A stretch of 57,914 nucleotides of DNA from a virus (lineage: Duplodnaviria > Caudoviricetes). Under the pieces are notes generated by a model. It had not been told where the DNA came from, made no database searches, and saw only the letters and a list, made by a program, of their open reading frames with translations. The stretch is taken from positions 1 to 57,914 of IMG/VR virus record IMGVR_UViG_3300010160_004367. One strand, given 5' to 3'. The number at the start of each line of letters is the position of its first letter. Position 1 is the first letter of the stretch. Shown here piece after piece: positions 1 to 57,914 of the stretch. Made by a program: the position numbers and the translations under genes.

Positions 1-575
1 TGTTCAAAGTTCACGTAAAAAGTTGCCTCTTCTACCACAGTGTTGGGGGACACTGTGACAGCGTATTGTATAAAATTGCTGATATCTGTTAAATCAATAC
101 CGTTTCCAGTCCAGTTGGGTCTGCTACGGCTTAGTTCTGTATCCAATCGATCAGGTGTGATCAAAGTAGTTTTAAATTTCACTTGATTTTGCTTGAATGA
201 TTGTGTGCCCTGCCTGCTGGCATGACTCAGTGCAGCCTTGGCCACACGATATGTTTCAAATCTGGGTTCAGGTGCTACAATGTGTTGCTCACCCACCGAA
301 CCAATGTTGAAAATCCACCCTGACTTGCCGGCTTTTTTCCATGCATCATACACAGCAAAATATATCTGTGCTTGCCCAAAGTCAGCCCACAACTCCTGTG
401 GAGGCCCGTCAAATGCATTGTTTACAAACACATCGTATTCTAAACTCAGTGTAGCAATTTCATTGGTGTTGAGATTGATGTCAAATCCATTGCTACGACT
501 AGCACTATCAGCGCCAAACTCATCTACTAGATGTTTGCCCAGTCCTCTATTACCACCTGTTACTAACATTTTCAT
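1..575 (-). CDS. Short-chain dehydrogenase/reductase (SDR), running off the left window edge
   Basis: Not in the ORF track; translated by hand from ATG 575, which overlaps the upstream TGA (ATGA). Reads MKMLVTGGNRGLG (TGxxxGxG Rossmann motif), then VFVNNA, FNIGS and YRVAK (YxxxK catalytic motif). No stop before position 1. Confidence 0.9.
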   Translation of the reverse strand, partial: MKMLVTGGNRGLGKHLVDEFGADSASRSNGFDINLNTNEIATLSLEYDVFVNNAFDGPPQELWADFGQAQIYFAVYDAWKKAGKSGWIFNIGSVGEQHIVAPEPRFETYRVAKAALSHASRQGTQSFKQNQVKFKTTLITPDRLDTELSRSRPNWTGNGIDLTDISNFIQYAVTVSPNTVVEEATFYVNFE

Positions 576-1678
576 CTTGTGGATCCTCCTTGATCCCATA
601 CTTTTGTAAACTTCTGACCACAAGTCATTGCACATTCAAACAGTCTATCACCGTTGTTGAATGATGCCTCTAGATCCTGCCAAAACTCATTGGCAAATAT
701 TTCTGGCAGCGTTCGGTGCTGTATGTTCAAATTGTCCAGCCCATAGCGTTGTAAAAATTCTCGCACTTGATTTTTTCCGTTGATCATGCTCAATGGATTT
801 GCCCCAGGCATACTGCCGTCTCTAAATCTTGCATCATACAAATTGTGATTGAAAAAGTTGCAGGGCAACACAACACCTTCAGCATTGATCGCTACTTTGT
901 GACCTATTAATGCATCGCATGTTATAGGCGTAGTGTCAAAATATTCTTTGATATTGATGTATTGTTTCTTCAGTTCAGGCAACGATTGCATACTGCGATT
1001 TTGATAACTTTCATCAATGGGCGGCTGTAATGTGTATTCAGCACCGGCCACTGGCCAAGAATCCATTTCAGTCATAGTAGCATGATTTAAAAATCTACCA
1101 GTCTTGCGTATCAACACATTGTGGAAGCCCATGTCTTGTCCTAACTGTTTGACCAAATCAACTTGATGTTCATTGTGACGAAACACAATAAAATTCCATT
1201 GTGCCCGACCTCCAGCCTTTATAAAAGCCTGTGCATTGCCAATGGCCTTGCTGTATTTTACATTCTTTCTGTATAAATGTAAAGTGTCTTCCAGTCCATC
1301 TATGCCAAAATCAATCTGCCCATGGCCATTTATAATACCAGCCATTTCTGTCCAGTAGTCAGGATCATGTGCTCCGCCATTGGTGTGTATATACAACCAC
1401 AGTGTGGGACTTTTATGTCTAAAGTCACGCAAGATTTCCAAAAAGTCTGGATGCATTATGGGATCGCCATAACTGCCACAGAAAAACACTTGACGCAGTC
1501 GTTGGCATAATTCTGTGTCAAACGCTTGGTCAATTGCGGCACGTGGCAAGTGCATCAACGGCATGTAAGGATTGATGCCTGCACCATTCAAGTTTCTAGG
1601 ACATTGTGGGCAGGCAGCATTGCAATAAGATGTAATTTCAATCTGATACTCGGAAACATTGTGATAATTAAATGTCAT
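572..1678 (-). CDS. Radical SAM protein with C-terminal SPASM/twitch-like cysteines
   Basis: EITSYCNAACPQC (CxxxCxxC), GSYGDP, HTNGG and FGIDG motifs; C-terminal TCD...LPCNF...ECAMTCG. Start moved from 1720 to ATG 1678, which gives an ATGA overlap with the upstream stop. Confidence 0.9.
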   Translation of the reverse strand: MTFNYHNVSEYQIEITSYCNAACPQCPRNLNGAGINPYMPLMHLPRAAIDQAFDTELCQRLRQVFFCGSYGDPIMHPDFLEILRDFRHKSPTLWLYIHTNGGAHDPDYWTEMAGIINGHGQIDFGIDGLEDTLHLYRKNVKYSKAIGNAQAFIKAGGRAQWNFIVFRHNEHQVDLVKQLGQDMGFHNVLIRKTGRFLNHATMTEMDSWPVAGAEYTLQPPIDESYQNRSMQSLPELKKQYINIKEYFDTTPITCDALIGHKVAINAEGVVLPCNFFNHNLYDARFRDGSMPGANPLSMINGKNQVREFLQRYGLDNLNIQHRTLPEIFANEFWQDLEASFNNGDRLFECAMTCGQKFTKVWDQGGSTR

Positions 1679-2436
1679 GTGAGTATTTTGAATTTTTGTC
1701 CAGACAATGCCAACAAGCAATAACGTTCTTCTATTGTTAACTCGCTGTTGTTGTAATCAAAGTTTTGGAGATTGACCTGGTCCAGGTATGTGGCAATAGG
1801 CATGAACCTTTGATTTTCTTCAAGCCACTGCTCATAATAAGTTTGACAGTCTGCAGATATTTTTAAATTTACCCTGCTCAGTGCTGCGGCAAAATCTTCC
1901 CAGCCACCAAGTATGTTTTTCAATGCAAGTTGATCAGAGCTGTAGTTTCTTGGTTGCAGCAAATTTTGTGCATAGTTAAAACAGTCAAATTTATACAGTA
2001 TTTCTGGATCGGATATTTTTGATGCCAACACATGATAGTTAGGCAATAAATTTTTAGCTCTTGAATTTTTGTGCAATCCTGCTTGAACCACAAATGGCAT
2101 TTGTTCTGCTTTTACAGTGATATCAACCACTGGATACGAAAAATCAAAATAACAATGAGTCTTCAGCAGCCATTGCGCATGCACATTGTCAGATTCCAAC
2201 TGCCGAAGCTGTTCAAACAGTGCAGTTTGATCAACATCAAATGCATGCATCAATGACATTTCTGCAACTTGATTGTATTTGAAAGACTTACAATATTGAT
2301 AATCAATTTGACTTTGTCCGTCGTTAAGTGCGATGTATTTGTTTTGACTTTGTAAACTGGGATCTGAGTCCAACAGCAGTTTCAGCACAGTATCGCCGGC
2401 CATACCCGAAGTCCAACGCAATAATTTTATTGACAT
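1675..2436 (-). CDS. Hypothetical protein; N-terminal beta-strand plus glycine loop (LLRWTSGMAGD), possibly sulfotransferase/P-loop-like
   Basis: 253-aa ORF overlapping both neighbours. The fold suggestion is weak inference. Confidence 0.6.
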   Translation of the reverse strand: MSIKLLRWTSGMAGDTVLKLLLDSDPSLQSQNKYIALNDGQSQIDYQYCKSFKYNQVAEMSLMHAFDVDQTALFEQLRQLESDNVHAQWLLKTHCYFDFSYPVVDITVKAEQMPFVVQAGLHKNSRAKNLLPNYHVLASKISDPEILYKFDCFNYAQNLLQPRNYSSDQLALKNILGGWEDFAAALSRVNLKISADCQTYYEQWLEENQRFMPIATYLDQVNLQNFDYNNSELTIEERYCLLALSGQKFKILT

Positions 2437-2942
2437 ACAACCACTGTGTCATCCACTATGACACCTCCTAACAAGTTGGCTATATCAACAGAAGAATACT
2501 TGAGTCGATGAAATTCAAATCTAGACAATGGCAAAGTCACAATGACTTTTTTGGCAAAAGTTTTGTATTTTTTGATGTCTGCAGCAATTTCTTGCCAGGA
2601 CCGATACTTTATAAAAAATGCTGTGTGTAAAATCAACAAGTTTGTAGGTGCAAGTTTTTGTATCACATAGTCCAGGATATCAGGCTGTGAAGTAGAAGCA
2701 AAAATTGTATTTGGCTTCCACTCAATGTCACAGTGAGAAAACATCTTTGGTTCAATGTATGTGGCAGAAAAATTCAGCCTTGGACCACCGCTAAACAACA
2801 CTGTTGTAGAGCCAGGATCCATGTGATCTGACACATAGCTCAAAACAGTAATTGGCATAGCATACAAGTTGATCTCGTATTGTTCTTTGGCATGCACAGG
2901 ATCAGAACTAATTTCACTGTGAATTTTTGTGAGTATTTTCAT
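2427..2942 (-). CDS. Hypothetical protein
   Basis: 171-aa ORF overlapping both neighbours in the same-strand operon. Confidence 0.6.
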   Translation of the reverse strand: MKILTKIHSEISSDPVHAKEQYEINLYAMPITVLSYVSDHMDPGSTTVLFSGGPRLNFSATYIEPKMFSHCDIEWKPNTIFASTSQPDILDYVIQKLAPTNLLILHTAFFIKYRSWQEIAADIKKYKTFAKKVIVTLPLSRFEFHRLKYSSVDIANLLGGVIVDDTVVVCQ

Positions 2943-3441
2943 TGATAAAATAAAATCGAGTCAGAGGATGTATCCAATTGAATCGTTGTCCGCCATCAAC
3001 AATGCCGCTGTGATAACGAATCACAGGATAACGCATGTGCGAAACTACAAAATCATATATGGCAGCATCGTAGTTGGGATTCACTGGATCTAGTGCGCAT
3101 GGATCTAATAAAAATTTATTTAATGCCAAATACAAGATGCCACCAGGTTCCAACCGGTCTAGTTCCTGATTACAAACTTCAACCACATGATCCAGTTTGA
3201 ATGGCGATTTCATCAAGTAGATGCACATCTCTCCTTGGTCACTTTTCCGACCAACAACTAATTCCACATGTTTTGAATCGCCAACATATCGTATTTTTTG
3301 AATATTGTGATATTCAACAAAGTTCAGCAGTTCTTGGTCTTGTAAAACTATGTCTCCGCCATACCACTTCAACTGTTGTTTGCGCAGTTTGTGCCAGTTC
3401 AACTGATCTTGTAAACTAGAATTATTATCCAATTTCAACAT
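2914..3441 (-). CDS. Hypothetical protein, possibly a degenerate methyltransferase-like fold (LDRLEPGGILYL)
   Basis: 175-aa ORF overlapping the gp46 end. LxPGGxL resembles a class I methyltransferase motif, but no GxGxG motif I is visible. Confidence 0.6.
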   Translation of the reverse strand: MLKLDNNSSLQDQLNWHKLRKQQLKWYGGDIVLQDQELLNFVEYHNIQKIRYVGDSKHVELVVGRKSDQGEMCIYLMKSPFKLDHVVEVCNQELDRLEPGGILYLALNKFLLDPCALDPVNPNYDAAIYDFVVSHMRYPVIRYHSGIVDGGQRFNWIHPLTRFYFINENTHKNSQ

Positions 3442-5506
3442 CCGTACTGTAACTAGTAAAGCCGTTTTCTTTCACAACTTTGAGAATATTTTCTACACGC
3501 CCTGCCAGTTCATCCCTGTGCGATACAAGCCAGATGCTCTTGTGTCGTTCACGGGTCATCTTCTTCAACAAGGCCAAACTAGCTTCAACACCCTGTGTGT
3601 CCAAGCCGGAGTCAATCATTTCGTCAATGAACAAGATGTTGATGGGGTGATACAAACTTTCCCACACATCACGGAATGCCCATGACATGCTCAAGATCAA
3701 TCTATTGCGTTCACCACGACTCAAATTATCAAAGTCCAGTTCACGCCCTAGTTCTTCAATGCTCACACTCAAGTCGTTTTGAAACTTCACAGTGTGTGGC
3801 AGTCCAATACGATCCAAGTAGTGAGTAAGGCGTGCGTTCAAATAACTCAAGTTTTGATCAATGATCTTCTTGCGAACAAAACTGTCCTTGCTGGTTAAAA
3901 GTTTTAACAAGAACTCTTGATGATCTTGCACTTTGGTCAGTTCGTTAATCTTATTGTAGTCAACCACTTGCAAGGCTTGTTGTTGCATGTCTTCGATCTG
4001 TTCGCTGTAAGGATCAGTTTCAGCATGCTTGTTGGTAATCTGTTGTAGCAAGTTGTTGACTTGTGTAGAGTGCTTGATGGCCTGTGCTTCTGTATCGTAG
4101 TGCGTGACAGGCTGTGTGCCCAGTTCCACATTCACATGCCCTACAAGTTGTTCGACATAAGGGTCAGTCTCGGCCTGTTTGGCCGAGATCTTTTGCTGTA
4201 TGTTTTCAAGTTCACTGCTGTGACGAATGGCTTCTGCTTCAGTCTGGTAATGTGTTGTAGGCTTGGCACCTAGCTCACCCAAAGCCTTAAGTGCATCTGT
4301 ATTTTCCAACCACTGGCCATTTGTGGCCAAGGCTTGTAGCGCAGATTCTTGTAAACTCTTGCGTTTGGATTCCAGCACTTGCTCGTGCTTGGTATCGTGC
4401 ATTTCCTGTCCACAGGCATAGCACTTGTGATCTTCTAACTGTGCAATTTCTGCTTTTAGTTTTTCAATGATCTTTTGTTCTTTGACTTCATCTGTGACAC
4501 AGCGAGCAATGAGTTTTTCAAGGTCAGCAATATCTTTGGCTCGTTGATTGTATGCAGCCAAGTCTTGATGTGCTTGAAGTTCAGCAGCAATATCAATGTG
4601 ACTGAGTTGATTGTAACTGGCTTGCAATGCGTCAATGTCTTTGGTTTGTGTTTGTTGCCATGCTGTTTGGTACGCCAACAATCGACCGTGTGCATCTGCT
4701 GCCTTCTTGCGTTCAGTCCACAAGGCCAGTTCTTTGTGTGCCAACAACTCTGCTTCAATGTTGACTTTGGCCAGCTCATCGTACTGGCCCACAAGATATG
4801 CAAGGTCACTGTCGTATTTCTTTTGCCACAGACCTTGACGTCTGCGTAGACTTTCAATTTGTTCTTCAATGCGTTTGTTGGCTTCTTGCACAGCACGAAC
4901 TCTAAACTCTTCAGCTGTGATTGAATCTTTGGTGGCTTTGTTTAGTTCTTTGATGCGTTCAGTACGTTCACTCAACACAGTGATGCCCAACAACTGCTCA
5001 ATTATGGTGCGCTGTTCATTGGCCTTCAAGCTCAAAAACGGTTCTGTATATGTGTTCAGTGCCAGGATGTGCTTGAACATGTCATGGCTCATACCAAACA
5101 CACGCTCAATAGCATCCTGTGTTTCACGACTGTCGCCCTGTGCATCATCCGTGGCAGTTTGTTCTTCGCTGTCCACATAAAAGCGCAACACATTGGGTTT
5201 GCGCCCACGTTCAATCTTGTATGTTTTACCATTGACAGAAAAGTCAAGACTTACCAACATGCCTTTGCCATTGGTTTTGTTTACTAGATTGTCCTTGCGA
5301 ATATTGCTGAGTGCTTGCCCATACATGGCATAACTCAAGGCATTGATAATTGTGGTCTTGCCTGTGCCGTTGCGGCTTCCGTCACCGCCCAAGTCTAAGT
5401 TCTCGCCTAATACTAAAGTAAGGTCTTGACGATCAAAGTCAATACCTTGTGTGGCGTTGCCCACACTCATAAAATTCCGAACAGTAAGGTTTTTTATTTG
5501 AATCAT
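3425..5506 (-). CDS. gp46: Recombination endonuclease ATPase subunit, T4 gp46 / SbcC / Rad50-like
   Basis: N-terminal IKNLTVRNFMSVGN, Walker A NGTGKTT, long coiled coil with central zinc hook CYAC, signature LSRGE, Walker B LFIDE and H-loop VSH. Confidence 0.95.
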   Translation of the reverse strand: MIQIKNLTVRNFMSVGNATQGIDFDRQDLTLVLGENLDLGGDGSRNGTGKTTIINALSYAMYGQALSNIRKDNLVNKTNGKGMLVSLDFSVNGKTYKIERGRKPNVLRFYVDSEEQTATDDAQGDSRETQDAIERVFGMSHDMFKHILALNTYTEPFLSLKANEQRTIIEQLLGITVLSERTERIKELNKATKDSITAEEFRVRAVQEANKRIEEQIESLRRRQGLWQKKYDSDLAYLVGQYDELAKVNIEAELLAHKELALWTERKKAADAHGRLLAYQTAWQQTQTKDIDALQASYNQLSHIDIAAELQAHQDLAAYNQRAKDIADLEKLIARCVTDEVKEQKIIEKLKAEIAQLEDHKCYACGQEMHDTKHEQVLESKRKSLQESALQALATNGQWLENTDALKALGELGAKPTTHYQTEAEAIRHSSELENIQQKISAKQAETDPYVEQLVGHVNVELGTQPVTHYDTEAQAIKHSTQVNNLLQQITNKHAETDPYSEQIEDMQQQALQVVDYNKINELTKVQDHQEFLLKLLTSKDSFVRKKIIDQNLSYLNARLTHYLDRIGLPHTVKFQNDLSVSIEELGRELDFDNLSRGERNRLILSMSWAFRDVWESLYHPINILFIDEMIDSGLDTQGVEASLALLKKMTRERHKSIWLVSHRDELAGRVENILKVVKENGFTSYSTDVEIG
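3990..4830 (-). repeat. Paired internal duplications in both coiled-coil arms of gp46 (56-aa and 50-aa periods)
   Basis: WQKKYDSDL..YDELAKVNIEAELLAHKEL versus WQQTQTKDI..YNQLSHIDIAAELQAHQDL before the hook. ELGAKPTTHYQTEAEAIRHS..AETDPYVEQ versus ELGTQPVTHYDTEAQAIKHS..AETDPYSEQ after it. Confidence 0.85.
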
Positions 5507-6999
5507 ATATCTTTATTATACACGTATCCCATGGCTTTTGCAATCTCAAAATGAGATTCAGTAAAATTTTGATTTCTCAAAGTATCAAAGTGCTTGCACA
5601 GTTTTAAGAACTCTTGCCCATCTGAATCAGGAGTAGATGCGATGTAGCTTAGGATATGTTTCATTTCGGGCCAAGCATGATATTGAAACTTTTCAGAAAT
5701 CAATTTTTTAGCATTACCGGTAAGATGTTTAAGATCAAATCCCGACGGGTCGGTCACATATTGTATGTTGATCTCAACTCTCAGATCACTGGCCCATTGC
5801 AGTAACTCGTCCAAGTAAAAAATGTTCATTATGCTGATTGCAGGCATGATAGCAATGCTGACATTGGGCAAGTTGAGATCAATTAATCTTTTGATGTTAG
5901 ATTCAACTTGCAACCAACTACCACCACGCTCAAGTTCAAATCTATGGCCGATGTTGTCGATGCTGAATTGTATGTCCACATGCTTGAATTTTTTCCAATA
6001 CTCAATTAAACTTTCGGGATATACAGAACCGTTGCTGTTGTAATGTAATCTCATTTGTGGAGCATGGCCTTGCTCCACCGCTTGATTGACCACGTGCAAC
6101 AGGGGCTTGATCAAAAATGGCTCGCCACCATACATGTCTATGTTGATTAAATTTGGCAGCAACTCTACAATCTCATTGATTGTGTCAGGCGCAGATTCTG
6201 CCCAGTTAAAACTGTTTATAGAAATATTTTTGTTTAATTTTGCTTCTTGAGCATACAAAGAACTTGACACAGGATTACAAATACGACATTTAAAATTACA
6301 GGTGTTTCCTGGTTTGATATCTATACTTTGTATTCTGGGATGATCCAAGTCAGCTGTTAATAATTCTTTTTTCAACATACGCATATGATACTGCCGGTTG
6401 CTGATCAATCCATTTTTTTCGTTTTCCCAGCACTTGCTACATCCACTGGGCTTGTTACCACTCAACAAGTCTTGTCGCAGAGTTTGAAATTTGGTGTTGT
6501 TAAAAGCATGATTCAGCGAATTGTGTCTGACATGGTCAACACTGTCAACATACACACAGCAAGGTCGTACTTCCCCAGAAGACGAAACTTCAACATGTCT
6601 CCAAGGCATAGGGCATAACGTGTCTGAGACTGTAAAATTATCTTGCAAACTTTCAGTATCTTCGAACACTATCTGCAATGTTTGAAATGGGTCTGTTGCA
6701 TTTAATTGGGCAATAGCAGTTGCTTGTTGGGCAATGTCATGCGGACTGCAAATCAAAACAAAAAAGTTTGATATATCAATCAAATTAGTAGCCTGATACA
6801 AATGATGCAACAGCGAATCTGGAATACTCTTTGCAGTATAAAAAATTAATCGATCGTTGTGAGCAAATGTTTCCTGATAGAAAGAATCAAAATGCCTATA
6901 CACATCAGTTGGAGAAGTGGTTAACTTGGCTAAATCAACAAAACACTTTGAATCATATAGAGTCAGCAGAGTATTTTCTAGTTGATTTATTGATATCAT
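5503..6999 (-). CDS. N-terminal twitch-domain radical SAM protein inserted between gp47 and gp46
   Basis: LCPMPW...RPCC...GCSKCW twitch-like domain, followed by GNTCNFKCRIC, YGGEPF, YNSNG, FSID and a C-terminal FDTLR motif. Has a ~125-aa N-terminal extension and ATGA overlaps on both sides. Confidence 0.9.
   Translation of the reverse strand: MISINQLENTLLTLYDSKCFVDLAKLTTSPTDVYRHFDSFYQETFAHNDRLIFYTAKSIPDSLLHHLYQATNLIDISNFFVLICSPHDIAQQATAIAQLNATDPFQTLQIVFEDTESLQDNFTVSDTLCPMPWRHVEVSSSGEVRPCCVYVDSVDHVRHNSLNHAFNNTKFQTLRQDLLSGNKPSGCSKCWENEKNGLISNRQYHMRMLKKELLTADLDHPRIQSIDIKPGNTCNFKCRICNPVSSSLYAQEAKLNKNISINSFNWAESAPDTINEIVELLPNLINIDMYGGEPFLIKPLLHVVNQAVEQGHAPQMRLHYNSNGSVYPESLIEYWKKFKHVDIQFSIDNIGHRFELERGGSWLQVESNIKRLIDLNLPNVSIAIMPAISIMNIFYLDELLQWASDLRVEINIQYVTDPSGFDLKHLTGNAKKLISEKFQYHAWPEMKHILSYIASTPDSDGQEFLKLCKHFDTLRNQNFTESHFEIAKAMGYVYNKDI
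5515..5543 (-). promoter_or_regulatory. Sigma70-type promoter for gp46, inside the 3' end of the radical SAM gene
   Basis: TTGCAA (5543-5538), 17-nt spacer, TATAAT (5520-5515); ATG at 5506. Confidence 0.6.
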
Positions 7000-8012
7000 A
7001 AGTTTTGATATATTTGCAACAGCAATCGGTTATCGTAGAATTCTGACTCGATATTTGTGAGTTGATCAGTAACAATCTGATCCACTGACTCAAACTTGAC
7101 ATCACCGGGTGCTAGATCCACATCCACACCGGCAGTCTTGTTGGGTATCAGGGCCATTTCTCTCAAGCTGTAGTCACGGATAAACGTTTCTTTGATGAAG
7201 TTGGCTTCTTCGTATGAAATTTCAATATCCAAATTTACACGAACATGCATTTTAGGAGATAACAAATTGGCTGCGTTGTCGATGAGATTGGCTAGGCCAT
7301 ATACTCTGTATCTGGGTTGGTTGGGCCAAGCATGGTATTCAGGTTCTTTGCCCCATTCAAGTATCATCATGCCGCGTTCATCATCTCCTGCGTCGGCATA
7401 GTTGTGCGGAAAGCAGTTGCCAATGTAAGTGATGTTGTTGGCAGTTTGTCGCTTGTGAAAGTGCCCGGTGAACACATGATCAAAGCCACCAAAATCTCCA
7501 CGCTGTATGGTGCCGTGATCCGGCATCTGCACCATGGCATTCATGTAGTAGCCGGGCAGTTCAAAGTGCCCAAACATGTATCGGCCTTTTAACTTGGGAA
7601 TACGTTTGTGGTCATCACCGCATAGCCAAGGAGCAATAACAACGTCACCACTGCTGAACCAATCATTGCAAATTTCAACTTTTGGCAAATGTTTGGCCCA
7701 CTCCACACTTTGAATGTCGCGCTTGTCTCGATAATAAAGATCGTGATTGCCAGGAATAAAATATACCTGATCAAAATTGTCATTCATGTGCTCCAGGGCT
7801 CGGAGACTGTAACTCAGGGTAACAATGTTCAAACTAGCCCTGTTGTTGTGCCAATCACCAAGGAACAGGCAAGTTTCACAACCTTGTTCCCGGGCCTTGG
7901 CAGTGGCCCATTTTACAAAATCCAAACAGTCATCGTTGTGCAGTTGACTGTTGGATTTGAGTCCAAAATGTATGTCTGTGAAGACCGCAGCCTTCTTGAA
8001 TAGATTAGTCAT
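6996..8012 (-). CDS. gp47: Recombination endonuclease nuclease subunit, T4 gp47 / SbcD / Mre11-like metallophosphoesterase
   Basis: TDIHFG, LGDWH, PGNHD, GHFE and GHFH motifs; lies next to gp46 and gp55 as in T4-like phages. Confidence 0.95.
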   Translation of the reverse strand: MTNLFKKAAVFTDIHFGLKSNSQLHNDDCLDFVKWATAKAREQGCETCLFLGDWHNNRASLNIVTLSYSLRALEHMNDNFDQVYFIPGNHDLYYRDKRDIQSVEWAKHLPKVEICNDWFSSGDVVIAPWLCGDDHKRIPKLKGRYMFGHFELPGYYMNAMVQMPDHGTIQRGDFGGFDHVFTGHFHKRQTANNITYIGNCFPHNYADAGDDERGMMILEWGKEPEYHAWPNQPRYRVYGLANLIDNAANLLSPKMHVRVNLDIEISYEEANFIKETFIRDYSLREMALIPNKTAGVDVDLAPGDVKFESVDQIVTDQLTNIESEFYDNRLLLQIYQNL

Positions 8013-8018
8013 CTATCT

Positions 8019-8047
8019 AGTATACTACTCTTCGTAGGTAGTTACAA
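8019..8047 (-). promoter_or_regulatory. Sigma70-type promoter for gp47, predicted leaderless transcript
   Basis: TTGTAA (8047-8042), 17-nt spacer, TATACT (8024-8019); ATG at 8012, 7 nt from the -10 box. Confidence 0.55.
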
Positions 8048-8921
8048 CCGGTCCGGACATGGCTTCCATACTGGCTTTGCCAGAGTTCTGACGAGTCCAT
8101 GACGGATTGAGTCCGTTCATTTCAAGAATGTCATCACGGATGTTTTGATTTTTCTTTTCAATGTTCAGGATGCGAGTAAAACTATTAGTGATAGCGGCAG
8201 TATAATACGCAAAAGGGTTCTGCGATTTGGACTCGTCAAACTGGAGTCCGATTTGACTGAGTTGTAACAGGGCTTGTCCGCGCATTTCTTCATTGTAAGT
8301 GTATCCTCTCCAGTTTGATCTTGTGGCATAACGTTCGCATAGTTTCATAAACATAGTGGCCAGTTTGCGTGTCATGTTGCCGTGATCCTTAGAAAACTCA
8401 CCTGAGTCCAAATCACCCCGCCAGTGGCTTTTGCCCACCAGCACAGGGTTCTTGTCTTCGTCCACTCTGTAGTGCCAGAACGGGGGAAAGTTCACACGCA
8501 TGTGTGTGGGATCCAGCACAACATCCTCAACAAGATCTGCTAACGGGTCTTCCGTTACATCGTCTAGGTCCAGGATGTCTTCGATCTTTTTCTTTTTAGT
8601 AGCGGTTTTAGGCACTTTCTTGGGCGCCATAGGTATGTGTTCCCAAGTCATAATACGGAAAACCACCTCCGTATTTGGTATTTTTTTAGGGTCAATCACT
8701 TCACCAGTTTCACGTTTGTGACGGTCAGCACGATTGCGGCGTGCTTCTGCAATGGTCTTTTGATTGATTTTGCTTACACTGGGCAGGATCATGTCAAACT
8801 GATGATCAGTTGTTCTGTCTCGGAAACTGCAATAGGTGTTTTTGCTTAGGTGGATTTCTTTTAGGATGTCACGGTTGTTAAGGTAGTTAACCTTGGCTGC
8901 AGGTTTTGCAAGTAAAGTCAT
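8025..8921 (-). CDS. gp55: Late-transcription sigma factor, T4 gp55-like
   Basis: NYLNNRDILKEI N-terminus and RSNWRGYTYNEEM...FDESKSQNPFAYYT..I.NSF.RIL..EKK match the gp55 family pattern. Start placed at ATG 8921, after GGAG, because the track start (8966) lies within the promoter. Confidence 0.88.
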   Translation of the reverse strand: MTLLAKPAAKVNYLNNRDILKEIHLSKNTYCSFRDRTTDHQFDMILPSVSKINQKTIAEARRNRADRHKRETGEVIDPKKIPNTEVVFRIMTWEHIPMAPKKVPKTATKKKKIEDILDLDDVTEDPLADLVEDVVLDPTHMRVNFPPFWHYRVDEDKNPVLVGKSHWRGDLDSGEFSKDHGNMTRKLATMFMKLCERYATRSNWRGYTYNEEMRGQALLQLSQIGLQFDESKSQNPFAYYTAAITNSFTRILNIEKKNQNIRDDILEMNGLNPSWTRQNSGKASMEAMSGPVVTTYEE

Positions 8922-8948
8922 TGGTGGGGGTTCTCCAGATATGTACTT

Positions 8949-8976
8949 ATTGTAGCATATCTGCAACAGTTGTCAA
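8949..8976 (-). promoter_or_regulatory. Strong sigma70-type promoter for the gp55-gp47-gp46 arm
   Basis: Perfect TTGACA (8976-8971), 16-nt spacer, extended -10 TGcTACAAT (hexamer 8954-8949), with an AT-rich UP-like tract upstream. Confidence 0.75.
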
Positions 8977-9009
8977 CCTTTTTATAAAATATGCAGTTTT
9001 TGATTTGGG

Positions 9010-9015
9010 TAAATA
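9010..9015 (+). promoter_or_regulatory. Late promoter box TAAATA (T4 TATAAATA-like)
   Basis: Intergenic TAAATA followed by AGGA Shine-Dalgarno and ATG 9034. The same box recurs before other structural genes. Confidence 0.65.
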
Positions 9016-9033
9016 ACAGATAGGAATACAAAA

Positions 9034-11223
9034 ATGGCCACCTCGAATTACGATCCGAAAAAAGCAGCAACGTTCAATCAGTTGAGACAACAAGGCCTGT
9101 CTGAATCAGAGGCTCAGGCTCAGGCCGGCATCACCAAAGCAGAGAAAAAAAGTTATCAAATAAACTATGTTGGCAACAACGATCCCAAGAGTGCCAGTTA
9201 TAATCCCAATTATGGCAAAGTAGGCCCGCAAGTCACAGGCGAAAATAAAGCTGCATATGAGGCTGCAATAAAATCAGGACAAACTGAAGAACAAGCCTAT
9301 GCTACATTACAAGCAAAGCAGGCAGACTACGCGGCCACTAACACTTTTCAAGTTGGTGATGTTGCTACAAATGAAAAAACTCCACCTAACGGCAGTGTTG
9401 CACCACAGTCACAAACCACAACACCAGATACCATAAGCGGTGGTGGCAGCACAACCAGAATTGCTGGCCAAAAAGTAGATACTCCTGCTAGTAATGCTGC
9501 GCAAAAACAAGCTGATGCAAAACAAACTGAACTTGATAATTTTTACGCAAACAACCCCAGCAACGCTGAACGGGCCATGGATGGGCTTCCACCGCTGACT
9601 CCGGCAGAGTCCAAAGCACGTATTGAGAAAATTAATCAATTACAAGAAGAAACTGCTGCCTCACAGGCACAGGCAAACAGTCTCAAAGCATCAACTCCAC
9701 CCTCCACAATAGTCACACCCAATACCACCACATCTGACAGCACAACAACTTTTGAAAAAACAGCTGAAAATACTCCTGTGTCAGCACCTGCTGGCGCCGA
9801 TCCTGTGGTCAATCAACAGGCAGGCAGGCAACTGGTAAACAACAATGTGCCAGCCGGTAGTCTGACCCCTGTTCCTACACCAGTAGAGAATCCACAAGTA
9901 CAACCTGTAGCTTCGGTTGTGGTTGCGACTGATGCACCACAACCAGTGGACACTGGAGAATTGTTGACTCCTGAGCAAAGCATCGCTCGGGCACAAGGAT
10001 TGCGATTGGATGTGCCCACTGACGATCCCGCCGCTGCTGCTGCTGACTTTAATGCACGAACCAATCAGAACGTTCAAACTGCCATTGGTGTGCCACAAGA
10101 AGTTCCGGTAGAACAAAGCCTTGCTCCGGGCGAAGAATTAGTCAATACTTCTGCACCTGAACCAGTTCCGCCAGAAACATTTGAAGCTGGAGGCGGTGGC
10201 GGCAATCAAGGCACAATCACTAGAGTAACTTATCAACCTGAAGATGTTCCGCCCACTGAAGATCCAGCAGCCGGTGCCACAGAAGCGGCAGCCGCAGGCG
10301 GTAATGAAAGCACAGTGAACATTGGCACCAATGAAAATCGTGGCGGCAATGTTGAAGCAGCCACAAAACAACGAGCACAAGAGCAAGCAGCACTTCAAGC
10401 AGCATTGGGACAAACAGCCAATGGTGATTGGCGTGTGCGAATTCGTTTGGCCCCAAATTCAAATTATCTTTATAAAGCAGCCGATTCAACATCAATTCTA
10501 GCCCCGCTCAAAGCCAGCGATGGAGTGATATTTCCTTACACTCCAACAATATCAACATCATACAATGCTGAATATGATGCCACTGATTTGACACACAGCA
10601 ACTATCGCGGACAATTTTACAAAAGCAGCAATGTGGGCGACATCAGCATCAATGGAATATTCACAGCGCAAGACACACAAGAAGCTAACTATATGCTGGC
10701 AGTGATACATTTTTTCCGTAGTGTGACAAAAATGTTCTACGGACAAGATGCTGAACGTGGTGCACCACCACCCTTGGTATACTTGTCAGGCTTTGGTCCA
10801 TATCAATTCAACGGACATCCTTGTGTGGTAAAAAGTTTCAACTACAGTTTGCCTAACGACGTTGACTACATACGTACTCAGCCCAACAATTATAATGTGA
10901 ACTTGCTGAATCGCAGAGTAAAACAATCAGTTGCACCATCCAACACCATTGGATCTGTGATAGGACGATTGAGCAATGCAGTTGACTTGCTGGGTAACAT
11001 ACTGAAAAAAGGTGCGCTGCCCGGCGGCGCTGGCGGCACACCTGGCGGACAACCAGGCGTGGCACAACAAGCAGTATACAATACTGCCAACGCTACCTAT
11101 GTGCCTACAAAAATAGAAATACAACTGGGACTGATGCCTATTCAAACACGCAACCAAGTCAGTCAACAATTCAGTCTCAAAGACTATGCCAATGGCAGCT
11201 TGTTGAGAGGAGGGTTTTGGTAA
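9034..11223 (+). CDS. Baseplate/tail-tube initiator-like virion protein with a long low-complexity N-terminal extension
   Basis: The C-terminal ~260 aa (DWRVRI, IFPYTPTI, THSNY, FTAQ, HFFRSVTKMFYG, GAPPPLVYL) resemble the gp48/gp54/CIS-tube-like proteins that precede gp53. The first ~460 aa are A/P/T/Q/E-rich. Confidence 0.6.
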   Translation: MATSNYDPKKAATFNQLRQQGLSESEAQAQAGITKAEKKSYQINYVGNNDPKSASYNPNYGKVGPQVTGENKAAYEAAIKSGQTEEQAYATLQAKQADYAATNTFQVGDVATNEKTPPNGSVAPQSQTTTPDTISGGGSTTRIAGQKVDTPASNAAQKQADAKQTELDNFYANNPSNAERAMDGLPPLTPAESKARIEKINQLQEETAASQAQANSLKASTPPSTIVTPNTTTSDSTTTFEKTAENTPVSAPAGADPVVNQQAGRQLVNNNVPAGSLTPVPTPVENPQVQPVASVVVATDAPQPVDTGELLTPEQSIARAQGLRLDVPTDDPAAAAADFNARTNQNVQTAIGVPQEVPVEQSLAPGEELVNTSAPEPVPPETFEAGGGGGNQGTITRVTYQPEDVPPTEDPAAGATEAAAAGGNESTVNIGTNENRGGNVEAATKQRAQEQAALQAALGQTANGDWRVRIRLAPNSNYLYKAADSTSILAPLKASDGVIFPYTPTISTSYNAEYDATDLTHSNYRGQFYKSSNVGDISINGIFTAQDTQEANYMLAVIHFFRSVTKMFYGQDAERGAPPPLVYLSGFGPYQFNGHPCVVKSFNYSLPNDVDYIRTQPNNYNVNLLNRRVKQSVAPSNTIGSVIGRLSNAVDLLGNILKKGALPGGAGGTPGGQPGVAQQAVYNTANATYVPTKIEIQLGLMPIQTRNQVSQQFSLKDYANGSLLRGGFW

Positions 11224-11525
11224 TGAGCTCCAACTATGATGCCACAAGTCCTTACTTTACCACAGGGTATAGCCAGTTCTTTTTGGATGTAATGGTCAAT
11301 CGTCCCATACCCAAAGAAAGTGACGATGTGGGATTTCAACTGAATCTCACATATCAATACCGCCCAGACTTGTTGGCACATGACCTTTACGGTGATGCCA
11401 GACTGTGGTGGGTGTTTTATCAGCGCAACCCCAACACACTGACCAAACCACCTTTGGATTTTACTGCAAATACTATTATCTATCTGCCCAAGATTACCAC
11501 ACTCAAATCAACCCTGGGGTTTTAA
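11223..11525 (+). CDS. Baseplate wedge protein, gp53-like (LysM/tail X fold)
   Basis: YRPDLLAHDLYGDARLWWVF motif. ATG 11223 overlaps the upstream TAA (TAATG). Confidence 0.8.
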   Translation: MSSNYDATSPYFTTGYSQFFLDVMVNRPIPKESDDVGFQLNLTYQYRPDLLAHDLYGDARLWWVFYQRNPNTLTKPPLDFTANTIIYLPKITTLKSTLGF

Positions 11526-11528
11526 GAT

Positions 11529-14500
11529 ATGGCTACAGTTGCAGAAATTGAACAACAAATAGCCGCACTCCGGGCACGACTAGGCTCCCTTGAGGATGCA
11601 AAGATAACTGTTCAAGCAGAGATTGAACGGTTGCAATTCCAAGCGGTAGACTTAAGATCTGCTGCCAGAAGACAACGAGAGGGCGGCGACATAGCAGGTG
11701 CTGATGCTTTACGAGCGCAAGCCCAGGCCTTGGACGACAGAGCCGCTGGTCTGTACAACAGTCAGGCATTTCGTGACGTAGACACAGCCGAAAGTGAAAT
11801 TCGCCGTCTTGAAAACGATTTATACAATGCACAACAGAAAGCAAAGTTTGAAGAATACCAACAGACTAAGAATCCTGCCACTGAGGAGCGCACTGCGGCA
11901 CAAAAGGCAGAAAGTGACAAAACAACTCCTGTGGTTGACAAACCAGCACCAGTGCCACCAGAAGGTGGTGACAATGCAAACGCTGCCCCCAATGCTGAAA
12001 ATCCACAACAGACACAACAAACAGTAGTGCAAGATGACAAACCACCAGTATCAAACACAACCACACAACAAAACACCAATACTCAGGGCAACCTGGACAG
12101 TTCAGGAACCATAAAGCCACAGGCTAACATTCTGGATCGATTTGCCAGCAACACCTGGTCAGCATCGGTCTACCTGCTGAGCCCTGCACAGTATACAGCA
12201 CTGGTTAGGACCAAGAAAAAAAACGTCAACGGTTATAATTTGCTGTTTCAAAGTGGCGGTGCTTCCAATAATGTAGGCGGTTACCAAGGAGCCTCAAATC
12301 CAGGATACCAAGCCAAAACCACAGCTGAAGGTGGAAATCAAACTGTGGCACCTGGTGTGCCTGGCAGCACCGGACCAGACGCAGGACGCAACCCTGCGTT
12401 TGCACAAGACTTTTACATTGACAACATTTCATTTGAAAATGCCCTGCCTGGCAAGCAAACACAAACCTCACACATGATTTCTAACTTGAAATTCACAGTG
12501 ATAGAACCGGGAAATATTACCTTGCTGGATCGTATCTATGCGGCAGTACAAGACATGGCACAGACTACCAGTAGCAAAAGCAAAAACGTAAACTACACAG
12601 CCACACAATACCTCATGGTCATACGCTGGTATGGCTACGACATTGCCGGTAATTTGATGAAAGTTGGCGCTGCTGATCCCAACACCGGGCTAACAGACCC
12701 CAATGCTGTGGTTGAAAAATTTATTCCGTTCATGATAAGAAAAGTCAATTGGAGTGTGAGCAACAAACTGGTCAGTTATGAATTTGATTGTGCGCCTGTA
12801 GGACAAATTGTGGGAGGCGGCACACGTCGTGGCACCATACCGTATGATGTGGAACTTACTTCTCGCACAGTGGGAGACTTGTTGGCTGGAAATATAATGT
12901 ATTATTCTGGAGGTCCAGGCAGTGGCTCACCAGGTGCAAGCACAACCACAACTGGCACAGCACAGTCTACAGGCGGTGCTGGCATGCAAGGCAATTCAGA
13001 AAGAATGACCACGCAAACTCCCATACAGCAGTCAGCAATGAATACAGCATCTGCTCCCAAAGCTGATGCTGCCCCCGCAAAAAACATCTTGAAACAAGGC
13101 CTGGCTGGTGCAATGACAGAATACTCTGCTCAGCTGGTCACAGACAAAAAAGTATATCAAGTGGCTGATGTGTATGAAGTGGTATTTGCCAACGGTGCTG
13201 AGGACATAAAGAATGCTGTGATTACCCTGCCAGGCGATATAACCACTCAAACGTCAACCCCCATGGGCGTTGCACCCAGTGACAACGCCAACCAAGCAAT
13301 CAGCCCCAACACCAATCCCATGAACACTGCGGCACGCAAATCAAGCATCACTGCTGGCATGCAGATGACTCAAGTGATAGATTTGGCCATTAGAAATTCC
13401 AGCTACATCTATAGCCAAGCTCTCACAGTTTATGATAACGAACAAAAAAAACAAGTGCCCAACCCTGCCGCCACTGGCAAACCAGTGCAGTGGTTCAACG
13501 TCACTTTTCAAGCAGTGCCGTTGGAGTATGACGAAGCCAGAAATGATTTTGCTTATAAAATAACATATATCATCAGCAAGTATGAAATCCCAAATTTTGA
13601 AAGCAGCTATTTTCCTGTGGGCAAGTTTCGCGGTATTCACAAACGTTACCCATACTGGTTCACTGGCGAAAACACAGCAGTGCTGGACTACACAGCCAGT
13701 TTCAATGCTGCCTACAACATGACCATATCTGGCGGCCCTGGACAAGAAAGTGCTGACGCCAAGCTGAAAAAACGAGTGACCAGCAACGGACGTGACATTG
13801 TGAAATACACCTATGCTCCTCGCAGTGATCAAAGCAGCAAAGGCGCTGATGGATTGAGCAATGAAATTGGTGCCAATGCTGCTGAATACCTGTATGCCTA
13901 TGCTGATCCTGGTGGCACCAAACTAAAAATAATCGGCGATCCTGCCTGGATACAACAAGGCAGCTTGGCTGGTGGAGTAGATGCCAGCTCGTTGTCAGTG
14001 CAACCGTTCTTGCCTGACGGCACCATAAACTTTGACAACAGTCAGGTGCTGTTTGAAATTGCCTGGCAACGACCCGAAGACTATGACCTCAGCACTGGCC
14101 TGGCCAATCCTTATGCCAGACCGGGCAACACACCAGGACAACCAGTGCAGACTAATTTTTATCAGGCTACCAAAGTCAGCAATGAGTTTCGTGGTGGCAA
14201 GTTTGAACAAACCATAACTGGAGTGTTGTATTTCTTGACCTTGCCTGATGTTAAAAAAGCCGACAGTTCTGCGGCCATAAGTGCTGCCATGGCCGCGGCA
14301 GGCGGAACATCGGCGTCACAGCCCGAAGACAACAGCTCAAACCGTGCAGAAGATGCCAAGTTTGCTAGACAAGGCAACCGAATGTCTTCTACCACGTCAG
14401 GATCAGCAGTGTTGACCGGGGACGGCGCAGCCGCAGTAACATCACAAATGGCCACTGCACAATCAGCAATGAATCAAGCCAGTGCAGAATTTGTCACCGG

Positions 14501-14735
14501 AACTCCATTGGCTCCAATATTTTCCAATCCAAATTATTCTATGTCAGCCATTACCGGCTCAACATTTGCAGCCGCAGGCATAACTCCGGCTGACACCATT
14601 GCACCAGCACGTTATCCACAGGCACCCACAGGGTCAGGAGTTGGTCCAATCATTACTAACAATGCTCCGTTGCCTTTAAATACAACACTATACAATGTAT
14701 CTCAACGGATACAAAACATGGCCAAAGATAGTTAA
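11529..14735 (+). CDS. Baseplate hub protein (gp27/VgrG N-terminal-like) with N-terminal coiled coil
   Basis: Sits between the gp53-like and gp5-like genes; motifs FYIDNI, FTVIEP, LKIIGDP and YQATKVSNEFRGGKFEQTI. Confidence 0.65.
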   Translation: MATVAEIEQQIAALRARLGSLEDAKITVQAEIERLQFQAVDLRSAARRQREGGDIAGADALRAQAQALDDRAAGLYNSQAFRDVDTAESEIRRLENDLYNAQQKAKFEEYQQTKNPATEERTAAQKAESDKTTPVVDKPAPVPPEGGDNANAAPNAENPQQTQQTVVQDDKPPVSNTTTQQNTNTQGNLDSSGTIKPQANILDRFASNTWSASVYLLSPAQYTALVRTKKKNVNGYNLLFQSGGASNNVGGYQGASNPGYQAKTTAEGGNQTVAPGVPGSTGPDAGRNPAFAQDFYIDNISFENALPGKQTQTSHMISNLKFTVIEPGNITLLDRIYAAVQDMAQTTSSKSKNVNYTATQYLMVIRWYGYDIAGNLMKVGAADPNTGLTDPNAVVEKFIPFMIRKVNWSVSNKLVSYEFDCAPVGQIVGGGTRRGTIPYDVELTSRTVGDLLAGNIMYYSGGPGSGSPGASTTTTGTAQSTGGAGMQGNSERMTTQTPIQQSAMNTASAPKADAAPAKNILKQGLAGAMTEYSAQLVTDKKVYQVADVYEVVFANGAEDIKNAVITLPGDITTQTSTPMGVAPSDNANQAISPNTNPMNTAARKSSITAGMQMTQVIDLAIRNSSYIYSQALTVYDNEQKKQVPNPAATGKPVQWFNVTFQAVPLEYDEARNDFAYKITYIISKYEIPNFESSYFPVGKFRGIHKRYPYWFTGENTAVLDYTASFNAAYNMTISGGPGQESADAKLKKRVTSNGRDIVKYTYAPRSDQSSKGADGLSNEIGANAAEYLYAYADPGGTKLKIIGDPAWIQQGSLAGGVDASSLSVQPFLPDGTINFDNSQVLFEIAWQRPEDYDLSTGLANPYARPGNTPGQPVQTNFYQATKVSNEFRGGKFEQTITGVLYFLTLPDVKKADSSAAISAAMAAAGGTSASQPEDNSSNRAEDAKFARQGNRMSSTTSGSAVLTGDGAAAVTSQMATAQSAMNQASAEFVTGTPLAPIFSNPNYSMSAITGSTFAAAGITPADTIAPARYPQAPTGSGVGPIITNNAPLPLNTTLYNVSQRIQNMAKDS

Positions 14736-14743
14736 GGAAAAAA

Positions 14744-16246
14744 ATGTCAGAAGAAATTCAACGAAGTCGTGGTGTACCAACCAACTACAAACAGGATCGT
14801 GGTGGGGTGCCTGCACAATTTGGACCATTTGCTGGCATTGTAAAAAACAATGTGGATCCCACACGCTCGGGACGACTACAAGTTTATATTGAAGTTTTCT
14901 CTGGCGGCAGTCCTGATGATCCAACCAAATGGACCACAGTCAGTTATCTTCCCAGCTTTTTTGGCAGCACTCAACCCAATCTCACACCTGGCGCAGGAGC
15001 AGGAACTTATCCTGGCAATCAAAACTCATATGGCATGTGGTTCACACCCCCAGACATTGGTATCACTGTGCTGTGTGTGTTTGTCAATGGTGATAGACAG
15101 TTGGGATACTACATTGGCGTTGCACCCGACAACGGGGTAGGTGCCATGGTTCCTGCTATAGGCGGCAGCAACAAGTATATCACAGGCAATAAAAATCAAG
15201 AAACATACTTTGCTGATGCCCCACTGTTGCCTGTAACAGAAATAAACACTACCAATGCAGCAGTAGTCAATGCTGGCCGTTTCTTTGATCAACCCAAGCC
15301 TGTGCAAGCCGTGGTAGCTGGCGCTATGTTCCAGCAAGGGCTGGCCAATGATCCTGAACGTGGTCCCATACGAAGCAGCAGTCAACGTGAAACTCCCAGT
15401 GCTGTGTTTGGCGTGTCTACTCCGGGCATTCCCATCTATCAAGGAGGTATGAAGCCCAACGACATACGTAAAAAGATTCAAAACAATGAATTAAAACCTG
15501 CTGACGCTCGGGTTATAGGACGCATGGGCGGGCACACACTGGTTATGGACGACGGTGATCTTCAAGGCAACAATGCCTTGTTTAGATTGAGAACGCCCAA
15601 AGGTCATCAAATCACCATGAATGACTCGGGTGATTTTTTCTACATCACACATGCCAATGGGCAAACATGGCTGGAGTTTGGTCGCGAAGGCACAGTAGAC
15701 ATATTTTCAACCAATTCAGTAAACATACGCACACAAGGCGATATCAACATGCATGCTGACCGTGACATCAACATGTATGCTGGCGGCAACATACAAGTCA
15801 AAAGTGAAAAAAGCACTACCATGGAAGCAGTCACAGAGTTCAACATCACTGCACAAAAAGACTTTAAAATTTACAGCAAGGCCACTATTGGAGTCAAAGC
15901 AGACGGCTCTTTGCAGTTACAAAGTGCAGACGGCTCATGGAATGGCGGCGAATCGTTGTTGTTCACTGCCGGCGGTATAGACTTAAATGGTCCCACAGCA
16001 CCCACAGTCACATCACCCAAACCCATTGCTACAATTGAGTTGGATGACACAAAATTTAGCACAGCCAAAGGTTGGGAAGTTGACCCCAACGCACTAAAAA
16101 CCATTGTGCCCCGAGCACCCACACATGAACCTTATCCTTATCACAACAAAGGCGTGGATGTGAAAATCAAATTTGAAGAAGGCAAGCCCACACCACCTCC
16201 GGGTGCTGAACCTGTGCCAGCTGGAGTAACCATAAGAGCCAAATGA
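14744..16246 (+). CDS. Baseplate central spike, gp5/VgrG-like (OB fold plus beta-helix, no lysozyme domain)
   Basis: GIVKNNVDPTRSGRLQVYI and YGMWFTPPDIG..VLCVF OB-fold motifs; GHTLVMDDG and RTPKGHQITMND; beta-helix repeats (NIRTQGDINMHADRDINMYAGGNI); C-terminal PTHEPY. Confidence 0.85.
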   Translation: MSEEIQRSRGVPTNYKQDRGGVPAQFGPFAGIVKNNVDPTRSGRLQVYIEVFSGGSPDDPTKWTTVSYLPSFFGSTQPNLTPGAGAGTYPGNQNSYGMWFTPPDIGITVLCVFVNGDRQLGYYIGVAPDNGVGAMVPAIGGSNKYITGNKNQETYFADAPLLPVTEINTTNAAVVNAGRFFDQPKPVQAVVAGAMFQQGLANDPERGPIRSSSQRETPSAVFGVSTPGIPIYQGGMKPNDIRKKIQNNELKPADARVIGRMGGHTLVMDDGDLQGNNALFRLRTPKGHQITMNDSGDFFYITHANGQTWLEFGREGTVDIFSTNSVNIRTQGDINMHADRDINMYAGGNIQVKSEKSTTMEAVTEFNITAQKDFKIYSKATIGVKADGSLQLQSADGSWNGGESLLFTAGGIDLNGPTAPTVTSPKPIATIELDDTKFSTAKGWEVDPNALKTIVPRAPTHEPYPYHNKGVDVKIKFEEGKPTPPPGAEPVPAGVTIRAK

Positions 16247-17847
16247 GCACGTTTACATTTTCTTTAGAAGGCGCCGCCAGTACAGCATCATCCTTTGAGT
16301 CAAAACTTAGTGCCAACACGCCCGATGACAAATTAACTTATTCAGGAAATGATCCTATTGTATGGGATCGTATTAACAATCAACGACTGAGTCGTGGCCT
16401 AGCACCATTATCTAATCCCAGACCCACTGATGATGGGAAAACATATCCTCAAGGTCGAGGTGGCGTTACACCGCCGGGCCAAACATCAAAAACATTTGAC
16501 GTAGATGCTCCGCCAGGTATGACTCGCGAAGAAGCCTACGCAATATTTCAAAAACAGGTCAGCACCGGTGGACTCACTGGGTTCAATCCTGGAGACGTGC
16601 TCAGCGCACAAACACAAGCAGCTGACGGACTAGCGTCAGCACAAGCATCAGTGACCCAAGGGTTGTCAGGATTCCCAGGGACTGATCAAGGCACGTTAAA
16701 TTCTTTTAAAAACATTGGAGACACTGCCAAACAATCTTTAGCAGCGGGCACTACTGGAATCCCGGGTGCTGGATCAATACTGCAACAAACTGGAGCAAAA
16801 ATTGGTGGTTTGTTTAACACTCCGGTTACAAATGGAATCACCACAGCCAACTTTGCAACAACAGCACCGGCACTGGTGTCCATGTCAGGACTAAGCACTA
16901 CAGATGTTCGTGCTACCATGGCATCTGTAGGCACAGCAACAGGCCAGGATTTCAGTCAAGTCACCAACTCAGTGGGCTGTGGCAAGTATGGGTTTGACGC
17001 ACCACAGTTAGAATCAGCAGGCTTACTCAAACCAGGCACAGCCAGCACATATCTCAGTCAAGGATCAAATGATTTAACTTCAGTGTTGAAAAGTCCTGCT
17101 GTATGGACTGGCAAAGGTGGCATTAATAATCTTGACAGTTTGTTGAGTAATCCAGCCGCACAAAATTTGACTCAACAGAATTTAATGAGTTCTGGCCTGG
17201 CGTCTGCCAGTGCGCTTGGGGTGCCAGTCAGCAGCCTTAATCCCAAACAATTGGGCGGGGTAGCATCAGTGTTTAGCAAAAGTTCGGCAGGCGGCACCGA
17301 CTGGATCAAAGGCCAATTGCCGCCTGACAAACAAGCAGATTTTGATGCCAAGTTCAAAGATGCACAGTTTGCTGTTGGTTCAGCAGATGAAAAATTCAAC
17401 GATGCTATGTTGCAACAAGCGCCACCAGGAGAAGCAGTGGACACTGTGAATCGTGAAACACTGACTGCTGCCATGGGCCGGGTGTTTGGTAACGACAAGA
17501 TTCCCCCTATTGATTACAACGGTCCACCACAGCCGCCTTCTAATTTGTTTGCTGAAAACAAACGACTAAACACATTGACCAAAGAACAACAGACCAAACT
17601 GGCAGATCTAGGATCACAAGAAGCCACGGCCAAAACTGCTGACGCATTGATTGCACAGTATACTGCTATTCTCAAATATTTAAATACTTTGGCCAAAGAC
17701 TATGCATCATTGCAAAAAGATGTAGCGGGCAAGCTCTACACTGAGTTCATTGCCGAAGTGGACACAGGATTGGCCACAGTGCTGGCATTGATTGATGACA
17801 TAAGAACCCTATATCTTCCCAACTTGCGCAGACTCAAGGGTGGATAA
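16243..17847 (+). CDS. Baseplate-associated protein with a degenerate lysozyme-like domain and C-terminal coiled coil
   Basis: GKYGF..PQLESAGLLKPG and WTGKGGINNLDSLLSNPAAQ resemble lysozyme-like domains of phage tail proteins; located between gp5 and gp25. Confidence 0.5.
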   Translation: MSTFTFSLEGAASTASSFESKLSANTPDDKLTYSGNDPIVWDRINNQRLSRGLAPLSNPRPTDDGKTYPQGRGGVTPPGQTSKTFDVDAPPGMTREEAYAIFQKQVSTGGLTGFNPGDVLSAQTQAADGLASAQASVTQGLSGFPGTDQGTLNSFKNIGDTAKQSLAAGTTGIPGAGSILQQTGAKIGGLFNTPVTNGITTANFATTAPALVSMSGLSTTDVRATMASVGTATGQDFSQVTNSVGCGKYGFDAPQLESAGLLKPGTASTYLSQGSNDLTSVLKSPAVWTGKGGINNLDSLLSNPAAQNLTQQNLMSSGLASASALGVPVSSLNPKQLGGVASVFSKSSAGGTDWIKGQLPPDKQADFDAKFKDAQFAVGSADEKFNDAMLQQAPPGEAVDTVNRETLTAAMGRVFGNDKIPPIDYNGPPQPPSNLFAENKRLNTLTKEQQTKLADLGSQEATAKTADALIAQYTAILKYLNTLAKDYASLQKDVAGKLYTEFIAEVDTGLATVLALIDDIRTLYLPNLRRLKGG

Positions 17848-17851
17848 TCCA

Positions 17852-17857
17852 TAAATA
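17852..17857 (+). promoter_or_regulatory. Late promoter box (cATAAATA) before gp25
   Basis: Intergenic ATAAATA; ATG 17863 begins 6 nt after the box and no Shine-Dalgarno is present. Confidence 0.65.
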
Positions 17858-17862
17858 TTAGT

Positions 17863-18237
17863 ATGACCACATTTATCGGCTTTAACACCATTGATCAATA
17901 CAAAAAATTTACGTTAACTGATTACAATTTAATTCAGCGTGACTTGTTGAATGCTTTCAACATTCGTCAAGGCGAGTTGCCAGGCCGTCCTGGGTATGGC
18001 ACAGTGATCTGGGACTTTTTGTTTGAAAATCAAGTGGAACAACTACAACAAGATCTTCGTGCAGAAATACAGCGTGTGTGTGGCGGAGATCCCAGAATAG
18101 TGTTGAACGACGTCCAAGCGTATCCACAGGCAAATGGCATTCTTTTACAAATAGAAATCACAGTTGTTCAAACAACCAATGCTGAAATACTCAGCCTTTT
18201 CTTCGACCAACAAACTCGTCAAGCCAGCTACGTATAA
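17863..18237 (+). CDS. gp25: Baseplate wedge subunit, gp25-like
   Basis: LIQRDLLNAFNIRQGE..GRPGYGTVIWDFLFE...DPRI is the GPW/gp25 family pattern. Confidence 0.9.
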   Translation: MTTFIGFNTIDQYKKFTLTDYNLIQRDLLNAFNIRQGELPGRPGYGTVIWDFLFENQVEQLQQDLRAEIQRVCGGDPRIVLNDVQAYPQANGILLQIEITVVQTTNAEILSLFFDQQTRQASYV

Positions 18238-18258
18238 CTGCGCCGTTTTTATTATCAA

Positions 18259-18264
18259 TAAATA
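18259..18264 (+). promoter_or_regulatory. Late promoter box (aATAAATA) before gp6
   Basis: Intergenic ATAAATA about 20 nt before ATG 18284. Confidence 0.6.
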
Positions 18265-18283
18265 AAGCACAGACGAGAGAACC

Positions 18284-21200
18284 ATGGCAAAAACCACAAG
18301 ACAAACAGCGATATTTGGAGTAGAAGATTGGAAACAGATCTACCAAACCTACCGCGAAGCCGACTTCCAAAGCTACGACTTTGAAACTCTTCGTAAAAGT
18401 TTCATTGACTACTTGCGTTTGTATTACCCCGAAACATTCAATGACTACATTGAATCATCAGAATTTATTGCCTTGCTGGACGTCATGGCGTTTATGGGTC
18501 AGGCTCTGGCATTCCGCACAGACTTAAACACACGTGAAAACTACATAGACACAGCTGAACGACGAGACTCAGTGGTGCGCCTGGCAAATCTTGTGAGTTA
18601 CACAGCCAAACGCAACACAGCAGCAGAAGGCTTTCTCAAAGTATTCAACGTCACAACAACTGAAAATGTTGTGGACTACAACGGTGTGAATTTGGCCAAT
18701 GTCACTGTAAATTGGGCAGACCCCACCAACAATGACTGGCAAGAACAATTCACTGCCATTATCAATGCCAGCTTGGTTGACAGCCAAAAAGTGGGTCGTC
18801 CAGGCAATCGTCAAACCATATTGGGTGTGCGCACCGATGAATACGCCATCAACTTGGTTCCAGGCTTTTTGCCAGTGATTCCATACTCAGCCACAGTGGA
18901 CGGAGTCAACATGCCCTTTGAAGCCATGACATCTACCTCAGTGGGCCGAGACTATGTGTATGAACCCAGCCCTCAACCCAACACAAGTTTCAATGTGCTG
19001 TTTAGAAATGATCAACTGGGCTTCCAAAGCGCCAACACAGGATATTTCTTTTTCTTCAAGCAAGGTGTGTTACAGAATCAAGATTTTAACTTGACCGAGC
19101 GTATTTCTAATCGCACAGTGGACATCAACATTGAAGGGGTCAACAACACAGACCGTTGGTTGTTTCAACTGGATAATCTTGGCAACATTGCACAAGAGTG
19201 GGCATTTGTTGAAAACATCTATCAAGCCGCAGCTGAACGCAGCACCACATTGTTGCCAGTGTATTCAGTAACATCCAGAGCCAACGATCAAATCACCATG
19301 GTGTTTGGCGATGGTATATTTTCACAAATCCCTGTGGGCATATTCCGTGCTTATGTTCGTGCATCAAACGGATTGCAATACATTATCAATCCTGAAGAAA
19401 TGCAAAATGTTGTGTTGCCCATCAGCTACATTGACCGCAACGGCAACTTGCAAACCATCACATTTACCTGTGGTATCACACGTCCTGTAAGCAACAGCCA
19501 GGCACGTGAGCCCATTGCTGAAATCAAACAACGTGCTCCTGCTCGCTACTACACACAAAACCGCATGGTCAATGGCGAAGACTACAACTTGTTTCCATAC
19601 ACTGCTTACAATAGCATTATCAAATCAAAAGCATTGAATCGTGCATCCATTGGCACCAGTCGTTATCTTGACCTAATAGACAACACTGGCAAATACAGCT
19701 CGACCAACACTTTCTCCAGTGACGGCGGCTTGTGGAAAAACAATGTATACCCTACCATACTGTTTTCTTGGACCAATCGCAATGACATTGCTGATGTAAT
19801 AACCAATCAAGTGCAACCATCCTTAATCGGCCCAACTGTAAAACAGTTCTATTATGCAAACTTTCCTAGAGAAACTGTAAACACAGGTGCCACCGCAGGA
19901 TACACATGGAATCAAAGCACCACGCTGGCCAATGAAACCACAGGCTATTTTAGAAATACCACTACCAGTGCAACATGGCCTGATGGCACCCCTATCGCAG
20001 TCGGCGACAGCACATCTGATGTGTTCAAATACATTGTGCCAGGTGCATTGATAAAATTTGTTGCACCTACCGGCTACTATTTTGATCGCAATAACCGACT
20101 GGTTCAGGGCACACCCATGCGAGCAGATGAACGCACAGAAATTTGGGCCAGCGCACAGGCCATTGTAGGCGACGGATACAACGGTGGGCTAGGCAACTTG
20201 ACTTCAGGCGCTGGGCCTATCACGATCAACAACTTTGTGCCCACAGGTGCTATTATTGATTCAATTGTGCCTTTGTTTGTGACCGATTTGCCTAATTCAA
20301 TTCAACAACAAATGACTCAACAAATACTGTTGAATCGTCAATTTGGTCTGGGCTATGACAACGATGGATCCGTGACCGGATCGCCATACACTTGGTATTT
20401 GATCACCAGCAATAACTTGAATGTTGGAACACAAGAAAACATCACACCTTGGAGCCAACAGTATGCTGGCAACACATCTGGCGCAAATCTTGATGCGTCA
20501 TGGTTGGTGGCATTTACTGTGGAAAATCAAAACTACACAATCACATTCCGTGGACTCAGCTACTACTTTGGTAGTGTGCTACAAACACGTTTCTTCTTCT
20601 ATGAAGATCAACTGGTATACGACAGCCGCACAGGCACAATCATCAAGGACTTTGTGAATGTGCTGGCTGTGAACACTAAGCCAGACTCAACAGAGCCCTT
20701 GCCCGGCGACATCTATACCACAATCATTGGACAACCAGTAGAAAGCGACGGCTATGTAGATGACTTTCAAGTGTTGGTAAGCTATAGAGATTCAGACAAT
20801 GATGGCGTGCCAGACAATCCAGACTTTTTTAATGAAATTGTAGGGACCGCAACCAATCCTGGTTCGCTGGTGTTCTTGCAACAAACTGTGGACTTTGATA
20901 ATTTACAACGATACTTGCTGGTAGAAGAAGGTGTTGTGGTCTACGACTACGCTACCTATGATGAAATTGAATTAAACAAAACTGCCTGGACACCAGGACA
21001 GGTGTTTTATGCCTACAGTGAAGATGCATTTTATCAACTTAGTATCAACGTAGATAATGTTAGAACTATTGTGAGCGTGACAGGCTGGATTGCTAGAACA
21101 GGTCGTCAGGCATTGTATTTCCAATACCGTCACAACAGCCCACTGACCAACAGAATTGACCCAGGATCAACCAACATTATTGATTTGTATGTGGTTACAT

Positions 21201-21745
21201 TGAGTTACTATACTGCTTATCAAAATTGGTTGCGTGATACCACTGGCACAGTGATTGAGCCCGCAGTGCCCACAATTGATGAGCTATCGACTGAATACCA
21301 AGGCCTACAAGACTACAAAATGTTGAGTGACAACGTGATTGTGAACAGTGTGGCATTCAAACCATTGTTTGGTGCCAAGGCAGCACAAGAACTACGTGCC
21401 ACGATCAAAGTTATTCGTGCGCAAAATTCAACGGCCAGCACCAGCGAAATCAAAAGCAGTGTGTTGGCAGAAATGAACAACTATTTCAGCATAGACAAAT
21501 GGAATTTTGGAGACACATTCTATTTTTCAGAGTTGGCAGCATACCTCCACAGACAACTTGGAACAATCATCAGCTCAGTGGTATTAGTGCCACTGGACCA
21601 ACAAAAAAGTTTTGGCGATTTGTATGAAATTCGCAGTGCGCCCAATGAAATTTTTGCAAACGGCGCAACAATTAACAACATTGATGTAATTGAAGCATTG
21701 ACCAGTACCAACCTACGCACTGCACCAGGCAGCGGAGTAATTTAA
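18284..21745 (+). CDS. gp6: Baseplate wedge subunit, gp6-like
   Basis: YDFETLR, FNDYIESSEFIALLD..AF, RENYIDTAERRDSVVRLANLVSY, FGDGIF and EIKQRAP..Y.TQNRMVNGEDY are gp6/baseplate J family motifs. Confidence 0.88.
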   Translation: MAKTTRQTAIFGVEDWKQIYQTYREADFQSYDFETLRKSFIDYLRLYYPETFNDYIESSEFIALLDVMAFMGQALAFRTDLNTRENYIDTAERRDSVVRLANLVSYTAKRNTAAEGFLKVFNVTTTENVVDYNGVNLANVTVNWADPTNNDWQEQFTAIINASLVDSQKVGRPGNRQTILGVRTDEYAINLVPGFLPVIPYSATVDGVNMPFEAMTSTSVGRDYVYEPSPQPNTSFNVLFRNDQLGFQSANTGYFFFFKQGVLQNQDFNLTERISNRTVDINIEGVNNTDRWLFQLDNLGNIAQEWAFVENIYQAAAERSTTLLPVYSVTSRANDQITMVFGDGIFSQIPVGIFRAYVRASNGLQYIINPEEMQNVVLPISYIDRNGNLQTITFTCGITRPVSNSQAREPIAEIKQRAPARYYTQNRMVNGEDYNLFPYTAYNSIIKSKALNRASIGTSRYLDLIDNTGKYSSTNTFSSDGGLWKNNVYPTILFSWTNRNDIADVITNQVQPSLIGPTVKQFYYANFPRETVNTGATAGYTWNQSTTLANETTGYFRNTTTSATWPDGTPIAVGDSTSDVFKYIVPGALIKFVAPTGYYFDRNNRLVQGTPMRADERTEIWASAQAIVGDGYNGGLGNLTSGAGPITINNFVPTGAIIDSIVPLFVTDLPNSIQQQMTQQILLNRQFGLGYDNDGSVTGSPYTWYLITSNNLNVGTQENITPWSQQYAGNTSGANLDASWLVAFTVENQNYTITFRGLSYYFGSVLQTRFFFYEDQLVYDSRTGTIIKDFVNVLAVNTKPDSTEPLPGDIYTTIIGQPVESDGYVDDFQVLVSYRDSDNDGVPDNPDFFNEIVGTATNPGSLVFLQQTVDFDNLQRYLLVEEGVVVYDYATYDEIELNKTAWTPGQVFYAYSEDAFYQLSINVDNVRTIVSVTGWIARTGRQALYFQYRHNSPLTNRIDPGSTNIIDLYVVTLSYYTAYQNWLRDTTGTVIEPAVPTIDELSTEYQGLQDYKMLSDNVIVNSVAFKPLFGAKAAQELRATIKVIRAQNSTASTSEIKSSVLAEMNNYFSIDKWNFGDTFYFSELAAYLHRQLGTIISSVVLVPLDQQKSFGDLYEIRSAPNEIFANGATINNIDVIEALTSTNLRTAPGSGVI

Positions 21746-24700
21746 TGGCTCGCACACGATCAGTAGATTTTTTACCACAAATATTTCAGACTCCGGTCAA
21801 CAAACAGTTCTTGTCTGCCACACTAGACACGCTGGTTCAAGAACCCAAGTTCAAACAAACTCAAGGATTCATTGGCCGGACAGTGGGACCAGGTGTCAAC
21901 CCCAATGACAAGTATGTGTCAGAACTAGATAAAACTCGCCGTGACTATCAGCTTGAGCCAGGCGTTGTTAGTTTGATCCCTGACACAGACAAAATTAAAA
22001 ATGTTATAACATACCCAGGCATCAACGATGCCATTGGATTTCAAGGCGGTGATTCAACTCGTCCTGACCAACTGTATAACAGCGATTACTATGCCTGGGA
22101 TCCGTTTGTAAATTACGATGCATTCATCAACTTCAGTCAATACTACTGGTTGCCCAGTGGTCCAGATCGTGTGGATGTATACTCAACTGGAATACCAGTC
22201 AGCGAAAACTTTGTAGTCACTCGTGCCAATGGTGCATACACATTCTCTGGCCAAAATGGAACCAACCCCACCCTTGAGTTGGTTCGAGGCGGCAGTTATA
22301 CATTCCAGGTAGCACAGAATACCAAAGAAACTGTTAACTATCGTGTGTCAAATCAAAGCATCAGTGGCTATGTAATTGATCAACAGCTCAATCCCACTCT
22401 CACACTTGTGCGTGGCAACACTTATGTTTTTAACTTGAACCTCAGAGGTGACTATCCTTTTTGGATCAAAACTCAACAGGTATTGGGCACAGGAAACGCA
22501 TATGATTCAGGTGTGAGTCGCAACGGCAGTATCATTGGTCTTGTCACATTTGTTGTGCCGCAAGATGCGCCTGACACACTGTATTATGTGAGCGAAAATC
22601 AGCCCAATCTCACAGGCACATTCAATATCATCGATGCTACCCCGGGCACTGGCGATGATTTTTGGATTCAATCTTTCCCGGGCGTAGATGGAGTAAACCC
22701 GACCACACCCAATCAAGGAACCAGAAACGTATTTGGCGTAGTCAACAACGGCACTGATCTTGGCACAATCACATTTGAAGTGCCACAAAAGACTGCACAG
22801 CAATTTTACTTTAATCTAACAGATGTTGGTCCGGTTGATTTGTTGACCACTTTGGACTACAATCAAATCAACAACCAACCTTATCTTGAGTTCATTGTTG
22901 CCACTGGTGGTATTGATGGTATAACTTATCTAAACACACGCACACTGGTATTTGTCAACAGTTCAAATGATACCAACGTATATCAAATACAACTGGTCAC
23001 TGTGGACGGTATTGAATACATCAATTTGGCTCCAATTTTTACCATTGGAGTCAATGAAAAATTCAGCATACTGTACGGAATCACTTGGTCAAACTACAGC
23101 TGGTATAAAAATGCCGCAGGAATATTTGAACAAATTCCTCAACTGACAGCCAATCTTGACAGACTGTATTATCAAGATGGTTCTGATGCCAATATTTTTG
23201 GTCAGATTCGTTTGATCGAACCAGCTGACAGCACCACTCTGGATATTGCAAATGTGTTGGGCAAGAAAAGCTACACATCTCCCAATGGTGTGGCATTTTC
23301 AAATGGATTGAAAGTTCGATTCACTGGCGATGTAATACCTGCCAGCTACGGGTCAGGAACTACAGAATTCACATGCACTGCAACCATAAACGGCAGTAAT
23401 TATATTACCACTGCATCTACTGATGGTTTGTATGAAGGCGAGCAAATTGTATTTCCCAACGGCACATTGGGCGGAATTGTGTCTGGTCAAATCTACTACA
23501 TAAAATCCATATCAGCCAATCGCATACAATTTTCAATCTCAACAGTGGTTGATGGTCCTTCGGTGCTGCTAACTGCTGCGACCGGAACCATGAATGCTGT
23601 GGCCACCAGCAATCGAGAATATTATGTGGCAGGAGTTGGCACAGCAATAGAGCTGTTGCCAGTGACTGATTTTATCACACCTGAAACTTATGTGGTTGAT
23701 GCCAATGACAGCACCATTGCTTCAGAACCTGACCAGCTGGATTATCTCACAATCAGCAGAGCCAGCAAAGATCTAAATGCATGGACTCGTAGCAATCGTT
23801 GGTTTCATTTAAGTGTGATTCAAGCCTCTGCCACCTACAACAATGTTGTGGCAAGTTTTGACAACAACTATCGTGCCAAACGCCCAATCATTGAGTTCCG
23901 CTCTGATATTCGACTATACAACATGGGAACACAGGGCAAACAGCCAGTGGATGTGATTGATTTTGAACAAACCGATGCACTCAGCAATGTTCAAGGAACA
24001 ACCAGTTACAGTGTTGATGGTTATGCATTTGTTGACGGATCACGAGTGATATTTGCAGCAGACGAAGATGCCAATGTCCGCAATAAAATTTACACAGTTC
24101 AGTTCATTGATCCAGATTCATTGCCACTTACCACGGCTGGAAATTTTGCAATCAAAGCAACATACCGCATCAACACACTGGGCACAACTGATTGGAATGC
24201 AGCAGCAGGCACCACTGGCGTTACCTATGCGGTAGGCAGCACATTTGTTGCTGCCACAGCAGGATCGGGCACAGGCACCGCATACTTTGATCAACCCATT
24301 ATCAATTTGGTATTAACTGCAGACGGCAACGTGTTGTATGACGACTCAGTTGTGTGCCTTGATGGCACCAGCTTGAAAGGACTGACTTTCTGGTATGATG
24401 GAGTTTCGTGGACTGAAGCACAACAAAAAACCAAAGTGCAACAAGCACCATTGTTTGATGTGTATGACTTACAGGGTATTAGTTTCAGCAACAAAGTCAA
24501 ATATCCCAGTAGCACTTTTATTGGCAGCAAATTGTTCAGTTATGCAGTGGGAGATACTGGCATACTTGATCCTGTGTTGCAATTTCCTTTGCAATATCTC
24601 AACATCAACAACGTTGGTGACATTGTGTTTGAAAACAATTTATACAAAGACACATTTTTATACGTGCTTGACAATGTGAGTATTACATCTGACATCAGCT

Positions 24701-27700
24701 CAGGCGCGGCAAGAGAATACGCAAGCCGAACTGTGTATGAAAAACTAATTGGCTGGCAAAATGCTGTTACTACCAGCCAAGTTTATCAACAATTTAAGTT
24801 TACTTACACTGGGCAAACTCTCAAACTTGATGTGGCTGCCAACGCTGACACTGTGATACCTTCAATTAAAATTTATGTAGGATCAGCATTTCAACCACCA
24901 GAAACCTACAGTTATACCACCACAGTGGACAGCACCACAATAACTTTAAACAAAGTATATCTACCAACAGACATCATTGAAGTGCTGGTATTGAGCGATC
25001 AAGTTAGTGAAATTGGATTTTATCAAGTGCCAATCAACTTGGAGTCCAATCCGCTCAACGGTAATAGTCCAAGTTTTACTCTGGGCACAATACGCACACA
25101 CTATGAAAGTATTTGTGAAAACTTAACTGATTTATCTGGACCAGTCAACGGCGCAAACAACAGCAGAGACCTGGGCAATCTTGTGCCTTACGGTTTGGTT
25201 ATTCTGCAACAAAGCTCGCCATTGACCATGGCTGGTTATTTTTTACGCAGTGAACAATTTAATATTTTTTCTAGCTTGCAATACAACAGCCAAGAGTATT
25301 TGAAATTCAAAGGTCAAATGCTCAATGCAGTTACTCAGCAAAATTTACAATATCAAACAGCTGGACAAATACTTGACACAGCCATTGACAGTGTGATACA
25401 AGGTCGAGTTGAAACACAACCGTTCTATTGGAGTGATATGTTGCCATCTGGTGGCTCATATGTGTCTAATTCATACACTGTTTCGTATACTACCACAGCA
25501 TCTTTCCCTACACAACAGGTATACAGTTATACTTCAGCCAATTATCTTGGCATGGATGTGTATCTCAATGACACTATTTTGATTCGTGATTATGAATATG
25601 TGGTGGCTACTGATGGTCCAAGAATTACAATTACCACAACATTGAACATTGGTGATGTGGTTCGCATTCAAGAATACAGTGCAACCTATGGCAGCTTTGT
25701 GCCCAACACTCCAACCAAACTGGGACTGTATCCTGCATACCGTCCACAGTATATAGAACAAAAAACCAGCACTGGCACTGCATTGTGTATCTTAGGACAT
25801 GATGGCAGTGTCACTCGTGTGTTCAATGATGTGCGCGATGAAGTGCTATTGGAATTTGAAAAGCGTATCTACAACAATCTGAAGTTGGATGGCAACCCTG
25901 TGCCACTCACAATCTATGATGTGTTGCCTGGACAGTTTAGAACCACTGGCTACAGTATCAATGAAATCAATAGTATTTTGAGTCAAGATTTCTTGAGCTA
26001 TGTGGCATGGAACAAGTTGGATTACCGCACACAAGACTATCAAGCCAACAATGAGTTCACCTGGAACTACAGTGGCAGCGAAGGCAAATTAGATAATTCT
26101 GCATTGCCTGGCGCCTGGCGCGGCATCTATCGCTACTACTATGACACACAACAGCCTGAACTCACACCTTGGGAAATGCTAGGACTCAGCATCAAACCAG
26201 ACTGGTGGGAGACATTGTATGGCCCTGCACCATACACACAAGATAACTTGGTGTTATGGGACGATTTAGAAAATGGCCGAGTTGCTGATCCTGCTGGCGC
26301 ATATTACTTGTCTAAATTTGCAAGACCTGGACTGACATCAGTTATTCCCACTGGCACACAAGGCGAATTGTTGAGCCCGTTTGATTCAGTAGTAGGCACA
26401 TACAACGCACAAACTTTCCGCAAGAGTTGGGCGCTGGGTGATGGCAGTCCCACTGAAGCATCGTGGTGGAATTCAAGCGCATATCCATTTGCTGTGATGC
26501 GCCTGTTGGCACTAACCCGTCCAGCCAAATTCTTTGCGCTGTTTGCCGACAGAGATTTGTATAAATTTAACACAGAGTTAAATCAATATCTTTATAATGA
26601 CCGTTATAGAATCAATGCCAAAGACATTGAAGTCTACGGCAATGGTGTCAGCAAAGCCAGTTATATTGATTGGATAGTAGATTACAATCGTCAAAGTGGC
26701 CTCAACAGCACCTCTGAACTCACTGCTGACCTTGACGCACTTGATGTTCGTTTGTGTTATCGGATGGCCAGTTTTAGTGACAAACAATACATCAAAATTT
26801 ACACTGAAAAATCCAGCCCCAATTCTGTCAACACAACACTGTTGATACCTGACGAAAGTTACAATCTAGTGTTGTATAAAAATCAACCGTTTGACCGTGT
26901 TGGTTATTCATCAGTTGTGGTGCAAAAAACAGCTGGCGGTTATGCTGTGTTTGGTTACAGCAAAACACAACCATTTTTCAACACAATTGGCAGCCAATAC
27001 ACCGGACAATTACAAACATTCACATCAGGCGGTATCACCGTACAGGTGCCCACGTTCTATACCAATCAGGTTGTGCAAGTTCCTTACGGCAATGTGTTTG
27101 CCAACGAAACCGCAGTGAGTGCATTTTTGTTAAGCTATGGCGAATACCTAGAACGCCAAGGATTGGCGTTTGATGATGCCACCAATGGATATATTCTGAC
27201 CTGGGGGCAAATGGTCAATGAATTCCTATACTGGAGTCAGCAAGGCTGGGACGAAAACTCTTTGATCAATTTGAATCCATTGGCATTCAAACTCAGTGTG
27301 ACAAAACCACAAGCAGTGATCGATAGTATTGTTGCTCAAACAAGTGAAAACATTTTGTTGGATCAGAACAATCGTGAATTGCCTACACGTAATCTAATTA
27401 TTACTCGACTAGACAACACATTCACTGTTGAACCTGCCACAGATCAAACATTGAGCAATATAGATCTCAAATACACCAGCTACGAGCACATGATTGTGTT
27501 GAACAACACCAGTGCGTTTGGTGATTTGATTTATCAACCCATAACTGGCGCACGTCAAAGTAGACTGAATTTGATTGCATACACCAGCACTGAGTGGAAC
27601 GGCAGTGTGGATGCGCAAGGATTTATTTTAAATCAAAACAACATCAAAGAATGGGATCCGTATACCACATACGCCAAAGGCGAAATTGTTTTGTATAAGG

Positions 27701-30700
27701 GTGCATATTGGAGTGCTGCCGAAATAGTTCAGCCTAGTGAATTGTTCAATGCCAACAACTGGTATCAAAGTGACTACACTAGAATTGAGCTTGGACTGTT
27801 GCCCAACTTGGCCAACAAGGCGGACCAGTTGATAAACAGTTACAATATCAACACAGCCAATCTTGAAACTGACAACGACTTGTTGAGTTTTGGCTTGATT
27901 GGATTTACTCCTCGCCAATACATGACAGCATTGAATCTTGATGATGTCAGCCAGCTCAATGTATACCGCCAATTCCTGGGCAGCAAAGGCACAATTCTCA
28001 GTGCTGAGTTATTCTCAAAAGTAAACCTTGGAAAAGAAACTGGCGACTATACCATTTACGAAAACTGGGCAGTACAACGTGCAGTGTATGGTGCCAATGC
28101 CAATCGCAGCTTGGTGCAGTTTAGGTTGAATCGTGCATTGTTGAGCAGTAATCCTAGCCTGGTGCAAGTGATTGACCCTGGGCAAGTCAGCCAAGCAGAT
28201 CAAACCATATTTTTAAATGAAATCTGGCGCCAAAGTTATCGCTTGACCAGTCCCAACATATTGCCTACTACTACCACTGTGCCCACGGATACTGCTTTGC
28301 CTTCGGCAGGATATGTTAATGTCAACGATGCCGACATCACAGTATTTGATATCAACAATACCGACAGCTTGGCTGCAAACATTGATGCAATTGAAGTTGG
28401 CACAACCATCTGGGTGGCAAAAACCAATGTCTATGACTGGGACATTTATCGAGCCGCAGCAGTGCCCGGAATCATTGCACACGTTTGTGACAATTTAGAC
28501 GGCACCAGTTTGGTAATTTTCTCCCAACAACATGGACTCAGTGTTGGTGAAAAATTAATTATCAAGTTCTTTGACGCTGAAGTCAATGGGGTATACGATG
28601 TAATCAGTGTTGTGAGTTTGGAAAAAATTACCATCGCATTTAGTTTTGTGGGCAATAGAACTGTGGTGGACGGAACTGGCATTGGCTTTACACTGGCCAC
28701 ACAGCGTGTGGCTCAAGCCAGTGACATCATCAACTTGCCATATGCCAATACCTTGCAACCTGGTGCCAAAGTCTGGGTTGACAACAACGGTGCTGGCCTG
28801 TGGGAAACTTTACAAAAAGAAGAAGTATTCACGCAGTTGACTGAACTAGCACCAGTGTTGAACGATGTGAATCAGCAATACGGATCTAGTGTTGCACAGT
28901 CAAGAGATAAATTCTCTGCACTGGCAGGAAGTCCAAGATATCGATTCCCTGCAGGTGCTACACTGTGGAACGTTGCCAACAGTTATGCTGAAGATTCTAT
29001 TGTGTATATTGTAGATCCTTATCAAACTGAGTTTTTCCAAGCATCACAACCAGTGCCACAAGGCATAGATATTTTCAACGTCACATACTGGACTCCGTAT
29101 TCATTGACTTCGCTGCCAACAAAAGGTGGCGTGTATGTGTATGTCAAGAGCACCAATAGCAATCAATATGTCCCTGTTAGTCCATTGGTTGCAGGTGATG
29201 CTGTGCTTACACTAGATGTGACCGGAGTGCGAAGTTACGGCACCGCGGTTGACTTTGGCAACAAAGCCTGGGCAGTTGCTGGGGCTCCGGGTAGTTTGGG
29301 ATCACTGGGACAAGCCGACAACGGATATGCTTGTGTGATTTATCTAGCACCTGATCTTGGAACACCTGACACCATTCCTTACGGACAATGGCAGTTGCTG
29401 ACCACACCAGACAGTGTGTCAGTTGACCAGGGAGAATTTGGTTACAGTGTGGCCATGAGCCTGGATGAACGTTGGATGTATATTGGTGCACCCGGAGTGA
29501 ACAAGGTATACGCCTATGGTCGTGTGGATTGGGAAAATCAAGTTCTTAACTTGTATGGCGATGGCGAAACCACAGTGTATGGCATCAGCAGCATGATACA
29601 AATTGACACTGCCACACAACTAGAAGTTCTAGTGGGCGGTGCAGAGCAAGTATTAAATGTTGATTACACAGTTGACAATGCATTTACCAACGTTACATTT
29701 TTTACAGCGCCGACCGAAGGCGACGCATTGCAAATCAAACGCACCAGTCGCAAGCTCCTGGACTACGGCACATATTATGGTGTGACACAAACCAGCACCA
29801 GTGGCAGTGGAGTCAATGCTGAATTTACCATCATTCGTCAACGCAACGAAGTTGGTCAAGGCAATGCACCTGCTGCCACAGTGGGCTTGGTAGCAGTCAG
29901 CAGCGCAGGCTCGAGTTATGCTGTGGGCAACACTGTGACATTTGCCTACACCAAATTTGGTGGAGCATTGGTCAATGGCAGCATTGTGTTGACCATCACC
30001 AGTGTGAATGGGTCTGGTGGTATCACAGGATTTTCAACTTTTTACAATCCCTCAGTGTTAACTACTGTGTTTAGTTTGAATGAGTATTTCTTCACTGCCA
30101 CTAACATCTACAGCTTCTCAGTCTTGGTTGATGAAGTTCTACAGCGTCCCAACATTGATTACACATTTGATTCTGGGACACAAGATTTGACTTTTGTCAA
30201 CAGTCCAGCTAGAGGATCCAGTATTCTCATACGTGCTGAAGGATATTTTGAATATGTAGACACGCTCACTGATCCAACATTGGGAGTCACGGATCAGTTT
30301 GGTTACTCAGTTAGCACCAGCACAGATGGACGTCAAGTCATAATTGGCACACCGTACAGCACACAAGATGGCGAAGTTGCTGCTGGGTCTGTGTATGTGT
30401 TTGATCGCAATGTGCAAAAATTTATCTACGGAACTGATCCCAGCAGTGTGAGTTTTGCACTACTGGGTTCTGTCACTGAACCAGTCAGTGTGTTGGTAAA
30501 TGGCACATTCTTGATCAATGAAGAAAATTCTGTATTAGACGCTGCCAACACATTCACAGTGTCAGGACCCACTGTCACAATCAATGCTGATTTGATGGTA
30601 GGCGATATTATTGAAATTGAAACCAATCAATTTACACAAGTACAAAAAATTACACAAAGTACAGCCGAACCCGCAGCTCATTTTGGACAAGCTGTTGATC

Positions 30701-33700
30701 TTTGCAGTTATAATTGTAGTTTGTATGCTGGCGCACCCAACAGCAGTGTGCAAGAATTTCATGGAGGTATTGTAGAACGCAACGTCAATCAAAGTCGTGC
30801 ATTTGGTATCATCACAGCCACTGTGGCCAATCCTGTGTTGACCAGTACAGGTAACACACTTCGTGTTAATGACATTGATGTTGCGGTCCCTGCCAGCCCC
30901 AATAATACCGTTGCTGGCCTGGCCGAAGCCATCAATGCCGCGGTGCCCAATGTTGAAGCCACAGTCAGTGTTGCAGGTTACCTGACCATAGCAGTTAAAA
31001 ATTCAGCAGCCGCAGCAGTGGGTAACAAACTACAGGTTGCACCAGGCAGTGCGGGAGGGGAAGTTACTTTTACTGAGCTTGGATTTGAAACTTTTGTCTA
31101 CACACAAACAATTTTGAGTCCTTATCCACAGACTTATGCACAATTTGGCGCCAGCCTCAGCATTGATGATTCAGCAGTGAATCTAGTGGTTGGTTCACCA
31201 AACGGCACCATGTATATTCCCACAGACTTTGACAATTATACAGCATTGTGGGATGCAGGCGCAACAGAATTTTTTGACCTGCTGTTCCAAAGCGGAACTG
31301 TTTACACTTACGATTTGTTACCAAGTTCATCCAGCTCTGTCAGCAACCCTGACAAGTTTGTGTTTGGTCAGCAAATTGTCAATACTGATATTGCACCGTA
31401 TGACCAATACGGCACTTCTGTAAGTTATGTCAGTGGTGTGTTGTTGTCAGGTGCGCCAGGCAACGAGCGTGACGACAGCACAATGAGCGCCAACTATGGC
31501 CGTGTGTTTGTGAGTGAAAACCCCAACCGTGTGCCAGCTTGGACAGTGCTGACAGTAGAACAACCTGTGGTAGATATCAGACTGTTGAATTCTGTGTATG
31601 CTTACGACAGAATCACTTCTGCCACAGCTGAGTATTTTGATTTCTTTAACCCACTACAAGGAAAAATCCTTGGCGCAGCTCGACAGAATCTAGATTACAT
31701 TGGTGGACTTGATCCAGCCAGTTACAACGTGGGTCCAGTGAACATTAGAGGAACTACCTGGGGCTCAGCACATGTGGGCGAAACTTGGTGGGATACCAGC
31801 ACTGTGAGATTCATTGACCCCAATCAAGATGACATTGTGTATGCCAGCCGTCGTTGGGGACAGCTATTCCCTGGCAGCACAGTGGATGTGTATCAATGGA
31901 TTGTGAGTGACGTTGCGCCAGCAAACTATGTTGGACCAGGTATTCCCCACAACACATTGAGCTATGCAATCAACACTGTGTTAACACAAACTGGCACATT
32001 TGTAACAGAGTATTATTTCTGGGTTCGTGGATTGACCACAACTGCCACACAAAAAGGCAAAACTTTACCAATCAGCACAGTGGCCAATTACATCGAAGAT
32101 CCTCGAGCCAGCGGTATTGCGTATGTTGCTCCTATCAATGCCAGCACCATTGCACTTTACAATGCAGCTGATTACATTGTGGCACAAGACACCATTCTCA
32201 GTATTGAATTTGATCGCGAAGCCACTGACAGCAATGTTCACGTTGAATACGAATTGGTGCCACAAGACAAAGCAGATGGTTGGATCAGCAGCAACTTGTA
32301 TCGCAAATTACAAGACAGCTTTTGTGGAGTCGACACATCGGGCAACCTAGTGCCTGACGTTAACCTTGGACCAGCAGAACGCTACGGAGTGCAATTCCGT
32401 CCACGTCAAAGCATGTTCATTGACAGATATGCTGCACTGAAAAATTATCTCACAAGAGCAAACACTGTGCTTGCAAGATATCCTGTGACTGAAAATCGCA
32501 CGTTTATTTTGCTCAACAGTCAAGAGCCTGAACCCAGTGCATCTTCTGGTGAATGGAACAAACGTGTGGCCAATCTTGAAATCTTGGGCTTCCAGGACAT
32601 TTATGCAGTGCCTGTAGGCTACAAGTATCTGGTAGATTCAGACAGTAGAAATCGCGGACTTTGGACCATTTACACAGTGGGCACCACGTCAACCTCAGCT
32701 GGAGTTATCAGATCACTCACTCTGACTCGAGTGCAAAACTATGACACTCGTCAGTATTGGAGTTATGTTGACTGGTATCTACCAGGCTACAACACCAGCT
32801 CACAGATTATTACCACTGTGCCAAATTACGCTGGACTTGGATTCTTGGACTTGCCAGTTGGTAGCAGTGTCAAAGTTCTTGCAAACACACAAAACAAGTA
32901 TGAAATTTATATTCGTACACTGACTGGATGGGATCGTGTTGGATTGCAAGATGGCACCATTGAATTTTCTGCAACACTATGGGATTATGCATTGGGACGA
33001 TTTGGATATGACGTAGAAGTGTTTGATGCACAGTATTTTGATCAGGAACCCGTGATTGAAACACGCAAGATCATACAAGCCATCAATGAAGAATTGTTTG
33101 TTGATGATTTGTTAATTGAACGCAATCGCAGTTTGACATTGATGTTTAACTTCGTGCTCAGCGAATTCTCAGCACCTGGATGGTTGATCAAAACCAGCTT
33201 GATTGATGTTGAGCATAGAATTCGTAGCTTGCTTCCATATCAAAACTACACACAAGACAACCAAGAGTTTGTGTTGGATTACATCCAAGAAGTCAAACCT
33301 TATCATGTTCAAGTCAAAGAATTTAATTTGATCTACAACGGCTTCAATGAGTGGTTTGGTGACATGACTGACTTTGATTTGCCAGCATACTACAACTCCA
33401 GTTTGGAGGTTCCACAATATACCAGTCCCATATTGTTGCCTTACAATCATGGCAACGCAGTGGGATCAACATCCAACAAATTGAGTGATTTGCCCAGCGA
33501 CTCTACTGTGTGGGCTAGTTGGCCATACAATCAATGGTTTGGCAATTACACGTTGAGTGTTGACAGTGTGGCAGTGGTTGCTGGCGGAACAGGGTATACA
33601 ACACCACCAACCGTGGTATTCACAGGCAATGCTATTGTTCCGGCTCAAGCAGTTACAGTGCTAAACAGTCAAGGCGAAGTGGTTGCAGTGAATGTAACTT

Positions 33701-36700
33701 ACGCAGGCAGCGGTTACACTGCCACTCCTACAGTCACAATTGAAGGCGGCGGCGGCGCTGGGTCAGGCGCTGTGGTATATCCTAGAATGACCGGCCAGGG
33801 TATTGGCCAAGATTATAGCACACAAACACCAGGCCCAGTGCAGAACTACAATCTAGCACGTTCTCTGCGCACAGTGATGAAATATGACCGTTGCCAATAC
33901 CAAACTTCTGTGCAAACTTGGAGTTCAAACGGCACATATGAGAATGGCACCTTGGTGCGTTACGATGATCGTGTTTGGTCAGCTTCCAGCTCTGACGGCA
34001 GCAGTGCTGTGGTCGGACCAACATTTGACATTGAAAATTGGACTTTGGTTAATGCAGCCACATACACCTATCCAGGGTCTCTGTATCCCACTGGGTTGAC
34101 TGGTGTTGACCGTACCATGGGTTTGTATGTGCCTGGAGTAAACGAACCAGGACTTCAATTGCCATTGCTGGTGGACGGTATTGATTATCCTGGCACACAA
34201 GTCTGGGGCGATTATTTTGCTGGCAACATCACTTTGGATGCCAACTACCAGAGCCAATTTGCAGACATCTATCTTGGCACACGCTACAGCGACATCAATG
34301 TTGATGGCGGCGAGTTTATTGGTCCATACGAAGGGCATGCTCCTGAAGAGTTGGTCAATGGCAGTGAATATGACACACTAGATCTGCGTGTTTACACTCG
34401 CCCAGGTGCTGACTGGACTGTTGACGGCCACGGATTCCAAATAAAACAAATCAACTACATATACCATCCAGCAATTACCAATGTATACAGTTGGGCTGGA
34501 ATCGTTAATGCTCCTGTGCAAGTATTGGTTGCCAATCTCTCCACTGGATACAAACTAGTGCAAGACCACGATTATGTGGTGGATTACAATGTTCAAAACA
34601 TCACAATACTTGGCGGTGTAAGTGCTGAACAAATTATCAATATAGCAGTGTTTGAGCTGGGAGGCGGTAATCAATTGTATCGCGGATCTTACCAGGGACA
34701 AGATATTGTTGCTACTGATAATTCTACTATTATACCAGTCAACTACAAAGAAATTGTGGAATTTGCAGTGTTCCAGAACGGTCAACCTACTGCGCAACCT
34801 ACATATCGTCCTTACAGCGAATCTATTGAATGGAATCTTAACAATTCATACTCTGCATTGGATATAGTATACAATGACAACTTGGTCACATGTACTTCTA
34901 CAAATTCAACATACAGCACTATCACCTGTAACGATGCCAGTGCCTTGGTAGAAGGCCAGCCCATTGTGTTCTCAGGCACAGTGTTTGGTGGTATAGTTGC
35001 TGGCACAACATATTATGTGTTGAGCGTTCCAAATGCCACACAATTCTTTATTACCAGTGTTGCTGGTTCTACCACAGCATTGACATTGACTGATGCGTCA
35101 GGTTCAATGACTGGGACTCCAACTGGCACATACTATCGTGCTATACAATCAGTCATCCCGGGCATATTCTTGAACAACACCACATATTGGTTGCCGTTTG
35201 TGCCAACATTGAATACCAAAGTGACATTTGCCACTGAAATTGCAGCAACTGATGGAGTATCTTTAACTGCCATGGGCATTGCAACGGCATTTTCAATAAC
35301 CAACACCACAGTTACCACAAATGCAATTACCTTGCAAGGTAGCACCAGTGGACTGAGTGTGGGACAACAAGTTTCGTTCTCAGGCAACAGCCTGGGTGGC
35401 ATTGAAGCTGGTGTTGTTTACTATGTGTTGAGCATCGTCAACGGCAACAGCTTTACTGTTGAAGCCACGCTAGGTTCAGGCATTGCTGTGACATTGATAA
35501 CTGATGCTGCTGTCTGGACTGGAGAACTGACAGCTAAATTTGTTCCAACAAACTACACCAGCTGGAGCACACCAATTGTTCAAACATTTGTGGTAGACAA
35601 CAACACATACACCACAAAAACATTTATTCTAACCAATAGTTTGGAAGGAACCAATCCTGCAAATCTCATTGTGCTACAAAATGGTTTGAGATTGCAGCCT
35701 CCACAAGGCATCGAATGGATTGGCGATGACAGCAGTGTCAGTTTTGGGTTGCCACAACGCGGCGGCTACGATCAAAACATTATTAATCCTCCATCAGATA
35801 TCTCTGTGTGGGTAGACAATGTATTACAAGTGCAAAGCGTTGGAGCCATTGTTGGTGATTACAGTGTCACAGCCTGGGATGGCAGCAATGTGCCAGGACG
35901 ACAAGTGGTGTTCAACACAGCACCGGCCGCTGGTGCAAGAATTTTGATATCAGTCAGCACTGTAGCAGATTATAACGTATCAGGCGACCAACTGCAAGTT
36001 ATTCCAAACATCAACATTGGTGACTATATCACTGTCATCACCTGGAATGATACTGCGGAACAAAATATATTGACTTTGGTATTTAACGGGCCGGTGCAAA
36101 CTGGTTTGACCATCAATGAACCATATGACAGCACCAACTATGACAGTGGTTCTGTAGACTATGCTCCTGGAGCATATGACTATACCATTGGCACAGCAGT
36201 GGCCGTAAATGATTTTGATTTGCAACGCACTGGAGTGAGTGCCAACAGACTATGGGTAACATTGAATGGTTATCAGTTGTTTGAAGGGTCAGATTTCACA
36301 GTAGACGGACAATACTTGATACTGGCATCTGGGGCAATCCCAGTTGGGGCAATTTTGGCGGTTACAGAATTTACAGAAAGCATTGTGCCTGAAGCTGTGG
36401 CGTTCCGTATATTCCAAGACATGCGTGGAGTTCAAGCAACTTACAGAATGACTCCCGCAACCACCACTGTGCTGACTCAGTCATTGAGCACCACAGCAGA
36501 CACAATATATGTTGACAATGCCAGCAACTTGACTGAACCCAATCTGCCAGATGGTATTTTTGGTATTATCACTGTTGACAGCGAGCGTATCATGTATCGT
36601 TACAGAGATACTGCTTTGAACACAGTAAGTGGTTTGCAACGCGGCACCGCTGGCACAGCCATATCCGCCCACGCAATTGGTTCTATTGTTTACGATATTG

Positions 36701-37113
36701 GTTCAGGCAATTTGCTGACATCAGCTTATCAAGATTACATAGTTAAAGATACCACCTTGGGCGATGGCACAACCACTGTGTTTTATGCTCCAAACATAGA
36801 CATCAGCGACTTCAGTGATTCAAGCACAACTTATGTAGAAAGTATTGAAGTTTATGTGGGCGGCATACGCCAATACAACTACAGCGAAACCAGTGCTGAT
36901 TCACAATATCGTTACATCGTAACTGACTTTGGTCCATTGGCAATTGAGTTTGTCACTGACGGCACTTACCAAGCTCCTGCAGCCGGTGTTGAAGTCACTA
37001 TTCTGCAACGCCGAGGAAAGAGTTGGTATCAACCAGGTATCAACACTGCCAGCGATGGCGTAGCACTGCAAGAAACTGACACCGTAGCCGCAAGGTTTTT
37101 GTGTGACAGATAA
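21745..37113 (+). CDS. Giant 5122-aa virion structural protein (gp7-like wedge/adhesin) with FG-GAP propeller, CBM-like and repeated beta-domains
   Basis: Uninterrupted ORF directly after gp6 (TAATG overlap). N-terminal FLPQIFQT...FL resembles wedge proteins; DYIQEVKPYH motif; seven FG-GAP-like repeats; several repeated modules. Confidence 0.8.
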   Translation: MARTRSVDFLPQIFQTPVNKQFLSATLDTLVQEPKFKQTQGFIGRTVGPGVNPNDKYVSELDKTRRDYQLEPGVVSLIPDTDKIKNVITYPGINDAIGFQGGDSTRPDQLYNSDYYAWDPFVNYDAFINFSQYYWLPSGPDRVDVYSTGIPVSENFVVTRANGAYTFSGQNGTNPTLELVRGGSYTFQVAQNTKETVNYRVSNQSISGYVIDQQLNPTLTLVRGNTYVFNLNLRGDYPFWIKTQQVLGTGNAYDSGVSRNGSIIGLVTFVVPQDAPDTLYYVSENQPNLTGTFNIIDATPGTGDDFWIQSFPGVDGVNPTTPNQGTRNVFGVVNNGTDLGTITFEVPQKTAQQFYFNLTDVGPVDLLTTLDYNQINNQPYLEFIVATGGIDGITYLNTRTLVFVNSSNDTNVYQIQLVTVDGIEYINLAPIFTIGVNEKFSILYGITWSNYSWYKNAAGIFEQIPQLTANLDRLYYQDGSDANIFGQIRLIEPADSTTLDIANVLGKKSYTSPNGVAFSNGLKVRFTGDVIPASYGSGTTEFTCTATINGSNYITTASTDGLYEGEQIVFPNGTLGGIVSGQIYYIKSISANRIQFSISTVVDGPSVLLTAATGTMNAVATSNREYYVAGVGTAIELLPVTDFITPETYVVDANDSTIASEPDQLDYLTISRASKDLNAWTRSNRWFHLSVIQASATYNNVVASFDNNYRAKRPIIEFRSDIRLYNMGTQGKQPVDVIDFEQTDALSNVQGTTSYSVDGYAFVDGSRVIFAADEDANVRNKIYTVQFIDPDSLPLTTAGNFAIKATYRINTLGTTDWNAAAGTTGVTYAVGSTFVAATAGSGTGTAYFDQPIINLVLTADGNVLYDDSVVCLDGTSLKGLTFWYDGVSWTEAQQKTKVQQAPLFDVYDLQGISFSNKVKYPSSTFIGSKLFSYAVGDTGILDPVLQFPLQYLNINNVGDIVFENNLYKDTFLYVLDNVSITSDISSGAAREYASRTVYEKLIGWQNAVTTSQVYQQFKFTYTGQTLKLDVAANADTVIPSIKIYVGSAFQPPETYSYTTTVDSTTITLNKVYLPTDIIEVLVLSDQVSEIGFYQVPINLESNPLNGNSPSFTLGTIRTHYESICENLTDLSGPVNGANNSRDLGNLVPYGLVILQQSSPLTMAGYFLRSEQFNIFSSLQYNSQEYLKFKGQMLNAVTQQNLQYQTAGQILDTAIDSVIQGRVETQPFYWSDMLPSGGSYVSNSYTVSYTTTASFPTQQVYSYTSANYLGMDVYLNDTILIRDYEYVVATDGPRITITTTLNIGDVVRIQEYSATYGSFVPNTPTKLGLYPAYRPQYIEQKTSTGTALCILGHDGSVTRVFNDVRDEVLLEFEKRIYNNLKLDGNPVPLTIYDVLPGQFRTTGYSINEINSILSQDFLSYVAWNKLDYRTQDYQANNEFTWNYSGSEGKLDNSALPGAWRGIYRYYYDTQQPELTPWEMLGLSIKPDWWETLYGPAPYTQDNLVLWDDLENGRVADPAGAYYLSKFARPGLTSVIPTGTQGELLSPFDSVVGTYNAQTFRKSWALGDGSPTEASWWNSSAYPFAVMRLLALTRPAKFFALFADRDLYKFNTELNQYLYNDRYRINAKDIEVYGNGVSKASYIDWIVDYNRQSGLNSTSELTADLDALDVRLCYRMASFSDKQYIKIYTEKSSPNSVNTTLLIPDESYNLVLYKNQPFDRVGYSSVVVQKTAGGYAVFGYSKTQPFFNTIGSQYTGQLQTFTSGGITVQVPTFYTNQVVQVPYGNVFANETAVSAFLLSYGEYLERQGLAFDDATNGYILTWGQMVNEFLYWSQQGWDENSLINLNPLAFKLSVTKPQAVIDSIVAQTSENILLDQNNRELPTRNLIITRLDNTFTVEPATDQTLSNIDLKYTSYEHMIVLNNTSAFGDLIYQPITGARQSRLNLIAYTSTEWNGSVDAQGFILNQNNIKEWDPYTTYAKGEIVLYKGAYWSAAEIVQPSELFNANNWYQSDYTRIELGLLPNLANKADQLINSYNINTANLETDNDLLSFGLIGFTPRQYMTALNLDDVSQLNVYRQFLGSKGTILSAELFSKVNLGKETGDYTIYENWAVQRAVYGANANRSLVQFRLNRALLSSNPSLVQVIDPGQVSQADQTIFLNEIWRQSYRLTSPNILPTTTTVPTDTALPSAGYVNVNDADITVFDINNTDSLAANIDAIEVGTTIWVAKTNVYDWDIYRAAAVPGIIAHVCDNLDGTSLVIFSQQHGLSVGEKLIIKFFDAEVNGVYDVISVVSLEKITIAFSFVGNRTVVDGTGIGFTLATQRVAQASDIINLPYANTLQPGAKVWVDNNGAGLWETLQKEEVFTQLTELAPVLNDVNQQYGSSVAQSRDKFSALAGSPRYRFPAGATLWNVANSYAEDSIVYIVDPYQTEFFQASQPVPQGIDIFNVTYWTPYSLTSLPTKGGVYVYVKSTNSNQYVPVSPLVAGDAVLTLDVTGVRSYGTAVDFGNKAWAVAGAPGSLGSLGQADNGYACVIYLAPDLGTPDTIPYGQWQLLTTPDSVSVDQGEFGYSVAMSLDERWMYIGAPGVNKVYAYGRVDWENQVLNLYGDGETTVYGISSMIQIDTATQLEVLVGGAEQVLNVDYTVDNAFTNVTFFTAPTEGDALQIKRTSRKLLDYGTYYGVTQTSTSGSGVNAEFTIIRQRNEVGQGNAPAATVGLVAVSSAGSSYAVGNTVTFAYTKFGGALVNGSIVLTITSVNGSGGITGFSTFYNPSVLTTVFSLNEYFFTATNIYSFSVLVDEVLQRPNIDYTFDSGTQDLTFVNSPARGSSILIRAEGYFEYVDTLTDPTLGVTDQFGYSVSTSTDGRQVIIGTPYSTQDGEVAAGSVYVFDRNVQKFIYGTDPSSVSFALLGSVTEPVSVLVNGTFLINEENSVLDAANTFTVSGPTVTINADLMVGDIIEIETNQFTQVQKITQSTAEPAAHFGQAVDLCSYNCSLYAGAPNSSVQEFHGGIVERNVNQSRAFGIITATVANPVLTSTGNTLRVNDIDVAVPASPNNTVAGLAEAINAAVPNVEATVSVAGYLTIAVKNSAAAAVGNKLQVAPGSAGGEVTFTELGFETFVYTQTILSPYPQTYAQFGASLSIDDSAVNLVVGSPNGTMYIPTDFDNYTALWDAGATEFFDLLFQSGTVYTYDLLPSSSSSVSNPDKFVFGQQIVNTDIAPYDQYGTSVSYVSGVLLSGAPGNERDDSTMSANYGRVFVSENPNRVPAWTVLTVEQPVVDIRLLNSVYAYDRITSATAEYFDFFNPLQGKILGAARQNLDYIGGLDPASYNVGPVNIRGTTWGSAHVGETWWDTSTVRFIDPNQDDIVYASRRWGQLFPGSTVDVYQWIVSDVAPANYVGPGIPHNTLSYAINTVLTQTGTFVTEYYFWVRGLTTTATQKGKTLPISTVANYIEDPRASGIAYVAPINASTIALYNAADYIVAQDTILSIEFDREATDSNVHVEYELVPQDKADGWISSNLYRKLQDSFCGVDTSGNLVPDVNLGPAERYGVQFRPRQSMFIDRYAALKNYLTRANTVLARYPVTENRTFILLNSQEPEPSASSGEWNKRVANLEILGFQDIYAVPVGYKYLVDSDSRNRGLWTIYTVGTTSTSAGVIRSLTLTRVQNYDTRQYWSYVDWYLPGYNTSSQIITTVPNYAGLGFLDLPVGSSVKVLANTQNKYEIYIRTLTGWDRVGLQDGTIEFSATLWDYALGRFGYDVEVFDAQYFDQEPVIETRKIIQAINEELFVDDLLIERNRSLTLMFNFVLSEFSAPGWLIKTSLIDVEHRIRSLLPYQNYTQDNQEFVLDYIQEVKPYHVQVKEFNLIYNGFNEWFGDMTDFDLPAYYNSSLEVPQYTSPILLPYNHGNAVGSTSNKLSDLPSDSTVWASWPYNQWFGNYTLSVDSVAVVAGGTGYTTPPTVVFTGNAIVPAQAVTVLNSQGEVVAVNVTYAGSGYTATPTVTIEGGGGAGSGAVVYPRMTGQGIGQDYSTQTPGPVQNYNLARSLRTVMKYDRCQYQTSVQTWSSNGTYENGTLVRYDDRVWSASSSDGSSAVVGPTFDIENWTLVNAATYTYPGSLYPTGLTGVDRTMGLYVPGVNEPGLQLPLLVDGIDYPGTQVWGDYFAGNITLDANYQSQFADIYLGTRYSDINVDGGEFIGPYEGHAPEELVNGSEYDTLDLRVYTRPGADWTVDGHGFQIKQINYIYHPAITNVYSWAGIVNAPVQVLVANLSTGYKLVQDHDYVVDYNVQNITILGGVSAEQIINIAVFELGGGNQLYRGSYQGQDIVATDNSTIIPVNYKEIVEFAVFQNGQPTAQPTYRPYSESIEWNLNNSYSALDIVYNDNLVTCTSTNSTYSTITCNDASALVEGQPIVFSGTVFGGIVAGTTYYVLSVPNATQFFITSVAGSTTALTLTDASGSMTGTPTGTYYRAIQSVIPGIFLNNTTYWLPFVPTLNTKVTFATEIAATDGVSLTAMGIATAFSITNTTVTTNAITLQGSTSGLSVGQQVSFSGNSLGGIEAGVVYYVLSIVNGNSFTVEATLGSGIAVTLITDAAVWTGELTAKFVPTNYTSWSTPIVQTFVVDNNTYTTKTFILTNSLEGTNPANLIVLQNGLRLQPPQGIEWIGDDSSVSFGLPQRGGYDQNIINPPSDISVWVDNVLQVQSVGAIVGDYSVTAWDGSNVPGRQVVFNTAPAAGARILISVSTVADYNVSGDQLQVIPNINIGDYITVITWNDTAEQNILTLVFNGPVQTGLTINEPYDSTNYDSGSVDYAPGAYDYTIGTAVAVNDFDLQRTGVSANRLWVTLNGYQLFEGSDFTVDGQYLILASGAIPVGAILAVTEFTESIVPEAVAFRIFQDMRGVQATYRMTPATTTVLTQSLSTTADTIYVDNASNLTEPNLPDGIFGIITVDSERIMYRYRDTALNTVSGLQRGTAGTAISAHAIGSIVYDIGSGNLLTSAYQDYIVKDTTLGDGTTTVFYAPNIDISDFSDSSTTYVESIEVYVGGIRQYNYSETSADSQYRYIVTDFGPLAIEFVTDGTYQAPAAGVEVTILQRRGKSWYQPGINTASDGVALQETDTVAARFLCDR

Positions 37114-37119
37114 CACGGA

Positions 37120-37125
37120 TAAATA
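37120..37125 (+). promoter_or_regulatory. Late promoter box (gATAAATA)
   Basis: Intergenic, just upstream of ATG 37133. Confidence 0.6.
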
Positions 37126-37132
37126 AAAGACC

Positions 37133-37285
37133 ATGTCAAATACAGCACCAAAACAGTCAACTGAGACTCAACAAAAAGAGGCACAGCCCCGTCGTCCCAA
37201 TGAAACAGGCACAATCAGCGTTCAGGCCCACATGAGAATTTTTGATCCAAAAACACAAAAAACTTACGTGGAGGGAAGAGCATGA
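37133..37285 (+). CDS. 50-aa small protein, paralogous to the N-terminus of the next gene
   Basis: Below the ORF-track cutoff: MSNTAPKQSTETQQKEAQPRRPNETGTISVQAHMRIFDPKTQKTYVEGRA. It fills the gap, follows a late box and has an ATGA overlap with 37282. Confidence 0.75.
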   Translation: MSNTAPKQSTETQQKEAQPRRPNETGTISVQAHMRIFDPKTQKTYVEGRA

Positions 37286-37890
37286 TCATTCAGCCTGGAC
37301 TGTGCAAAATTGAGGGATTTGTCAAAATACACGATCCCAACACTGGTGAAGTTCTTGTGGACAAAAAGAACGCAATCCATTACGAAAACATCAGTTTGGC
37401 CATGGCTCAGACCCTGAGCAATCGTGACATAGGATACATTTATTTGATGGCATTTGGCAATGGTGGCAGCTCAGTAGATCCCACAGGGGTTATCACATAT
37501 TTGCCCCCGAATACCACAGGGCAAAACGCTGACTTGTATAACCAAACTTATGCCAAAGTGGTTGATGATAACTCAGCCGCTGACACAGACCCAGAAAACA
37601 ACAAAATGACGCCGCTACATACCAGTGGCAACGTTTACAGTGATATTCTTGTGACTTGTTTACTGGATTACGGTGAGCCACCAGAACAGCAGGCATTTGA
37701 TAATTCAACCAATTTTAACGGTGAATATGTGTTTGATGAACTTGGATTAAAGACCTGGAATGGCTCTGCAGATAATCTACGTCTAATTACTCATGTAATT
37801 TTTCATCCAGTACAAAAGAGTTTGAATCGCCAGATTCAAATTGATTACACACTGCGTATACAGACGCTGAGTAACATAAATGCTGTATAA
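37282..37890 (+). CDS. Virion structural protein (baseplate/tail-collar-like)
   Basis: KNAIHYEN, MAFGNGG, LDYGEP, FDELGL and THVIFHPVQKSLNR motifs; located in the tail module. Confidence 0.65.
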   Translation: MIIQPGLCKIEGFVKIHDPNTGEVLVDKKNAIHYENISLAMAQTLSNRDIGYIYLMAFGNGGSSVDPTGVITYLPPNTTGQNADLYNQTYAKVVDDNSAADTDPENNKMTPLHTSGNVYSDILVTCLLDYGEPPEQQAFDNSTNFNGEYVFDELGLKTWNGSADNLRLITHVIFHPVQKSLNRQIQIDYTLRIQTLSNINAV

Positions 37891-37893
37891 ATA
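37886..37893 (+). promoter_or_regulatory. Perfect T4 late promoter TATAAATA before the tail fibre gene
   Basis: Exact T4 late consensus overlapping the upstream TAA, followed by AGGA Shine-Dalgarno and ATG 37915. Confidence 0.75.
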
Positions 37894-37914
37894 TAGCAAC
37901 CAGGAATAACTGAC

Positions 37915-40458
37915 ATGGCATATACAATTAATCTAACAAACGGTACAGTTTTTGCTACCATTGCCGATGGTACTATAAATCAAATTGCAAGTGGCACACC
38001 GGCTGTGCCACTGGTCACTTTGGTGGGTAAAAACTATGCTGGATACGGTGAATTTTTGGATGAGAACTTTGTTCACATACTGGAAAGCGGATCAAACTCT
38101 GTGGCGCCCACATCCCCTTTGACCGGGCAGTTATGGTGGGACAGCAGCAACAACATATTGAAAATTTACAGTGGCGCAGGCTTCAAATCAATCACTGGAT
38201 CAACCAGTTCAGCCAGCGCACCCACAACAACTGTGATAGCAGGTGATTTGTGGTTTGACAGCTCAAATCAACAGTTGAAAGTATACACTGGCTCTGCTTG
38301 GCTGGTAGTAGGTCCTGGCTACACCAGCGCACAAGGCACAAGTGGTGCTATTCCTGAAACAATTTTAAACAACGTTGGTGCTACCAAATACATCACCAGT
38401 TTGTATGTAAACAATGTGCGTGTGGGTGTGGTGTTTGATGGCGCCAGCTTTACTCCACAGGCCAGTTTGCAAGCAGCGTTCCCCACAATCTATCCAGGCT
38501 TGACATTGAGTTCCACTGTGAGTGGCGCAGTATTTGCTGGATCAGCCACAAACGCACAGTTGTTGGACAGCTTGGACAGCAGCCAATTCATGCGCACAGA
38601 TGCAAATACTTCTACAACTGGTATCCTGCGTGTGCAAAACAACACAGGCATATTTGTGGGCGTGAGCAATGTGTTCAACGTCAACACCACATCAACTGAT
38701 GCCAACGTCAAAAGCAATATTTCGGGTGGTAATTTAATTATTCAAGCCAACGTGGCTGGCACCACATACAATGTGGCCACTGCATTGGGTGCCAATGGCA
38801 CTTTTGCTGTGAGCAATGCTGCCACTGTGGGCACAACATTGGCAGTGACAGGCAACAGTTCTGGTGGTAATTTGACCACTGCTGGTCAAGTGAGTGCAAC
38901 TGCCAACATCACTGGCGGCAACATTATTACAGCAGCCTTGGTACAAGGTGCTACTGTGAGCTCAACAGCCAACGTACAAGCAGGTAATTTGCGCACAGTG
39001 GGATTGATTTCAGCAACTGGTAACATCACCAGTGCAGCCAATATTGCAGGCACATATATTTTGGGCAACGGCTCACAACTCACAGGTTTGAGCCTGGGTG
39101 TTAGTGTTACTAAATTTGTCAATGGAACCACAGAAGGCAACATTGGTGTTGCAGACGGCAACATAAATTTCAATGTGACTGGAACCAGCAATGTGTTGGT
39201 GCTCACCACTGGCACTGCATATTTTGCAGGTGGAGCCAATGTAACCAGTGTGGAAAAAGGCGGATCAAATGTTGTAGGCAACATTGGTGCAACCACCGGC
39301 GGCTGGTTCAACCAAGCATTTATTGCTGGAGTTAATTCTACAACAGTCAGTGCCAGTGGCAACGTAACTGGCGGCAATTTGATTACCGCAGCAGCAATAT
39401 CAGCAGCTTCGGTCAGTGCGTCGGGCAATATCACAGGTGGTAACGTGCTGGGCGGCGCCAACGTTAACGCTACCACACACACAGGAACCACTGTAAGTGT
39501 AACTGCTAACATAACCGGCGGCAATGTGTTGACCAGTGGATTGATATCTGCCACAGGCAACATCACCGGCGGTAACATTGCAGCCACAAATCACACAGGC
39601 ACCACAGCCAGTGTGACCGGCAACATCACAGGTGGCAACATACTAACCGGTGGCTTGGTTTCAGCAACAGGCAACGTCACAGGCAATTATATTCTAGGTA
39701 ATGGAGCACTACTAACTGGTGTTATTACATCAGTGGCCAACATCAACAACGGAACTTCAAATGTTGTAGTTGTAAGCTCAGGCGGCAATATTTCAGTTGG
39801 AGTTGGAGGCACATCAAACGTAGCTGTGTTTGCTACCACAGGTGAATATGTCACTGGATTGATCTCAGCAAGTGGCAACATCACAGGCGGCAACATGCTA
39901 ACCGGTGGTTTGGTTTCAGCTGTGGGATCAATTACTGGCGCAAGTTTGACAGTGTCAACTGGCAACATTGCTGGTGGTAACATCAACAACAACAACACCG
40001 CTGGCGTGGGCAATATTGGCACGGCCACAGTTGGATTTAACACTGTGTTTGCGTTGGCAACATCAGCACAATACGCTGACTTGGCAGAACGCTATGCAGC
40101 CGACGCAGTTTTAGAACCTGGTACAGTTGTGGACCTAGGCGGCACACACGAGATTACTCAATCCCAACAAGATTTAAGCGATGCGGTATTTGGAGTTATA
40201 AGTACATCGCCGGCACATTTGATGAATGCAGGTGCAGGTAATGACACAACACATCCTCCTGTGGCCATAATTGGGCGTGTGCCAACCAAAGTAACTGGTG
40301 CAGTGCGCAAAGGCGATAGACTGGTAAGTGCAGGCAACGGAACAGCCAGAGCAGCACAACCTGGCGAAGCCACATGGTTCAATGTTATTGGTCGCGCTTT
40401 AGAAAACAAAGATTTTGAAGAGTTGGGCGTGATCGAAGCCACAGTGAGCGTGAAATAA
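37915..40458 (+). CDS. Tail fibre protein with G/N/T/S-rich repeats and a C-terminal chaperone-like domain
   Basis: N-terminal LVGKNYAGYGE..ENF..LE, GQLWWD and GDLWFD attachment motifs; about a dozen GNITGGN-like repeats; C-terminal AQYADLAERY...PGTVV...GRVP.KV.G.V.KGDRLV. Confidence 0.8.
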   Translation: MAYTINLTNGTVFATIADGTINQIASGTPAVPLVTLVGKNYAGYGEFLDENFVHILESGSNSVAPTSPLTGQLWWDSSNNILKIYSGAGFKSITGSTSSASAPTTTVIAGDLWFDSSNQQLKVYTGSAWLVVGPGYTSAQGTSGAIPETILNNVGATKYITSLYVNNVRVGVVFDGASFTPQASLQAAFPTIYPGLTLSSTVSGAVFAGSATNAQLLDSLDSSQFMRTDANTSTTGILRVQNNTGIFVGVSNVFNVNTTSTDANVKSNISGGNLIIQANVAGTTYNVATALGANGTFAVSNAATVGTTLAVTGNSSGGNLTTAGQVSATANITGGNIITAALVQGATVSSTANVQAGNLRTVGLISATGNITSAANIAGTYILGNGSQLTGLSLGVSVTKFVNGTTEGNIGVADGNINFNVTGTSNVLVLTTGTAYFAGGANVTSVEKGGSNVVGNIGATTGGWFNQAFIAGVNSTTVSASGNVTGGNLITAAAISAASVSASGNITGGNVLGGANVNATTHTGTTVSVTANITGGNVLTSGLISATGNITGGNIAATNHTGTTASVTGNITGGNILTGGLVSATGNVTGNYILGNGALLTGVITSVANINNGTSNVVVVSSGGNISVGVGGTSNVAVFATTGEYVTGLISASGNITGGNMLTGGLVSAVGSITGASLTVSTGNIAGGNINNNNTAGVGNIGTATVGFNTVFALATSAQYADLAERYAADAVLEPGTVVDLGGTHEITQSQQDLSDAVFGVISTSPAHLMNAGAGNDTTHPPVAIIGRVPTKVTGAVRKGDRLVSAGNGTARAAQPGEATWFNVIGRALENKDFEELGVIEATVSVK
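38850..39985 (+). repeat. Imperfect coding repeats of (S/T)A(T/S)GN(I/V)TGGN, plus a duplicated ~55-aa module
   Basis: Recurrent ggcaacatcac(a/c)gg(c/t)gg(c/t)aac. The module YILGNG..LTG...NGT...GNI...V.GTSNV begins at 39055 and again at 39688. Confidence 0.85.
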
Positions 40459-40471
40459 TTAGGAACAAAAG

Positions 40472-41485
40472 ATGACATATTCAAGCGGTAGCACAATCTT
40501 AGCAGCAGATTACAATGGTTTTATTGGACCAACATCATCGGGCGGCACCGCTGGTGCTAACTTGAATGACATATGGGGCACAGGGGCGACTGACAAAGGC
40601 TGGGGGCAAACTGCACTTGCCAATCCTGCAGCTACCAACACAGTCACAGCAACTCAATGGTCTGGCCTGGTTAATAATTTGGCATCAGCAGGCAGCCATA
40701 CCAACACTGTGCTCACTTCGAGAACAGCACCCGTAACTGGTAACACCATCAGTGTGTTGGCTAACGTCAGCACTGACCTTACCAGTGTGACCACAAACCG
40801 TGGCAATGCCGCAGCATCAGGAACAACCAGCAGTACCTGGACTGGTGCCATTGACAAAACCAGTGCCACTGGATCAGGAGCTGCTGCCTGGACCATTACC
40901 TGGACTCAAACAGTCACATTTCCCAGTGCTGCGCAAGCGCGATATTTCTGGAACGCCGGTGGCCTAGTCACACTAGACATGAGCTTTACCGCCAATGCAG
41001 TAGACAACGATCCAGACTGGACACGCTTGGTTGGATACATGGGCAAACTGACCATGGCTGGCAGAGTTAACGGTGCTACACAAACCATTGCTGCTGTGGG
41101 CTACACAGGATTTAATCGTGGCGGCACTGGCGGAACACAGACCACGCTGGCATCAACCACCGGCTGGTATTCATTGACAGCCGGCGCTGCTGCTACCACA
41201 ATGATACAGATAAATGATGCCACATATTTGTACACTTCCAATTTTATAAGAACCACAGCCGCAGTTGATGCAACATCAACCATACTGACTTTGGTAACCA
41301 CCTGGAATGCTCCTGCCAAAACAGGTTGGGGGCAGGTAAACAACATTTCAGGCGGCACAGCCACAGCCAGCCCGTTCACCGCATTTGGCACAGCACCTGC
41401 GGTGCTTTGCCGATATGTCCCACCGAGCACTACCTATCTAACCAATAGTTGGGGCACACCTGCCATAGCCAGTTCAGTGGCTTGA
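40472..41485 (+). CDS. Virion structural protein, T/A/G-rich (fibre- or baseplate-associated)
   Basis: 337 aa with AGGA Shine-Dalgarno; GWGQT and TVTFPSAAQARYFWNAGG motifs; last gene before the terminator. Confidence 0.65.
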   Translation: MTYSSGSTILAADYNGFIGPTSSGGTAGANLNDIWGTGATDKGWGQTALANPAATNTVTATQWSGLVNNLASAGSHTNTVLTSRTAPVTGNTISVLANVSTDLTSVTTNRGNAAASGTTSSTWTGAIDKTSATGSGAAAWTITWTQTVTFPSAAQARYFWNAGGLVTLDMSFTANAVDNDPDWTRLVGYMGKLTMAGRVNGATQTIAAVGYTGFNRGGTGGTQTTLASTTGWYSLTAGAAATTMIQINDATYLYTSNFIRTTAAVDATSTILTLVTTWNAPAKTGWGQVNNISGGTATASPFTAFGTAPAVLCRYVPPSTTYLTNSWGTPAIASSVA

Positions 41486-41503
41486 TCGGTTAAATTTCTT
41501 TTG

Positions 41504-41528
41504 AAGAGGTAGACTTCTACCTCTTTTT
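41504..41528 (+). terminator. Rho-independent terminator ending the tail module
   Basis: AAGAGGTAG-actt-CTACCTCTT 9-bp stem-loop running into a T tract (41524-41528). Confidence 0.8.
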
Positions 41529-41538
41529 CATATACAAT
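41510..41538 (+). promoter_or_regulatory. Possible sigma70-type promoter for the glycosyltransferase/radical SAM operon, overlapping the terminator
   Basis: TAGACT (41510-41515), 17-nt spacer, TACAAT (41533-41538); ATG 41545 lies 7 nt downstream. Confidence 0.45.
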
Positions 41539-41544
41539 AATCCA

Positions 41545-41853
41545 ATGGATACTAAAAAACTTGTTGATCATGCACGAGCAAGGTTTGATCATGCGGCCGC
41601 ACGACGAGTGCTTAAAGAAAAATACCAAGCAAAAATGGTGTTTGCTCACGCTGGCGGAATGTGGCGTGCTGGACCAGACCTGCTGACCACACTGTTGAGT
41701 TGCGCACAAGACAAAGATGTTGTGATTTTGGACTTGTACGAAACTCCAATACGCATCAACGTAACTGAATTGTTTGCAAAAGCACACGAACGTTGGCAAG
41801 AACAAATGAACGCATGGCAGGTGGAATGGGAAAAAACCAATCAAAATCGTTGA
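41545..41853 (+). CDS. Hypothetical protein (possible tail-fibre assembly chaperone-like)
   Basis: 102-aa ORF, first gene after the terminator. Function inferred from position only. Confidence 0.6.
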   Translation: MDTKKLVDHARARFDHAAARRVLKEKYQAKMVFAHAGGMWRAGPDLLTTLLSCAQDKDVVILDLYETPIRINVTELFAKAHERWQEQMNAWQVEWEKTNQNR

Positions 41854-42656
41854 GCAAAGGCGCATTGATTTTTGCGTTCAACAATGAGCACATGGATTAC
41901 ATTGCCATGGCTGCATGGTCGGCTCGAAACATTCGAAAACACTTGAATCTGCCAGTGGCCATAGTAACTGACGATCCTGAGAAGGCCGCCAAATATGATT
42001 TTGATCACATTATCACATCCAAGCCAGACAGTGGCGGCACACGATACTTTGTTGACTACCAACAAACAGTCACTTGGTATAACGCTGGTCGAGCAACAGC
42101 ATATGAATTGTCACCTTTTGAACAAACACTGTTGTTGGATGCTGACTATGTGATAGCCAGCGACACACTGTTGCAAGTGATGGAAATGCCACAGCAATTT
42201 GTGGCGTTTGACCGCAGCCTTGATCCTGCTGAAGAATCCGAAGCTGATCCGATGTTGACCAAATTTGGCAACCCTCGCATGCCCATGTGGTGGGCCACAG
42301 TAATGATGTTTCGTCGTGGAAATCTCAGCCAATACGTTTTTGATTCCATGCAAATGGTTCGAGCAAATTGGCAACACTACAGACATTTGTTTAACATAGT
42401 AGAAGGAACATATCGCAATGACTATGCATTGAGTATTGCCCTGGGAATTTTAACCGGACATGAACAATCAGTGCATGCAATTCCTTGGCCCATGATCAAC
42501 GTCATGCCCAGTCAATCATTGAAAAAATTAGATGCTGATCAATATCAAATTGATTGGACTACCACTGACAATCGAGCAAGAAGCATAATGTTTGGTGGCG
42601 TGGATTTTCATGCCATGGGCAAAAAACATTTGGAGGATATAATTGCAGATAATTGA
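41850..42656 (+). CDS. GT-A fold glycosyltransferase-like protein
   Basis: GALIFAFN..DY..MA..SA..I, SPFEQTLLLDAD (DxD) and RNDYALSIA motifs. Start probably TTG 41850 (TTGA overlap) or ATG 41826. Confidence 0.7.
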   Translation: MSKGALIFAFNNEHMDYIAMAAWSARNIRKHLNLPVAIVTDDPEKAAKYDFDHIITSKPDSGGTRYFVDYQQTVTWYNAGRATAYELSPFEQTLLLDADYVIASDTLLQVMEMPQQFVAFDRSLDPAEESEADPMLTKFGNPRMPMWWATVMMFRRGNLSQYVFDSMQMVRANWQHYRHLFNIVEGTYRNDYALSIALGILTGHEQSVHAIPWPMINVMPSQSLKKLDADQYQIDWTTTDNRARSIMFGGVDFHAMGKKHLEDIIADN

Positions 42657-43413
42657 TGAACAAGGATATGTAATTGTTGCAGTAAACACCCACACAGTTG
42701 ATTATGTTGGGTGTGCCCAACGGTTGGCAGCGACCATAAAACACTGGGACCCGGGATCAAAGGTTTGTTTGATAACAGATCGAGAGCACTTAAATCCAGT
42801 GTTTGATCATGTGCGACTGTTGGCTCCACAAGACAATCCCTATGCCAATGATGCACAGCTATTTGCATTGACACCATTTCGTGAAACCATCAAGCTAGAA
42901 GCAGACATGTTGATTGTGTCGCCTATTGCACATTGGTGGGATCAATTTAGACACCGTGATGTTGTGATATCCACAGGATGTAACAATTGGCAAGATTCAG
43001 AAAGCAAATCAAGATATTATCGTCAGGTATTTGATTTCAACCGTTTACCAGATGTGTATAACGCAATTACCTATTGGCGACTGAGCCGCACAGCACAAGA
43101 ATTTTTTGAGTTGATTGGACAGATATTTGCCAATTGGGAAGAATTCAAACGACTGATCAAGTTTCCTGATCAAGTGCCATCTACTGATTTGGTTTATGCC
43201 ATGGCTGCTGAAATCATGGGGCGAGATCGTGTGACCATGCCATTCAGCACATATCCAAAAATCACACACATGAAAAGACTGCATGCCGGGACCACAACTG
43301 AACAATGGCCAGTTGAACTGGTATGGGAATACAGTGATTGGCGTTTGCGTATTCAAACCGTGGAACAAATTGGTGCATTTCATTATCATGTAAAAGACTG
43401 GAAAGCACAATGA
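42643..43413 (+). CDS. GT-A fold glycosyltransferase-like protein, paralog of the preceding gene
   Basis: GYVIVAVN..DY..CA..LA..I, TPFRETIKLEAD (ExD) and STDLVYAMA motifs; GGAGG Shine-Dalgarno before the TTG start. Confidence 0.7.
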   Translation: MQIIDEQGYVIVAVNTHTVDYVGCAQRLAATIKHWDPGSKVCLITDREHLNPVFDHVRLLAPQDNPYANDAQLFALTPFRETIKLEADMLIVSPIAHWWDQFRHRDVVISTGCNNWQDSESKSRYYRQVFDFNRLPDVYNAITYWRLSRTAQEFFELIGQIFANWEEFKRLIKFPDQVPSTDLVYAMAAEIMGRDRVTMPFSTYPKITHMKRLHAGTTTEQWPVELVWEYSDWRLRIQTVEQIGAFHYHVKDWKAQ

Positions 43414-44159
43414 CCAAACAATTCAAAATATTATTAATAGGTGATGACTGCAACGACATTTACACATACGGTCATGTAAAACGCATCAGCCCTGAAGCAC
43501 CTGTGCCCATATTTGAACCGGTTTATACCATTCATCATGATGGCATGGCAGGCAATGTTCGAAAGAATCTAGAAGCATTAGGATGTGCGGTTGATTTCCT
43601 AAGAGACAAAGACAGGGTCAGTGAAAAAAACAGACTGATTGACGAACGCACCAAACAACAATTACTGCGTGTGGACCGAGATGTTGAAGGCAAACCCATC
43701 ACATTTGAAACAGCAATACCTCCTGTATACGATGCGATAGTTATCAGCGACTACAACAAAGGCACAGTGACTTACAAACTCATAGAAGAACTGGTTCAAG
43801 AAGTCAATGTGCCTATCTTTGTTGACACAAAGAAAACAGACCTGGCAAGATTAACAGGTTGCTATGTCAAGATCAATGCATTAGAAAAAAGTCGCGCAAC
43901 AAGTTTACCTGACTCAGAGCATTTGATTGTCACTCACGGCAGCGATGGTGCAGAATGGAATGGTTGGGTATTTCCTGCTGAGATTGCAGGTGATGTTGTT
44001 GATGTATGCGGAGCAGGAGATACATTTTTAGCGGCTCTTGCATACAAATTTTTAGAGACTAATAAAATGAATGAAGCTGTTATATTTGCAAACAAGGCCT
44101 CAGCTGTCACAGTGCAACACATAGGTGTATATGCACCTCGCTTGGAGCAAATCAAATGA
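43410..44159 (+). CDS. PfkB-family sugar kinase, HldE/RfaE kinase-domain-like (heptose-7-phosphate kinase type)
   Basis: LLIGD, RISPEAPVP, GMAGNV..NL, SDYNKG and DVCGAGDTFLA motifs; start at ATG 43410 (ATGA overlap). Confidence 0.88.
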   Translation: MTKQFKILLIGDDCNDIYTYGHVKRISPEAPVPIFEPVYTIHHDGMAGNVRKNLEALGCAVDFLRDKDRVSEKNRLIDERTKQQLLRVDRDVEGKPITFETAIPPVYDAIVISDYNKGTVTYKLIEELVQEVNVPIFVDTKKTDLARLTGCYVKINALEKSRATSLPDSEHLIVTHGSDGAEWNGWVFPAEIAGDVVDVCGAGDTFLAALAYKFLETNKMNEAVIFANKASAVTVQHIGVYAPRLEQIK

Positions 44160-44515
44160 CAAGACTCAAAGGACATGTGGAAAAAGGCTGGGGCTCAGAA
44201 TTGATCTGGGCCAGCAATGATCGCTACTGCGGTAAAATGATGAACTTCAACACCGGTGCACGATTCAGCATGCACTTCCATCGCGAAAAAGAAGAAACTT
44301 GGTATGTGCAATCTGGCAAATTCATTGTGCGGTGGATTCTCACAGACACCGCAGAACAACGAGAACAAGAATTAATTAAGGGTGCAGTATGGCACAATCC
44401 TCCACTGTTTCCGCATCAACTGATTTGTGTGGAAGCAGGCACAGTATTGGAAGTGTCAACAGCAGACAGTGTGGAAGACAACTACCGCGTGTTGCCCGGA
44501 GACAGTCAAACATGA
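44156..44515 (+). CDS. Cupin-fold sugar isomerase-like protein (mannose-6-phosphate isomerase / D-lyxose isomerase type)
   Basis: KGWGSELIW, SMHFHREKEETWYV, PHQL and EVST motifs. Confidence 0.8.
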   Translation: MTRLKGHVEKGWGSELIWASNDRYCGKMMNFNTGARFSMHFHREKEETWYVQSGKFIVRWILTDTAEQREQELIKGAVWHNPPLFPHQLICVEAGTVLEVSTADSVEDNYRVLPGDSQT

Positions 44516-44847
44516 CACCCGACCAACTGCAACAACTGTTGCAGGCCATGCCTGCACCCAAACCAGTATTTTGGAGATTGTATTACAGTGACGACGGCAA
44601 ACCAATTCAATACACCATGGAAGACTTGCCAGGTACATACATTGACGTTGACCCAGTGACGTATTCTCGTGGCAACATGAATATTCGAGTAGTCAATGAA
44701 CAAATAGTAGAAGTATTTTTTAGAACAACCAAAAAACTGGTTCCTGGCAACTCTGGATCCCCTTGTCATCCTGACAATGTCGCTGTAATCGTTGCCGAGG
44801 ACCAACCTCATACCAAATGGAAACAAAAAACATATGAATCAAATTGA
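44512..44847 (+). CDS. Hypothetical protein
   Basis: 111 aa from ATG 44512 (GGAG upstream, ATGA overlap). Confidence 0.65.
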   Translation: MTPDQLQQLLQAMPAPKPVFWRLYYSDDGKPIQYTMEDLPGTYIDVDPVTYSRGNMNIRVVNEQIVEVFFRTTKKLVPGNSGSPCHPDNVAVIVAEDQPHTKWKQKTYESN

Positions 44848-45760
44848 TATTGCAGACCTAGACTGTGTATACTTGAGCTATGACGAACCTGAAAAAGAAG
44901 AGTTTTGGGTCCGTATCAAAAACATGGTGCCTTGGGCCACCCGAGTAGATGGTATTAAAGGCTCAGATGCAGCACACAAGGCCGCGGCCACAGCCAGCAC
45001 CACTGAACGCTTTATCTTGATCGACGGAGACAATATTCCTGATGCTGCTTTTTTCAATCAAACATTGACATTTGTCACACCTGACTGGGAACAAGCAGTG
45101 TTTCGTTGGCGTGCTAGAAATCACATCAATGGACTCATGTACGGCAATGGCGGCGTGAGTTCATGGACACGTGAGTTTGTGTTCAACATGCGCACACACG
45201 AAGCCACCGACGGGCGTGTGGAAACAGAAGTAGAGTTTTGTTTTGATCCCTTATACTGGGCCATGCACGACTGCTACTCAACCACATATCCCAATGGTTC
45301 AGCATTTCAAGCCTGGCGTGCTGGATTTCGTGAAGGTGTTAAAATGTGCTTGAACAAAGGTTCCAAGCCCACAGTGGAACAGTTTCAACAACAAGTGCAT
45401 CAACGCAACTTGGATCATTTGACCATATGGCACAACATTGGTGCAGATGTCAACAATGGACAGTGGGCCATGGCTGGTGCCAGACAAGGCACATACATGA
45501 CCATGCTCACAAACTGGGATCATAGACTGGTGCAAGACTTTGATGCACTAGCAGAAATCTGGGACACAGTCAAAGATTCAGATCCTAGATTGCTGGGTGG
45601 CCGCGTGGCCGATGACTTGTATAGCCAGTTGGACTTGCCAATGGCCATATTTGAAGGTGAGCAAAGCCGGTTTTTCAAACAGCACTACCGTAGCAACTGG
45701 TCCAACCGTGGCATCATGGTGCGAGAGATTGATGTTATCCGCCAACAAGAAGGCTGGTAA
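44834..45760 (+). CDS. GT-A fold glycosyltransferase-like protein
   Basis: VYLSYDEP, RVDGIKGSDAAHKAAA, FILIDGDN (DxD), NGLMYGNGG and AWRAGFREGVKM motifs; start at ATG 44834. Confidence 0.65.
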   Translation: MNQIDIADLDCVYLSYDEPEKEEFWVRIKNMVPWATRVDGIKGSDAAHKAAATASTTERFILIDGDNIPDAAFFNQTLTFVTPDWEQAVFRWRARNHINGLMYGNGGVSSWTREFVFNMRTHEATDGRVETEVEFCFDPLYWAMHDCYSTTYPNGSAFQAWRAGFREGVKMCLNKGSKPTVEQFQQQVHQRNLDHLTIWHNIGADVNNGQWAMAGARQGTYMTMLTNWDHRLVQDFDALAEIWDTVKDSDPRLLGGRVADDLYSQLDLPMAIFEGEQSRFFKQHYRSNWSNRGIMVREIDVIRQQEGW

Positions 45761-47157
45761 TGAACAAAGGTGATGAGTCAATAGACAACAAAAGCAAGTT
45801 CCTTGGTGCTGCTGAACAAATGAAACAGAAACTAGGACCTGCTCTTTGTCTGGCCAAGTGGAAGCAGGTTAGCCTACATCTCACCACCGGACTCAACAAC
45901 TCATGCTACCATCCTCCATTGCATGCTATTGATGCAGACGCAATAAAAGTAGATCCCAGGGCATTACACAATACTGCACACAAAAAAGCTCAACGTGTGA
46001 TGATGTTGCACAACGAAAAACCTGCTGAGTGCTCCTACTGCTGGAACATGGAAAATGAAGGCAAGCTCAGTGACCGACACTATCGATCAGGCGAGCCCTG
46101 GGCTGCCATAGATTTTGAATCAATAAAAAACTCAACAGGAGAAGAAAATGTTATCCCCAGTTATGTTGAAGTTAATTTCAACCATGCTTGTAATCTCAAG
46201 TGTAGTTATTGTAGCCCTCAGTTTTCAAGCTCTTGGCAGGACGAAGTTGCAAGGCTTGGCGCTTACCCTACTAGCAGTGCTCATAATGCTCCTGAGCATT
46301 TTGTGGGCCAACGACGCCCCATACCCACAAGAGAACACAATCCCTACGTTGACGCCTTCTGGTCTTGGTGGCCCGAACTCTATCCGCACCTAGAACATTT
46401 CCGCATGACTGGTGGTGAGCCACTGCTGGATCGGAATACCTATCGTGTGTTTGACTATGTGTTGGAGAATCCCAGTCCACGATTGCATTTGAATGTCACA
46501 AGCAATTTCTCAGTGGATGAGAAGTCATGGCAAAAATATCTAGACTATGTCAAACGCATCTGTGATGGACGCATAGAACACTTCATGCAGTATGTGAGCT
46601 TAGACGGCTGGGGTGCTCAAGCAGAATACATGCGGCATGGTCTAGACTTTGACTTGTTGTGGGACCGAGTAAATCAATTCCTTACTGAAGTTCCCAACTA
46701 CTCAAGCCTGACATTTATTATCACAATGAACAATCTCAGCGTGACTAGTTTGGACAAACTGTTTGCTGGCATACTAGGACTACGCAAGGTATACAGCAAC
46801 ACCTATCAGCGTGTGTGGTTTGACACACCTGTGTTGCGTGAACCTGCCTGGCAGAGTTTGCAAATACTTCCTGAAAGTTATGCAGATCGATTAGAATTGT
46901 TGTGGGCATGGATGATACGTCAAATTGAAACAGAAGAAGCACCGTTCCGAGGATTCAAAGACTACGAACTGCACAGACTGGATCGTGACATTGCTTGGAT
47001 GAGATCAGCACAGTTGAAAGATCACAGTCGTGCAAAAGCAGACTTCTATCGCTTCTTCAGCGAACATGACCGACGTCGTAGCACAGATTTTTTAGCAACA
47101 TTTCCTGAAATGAAGTCATGGTGGGAGGAGTGCGCATACCATGCTAGGCAATCGTAA
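45760..47157 (+). CDS. N-terminal twitch-domain radical SAM protein (array member 1)
   Basis: CLAKW..SCYHPP..ECSYCW; CNLKCSYC; TGGEPL; SLDG; EYMRHG; HDRRR..F..TFPE. Confidence 0.92.
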   Translation: MNKGDESIDNKSKFLGAAEQMKQKLGPALCLAKWKQVSLHLTTGLNNSCYHPPLHAIDADAIKVDPRALHNTAHKKAQRVMMLHNEKPAECSYCWNMENEGKLSDRHYRSGEPWAAIDFESIKNSTGEENVIPSYVEVNFNHACNLKCSYCSPQFSSSWQDEVARLGAYPTSSAHNAPEHFVGQRRPIPTREHNPYVDAFWSWWPELYPHLEHFRMTGGEPLLDRNTYRVFDYVLENPSPRLHLNVTSNFSVDEKSWQKYLDYVKRICDGRIEHFMQYVSLDGWGAQAEYMRHGLDFDLLWDRVNQFLTEVPNYSSLTFIITMNNLSVTSLDKLFAGILGLRKVYSNTYQRVWFDTPVLREPAWQSLQILPESYADRLELLWAWMIRQIETEEAPFRGFKDYELHRLDRDIAWMRSAQLKDHSRAKADFYRFFSEHDRRRSTDFLATFPEMKSWWEECAYHARQS

Positions 47158-48265
47158 AATCATTGTAGACACCTGGGCCGAAGTATGGGACCTGCTTGAG
47201 CCGTATGCGGATGGAAATTTTTGGCAATGGCCTGAACAACTGGAACCTGATGCTGTTTACATTGTAGGCCGCGTGGTATTCAACGACAACTGGAAAGCCA
47301 TAACAGATTGGGCAACACAACATCCAGGCAATGTTGTGTTTTCCAATCCTGCCGAAGGCAGTCAAACCATGTGGACTCAACTTCAACGATTGAGAATCAT
47401 GAACCATGTGCAAGATGGACGTATTGGATTGTTGGCATCTGGTGACCTAGAACCTGGCTATAACTATTGCAAAACAGATTGTTATTTTTCTCATATTGTA
47501 GAATATTTAGAAAATTTACGTGCGCACGAATTTTATTCGCAGGTATATCACAAAACACGCAAGCCTTATGACTTCTTATTCCTTAATGGTCGGTTGCGTC
47601 CACATCGCAAATATCTAATAGATACCATGCGTGATCGAAAGTTGTTGGATCGAGCACTGTGGACCAATTTGCAAAATCAAGTGGACATGAGGTGGTCAAG
47701 TCAGCTGCCAACCCAAGACTTAGAACCAATAAGACTATTGCCGCCTGAGTATGAAATTGAACCAGCAAGATCAAATTTAGAATTGGTTGGACCAAACACT
47801 GGATTTGTCAAGTATCAATTGTTCAACAATATTCAAGAAGGATGCACCTGGGGAGATGCGGTTATCAATCCTGCTGCCTATATTGACACTTATTTTAGTG
47901 TGGTTTCAGAAACCATATTTGACTATCCTTATACATTTCGCACAGAAAAGATTTGGAAACCCATGATCATGGGCCACCCATTTGTGGCAGCGGCCAATCG
48001 CGGTTTCTACAGAGATTTACACTCGGCAGGATTTGAAACATTTGGTAATCTGATTGATGAGAGTTTTGATCTAATAGATGATCCTCGAGATCGTGCTGAT
48101 AGAATCGTTGACGTTGTGGCAGATATATGTTATAATGGTGCTGCTGAGTTTTTGGCAGCTGCCAAGGCAGTTTGTAAGCATAACTATCAACAACTTCGTG
48201 AACACAATCGTCGTGAACGTGCAGAACTGCCCAATCGTCTGGCTCAATACATCAACAATATATGA
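47141..48265 (+). CDS. Hypothetical protein with a GT10/GT-B-like C-terminal motif
   Basis: FLFLNGRLRPHR and YFSVVSET...RTEKIWKPM...GFETF..IDESFD resemble the fucosyltransferase-like F..EN...TEK motif. Confidence 0.55.
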   Translation: MLGNRKIIVDTWAEVWDLLEPYADGNFWQWPEQLEPDAVYIVGRVVFNDNWKAITDWATQHPGNVVFSNPAEGSQTMWTQLQRLRIMNHVQDGRIGLLASGDLEPGYNYCKTDCYFSHIVEYLENLRAHEFYSQVYHKTRKPYDFLFLNGRLRPHRKYLIDTMRDRKLLDRALWTNLQNQVDMRWSSQLPTQDLEPIRLLPPEYEIEPARSNLELVGPNTGFVKYQLFNNIQEGCTWGDAVINPAAYIDTYFSVVSETIFDYPYTFRTEKIWKPMIMGHPFVAAANRGFYRDLHSAGFETFGNLIDESFDLIDDPRDRADRIVDVVADICYNGAAEFLAAAKAVCKHNYQQLREHNRRERAELPNRLAQYINNI

Positions 48266-49389
48266 ATGCTCATTATTGCATTTTACCTTTTATTCATTTA
48301 CACATAAATGAAAAAGATCAAGTCAAGTTGTGCTGTTATTCAACTGCATTAACACAATACAATGCTGAGTTTGATTATGTAACCAATGAACATTATCAAC
48401 AAGTAAGAAGTCAGCTTCGGCAAGGCTTACCAGTAAGGCAATGCGAATCTTGCTACAAGATAGAACAAGCCGGCGGTGAAAGTTTTAGAATAAGAGACAC
48501 CGCAGAGTGGCAACAAAAATTAAAAATTCAAGATTTAGATACGTTTGAACCTCAACTGATCTATTATGACATACGCAATGACAACACTTGCAACTTGAGT
48601 TGTCGTATATGTCATCCTGGTGCAAGCAGTCAATTGGAAAAAGAATACAAAAAACTAAACTGGCCTATCAAACCGTCTTCAAGAAAACACAAACTAACCA
48701 AAATTGTTGATTTAGATACCATACAGCAATTACAGATTGCTGGTGGAGAGCCAACAATCATGCCTGAATTTAAAGAATTTTTAGAAAATGCCATTGCCCA
48801 AAATCGAACTGATATTGCATTAAAAATTATAACAAATGCTACCAACGTTAACTTGTCTTATCAAACTCTGTTAAATGCATTCTCTGACAAAGAATTCATA
48901 GTCAGCATAGACGGCTATGATTTAATCAATCGGTATATACGATGGCCGAGTGATTGGGAAACATTGATCACAAACATACACAGGTTGTATGAAATAACTG
49001 ACCGTGTGTCATTCAATGTCACAGTAAGCATGTGGAACGTTGGCAATCTAAGCAAACTGATTTTGTTTTTAGAAAAAGAATTCAACAACCCTTTGATATT
49101 TTTAAATGAAGCTGTGCCAAATGGCAGAGCAAACATAAGCCCATTTAATCGGCCAGACCAGGACATTGTGCTTGCTGACTTAGAAAAATTAAAAAATTGT
49201 GCATCGTATCAACTCGAAGATCATTTCAAAAACAAAGTGGATTACTTTTTATCAAAAATGAAAACTCGTACAGTTGACCTAAACTCGTTGAGAAAATTCT
49301 TTGATTACAATGATCAGTTGGATCAATCTCGAAATGTAAAACTGGAAGACTTTGTTCCCGAATTATATGCATGCAAGAGTTATCTGTAA
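48262..49389 (+). CDS. N-terminal twitch-domain radical SAM protein (array member 2, AT-rich)
   Basis: CILPF..LCC..QCESC; CNLSCRIC; AGGEP; SIDG; YIRWP; LDQSR....FVPEL. Confidence 0.92.
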   Translation: MNAHYCILPFIHLHINEKDQVKLCCYSTALTQYNAEFDYVTNEHYQQVRSQLRQGLPVRQCESCYKIEQAGGESFRIRDTAEWQQKLKIQDLDTFEPQLIYYDIRNDNTCNLSCRICHPGASSQLEKEYKKLNWPIKPSSRKHKLTKIVDLDTIQQLQIAGGEPTIMPEFKEFLENAIAQNRTDIALKIITNATNVNLSYQTLLNAFSDKEFIVSIDGYDLINRYIRWPSDWETLITNIHRLYEITDRVSFNVTVSMWNVGNLSKLILFLEKEFNNPLIFLNEAVPNGRANISPFNRPDQDIVLADLEKLKNCASYQLEDHFKNKVDYFLSKMKTRTVDLNSLRKFFDYNDQLDQSRNVKLEDFVPELYACKSYL

Positions 49390-49392
49390 ATA
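49387..49392 (+). promoter_or_regulatory. Possible late promoter box TAAATA inside the radical SAM array
   Basis: Lies in the only non-overlapping junction of the array, just before ATG 49402, and overlaps the upstream TAA stop. Confidence 0.4.
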
Positions 49393-49401
49393 CAATCCCT
49401 T

Positions 49402-50739
49402 ATGAATGATTTAGAATTTAAACAACAGGTGTTAGATCCTGTGTCCTCAAGTTTTTGTGCAGCAAAATGGTATAACGCTACCATTTGGTTAGGAAGTGGG
49501 CAGACAACAAGTTGCCATCACCCGCCAGCTCATTTGATTGACGTTGATAAAGTCAATAACAACTCTAGGCTGCTGCACAATACTGACCAGAAGAAAGAAG
49601 ACCGGCGCAAAATGCTTGCAGGCGAACGTCCCGCAGGCTGTGAATACTGCTGGAAGATCGAAGACATGGGTCGCGATGCTGTGAGTGACCGTGTTTACAA
49701 ATCAAAAATTTATCCTATAGAGGCCCTACATGAAGCAGTCAAAACTCCCATCGAACATGATGTCAATCTTAGAACTCTCGAAATTAGTTTTGATCGCACT
49801 TGTCAATTTGCTTGTTCTTATTGCAATCCTGCTTTTAGTTCCACTTGGGTCAATGACATCCGCAAGCATGGACCTTATGTTGGACTTGTTAGCGATGGCA
49901 GGAACCATTTTACTCACACTCATGATAATAGTCAACTTTATAAATTCGGTGAGACTAATCCGTACGTGGACGCCTTCTTCGACTGGTGGGAACAAGACCT
50001 CCACAAGACCCTCCAAGAACTCCGCATAACTGGCGGCGAGCCCTTAATGTCGGGCTACACCTGGAAGCTGATTGAGTGGTTCAAAACCAACCAAGGACGT
50101 AGCAACACCCGGTTGGCAATCAACTCAAATCTTGGCATTGACATGGACAAGATGAAAGACTTTGCCATGGCAGTTCACGCACTGCCTGAAGTGGATCTAT
50201 ATACCTCAATGGAAGCCACATTTGGTCAAGCAGAATACATTCGTGACGGACTAGACTATGACCAATGGCTGAACAATGTGTTATTTTTGTTGGAAGGCCA
50301 ATTTGTCAGTGCAGTGCATGTGATGTGTACAATCAATGCACTGTGCTTGGATAGTCTTGTGGACCACCTTAACATGATGTTGAGTTTGAAACAACGTTAT
50401 GGGCGTGATCAACTTAACTTTACGTTGAACATCTTACGATTCCCCAGTTTCCAAAGTGCATTAGTGTTACCAGATCACATACGCAATCGTTATCGACTGC
50501 AACTTGAAGCCTGGTTGTTTCACAATCGTGAAAACCCTTGTTTGCATGAACACGAAGTTAATCACGTTCAGCGGCTGATTGATTACCTTGACACAGTAAA
50601 GACACCACATTCAGAAGCATTTGAACAACCTAAACTGTTGAATGATTTCAAACAGTTTTACACACAATATGATCAACGCAGAGACAAAATGTTTGCTAGA
50701 ACATTTCCTAATCTGGCAGAATGGTATAACACACTATGA
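49402..50739 (+). CDS. N-terminal twitch-domain radical SAM protein (array member 3)
   Basis: CAAKW..SCHHPP..GCEYCW; CQFACSYC; TGGEPL; EYIRDG; YDQRR..F..TFPNL. Confidence 0.92.
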   Translation: MNDLEFKQQVLDPVSSSFCAAKWYNATIWLGSGQTTSCHHPPAHLIDVDKVNNNSRLLHNTDQKKEDRRKMLAGERPAGCEYCWKIEDMGRDAVSDRVYKSKIYPIEALHEAVKTPIEHDVNLRTLEISFDRTCQFACSYCNPAFSSTWVNDIRKHGPYVGLVSDGRNHFTHTHDNSQLYKFGETNPYVDAFFDWWEQDLHKTLQELRITGGEPLMSGYTWKLIEWFKTNQGRSNTRLAINSNLGIDMDKMKDFAMAVHALPEVDLYTSMEATFGQAEYIRDGLDYDQWLNNVLFLLEGQFVSAVHVMCTINALCLDSLVDHLNMMLSLKQRYGRDQLNFTLNILRFPSFQSALVLPDHIRNRYRLQLEAWLFHNRENPCLHEHEVNHVQRLIDYLDTVKTPHSEAFEQPKLLNDFKQFYTQYDQRRDKMFARTFPNLAEWYNTL

Positions 50740-52142
50740 CTTTCCCTGCTGATCTTTCCAAAATAAAAGTATGGAAAGAGCAAACACTCGACAGCAAGAG
50801 CAAAAGTTTTTGTGGAGCAAAATGGTATCATTCTAGCATGTGGCTGTGGAGAGGATGGACAGCCAGCTGCCATCACAATCCTCCACATCAAATTGATCAA
50901 GCGGAAATTGCACAAACTCCCAGTGCATTGCACAATACATCGAAAAAAATCAATGAACGTGCAATGATGCAACGTGGCGAAAAACCCTTGGATTGCCAAT
51001 ATTGCTGGGCAATAGAAAACATCGATTCAGACATGTTAGCAGACAGAGTTTGGTATAGCAAAAGTATGTCAAGCAAAAGTTTGCAGGTGGCATTTGAAAA
51101 TTCACCTGAAACTCATGTGAATCCAACATATCTTGAGTTGGGGTTTGACAGCACATGTAATCTGGCATGCAGTTATTGTTGTCCTGACATCAGCAGTTCT
51201 TGGATGCGCGATATCAAACAAAATGGTGTGTATCAAAATATCATCACTGATGAACGTGAACATTATACTCGTGCTGGCAGTGTTGGGGACAACTACAGCT
51301 ACGGTGAAGAAAATCCCTATGCTGATGCATTTTTTAAATGGTGGGAAACAGATCTGCACCTCTCATTGAGGAACATACATATCACTGGCGGCGAGCCGTT
51401 GATGAGTGGACATTTTTGGAAATTTTTAGATTGGTTGGAACAGAACCCCAACAAAAGTCGTGCATCTATATCCATACAAACAAACTTGGCCTACGATTCA
51501 GACATGTTGAATAGATTCCTTGACAAGATCTCAACAATAAGAACGGGTTTTGCAATTTCCACTAGTATGGAATCCACAGGATCAAAAGCAGAATATGTTA
51601 GAGATGGTGTGAACTGGGAACAATGGTGTAAAAATATAAACATATTAACCAAGAACAAACGCATAAACCGTGTGGAGATTTTCTCCACAATGAGTGCAGT
51701 ATCATTAAACGGGTTTGTGGAATTTTTAACTTGGTTAGTAGAACAAAAGAAACAGATGGGCAAATCTTATTTTGATCTGTATATAAGTTATGTGAGATGG
51801 CCTACTTTTCAAAATGTAATGGTGCTGCCTGCAGAAATAAAAAAACAATACAGCAATGAGTTGCAATATTTTGTTGACAACAATCAACAATGGTTTTCGA
51901 CCAAAGAAATAAATTTTATAAACAGACTGATATCATATCTTGTCGACGTGCAATCTCCGCATAGTGGAAGCATAGTATCAGACGGAACATTAAATTTTGT
52001 TGATCAGCAATTTGCTCACAACACTTTATCAATGCAAAAAGATTTTAAAAGTTTTTTCTCTCAGTATGATCAGCGCAGAAATAAAAAATTTACTGCAACG
52101 TTTCCTAACCTAGAAGAATGGTATGACTCAATACAAGTATAA
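50736..52142 (+). CDS. N-terminal twitch-domain radical SAM protein (array member 4, AT-rich, close paralog of member 3)
   Basis: CGAKW..SCHHNPP..DCQYCW; CNLACSYC; TGGEPLMSG; EYVRDG; YDQRR..F..TFPNL. Confidence 0.92.
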   Translation: MTFPADLSKIKVWKEQTLDSKSKSFCGAKWYHSSMWLWRGWTASCHHNPPHQIDQAEIAQTPSALHNTSKKINERAMMQRGEKPLDCQYCWAIENIDSDMLADRVWYSKSMSSKSLQVAFENSPETHVNPTYLELGFDSTCNLACSYCCPDISSSWMRDIKQNGVYQNIITDEREHYTRAGSVGDNYSYGEENPYADAFFKWWETDLHLSLRNIHITGGEPLMSGHFWKFLDWLEQNPNKSRASISIQTNLAYDSDMLNRFLDKISTIRTGFAISTSMESTGSKAEYVRDGVNWEQWCKNINILTKNKRINRVEIFSTMSAVSLNGFVEFLTWLVEQKKQMGKSYFDLYISYVRWPTFQNVMVLPAEIKKQYSNELQYFVDNNQQWFSTKEINFINRLISYLVDVQSPHSGSIVSDGTLNFVDQQFAHNTLSMQKDFKSFFSQYDQRRNKKFTATFPNLEEWYDSIQV

Positions 52143-53406
52143 CAGCAGTGATCTGGTGCGTCCCACAGAACTCACAGACCGTGAGCAATTTTTGTTGACT
52201 GAATCAAAAACATTTTGCATATATCCTTGGATACACTTGCATGCCTATCCCACAGGTGAAGCATATCCTTGTTGCCATGCTGAGATGGGTGTGGGACAAG
52301 TTGGTAATTGTCGTATCCAGCCGTTGGAAGAAATTTGGAACAATACCAAGCAACGACAGTTACGCATGGACATGCTGACCGAAACAGACAACTCCACTTG
52401 CGGTCGCTGTTACGAGCAAGAGAAATCAGGATTCTTCTCAGGACGTCAAAGCGCCAACAAGCATCATGGGCATCATGTTGCTCGGGTGCATAACACTGAA
52501 GACAACGGCCACTTGGAACAATTTGAAATGACCTACTGGGATATTCGTTTCTCAAACTTGTGCAATTTAAAATGTCGCAGTTGCGGGCATATCTTTTCAA
52601 GCCAATGGTATCAAGACCAAGCCAAGCTGGCAGGTGGCGACTGGAAGGATCGCAACACTGTGTTGAACTATGCAGGACGCACTGAAACGGATATGTGGGA
52701 ACAATTAGAACCGCACTTGGATTACGTGGAGCAAATTTACTTTGCTGGCGGCGAACCCTTGCTGATGGAAGAACACTATCGTATTTTGGAAGAACTTGTT
52801 CGACGCAAAATGTTCCATGTGCGATTGATTTACAACACAAACTTCACGCACACTGAACTCAAGGGCAAGAGTGTATTTGAATACTGGAAACTGTTTGACA
52901 GCGTGGCAGTGGGTGCAAGTTTGGATGCTTCCGGTGTGCGAGGAGAATATATTCGCAAAGGCACTGACTGGGCTGTGGTAGAACACAACCGTGTTGAAAT
53001 GCTGAAAATTTGTCCAGGCGTTGATTTTTACATTAGTCCTACCTTGAGTATTCTCAACGCACGCCACTTGCCTGAGTTTCATCGCAACTGGGTAGAACGC
53101 GGATTAATTCGACCACAGGACTTGAATGTAAATATATTACAAGATCCTGCACATTATAGAATTGATATTGCTACCAAAGAATACAAAGAAGAATTAAGCA
53201 CAAGGTATTTGAATCACATCATGTGGTTGCGTGATCAAGATCCACTGGGTCGCGCCACACAAGGGTTTGAATCAGCAATAACTTTTATGAACACCACAGA
53301 CAACACTCACTTGATAGATACGTTTTGGCGTAAAACACACGAGCTAGATAATATTAGACGAGAAAGCATTATGGATGTGATTCCAGAACTGGCAGCATTA
53401 AAATGA
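52123..53406 (+). CDS. N-terminal twitch-domain radical SAM protein (array member 5)
   Basis: CIYPW..PCC..TCGRC; CNLKCRSC; AGGEPL; YNTN; SLD; EYIRKG; LDNIR....VIPEL. Confidence 0.92.
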   Translation: MTQYKYNSSDLVRPTELTDREQFLLTESKTFCIYPWIHLHAYPTGEAYPCCHAEMGVGQVGNCRIQPLEEIWNNTKQRQLRMDMLTETDNSTCGRCYEQEKSGFFSGRQSANKHHGHHVARVHNTEDNGHLEQFEMTYWDIRFSNLCNLKCRSCGHIFSSQWYQDQAKLAGGDWKDRNTVLNYAGRTETDMWEQLEPHLDYVEQIYFAGGEPLLMEEHYRILEELVRRKMFHVRLIYNTNFTHTELKGKSVFEYWKLFDSVAVGASLDASGVRGEYIRKGTDWAVVEHNRVEMLKICPGVDFYISPTLSILNARHLPEFHRNWVERGLIRPQDLNVNILQDPAHYRIDIATKEYKEELSTRYLNHIMWLRDQDPLGRATQGFESAITFMNTTDNTHLIDTFWRKTHELDNIRRESIMDVIPELAALK

Positions 53407-54617
53407 ACATACCACACGATAAGTTTTGCGTGTTACCCTGGATTAGTATTGAAGCCTCGCCTGTTGGAACAGTGCGTCCTTGTTGCCTTGCTGACAACGA
53501 AATTGTAGACGATTCGGGCCGCAAATTTGAGTTGAGCACAGCCAACTTTGCTGATATACAAAACTCAAATCACATGCGCAGCCTGCGTGAACAGTTTCTT
53601 GCAGGTGAGCGCCCACAAACTTGTCGCAAGTGCTGGAATGAAGAACGTGGCGGTCGCACCAGCAAGCGTATGCACACACTAGACAGACTCAAACACACAA
53701 TCACAGACACAGAGTGGACCGCAGACGCCAAGCACTTGATGTTTTTGGATCTAAAACTGGGAAATATCTGCAATTTGAAATGCCGCATTTGTGGCTCATG
53801 GTCGAGCAGTCAATTTGCTTCAGAAGAAATCAGTTACTTGCCGCGAGAACAACAAAAATCAAGTCATGCATATCAAATGCTACGTGCAGGTGCCTGGCCC
53901 AGAGAGAACACTCAATTCTGGCAGCAGATTGACAGTGTGCTAACAGACATTCGCTATATTGAATTCACTGGTGGCGAACCGTTCATGATTGACGAACACT
54001 TTGACATGTTGCAGGGCATTGTTGATCGTGGCATCGCACACCAAGTTGAAATACACTACAACACCAATGGCACACAGTATCCTGAACGTGGTGAGGCAAT
54101 TTGGCGGCATTTCAAAACTGTTGAGATTGCATTCAGTATTGATGACATTGGAGAGAGATTTGAATATCAACGTAGCAACGCCAATTGGTCGGGGGTCTGC
54201 GCAAACCTAGATCGTTTTAGAGATCTCAAAGAATGTCACAAGAATATAGTGCTACAAATTTGCACCACAGTAAACGTATTCAATGTGCGTTACTTAGATC
54301 AAGTTGCCCAATGGATTGATCTGAACAAAGAAAGTTTTAATTTTGTATACTGGAACATGATGCACGATGCATGGTATTTCAGTATTGCCACACTGCCAGA
54401 CACTGCCAAAGCAGCCATAACACAACATCTACGTTCAGCAGATGTTCCGCCACAGTATCGTGGAGAATTTGATCGCATTGTGGATTTTATGAACACTGGT
54501 GCAAGTTCAGACGGTGCCATCTTGCGTATGAAGGTTGCAGATTTAGATCGCAAACGCAATCAAAATTTGCGTGATATAGAACCTGAATTTGCTGAGCTAA
54601 TCAATTATGAATCTTAA
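53403..54617 (+). CDS. N-terminal twitch-domain radical SAM protein (array member 6)
   Basis: CVLPW..PCC..TCRKCW; CNLKCRIC; TGGEPF; YNTNG; SID; LDRKR....IEPEF. Confidence 0.92.
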   Translation: MNIPHDKFCVLPWISIEASPVGTVRPCCLADNEIVDDSGRKFELSTANFADIQNSNHMRSLREQFLAGERPQTCRKCWNEERGGRTSKRMHTLDRLKHTITDTEWTADAKHLMFLDLKLGNICNLKCRICGSWSSSQFASEEISYLPREQQKSSHAYQMLRAGAWPRENTQFWQQIDSVLTDIRYIEFTGGEPFMIDEHFDMLQGIVDRGIAHQVEIHYNTNGTQYPERGEAIWRHFKTVEIAFSIDDIGERFEYQRSNANWSGVCANLDRFRDLKECHKNIVLQICTTVNVFNVRYLDQVAQWIDLNKESFNFVYWNMMHDAWYFSIATLPDTAKAAITQHLRSADVPPQYRGEFDRIVDFMNTGASSDGAILRMKVADLDRKRNQNLRDIEPEFAELINYES

Positions 54618-56001
54618 ATTATATTTTGGCAAAGAAGACTATGACAATTTAGCAGGGCCTGATTGGCCCAGTTACGAGTCTATCTGTGCTGGCGTGACAG
54701 CAAAAGATCCTGAAATACAAAAAGAGATAGACGGGTATTTAGATATGTTTCGCAAGGATGGTATCAAGTTTCCTATCAACACTGCCACAGCATGTCAAAG
54801 TAAATGGACCTGGAGCACAATTTATTTAAATCAGCTATCCACCGCCAGTTGTCACAGAGTGCAACCTCTACCATTTGAACTAGAAAATTTTGACAATTTT
54901 CATAACATACCAAAAAAATTACAAGATCGTCAACTGATGTTGGAAGGAAAATGGCCCAAGGGAGGCTGCGAATATTGTCAGGTAATAGAAGAAGCTGGCG
55001 GCCACAGTGATCGTCAACACAACTTGGAAATACGCGGATTGACTCCTCCAGAGGTAGAACTAGACCCCACTGCTGTTAATGTAAGCCCTCGCATAGTAGA
55101 AATATTTGCGCAGAACACTTGCAACTTGTCATGCATTTATTGCAATGGTAATTTGAGCAGTCAAATCGAAAGAGAAAATATCAAACACGGAAATTTCAAT
55201 TCAAATGGAGTTAGAATTCCAATAATCACAACTCCTACTCAAGCTGCAAAAGAATACTTTGATCGCTTTATTTCTTGGCTGGACCGTAATGTAAACACTT
55301 TGAATAGACTGCACTTGCTGGGTGGCGAAACATTTATACAACACGAATTAATGACTGCTGTGTTGGGCATACTAGAAAAGAATCCCAACCCTGACTTGCA
55401 GTTTTGTATTTTCAGTAACTTGAATGTTCCTGACAGTGCATGGGATAGATATGTTCCTCGCATATTGGATTTACAAAAACGTGGTTATATAAAATACTTC
55501 GATTTGACAGCCAGCATTGATTGCTGGGGACCTGAACAAGAATATGTTCGTTCAGGATTGAATTTAGAAAAGTTCGAAAAACGTTTTGCATGGGCAGCCG
55601 ATCAAGACCCAACTCGGTTGAGATTGAATGTGAATCAAACAGTGACTGGGATGACAATAAAAACCATGCCAGGACTGATTGAAAAAATCAAACAATACAG
55701 CAAGCACAGACACATTGGGCATTATTTTCAATTCTATACTGGAACACACATGTTTCAACATCCCAATGTGTTTGCCTACAGCATGTGGGAAAAAGATTTT
55801 AAAAATATACTTGCAGTCATGCCAACTGATACCATAGAACAGCAAGAAGCCATACCTCGCATGATTGGACTGCAACGATATCTTCAACAAAGGGTTGACC
55901 ATAATCACAGTGAAATTAAAAAATTGCATGTGTATCTAGATGAGCTTGATCGCCGCCGCGGCACTGATTGGAACAAATTGTTTGGATATTTAAAAGTATG
56001 A
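54607..56001 (+). CDS. N-terminal twitch-domain radical SAM protein (array member 7) with an extra N-terminal GPDWP module
   Basis: CQSKW..SCHR..GCEYC; CNLSCIYC; LGGET; SID; EYVRSG; LDRRR. Confidence 0.9.
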   Translation: MNLKLYFGKEDYDNLAGPDWPSYESICAGVTAKDPEIQKEIDGYLDMFRKDGIKFPINTATACQSKWTWSTIYLNQLSTASCHRVQPLPFELENFDNFHNIPKKLQDRQLMLEGKWPKGGCEYCQVIEEAGGHSDRQHNLEIRGLTPPEVELDPTAVNVSPRIVEIFAQNTCNLSCIYCNGNLSSQIERENIKHGNFNSNGVRIPIITTPTQAAKEYFDRFISWLDRNVNTLNRLHLLGGETFIQHELMTAVLGILEKNPNPDLQFCIFSNLNVPDSAWDRYVPRILDLQKRGYIKYFDLTASIDCWGPEQEYVRSGLNLEKFEKRFAWAADQDPTRLRLNVNQTVTGMTIKTMPGLIEKIKQYSKHRHIGHYFQFYTGTHMFQHPNVFAYSMWEKDFKNILAVMPTDTIEQQEAIPRMIGLQRYLQQRVDHNHSEIKKLHVYLDELDRRRGTDWNKLFGYLKV

Positions 56002-57275
56002 GTCTATGCATGGCGCCCTGGGTGCATACCTATCTAAGTCCGCAAACAGAACGACGTATGTGTTGTGCGTCAAGAGAACCTGCGCAGAACTTTGAGCAAT
56101 ACATAGACACAGCCGCAGGCACTGGTCAATACATTCCTATCACACTGGATGAGCACTGGAACTCACCGCACATGATGAGTGTGCGCAGTAGAATGATGGC
56201 TGGCGAAACACTCCCCGAGTGTGAAGTATGCAATGACAAACTGTTGAACACAGACGTTTACCGCACATATTTTTGGCATTTGTTCAAACATAAGTATCCT
56301 GACATCTGGGAAACTACCGACACAGCAGGCCGCACCACAATGCAGCCTGTGAGTTGGGATTATAGATTCAGTAACCTGTGCAATTTCAAATGTCGTATGT
56401 GCGGTGACATGCTGAGCTCAAGTTGGGAAACAGAGCAGAAGCAACACAACATGGTTGACTGGTCGAATTCCAAGAACACCTGGATGCGGCCTGAGGTGCG
56501 TCGAGAGATTTCAGCATTCCAAGACAGTCAAATAGAGGCTGAGTTTGCTGAGGCAGTGGAACAGCATCGTGTTGAAGAAGTATACTGGGTAGGTGGCGAG
56601 CCCCTGATGTACGAACAACATTGGCGTTATATGAAGCGCATAGTTGAATTAGGGGATGGGCCAAGAGTATATGCTAGATACAATACAAATTTATCCAGAG
56701 TGGATTATCGAGGTGTTAATCTATATTGCAATATTCTTAGTGGGCTACGTGATTGGCAGATATGTGCGAGTCTCGACGGCACAGGCGCAATTGGTGAATA
56801 CATTAGAACAGGCCTTGAGTATGATCAGTGGCTTGACAATTTTGGTCAAGCAGTTGCGATCCAACGTCACAGACGTCAAGTACGAATTGACTTTACGCTC
56901 ACTCTGCCCGGAATGTTCGAAGTTACACGTATTAGACAACTTGCCCAAGAGTTCAGAGTCGACGTCCTTGCTAAAGTAATATTCTCATTCTCACCAGACA
57001 TCATAATGAGTCCACTGGCATTGCCAAAATCTTTGTTAGACGCCTGGGTTGATGAATTGGTGCCAGAAGTGAACGGTGCTCTACGTGATGTATTGTTGCA
57101 ATTAAAACAACGACCCACATTTGAACAGCAATGGCCAGATCAATATCGTGCAGGCCTTGCAAAGGGCAAGGCACGTGTGTTACAATTAGAAAGCATACGC
57201 ACACAGAAGATCACAATGGCAGAAATACTAGCTGATCGTCCTGCAGTGCTAGAATGGTGGAACAACATTGCTTGA
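55998..57275 (+). CDS. N-terminal twitch-domain radical SAM protein (array member 8)
   Basis: Start at ATG 55998 (ATGA overlap); CMAPW..MCC..ECEVC; CNFKCRMC; VGGEPL; YNTN; SLDG; EYIRTG. Confidence 0.92.
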   Translation: MSLCMAPWVHTYLSPQTERRMCCASREPAQNFEQYIDTAAGTGQYIPITLDEHWNSPHMMSVRSRMMAGETLPECEVCNDKLLNTDVYRTYFWHLFKHKYPDIWETTDTAGRTTMQPVSWDYRFSNLCNFKCRMCGDMLSSSWETEQKQHNMVDWSNSKNTWMRPEVRREISAFQDSQIEAEFAEAVEQHRVEEVYWVGGEPLMYEQHWRYMKRIVELGDGPRVYARYNTNLSRVDYRGVNLYCNILSGLRDWQICASLDGTGAIGEYIRTGLEYDQWLDNFGQAVAIQRHRRQVRIDFTLTLPGMFEVTRIRQLAQEFRVDVLAKVIFSFSPDIIMSPLALPKSLLDAWVDELVPEVNGALRDVLLQLKQRPTFEQQWPDQYRAGLAKGKARVLQLESIRTQKITMAEILADRPAVLEWWNNIA

Positions 57276-57914
57276 TAGAATTGAAATAGACCTGCGTGGC
57301 GCAGACACACTCACACTGCACATTGATGTAGCAGACAACAGCCTAAGTCGTAAATGGCTCACAGCTTTGAACAATATCATACGCAGTGATTTACACTTGG
57401 AAAAGAACTACTGCTGGTTGGGCTGGACTGAAAGTGAACGCAATGCTGAATATATCATCAACCAAATCAACAACAGTATTCAAGTAATCAACTCAGCCAA
57501 CTTGGGCTACACAATTGATGATCATTTCACCGTGGCAGAAACCATACAAGACAACTTGGATGTTGACCATGAGCGCATGAATTGGTTACATCGTTACTTT
57601 GAAGATTTGCAAGGACATTCAGGACACATGAGTGCTTATTGGAGTCAAGCTGATGCCGCCACACGTTGGCACATACGTCAACTCAATCTGCTGTGTCACG
57701 AATATGAAAGCCTTGTGCTCAGCATGCGCAAGGTGCTACAAGCACCCGAATGGCGTAGACCCAGTCAGCTGATGTGCTGGCTCAACGCACCAAGATTTGC
57801 ATTAGACACAGAGGACTATGAACTGTTTGGGATAGACACAATCAACCGACAAATGGGCGGAGTGTATGTGGGTGTAAACAAGGCAGTAAGCAAAGCACAC
57901 TGGGAAGTGTTCAA
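57268..57914 (+). CDS. Hypothetical protein, truncated by the right window edge
   Basis: Not in the ORF track. Open frame from TTG 57268: MLDRIEIDLRG...RKWL...HLEKNYCWLG...MNWLHRYFEDLQG...RQLNLLCHEYE; no stop before the end. Confidence 0.75.
   Translation, partial: MLDRIEIDLRGADTLTLHIDVADNSLSRKWLTALNNIIRSDLHLEKNYCWLGWTESERNAEYIINQINNSIQVINSANLGYTIDDHFTVAETIQDNLDVDHERMNWLHRYFEDLQGHSGHMSAYWSQADAATRWHIRQLNLLCHEYESLVLSMRKVLQAPEWRRPSQLMCWLNAPRFALDTEDYELFGIDTINRQMGGVYVGVNKAVSKAHWEVF

Follow-up and report, generated by a model that had tools for sequence, protein, structure and literature searches.

The window (the whole stretch of 57,914 nucleotides analysed here) comes from an uncultured giant freshwater phage and ends in a gene island, 41545-57914, which on balance appears to encode a soluble cytoplasmic pathway that builds a sugar-based structure and tailors it through radical chemistry that needs no oxygen. 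This reading takes the source for a Rak2/Atu_ph07-like giant myovirus, and the 83% of that phage's genome falling outside the window counts against it. No membrane segment was found in any island protein.

Profile matches placed baseplate and fibre genes upstream of the island, in agreement with the tail module that the first-pass annotation places directly before it. The following features precede the first island gene:

37282-37890, 37915-40458 and 40472-41485, plus strand, three fibre-like structural genes (phrog_11259 and phrog_22593 matches)
41503-41529, plus strand, terminator-like hairpin with a T run (read from the sequence)
41531-41539, plus strand, motif TATACAATA, 5 nt ahead of the first ATG

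From 41545 to 57914, the ORFs are co-directional on the plus strand with junction overlaps of 1-34 nt and a sole gap of 12 nt (49390-49401), as expected from the earlier description of a run of about 16 kb of nearly all overlapping genes. A AAAGGGGC..GCCCCTTTACTTTT-type hairpin and a TGTAYAATR-type motif were kept in most of 28 distinct upstream sequences. The terminator-like hairpin and the TATACAATA motif suggest that the island is a transcription unit of its own. Orthologs of the fibre-like genes precede the island in close relatives, and a 40472-like gene was located immediately 5' of gene '1' in all 21 distant loci with long enough flank; placement 3' of the fibre genes is kept though the relatives' proteins are only 25-60% identical. 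A phage-cellular chimera at about 41500 had been considered. Gene order across this position is the same in related phage contigs and the join is also spanned in contigs assembled from separate sequencing runs, so the contig is not chimeric there. Independent contigs also bridge 47141-49289, and contig X2 record 23 bridges the accessory gene 50736.

Behind the fibre genes, relatives share a fixed skeleton in the order 1, g, g, 2, a, radical SAM array, 3; besides 'a', it comprises two GT8-like paralogs, five radical SAMs and three small or unassigned proteins. All 30 complete close islands had it, with no fewer than five radical SAMs and four GT-like genes apiece; g, g and 'a' were found in all 15 complete distant islands. 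Outside the array, the corresponding genes in the window, together with a GT-B gene, are:

41545-41853, plus strand, gene '1', conserved, 102 aa (37 orthologous ORFs in 39 close loci)
41793-42656, plus strand, g1, GT8/GT77-like (GT-A) candidate (language-model lead only)
42643-43413, plus strand, g2, paralog of g1 with about 21% identity (aligned with g1 in alignment A3)
44389-44847, plus strand, gene '2', conserved, about 112 aa (35 orthologous ORFs in 39 close loci)
44792-45760, plus strand, gene 'a', candidate transferase (Rossmann-like N-terminus, D-G-D motif)
47141-48265, plus strand, predicted GT-B-fold transferase, 'GT10-like' (AF2 model, pLDDT 88.6)
57268-57914, plus strand, gene '3', conserved last island gene (31 orthologous ORFs)

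Genes '1' and '2' (likely start of the latter, 44509) matched no family in Pfam, NCBIfam or PHROG. Both look globular (alignments A7 and A8), and gene '1' resembles neither a repeat protein nor a precursor. Gene '3' is ended by the contig end and has about 341 aa in relatives; the full-length ortholog showed no Pfam match and its profile (A5) no PDB match.

The products of 41793, 42643 and 44792 had been called GT-A-like. HMMs lent the label no support, and it is left with leads: atlas clusters of the GT8/Nucleotid_trans type, a low-confidence model and domain fusions. For g1 (likely start near 41826), searches of Pfam, NCBIfam and further profiles gave no HMM match; its nearest Pfam-bearing atlas clusters were Nucleotid_trans, Glyco_transf_8 and Mannosyl_trans3, at 0.95, and L115, A117 and D118 are invariant in alignment A3. 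g2 matched phrog_1903 (44.8 bits), a PHROG without function. The most conserved island protein is that of 'a' (mean column identity of 84% in alignment A1), which had no PDB or Pfam match. Its family comprises 1535 representative relatives, and among the 150 of these listed, 15 were 715-809 aa long with 'a' at the C-terminus. All four long proteins scanned carried Glyco_tran_28_C and EryCIII-like_C ahead of 'a', two of them UDPGT too; one long fusion is an Agarivorans protein named glycosyltransferase by NCBI. These GT1/GT28-type fusions were found in bacteria, and the 'a' domain is also fused N-terminally to N_Twi_rSAM. The fusions, which are new here, thus tie 'a' both to glycosyltransferases and to the radical SAM family of the array.

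For 47141, the label 'GT10-like' held at the level of the predicted fold and found no sequence match in Pfam or PDB, nor any Pfam match in 16 family members. Employing Foldseek against PDB, we obtained only GT-B glycosyltransferases as top matches, with a plant GT10 fucosyltransferase first (E 1.3e-3) and T4 beta-glucosyltransferase at rank 30; the viral structure library returned giant-virus GTs. T268, E269 and K270 (the T-E-K motif) are invariant in the family. Judged from the model, 47141 encodes a protein of GT-B glycosyltransferase fold. The gene follows the first array member in close relatives and in nine of the 15 complete distant islands. Two points here count against the best reading: the GT-B gene is missing from the other six distant islands, and a significant HMM or fold match was absent for three of the four transferase labels.

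The radical SAM genes, in the array and on the left flank of the window, are listed below with an SDR fragment:

45760-47157, plus strand, N_Twi_rSAM, subfamily II, core orthogroup (313 bits; clade support 0.99, 26 loci)
48262-49389, plus strand, N_Twi_rSAM, subfamily I, accessory (244 bits)
49402-50739, plus strand, N_Twi_rSAM, subfamily II, core orthogroup (297 bits; clade support 0.95, 21 loci)
50736-52142, plus strand, N_Twi_rSAM, subfamily II, accessory (282 bits; clade of 3 other loci)
52123-53406, plus strand, N_Twi_rSAM, subfamily I, core (391 bits; clade support 1.0, 28 loci)
53403-54617, plus strand, N_Twi_rSAM, subfamily I, core (338 bits; clade support 0.98, 24 loci)
54607-56001, plus strand, N_Twi_rSAM, subfamily II, accessory (190 bits; orthologs in 4 of 39 close loci)
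55968-57275, plus strand, N_Twi_rSAM, subfamily I, core (272 bits; clade support 1.0, 23 loci)
5503-6999, minus strand, ninth N_Twi_rSAM, N-terminal extension of about 125 aa (302 bits to NF033640)
572-1720, minus strand, separate radical SAM, unrelated to the array (Pfam 37 bits; NF033640 only 26.8 bits)
3-635, minus strand, SDR fragment (Pfam)

Eight of the ten ORFs scanned from 45760 onward matched NF033640 (N_Twi_rSAM) at 190-391 bits, with a curated cut-off of 170 bits; the remaining two (47141-48265 and 57268-57912) were outside the family. The eight CxxxCxxC radical SAMs of the first-pass annotation, here located between 45760 and 57275, and the family name given to them were thereby borne out. 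Pfam placed a SPASM-type domain N-terminal to Radical_SAM in 52123 (residues 32-97) and 53403 (residues 9-78), and likewise in 5503-6999 (SPASM at 129-191, Radical_SAM at 228-401), confirming the proposed domain order. Four N-terminal Cys, CxxxCxxC and GGE are retained in all nine paralogs, which diverged anciently (17-40% mutual identity among the 8+1 copies). A literature search on the family names returned no study of the family, the matches being other twitch enzymes. The two left-flank radical SAMs and the SDR were all identified as described, bringing the radical SAM total within the window to ten. 5503-6999 is sister to the 53403 clade (support 0.984) and sits between SbcC-like and SbcD-like genes with a 4-nt overlap on each side; 572-1720 has no PDB sequence relative.

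All eight array members are present as stated, but three (48262, 50736 and 54607) proved to be accessory rather than parts of the fixed skeleton. No ortholog of 48262 or 50736 was found in the 39 close loci; 48262 has one viral relative (50% identity), and 50736 is 40% identical to 49402. The cultured Ralstonia phage RsoM2USA carries a solo family member, 53% identical to 49402; its neighbourhood lacks all of the partner families, which counts against the best reading. Among 103 longer homologs of 52123, 79 were double N_Twi_rSAM proteins, seven joined an 'a' domain to N_Twi_rSAM and nine carried TPR repeats. In 69 of the 79 double-domain fusions, a 52123-like domain precedes a 53403-like one; this fusion of the two neighbours in many relatives is new here, and 52123 and 53403 form a unit. 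The TPR repeats point to a protein partner, against the sugar reading. By sequence, the closest solved relative is the peptide-modifying rSAM-SPASM enzyme 8vpo (E 8.7e-11, core only), with sugar enzymes far behind (BlsE 7vob, E 1.5e-4; a 7wzv chain, E 7.5e-4).

Two further island genes had been read as an HldE-type kinase and a cupin that belong to the pathway:

43338-44159, plus strand, PfkB-family sugar kinase, accessory (PfkB 63 bits; likely start 43416)
44156-44515, plus strand, small cupin, accessory, kinase partner (Cupin_1 23.6 bits, cut-off 22; phrog_7851 141 bits)

Both identities are real. The kinase scored 127.6 bits with rfaE_dom_I, under the equivalog cut-off of 345, and its best solved relative is the heptose 7-phosphate kinase 4e84 (E 3e-16). 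T4-like cyanophages encode a 'carbohydrate kinase' that shares 40-45% identity with it (36-45% across the 37 records), and the cupin is 33% identical to a P-SSM2/S-SSM7 gene annotated 'cysteine dioxygenase'. Their role as integral pathway parts was not supported: of 39 close loci, 5 contain kinase and cupin, in four of these five relatives with a nucleotidyltransferase and in two with an isomerase-like gene. These two partners are absent from the window, a further point against the best reading. Kinase and cupin are what is left here of a mobile cassette of four genes, shared with T4-like cyanophages.

The variable slots of the islands offered another view of the pathway. Ten proteins from close relatives' islands were scanned, and four gave clear matches: a CTP_transf_like nucleotidyltransferase, two NAD-epimerase/GDP-mannose-dehydratase-type enzymes and an AMP-binding enzyme. 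A weak amidinotransferase-fold match was also obtained. The NDP-sugar enzymes in these slots, likewise new here, together with the 'a' fusions back a sugar pathway independently. Linkage between radical SAM and GT copy number had been suggested as a check; no positive link appeared, accessory radical SAM against GT copy number giving a Spearman coefficient of -0.41 over 30 islands, uncorrected for relatedness. In Bacteroidota chromosomes, the N_Twi_rSAM family adjoins rows of PhyH/WelO5 oxygenases, neighbours with which natural-product or lipid tailoring would fit too. The dedicated glycan-building and radical-tailoring pathway of the first-pass annotation thus gained from the relatives' NDP-sugar genes and the 'a' fusions, and lost through the accessory kinase, cupin and three radical SAMs, the lack of a positive link between copy numbers and the solo RsoM2USA member.

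In such a pathway, the g, g, 'a' and GT-B proteins would transfer activated sugars onto the acceptor. Each radical SAM orthogroup would cleave SAM to the 5'-deoxyadenosyl radical and abstract hydrogen from a different sugar position, while the auxiliary cluster might handle the electron, by analogy with BtrN-type dehydrogenases, epimerases or dehydratases. Differences in the product from strain to strain may come from the accessory radical SAMs, additional GT-B paralogs and NDP-sugar cassettes. We tentatively rank the candidate acceptors as phage structural (fibre) protein, free glycoside, host envelope glycan and DNA, in that order.

It is unlikely that the island makes a free glycoside with extensive tailoring, of the aminoglycoside or nucleoside type, that acts on host or competitors without being attached to the virion. 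To our knowledge, every twitch radical SAM characterised as acting on sugars (BtrN, SpeY, BlsE and others) belongs to a pathway of that type. The GT1-type (EryCIII-like/UDPGT) domains fused to 'a' are typical of small-molecule glycosylation, relatives encode the AMP-binding enzyme and the weak amidinotransferase-fold match, and in cellular clusters the family occurs together with PhyH and WelO5 halogenase-like oxygenases. A similar cyanophage cluster of GTs, a radical SAM and an amidinotransferase is described as 'antibiotic synthesis genes' (PMC12801897). However, no exporter or resistance gene was found in the island, and the behind-fibre placement is conserved across divergent relatives.

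That same fixed position speaks for direct modification of a protein or peptide (cross-links, epimerisation or oxidation of a fibre or small island protein), with the transferase-like proteins secondary; we regard this as improbable. The best solved relatives include, besides 8vpo, anSME 4k37, YydG 8ai3 and SkfB 6efn (PMC10878394), and the TPR repeats in nine of 103 longer homologs fit as well. Against it, neither an RRE-type domain nor a gene resembling a precursor turned up in the island, genes '1' and '2' look globular with intergenic room almost nil, NDP-sugar enzymes lie inside relatives' islands, and 'a' is fused to glycosyltransferases.

It is quite doubtful that the island serves to remodel the LPS or capsule of the host envelope during infection, for instance against superinfection or adsorption of progeny to debris. 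Related cassettes are described in the cyanophage literature as host cell-surface modification (PMC12801897), and the kinase is of heptose (LPS core) type. However, the island holds no membrane protein, flippase, polymerase or ligase, and the kinase cassette, found in 5 of 39 close loci, is accessory. Some phages are known to encode GTs that glycosylate DNA, 5503-6999 is embedded in an SbcC/SbcD operon and T4 beta-glucosyltransferase is among the 47141 fold matches, but sugar hypermodification of phage DNA followed by radical editing is very improbable, as the island lies in the structural module away from nucleotide-metabolism genes and no hydroxymethylase or base-modifying gene was seen within the window.

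The preferred reading, sugar assembly with radical editing, can be compared with several known systems. Nine window proteins exceed the NF033640 cut-off over nearly the full model, with an N-terminal Fe-S domain followed by CxxxCxxC; the family has no assigned function, and here it forms 8+1 paralogs in a phage. BtrN, SpeY and BlsE are sugar-acting twitch radical SAMs that share with the island enzymes a radical SAM core, one four-Cys auxiliary 4Fe-4S domain and a sugar-pathway context. They differ in that the domain order is inverted in the island enzymes, the similarity is confined to the core and weaker than that to 8vpo, and they act singly in antibiotic pathways, whereas the islands have sets of five to eight. 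Should the sugar be carried by a virion protein, the nearest precedent would be virion glycosylation in mycobacteriophages, whose own GTs, as Freeman et al. reportedly found in 2023, decorate capsid and tail-tube proteins; no radical SAM is said to be involved there.

That no characterised example is known, as the first-pass annotation had stated, still holds: eight radical SAM genes in the structural cluster of a cultured Aeromonas phage (PQ474292) are noted in print and left unstudied, and this phage, alike by description only, was placed by its authors in Chimalliviridae, another lineage (PMC12390700). Cyanophage S-SCSM2R resembles the island in encoding glycosyltransferases and a radical SAM 'maturase', alongside an AHBA_syn-type aminotransferase and an amidinotransferase; its uncharacterised cluster, compared by description only, differs in having one radical SAM and no array (PMC12801897). 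The T4-like cyanophages P-SSM2 and S-SSM7 carry the orthologous kinase (41-42% identity) and cupin (33%) 3' of tail-fibre genes, and two relatives of the window (L013 and L047) share the nucleotidyltransferase and isomerase-like gene of that cassette at 42-48% identity. Only 2 of 29 window ORFs match, and the cyanophage cassette has carbamoyltransferases, a halogenase and no N_Twi_rSAM; where the island has radical SAMs, it has 2OG-Fe(II) oxygenases.

From 41545 to the contig end, every long ORF lies on the + strand, and the gene junctions overlap by 1-34 nt with the single exception of a 12-nt gap. Scanning viral contigs with 47141-48265, we found 39 close loci (56-78% identity), several of them cut by contig ends. 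The genes, named by their start coordinates, and the orthologous ORFs counted in these loci are listed below.

Genes of the island (all on the + strand) and the fibre gene ahead of it, with the number of orthologous ORFs in 39 close loci
40472, fibre gene: 35
41545, gene '1': 37
41793, gene g1: 37
42643, gene g2: 37
43338-44159, kinase: 5
44156-44515, cupin: 5
44389, gene '2': 35
44792, gene 'a': 38
45760, radical SAM gene: 39
47141-48265, transferase-like gene (first labelled GT10-like): 39
48262, radical SAM gene: 0
49402, radical SAM gene: 35
50736, radical SAM gene: 0
52123, radical SAM gene: 33
53403, radical SAM gene: 33
54607, radical SAM gene: 4
55968, radical SAM gene: 32
57268-57912, gene '3' (last, cut by the contig end): 31

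In the 30 close loci holding both island ends, the gene order was 1-g-g-2-a-[variable]-R-B-R-R-R-[variable]-R-3 (R, radical SAM gene; B, 47141-48265 family), and the core gene set was inherited together in 30/30. These complete islands carried five (21 loci), six (7 loci) or seven (2 loci) radical SAM genes and 4-8 transferase-like genes; the eight radical SAMs of the window exceed the count in any of them. Extra slots were occupied by either radical SAM or transferase genes. The first-pass annotation had expected radical SAM genes to co-occur with glycosyltransferase (GT) genes across relatives and their copy numbers to be linked. The co-inheritance of the core set agrees with the first expectation, but accessory copy numbers of the two classes were negatively correlated (Spearman rho -0.41, p 0.026, 30 close islands, kinship uncorrected).

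A phage-cellular chimera near 41500, which had been considered at the outset, is discounted: relatives keep the gene order, and independent contigs bridge the fibre/island junction. Two contigs from other sequencing runs did so with 0 mismatches (record 1 of run X1 and record 18 of run X2), and one from another study (record 26 of X7) with 26 mismatches. Further independent contigs span 47141-49289 and 49930-52550, so the radical SAM genes unique to the window, 48262 and 50736, are real. A joint in the X1 and X2 contigs omits 1439 bases (50678-52118), nearly exactly 50736-52142; with a shorter side of only 27 letters, it weakly suggests that strains without the accessory radical SAM 50736 co-occur.

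Employing 50736 as the seed of a second scan, we obtained 42 more distant loci, in which the pattern f-1-g-g-(2)-a-R...-3 persists (f, 40472-like fibre gene). The fibre gene lay directly before gene '1' in 21/21 distant loci whose flank extends there. Complete distant islands all possessed g, g and 'a' (15/15) and 5-8 radical SAMs each; the gene of the 47141 family was absent in 6/15.

A hairpin with a T run is located 3' of the fibre gene, and TATACAATA is positioned 5 nt ahead of the first island ATG. The hairpin and the TGTAYAATR-type motif were kept in most of 28 distinct upstream sequences of relatives. Ahead of structural genes in the window, ATAAATA takes the place of TGTAYAATR, and the same two motif classes are present in a 236-kb relative. 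Judged from these sequences, the hairpin and the motif show the island to be a putative autonomous transcription unit, which is the sole use we make of them. The island motif may belong to an early promoter, as an extended -10 element, or be a variant of the late one; adjacency to fibre genes is therefore no proof of late expression. Each of the four + strand copies of ATAAATA in the window (17851, 18258, 37119 and 37887) is followed by an ATG within 30 nt: in three cases this is the start of a structural gene, and the copy at 37119 precedes an unlisted small frame. The - strand of the window has no ATAAATA. In the 236-kb relative, 12/21 copies lie at most 45 nt from a gene start, and early-looking genes show TTGAC/TATAAT and AGGAG. 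ATAAATA looks like a T4-type late promoter.

The baseplate wedge protein (18284-21745) matched phrog_10646 with 923 bits and is 33-35% identical to those of Sinorhizobium phage Phosso, Agrobacterium phage Atu_ph07, Salicola phage SCTP-2 and PBECO4-like coliphages. Given these matches and a CheckV completeness estimate of 17% for the linear-ended whole IMG/VR record of 57,914 bp, the window represents part of a giant myovirus genome of ~340 kb. Single contigs of close relatives are up to 236 kb long, and g-family members are found on contigs of 347-361 kb. Inside the baseplate/fibre module there is a single ORF of 5122 aa at 21745-37113 (+) without any long tandem DNA repeat; the sole array in 21745-41485 falls within the fibre gene that follows, at 39478-39684.

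Among the sequencing runs listed, 40400-50399 was present in at least 20 freshwater/aquatic DNA runs from 13 studies and in no RNA run. A g-family profile search returned 6940 protein matches, all metagenomic and all without annotation. By both counts, the island is abundant in freshwater metagenomes. A scan of genome contigs matched only two contigs (L052 and L053, 183 and 148 kb), both filed in one Haliscomenobacter-labelled MAG. As these carry the complete phage island, we read them as binned phage contigs and count them neither as a cellular homolog nor as a host assignment; the Haliscomenobacter sp. label probably arose in binning and hints at the host weakly at best.

The eight radical SAM proteins of the array had been assigned to the N_Twi_rSAM family (NF033640), and profile searches confirmed the assignment. 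Eight of the ten ORFs from 45760 onward, i.e. all eight array genes, exceeded the curated 170-bit cut-off (190-391 bits, nearly the whole model), and NF033640 had no match in 47141-48265 or 57268-57912. Searching the whole record, we found a ninth member, 5503-6999(-), at 302 bits; the radical SAM 572-1720(-), at 26.8 bits against the cut-off of 170, is a non-member. Ten iron-sulfur enzymes in 58 kb are a heavy investment for a virus. The ninth gene is translationally coupled to a recombination nuclease gene on either side, SbcC-like (3425-5506) and SbcD-like (6996-8012), and its product bears an additional domain of ~125 aa at the N-terminus. Copies over the cut-off were present outside the island in large relatives too, on the opposite strand.

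A Pfam SPASM-type domain lies N-terminal to Radical_SAM in 52123, 53403 and 5503. C32, C51, C93 and C96 (52123 numbering) are invariant in 9/9 paralogs, as are C147, C151, C154, G209, G210 and E211 of the CxxxCxxC and GGE motifs in the nine-paralog alignment. The four N-terminal cysteines fit one auxiliary cluster, which corresponds to a twitch and not to a full SPASM domain. The nine paralogs are mutually 17-40% identical and form two subfamilies, I (52123, 53403, 55968, 48262 and 5503) and II (45760, 49402, 50736 and 54607). Phylogeny of 151 representatives gave each core gene of the window a clade of its own (five clades of 21-28 loci, support 0.95-1.0) and left the three accessory ones in small clades of 3-4 loci; the SbcCD-linked copy 5503-6999 was sister to the 53403 clade. 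Separate supported clades for each core gene indicate that the array consists of old, distinct enzymes and is not a recent amplification.

Among solved enzymes, 8vpo comes closest in sequence (E 8.7e-11, radical SAM core only) and is described as a RiPP cyclopropyl synthase in the two papers that cite the entry; viperin, anSME and YydG followed, then BlsE and the 7wzv chain. A complex prediction for 52123 and 53403, run without controls, scored 0.00 and speaks neither for nor against an association of the two. A literature search by family names found no papers studying the N_Twi_rSAM family.

The four GT labels of the first-pass annotation proved unevenly backed: 47141 is predicted to have a GT-B fold; 41793, 42643 and 44792 are candidate transferases without an HMM match. 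For the 47141-48265 family there was no Pfam match in 16/16 members (E up to 1) and no PDB sequence match. An AF2 model built from the 16 sequences reached pLDDT 88.6, and its leading PDB fold matches were all GT-B glycosyltransferases: first mango GT10 FucT13 (E 1.3e-3, TM only 0.32), then SenB, WaaG, EXT1/2 and T4 beta-glucosyltransferase; the fucosyltransferase of H. pylori came at rank 44. In a viral library, the model matched many uncultured-phage proteins and giant-virus glycosyltransferases. GT10 enzymes combine the GT-B fold with an E...TEK motif for the nucleotide sugar in their C-terminal part; E257, T268, E269 and K270 are invariant in the 47141 family, and we presume that they resemble this motif. 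Because Glyco_transf_10 was among the Pfam models unmatched in all 16 members, we do not file the family as GT10; on the strength of the model, we file it as a putative GT-B-fold transferase.

41793 and 42643 are paralogs of each other and had no Pfam, NCBIfam or PDB match; a Pfam scan of every member of the g-family alignment gave nothing relevant. The only lead was one from a language model (Atlas), at 0.95, to Nucleotid_trans, GT8 and Mannosyl_trans3 clusters, and an invariant A-D is located at the expected strand end. Family 'a' (44792) showed no HMM or PDB match even with a deeper alignment. Its AF2 model was poor (pLDDT 48.9, confident only at residues 17-95), and Foldseek matches were non-significant (best E 0.02), with many top-ranked entries being GT-A glycosyltransferases or nucleotidyltransferases. 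Profile-profile comparison (hhalign) found no relation between 'a' and g. Profile searches against PDB sequences with families 'a', GT-B/TEK, g and '3' gave nothing usable.

Fusion proteins provided further information on 'a'. Its profile matched 1535 representative clusters, and 15 of 150 listed representatives are 715-809 aa long with 'a' at the C-terminus. In four such fusions and one fragment scanned, Glyco_tran_28_C and EryCIII-like_C lay in front, with UDPGT too in 3/5; one fusion is WP_329776821.1 of Agarivorans aestuarii, named glycosyltransferase by NCBI. As read from these domain orders, the 'a'-GT-B fusions argue for a glycan role of 'a', not for a GT-A fold. Among 103 longer homologs of 52123, a search biased by its seed to fusions containing 52123, 7 joined the 'a' domain to N_Twi_rSAM and 79 were double N_Twi_rSAMs, 69 of these with a 52123-like part followed by a 53403-like part, as in the adjacent window genes. 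TPR repeats, present in 9/103, suggest a protein partner. The fusions ('a'/GT-B, 'a'/radical SAM and 52123/53403) indicate co-expression partners and thereby make the question testable.

Variable slots of relatives encode a CTP_transf_like nucleotidyltransferase (E 1.2e-15), two enzymes of the NAD-epimerase/GDP-mannose-dehydratase type (E 1e-42 to 1e-50), an AMP-binding enzyme and a protein with a weak ADI-fold match under the cut-off. Five of the ten variable-slot and island proteins scanned had no match, among them a full-length gene '3' ortholog. No island protein has a membrane-like segment.

Outside the island, the cultured Ralstonia phage RsoM2USA (L129, 344 kb) has a solo N_Twi_rSAM (12974-14356), 53% identical to 49402 and flanked by unannotated proteins of ~280 aa, with no g, 'a', GT-B, 1, 2 or 3 nearby. 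In the cultured Vibrio phage K566 (L128), four distant N-twitch-like radical SAMs (13980-20716; 98-134 bits to the family profile) are interleaved with unknown proteins in an accessory region, not beside tail genes. N_Twi_rSAM scored over the cut-off in 4/401 Bacteroidota genomes sampled, in one of the four via phage contigs. Chromosomes G084, G156 and G288 (loci L121-L126) hold N_Twi_rSAM pairs or quartets beside rows of ~300-aa proteins; N_Twi_rSAM-bearing ORFs of 508-548 aa are among those in Bacteroidota chromosomes. Ten neighbours scanned in these three clusters included four PhyH-type and one WelO5-type 2OG oxygenase, and the clusters also showed GT11 and GDSL matches, both weak, and a protein fusing GT2 to a methyltransferase.

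One report places eight radical SAM genes in the structural cluster of Aeromonas phage 332-Vera and terms them 'highly unusual' (PMC12390700). Another interprets a cyanophage cluster made up of GTs, one radical SAM and an amidinotransferase as genes for the cell wall or for antibiotics (PMC12801897). Our literature search found no paper joining radical SAM, jumbo phage and glycosyltransferase; an amoC-phage preprint and a 'moraphage' paper, taken up as possible accounts of the island, turned out unrelated.

With family membership, cluster ligands, one GT-B fold, a conserved skeleton and fusions established, we lean slightly towards reading the island as a soluble pathway of sugar assembly and radical tailoring. 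In favour of sugar handling are the variable-slot enzymes of relatives, the cassette to which kinase and cupin belong, and the fusions of 'a' to glycosyltransferases and to the radical SAM; pointing the other way are the proximity to 8vpo, the TPR repeats, the solo gene of RsoM2USA, the oxygenase neighbours in Bacteroidota and the negative correlation of copy numbers. The two g proteins, 'a' and the GT-B protein would pass activated sugars to an acceptor. Each radical SAM orthogroup would abstract H at a different position, the N-terminal cluster serving as electron sink or donor; 52123 and 53403 would work as a single unit, and accessory genes would diversify the product. The fixed post-fibre position and the fusions with TPR repeats point to a virion protein as acceptor, and GT1-type fusions together with oxygenase-rich cellular clusters favour a free glycoside as product. 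Such cellular neighbourhoods also fit natural-product tailoring. Lacking membrane steps, the pathway is less likely to act on the host envelope; DNA is also a less likely target, since the island sits in the structural module.

A narrower proposal, which we regard as rather improbable, is that N_Twi_rSAM batteries of giant phages form a glycan-editing machine: at least five radical enzymes, fused to or associated with 'a', would carry out O2-free rewriting of a protein-linked tail-fibre sugar chain, and strain-specific extras would diversify the fibre surface and so alter host recognition or hide the phage from defence. A RiPP-type maturase system found no support within the window, ~17% of the genome: there was no RRE domain in Pfam/NCBIfam scans, no precursor gene and only globular alignments of small island proteins, though a precursor might be encoded elsewhere.

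If the sugar-pathway reading is right, it would give a large uncharacterised radical SAM family its first functional context and reveal oxygen-independent sugar chemistry so far undescribed for viruses. The glycan-editing machine, if true, would be the first radical-SAM-tailored viral glycan system and the first function for the N_Twi_rSAM family.

The kinase and cupin relate the island to a known phage cassette. The kinase, called HldE-type in the first-pass annotation, is a PfkB protein (63 bits against a cut-off of 25.8) closest to heptose 7-phosphate kinases, its nearest solved relative being a heptose kinase; as an HldE domain I/HldA equivalog it was rejected, with 127.6 bits to TIGR02198, far under the cut-off of 345. 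For the cupin the Pfam score is marginal, but membership of phrog_7851 is clear. Both belong to a four-gene cassette that further comprises a cytidylyltransferase-like nucleotidyltransferase and a 105-aa 'phosphoheptose isomerase'-like gene. The complete set of four is found in two related loci (L013 and L047), the only ones in which the isomerase-like gene was matched; the nucleotidyltransferase is retained in L015 and L022 as well. The window is without the isomerase-like gene, and its nucleotidyltransferase is reduced to a 52-aa trace. Cassette coordinates noted were 43323-43478 in the window, L013:5515-5994 and L047:6133-6450. The kinase and cupin of the window are the rump of this cassette, from which the nucleotidyltransferase and the isomerase-like gene were lost. 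The cassette is 42-48% identical to genes of P-SSM2 and S-SSM7, where it likewise lies behind tail-fibre genes, amid carbamoyltransferases, 2OG-Fe(II) oxygenases and an NDP-sugar epimerase. If the sugar-pathway reading is true, the radical SAM island would parallel the 2OG-oxygenase cassettes of cyanophages at the same genomic position.
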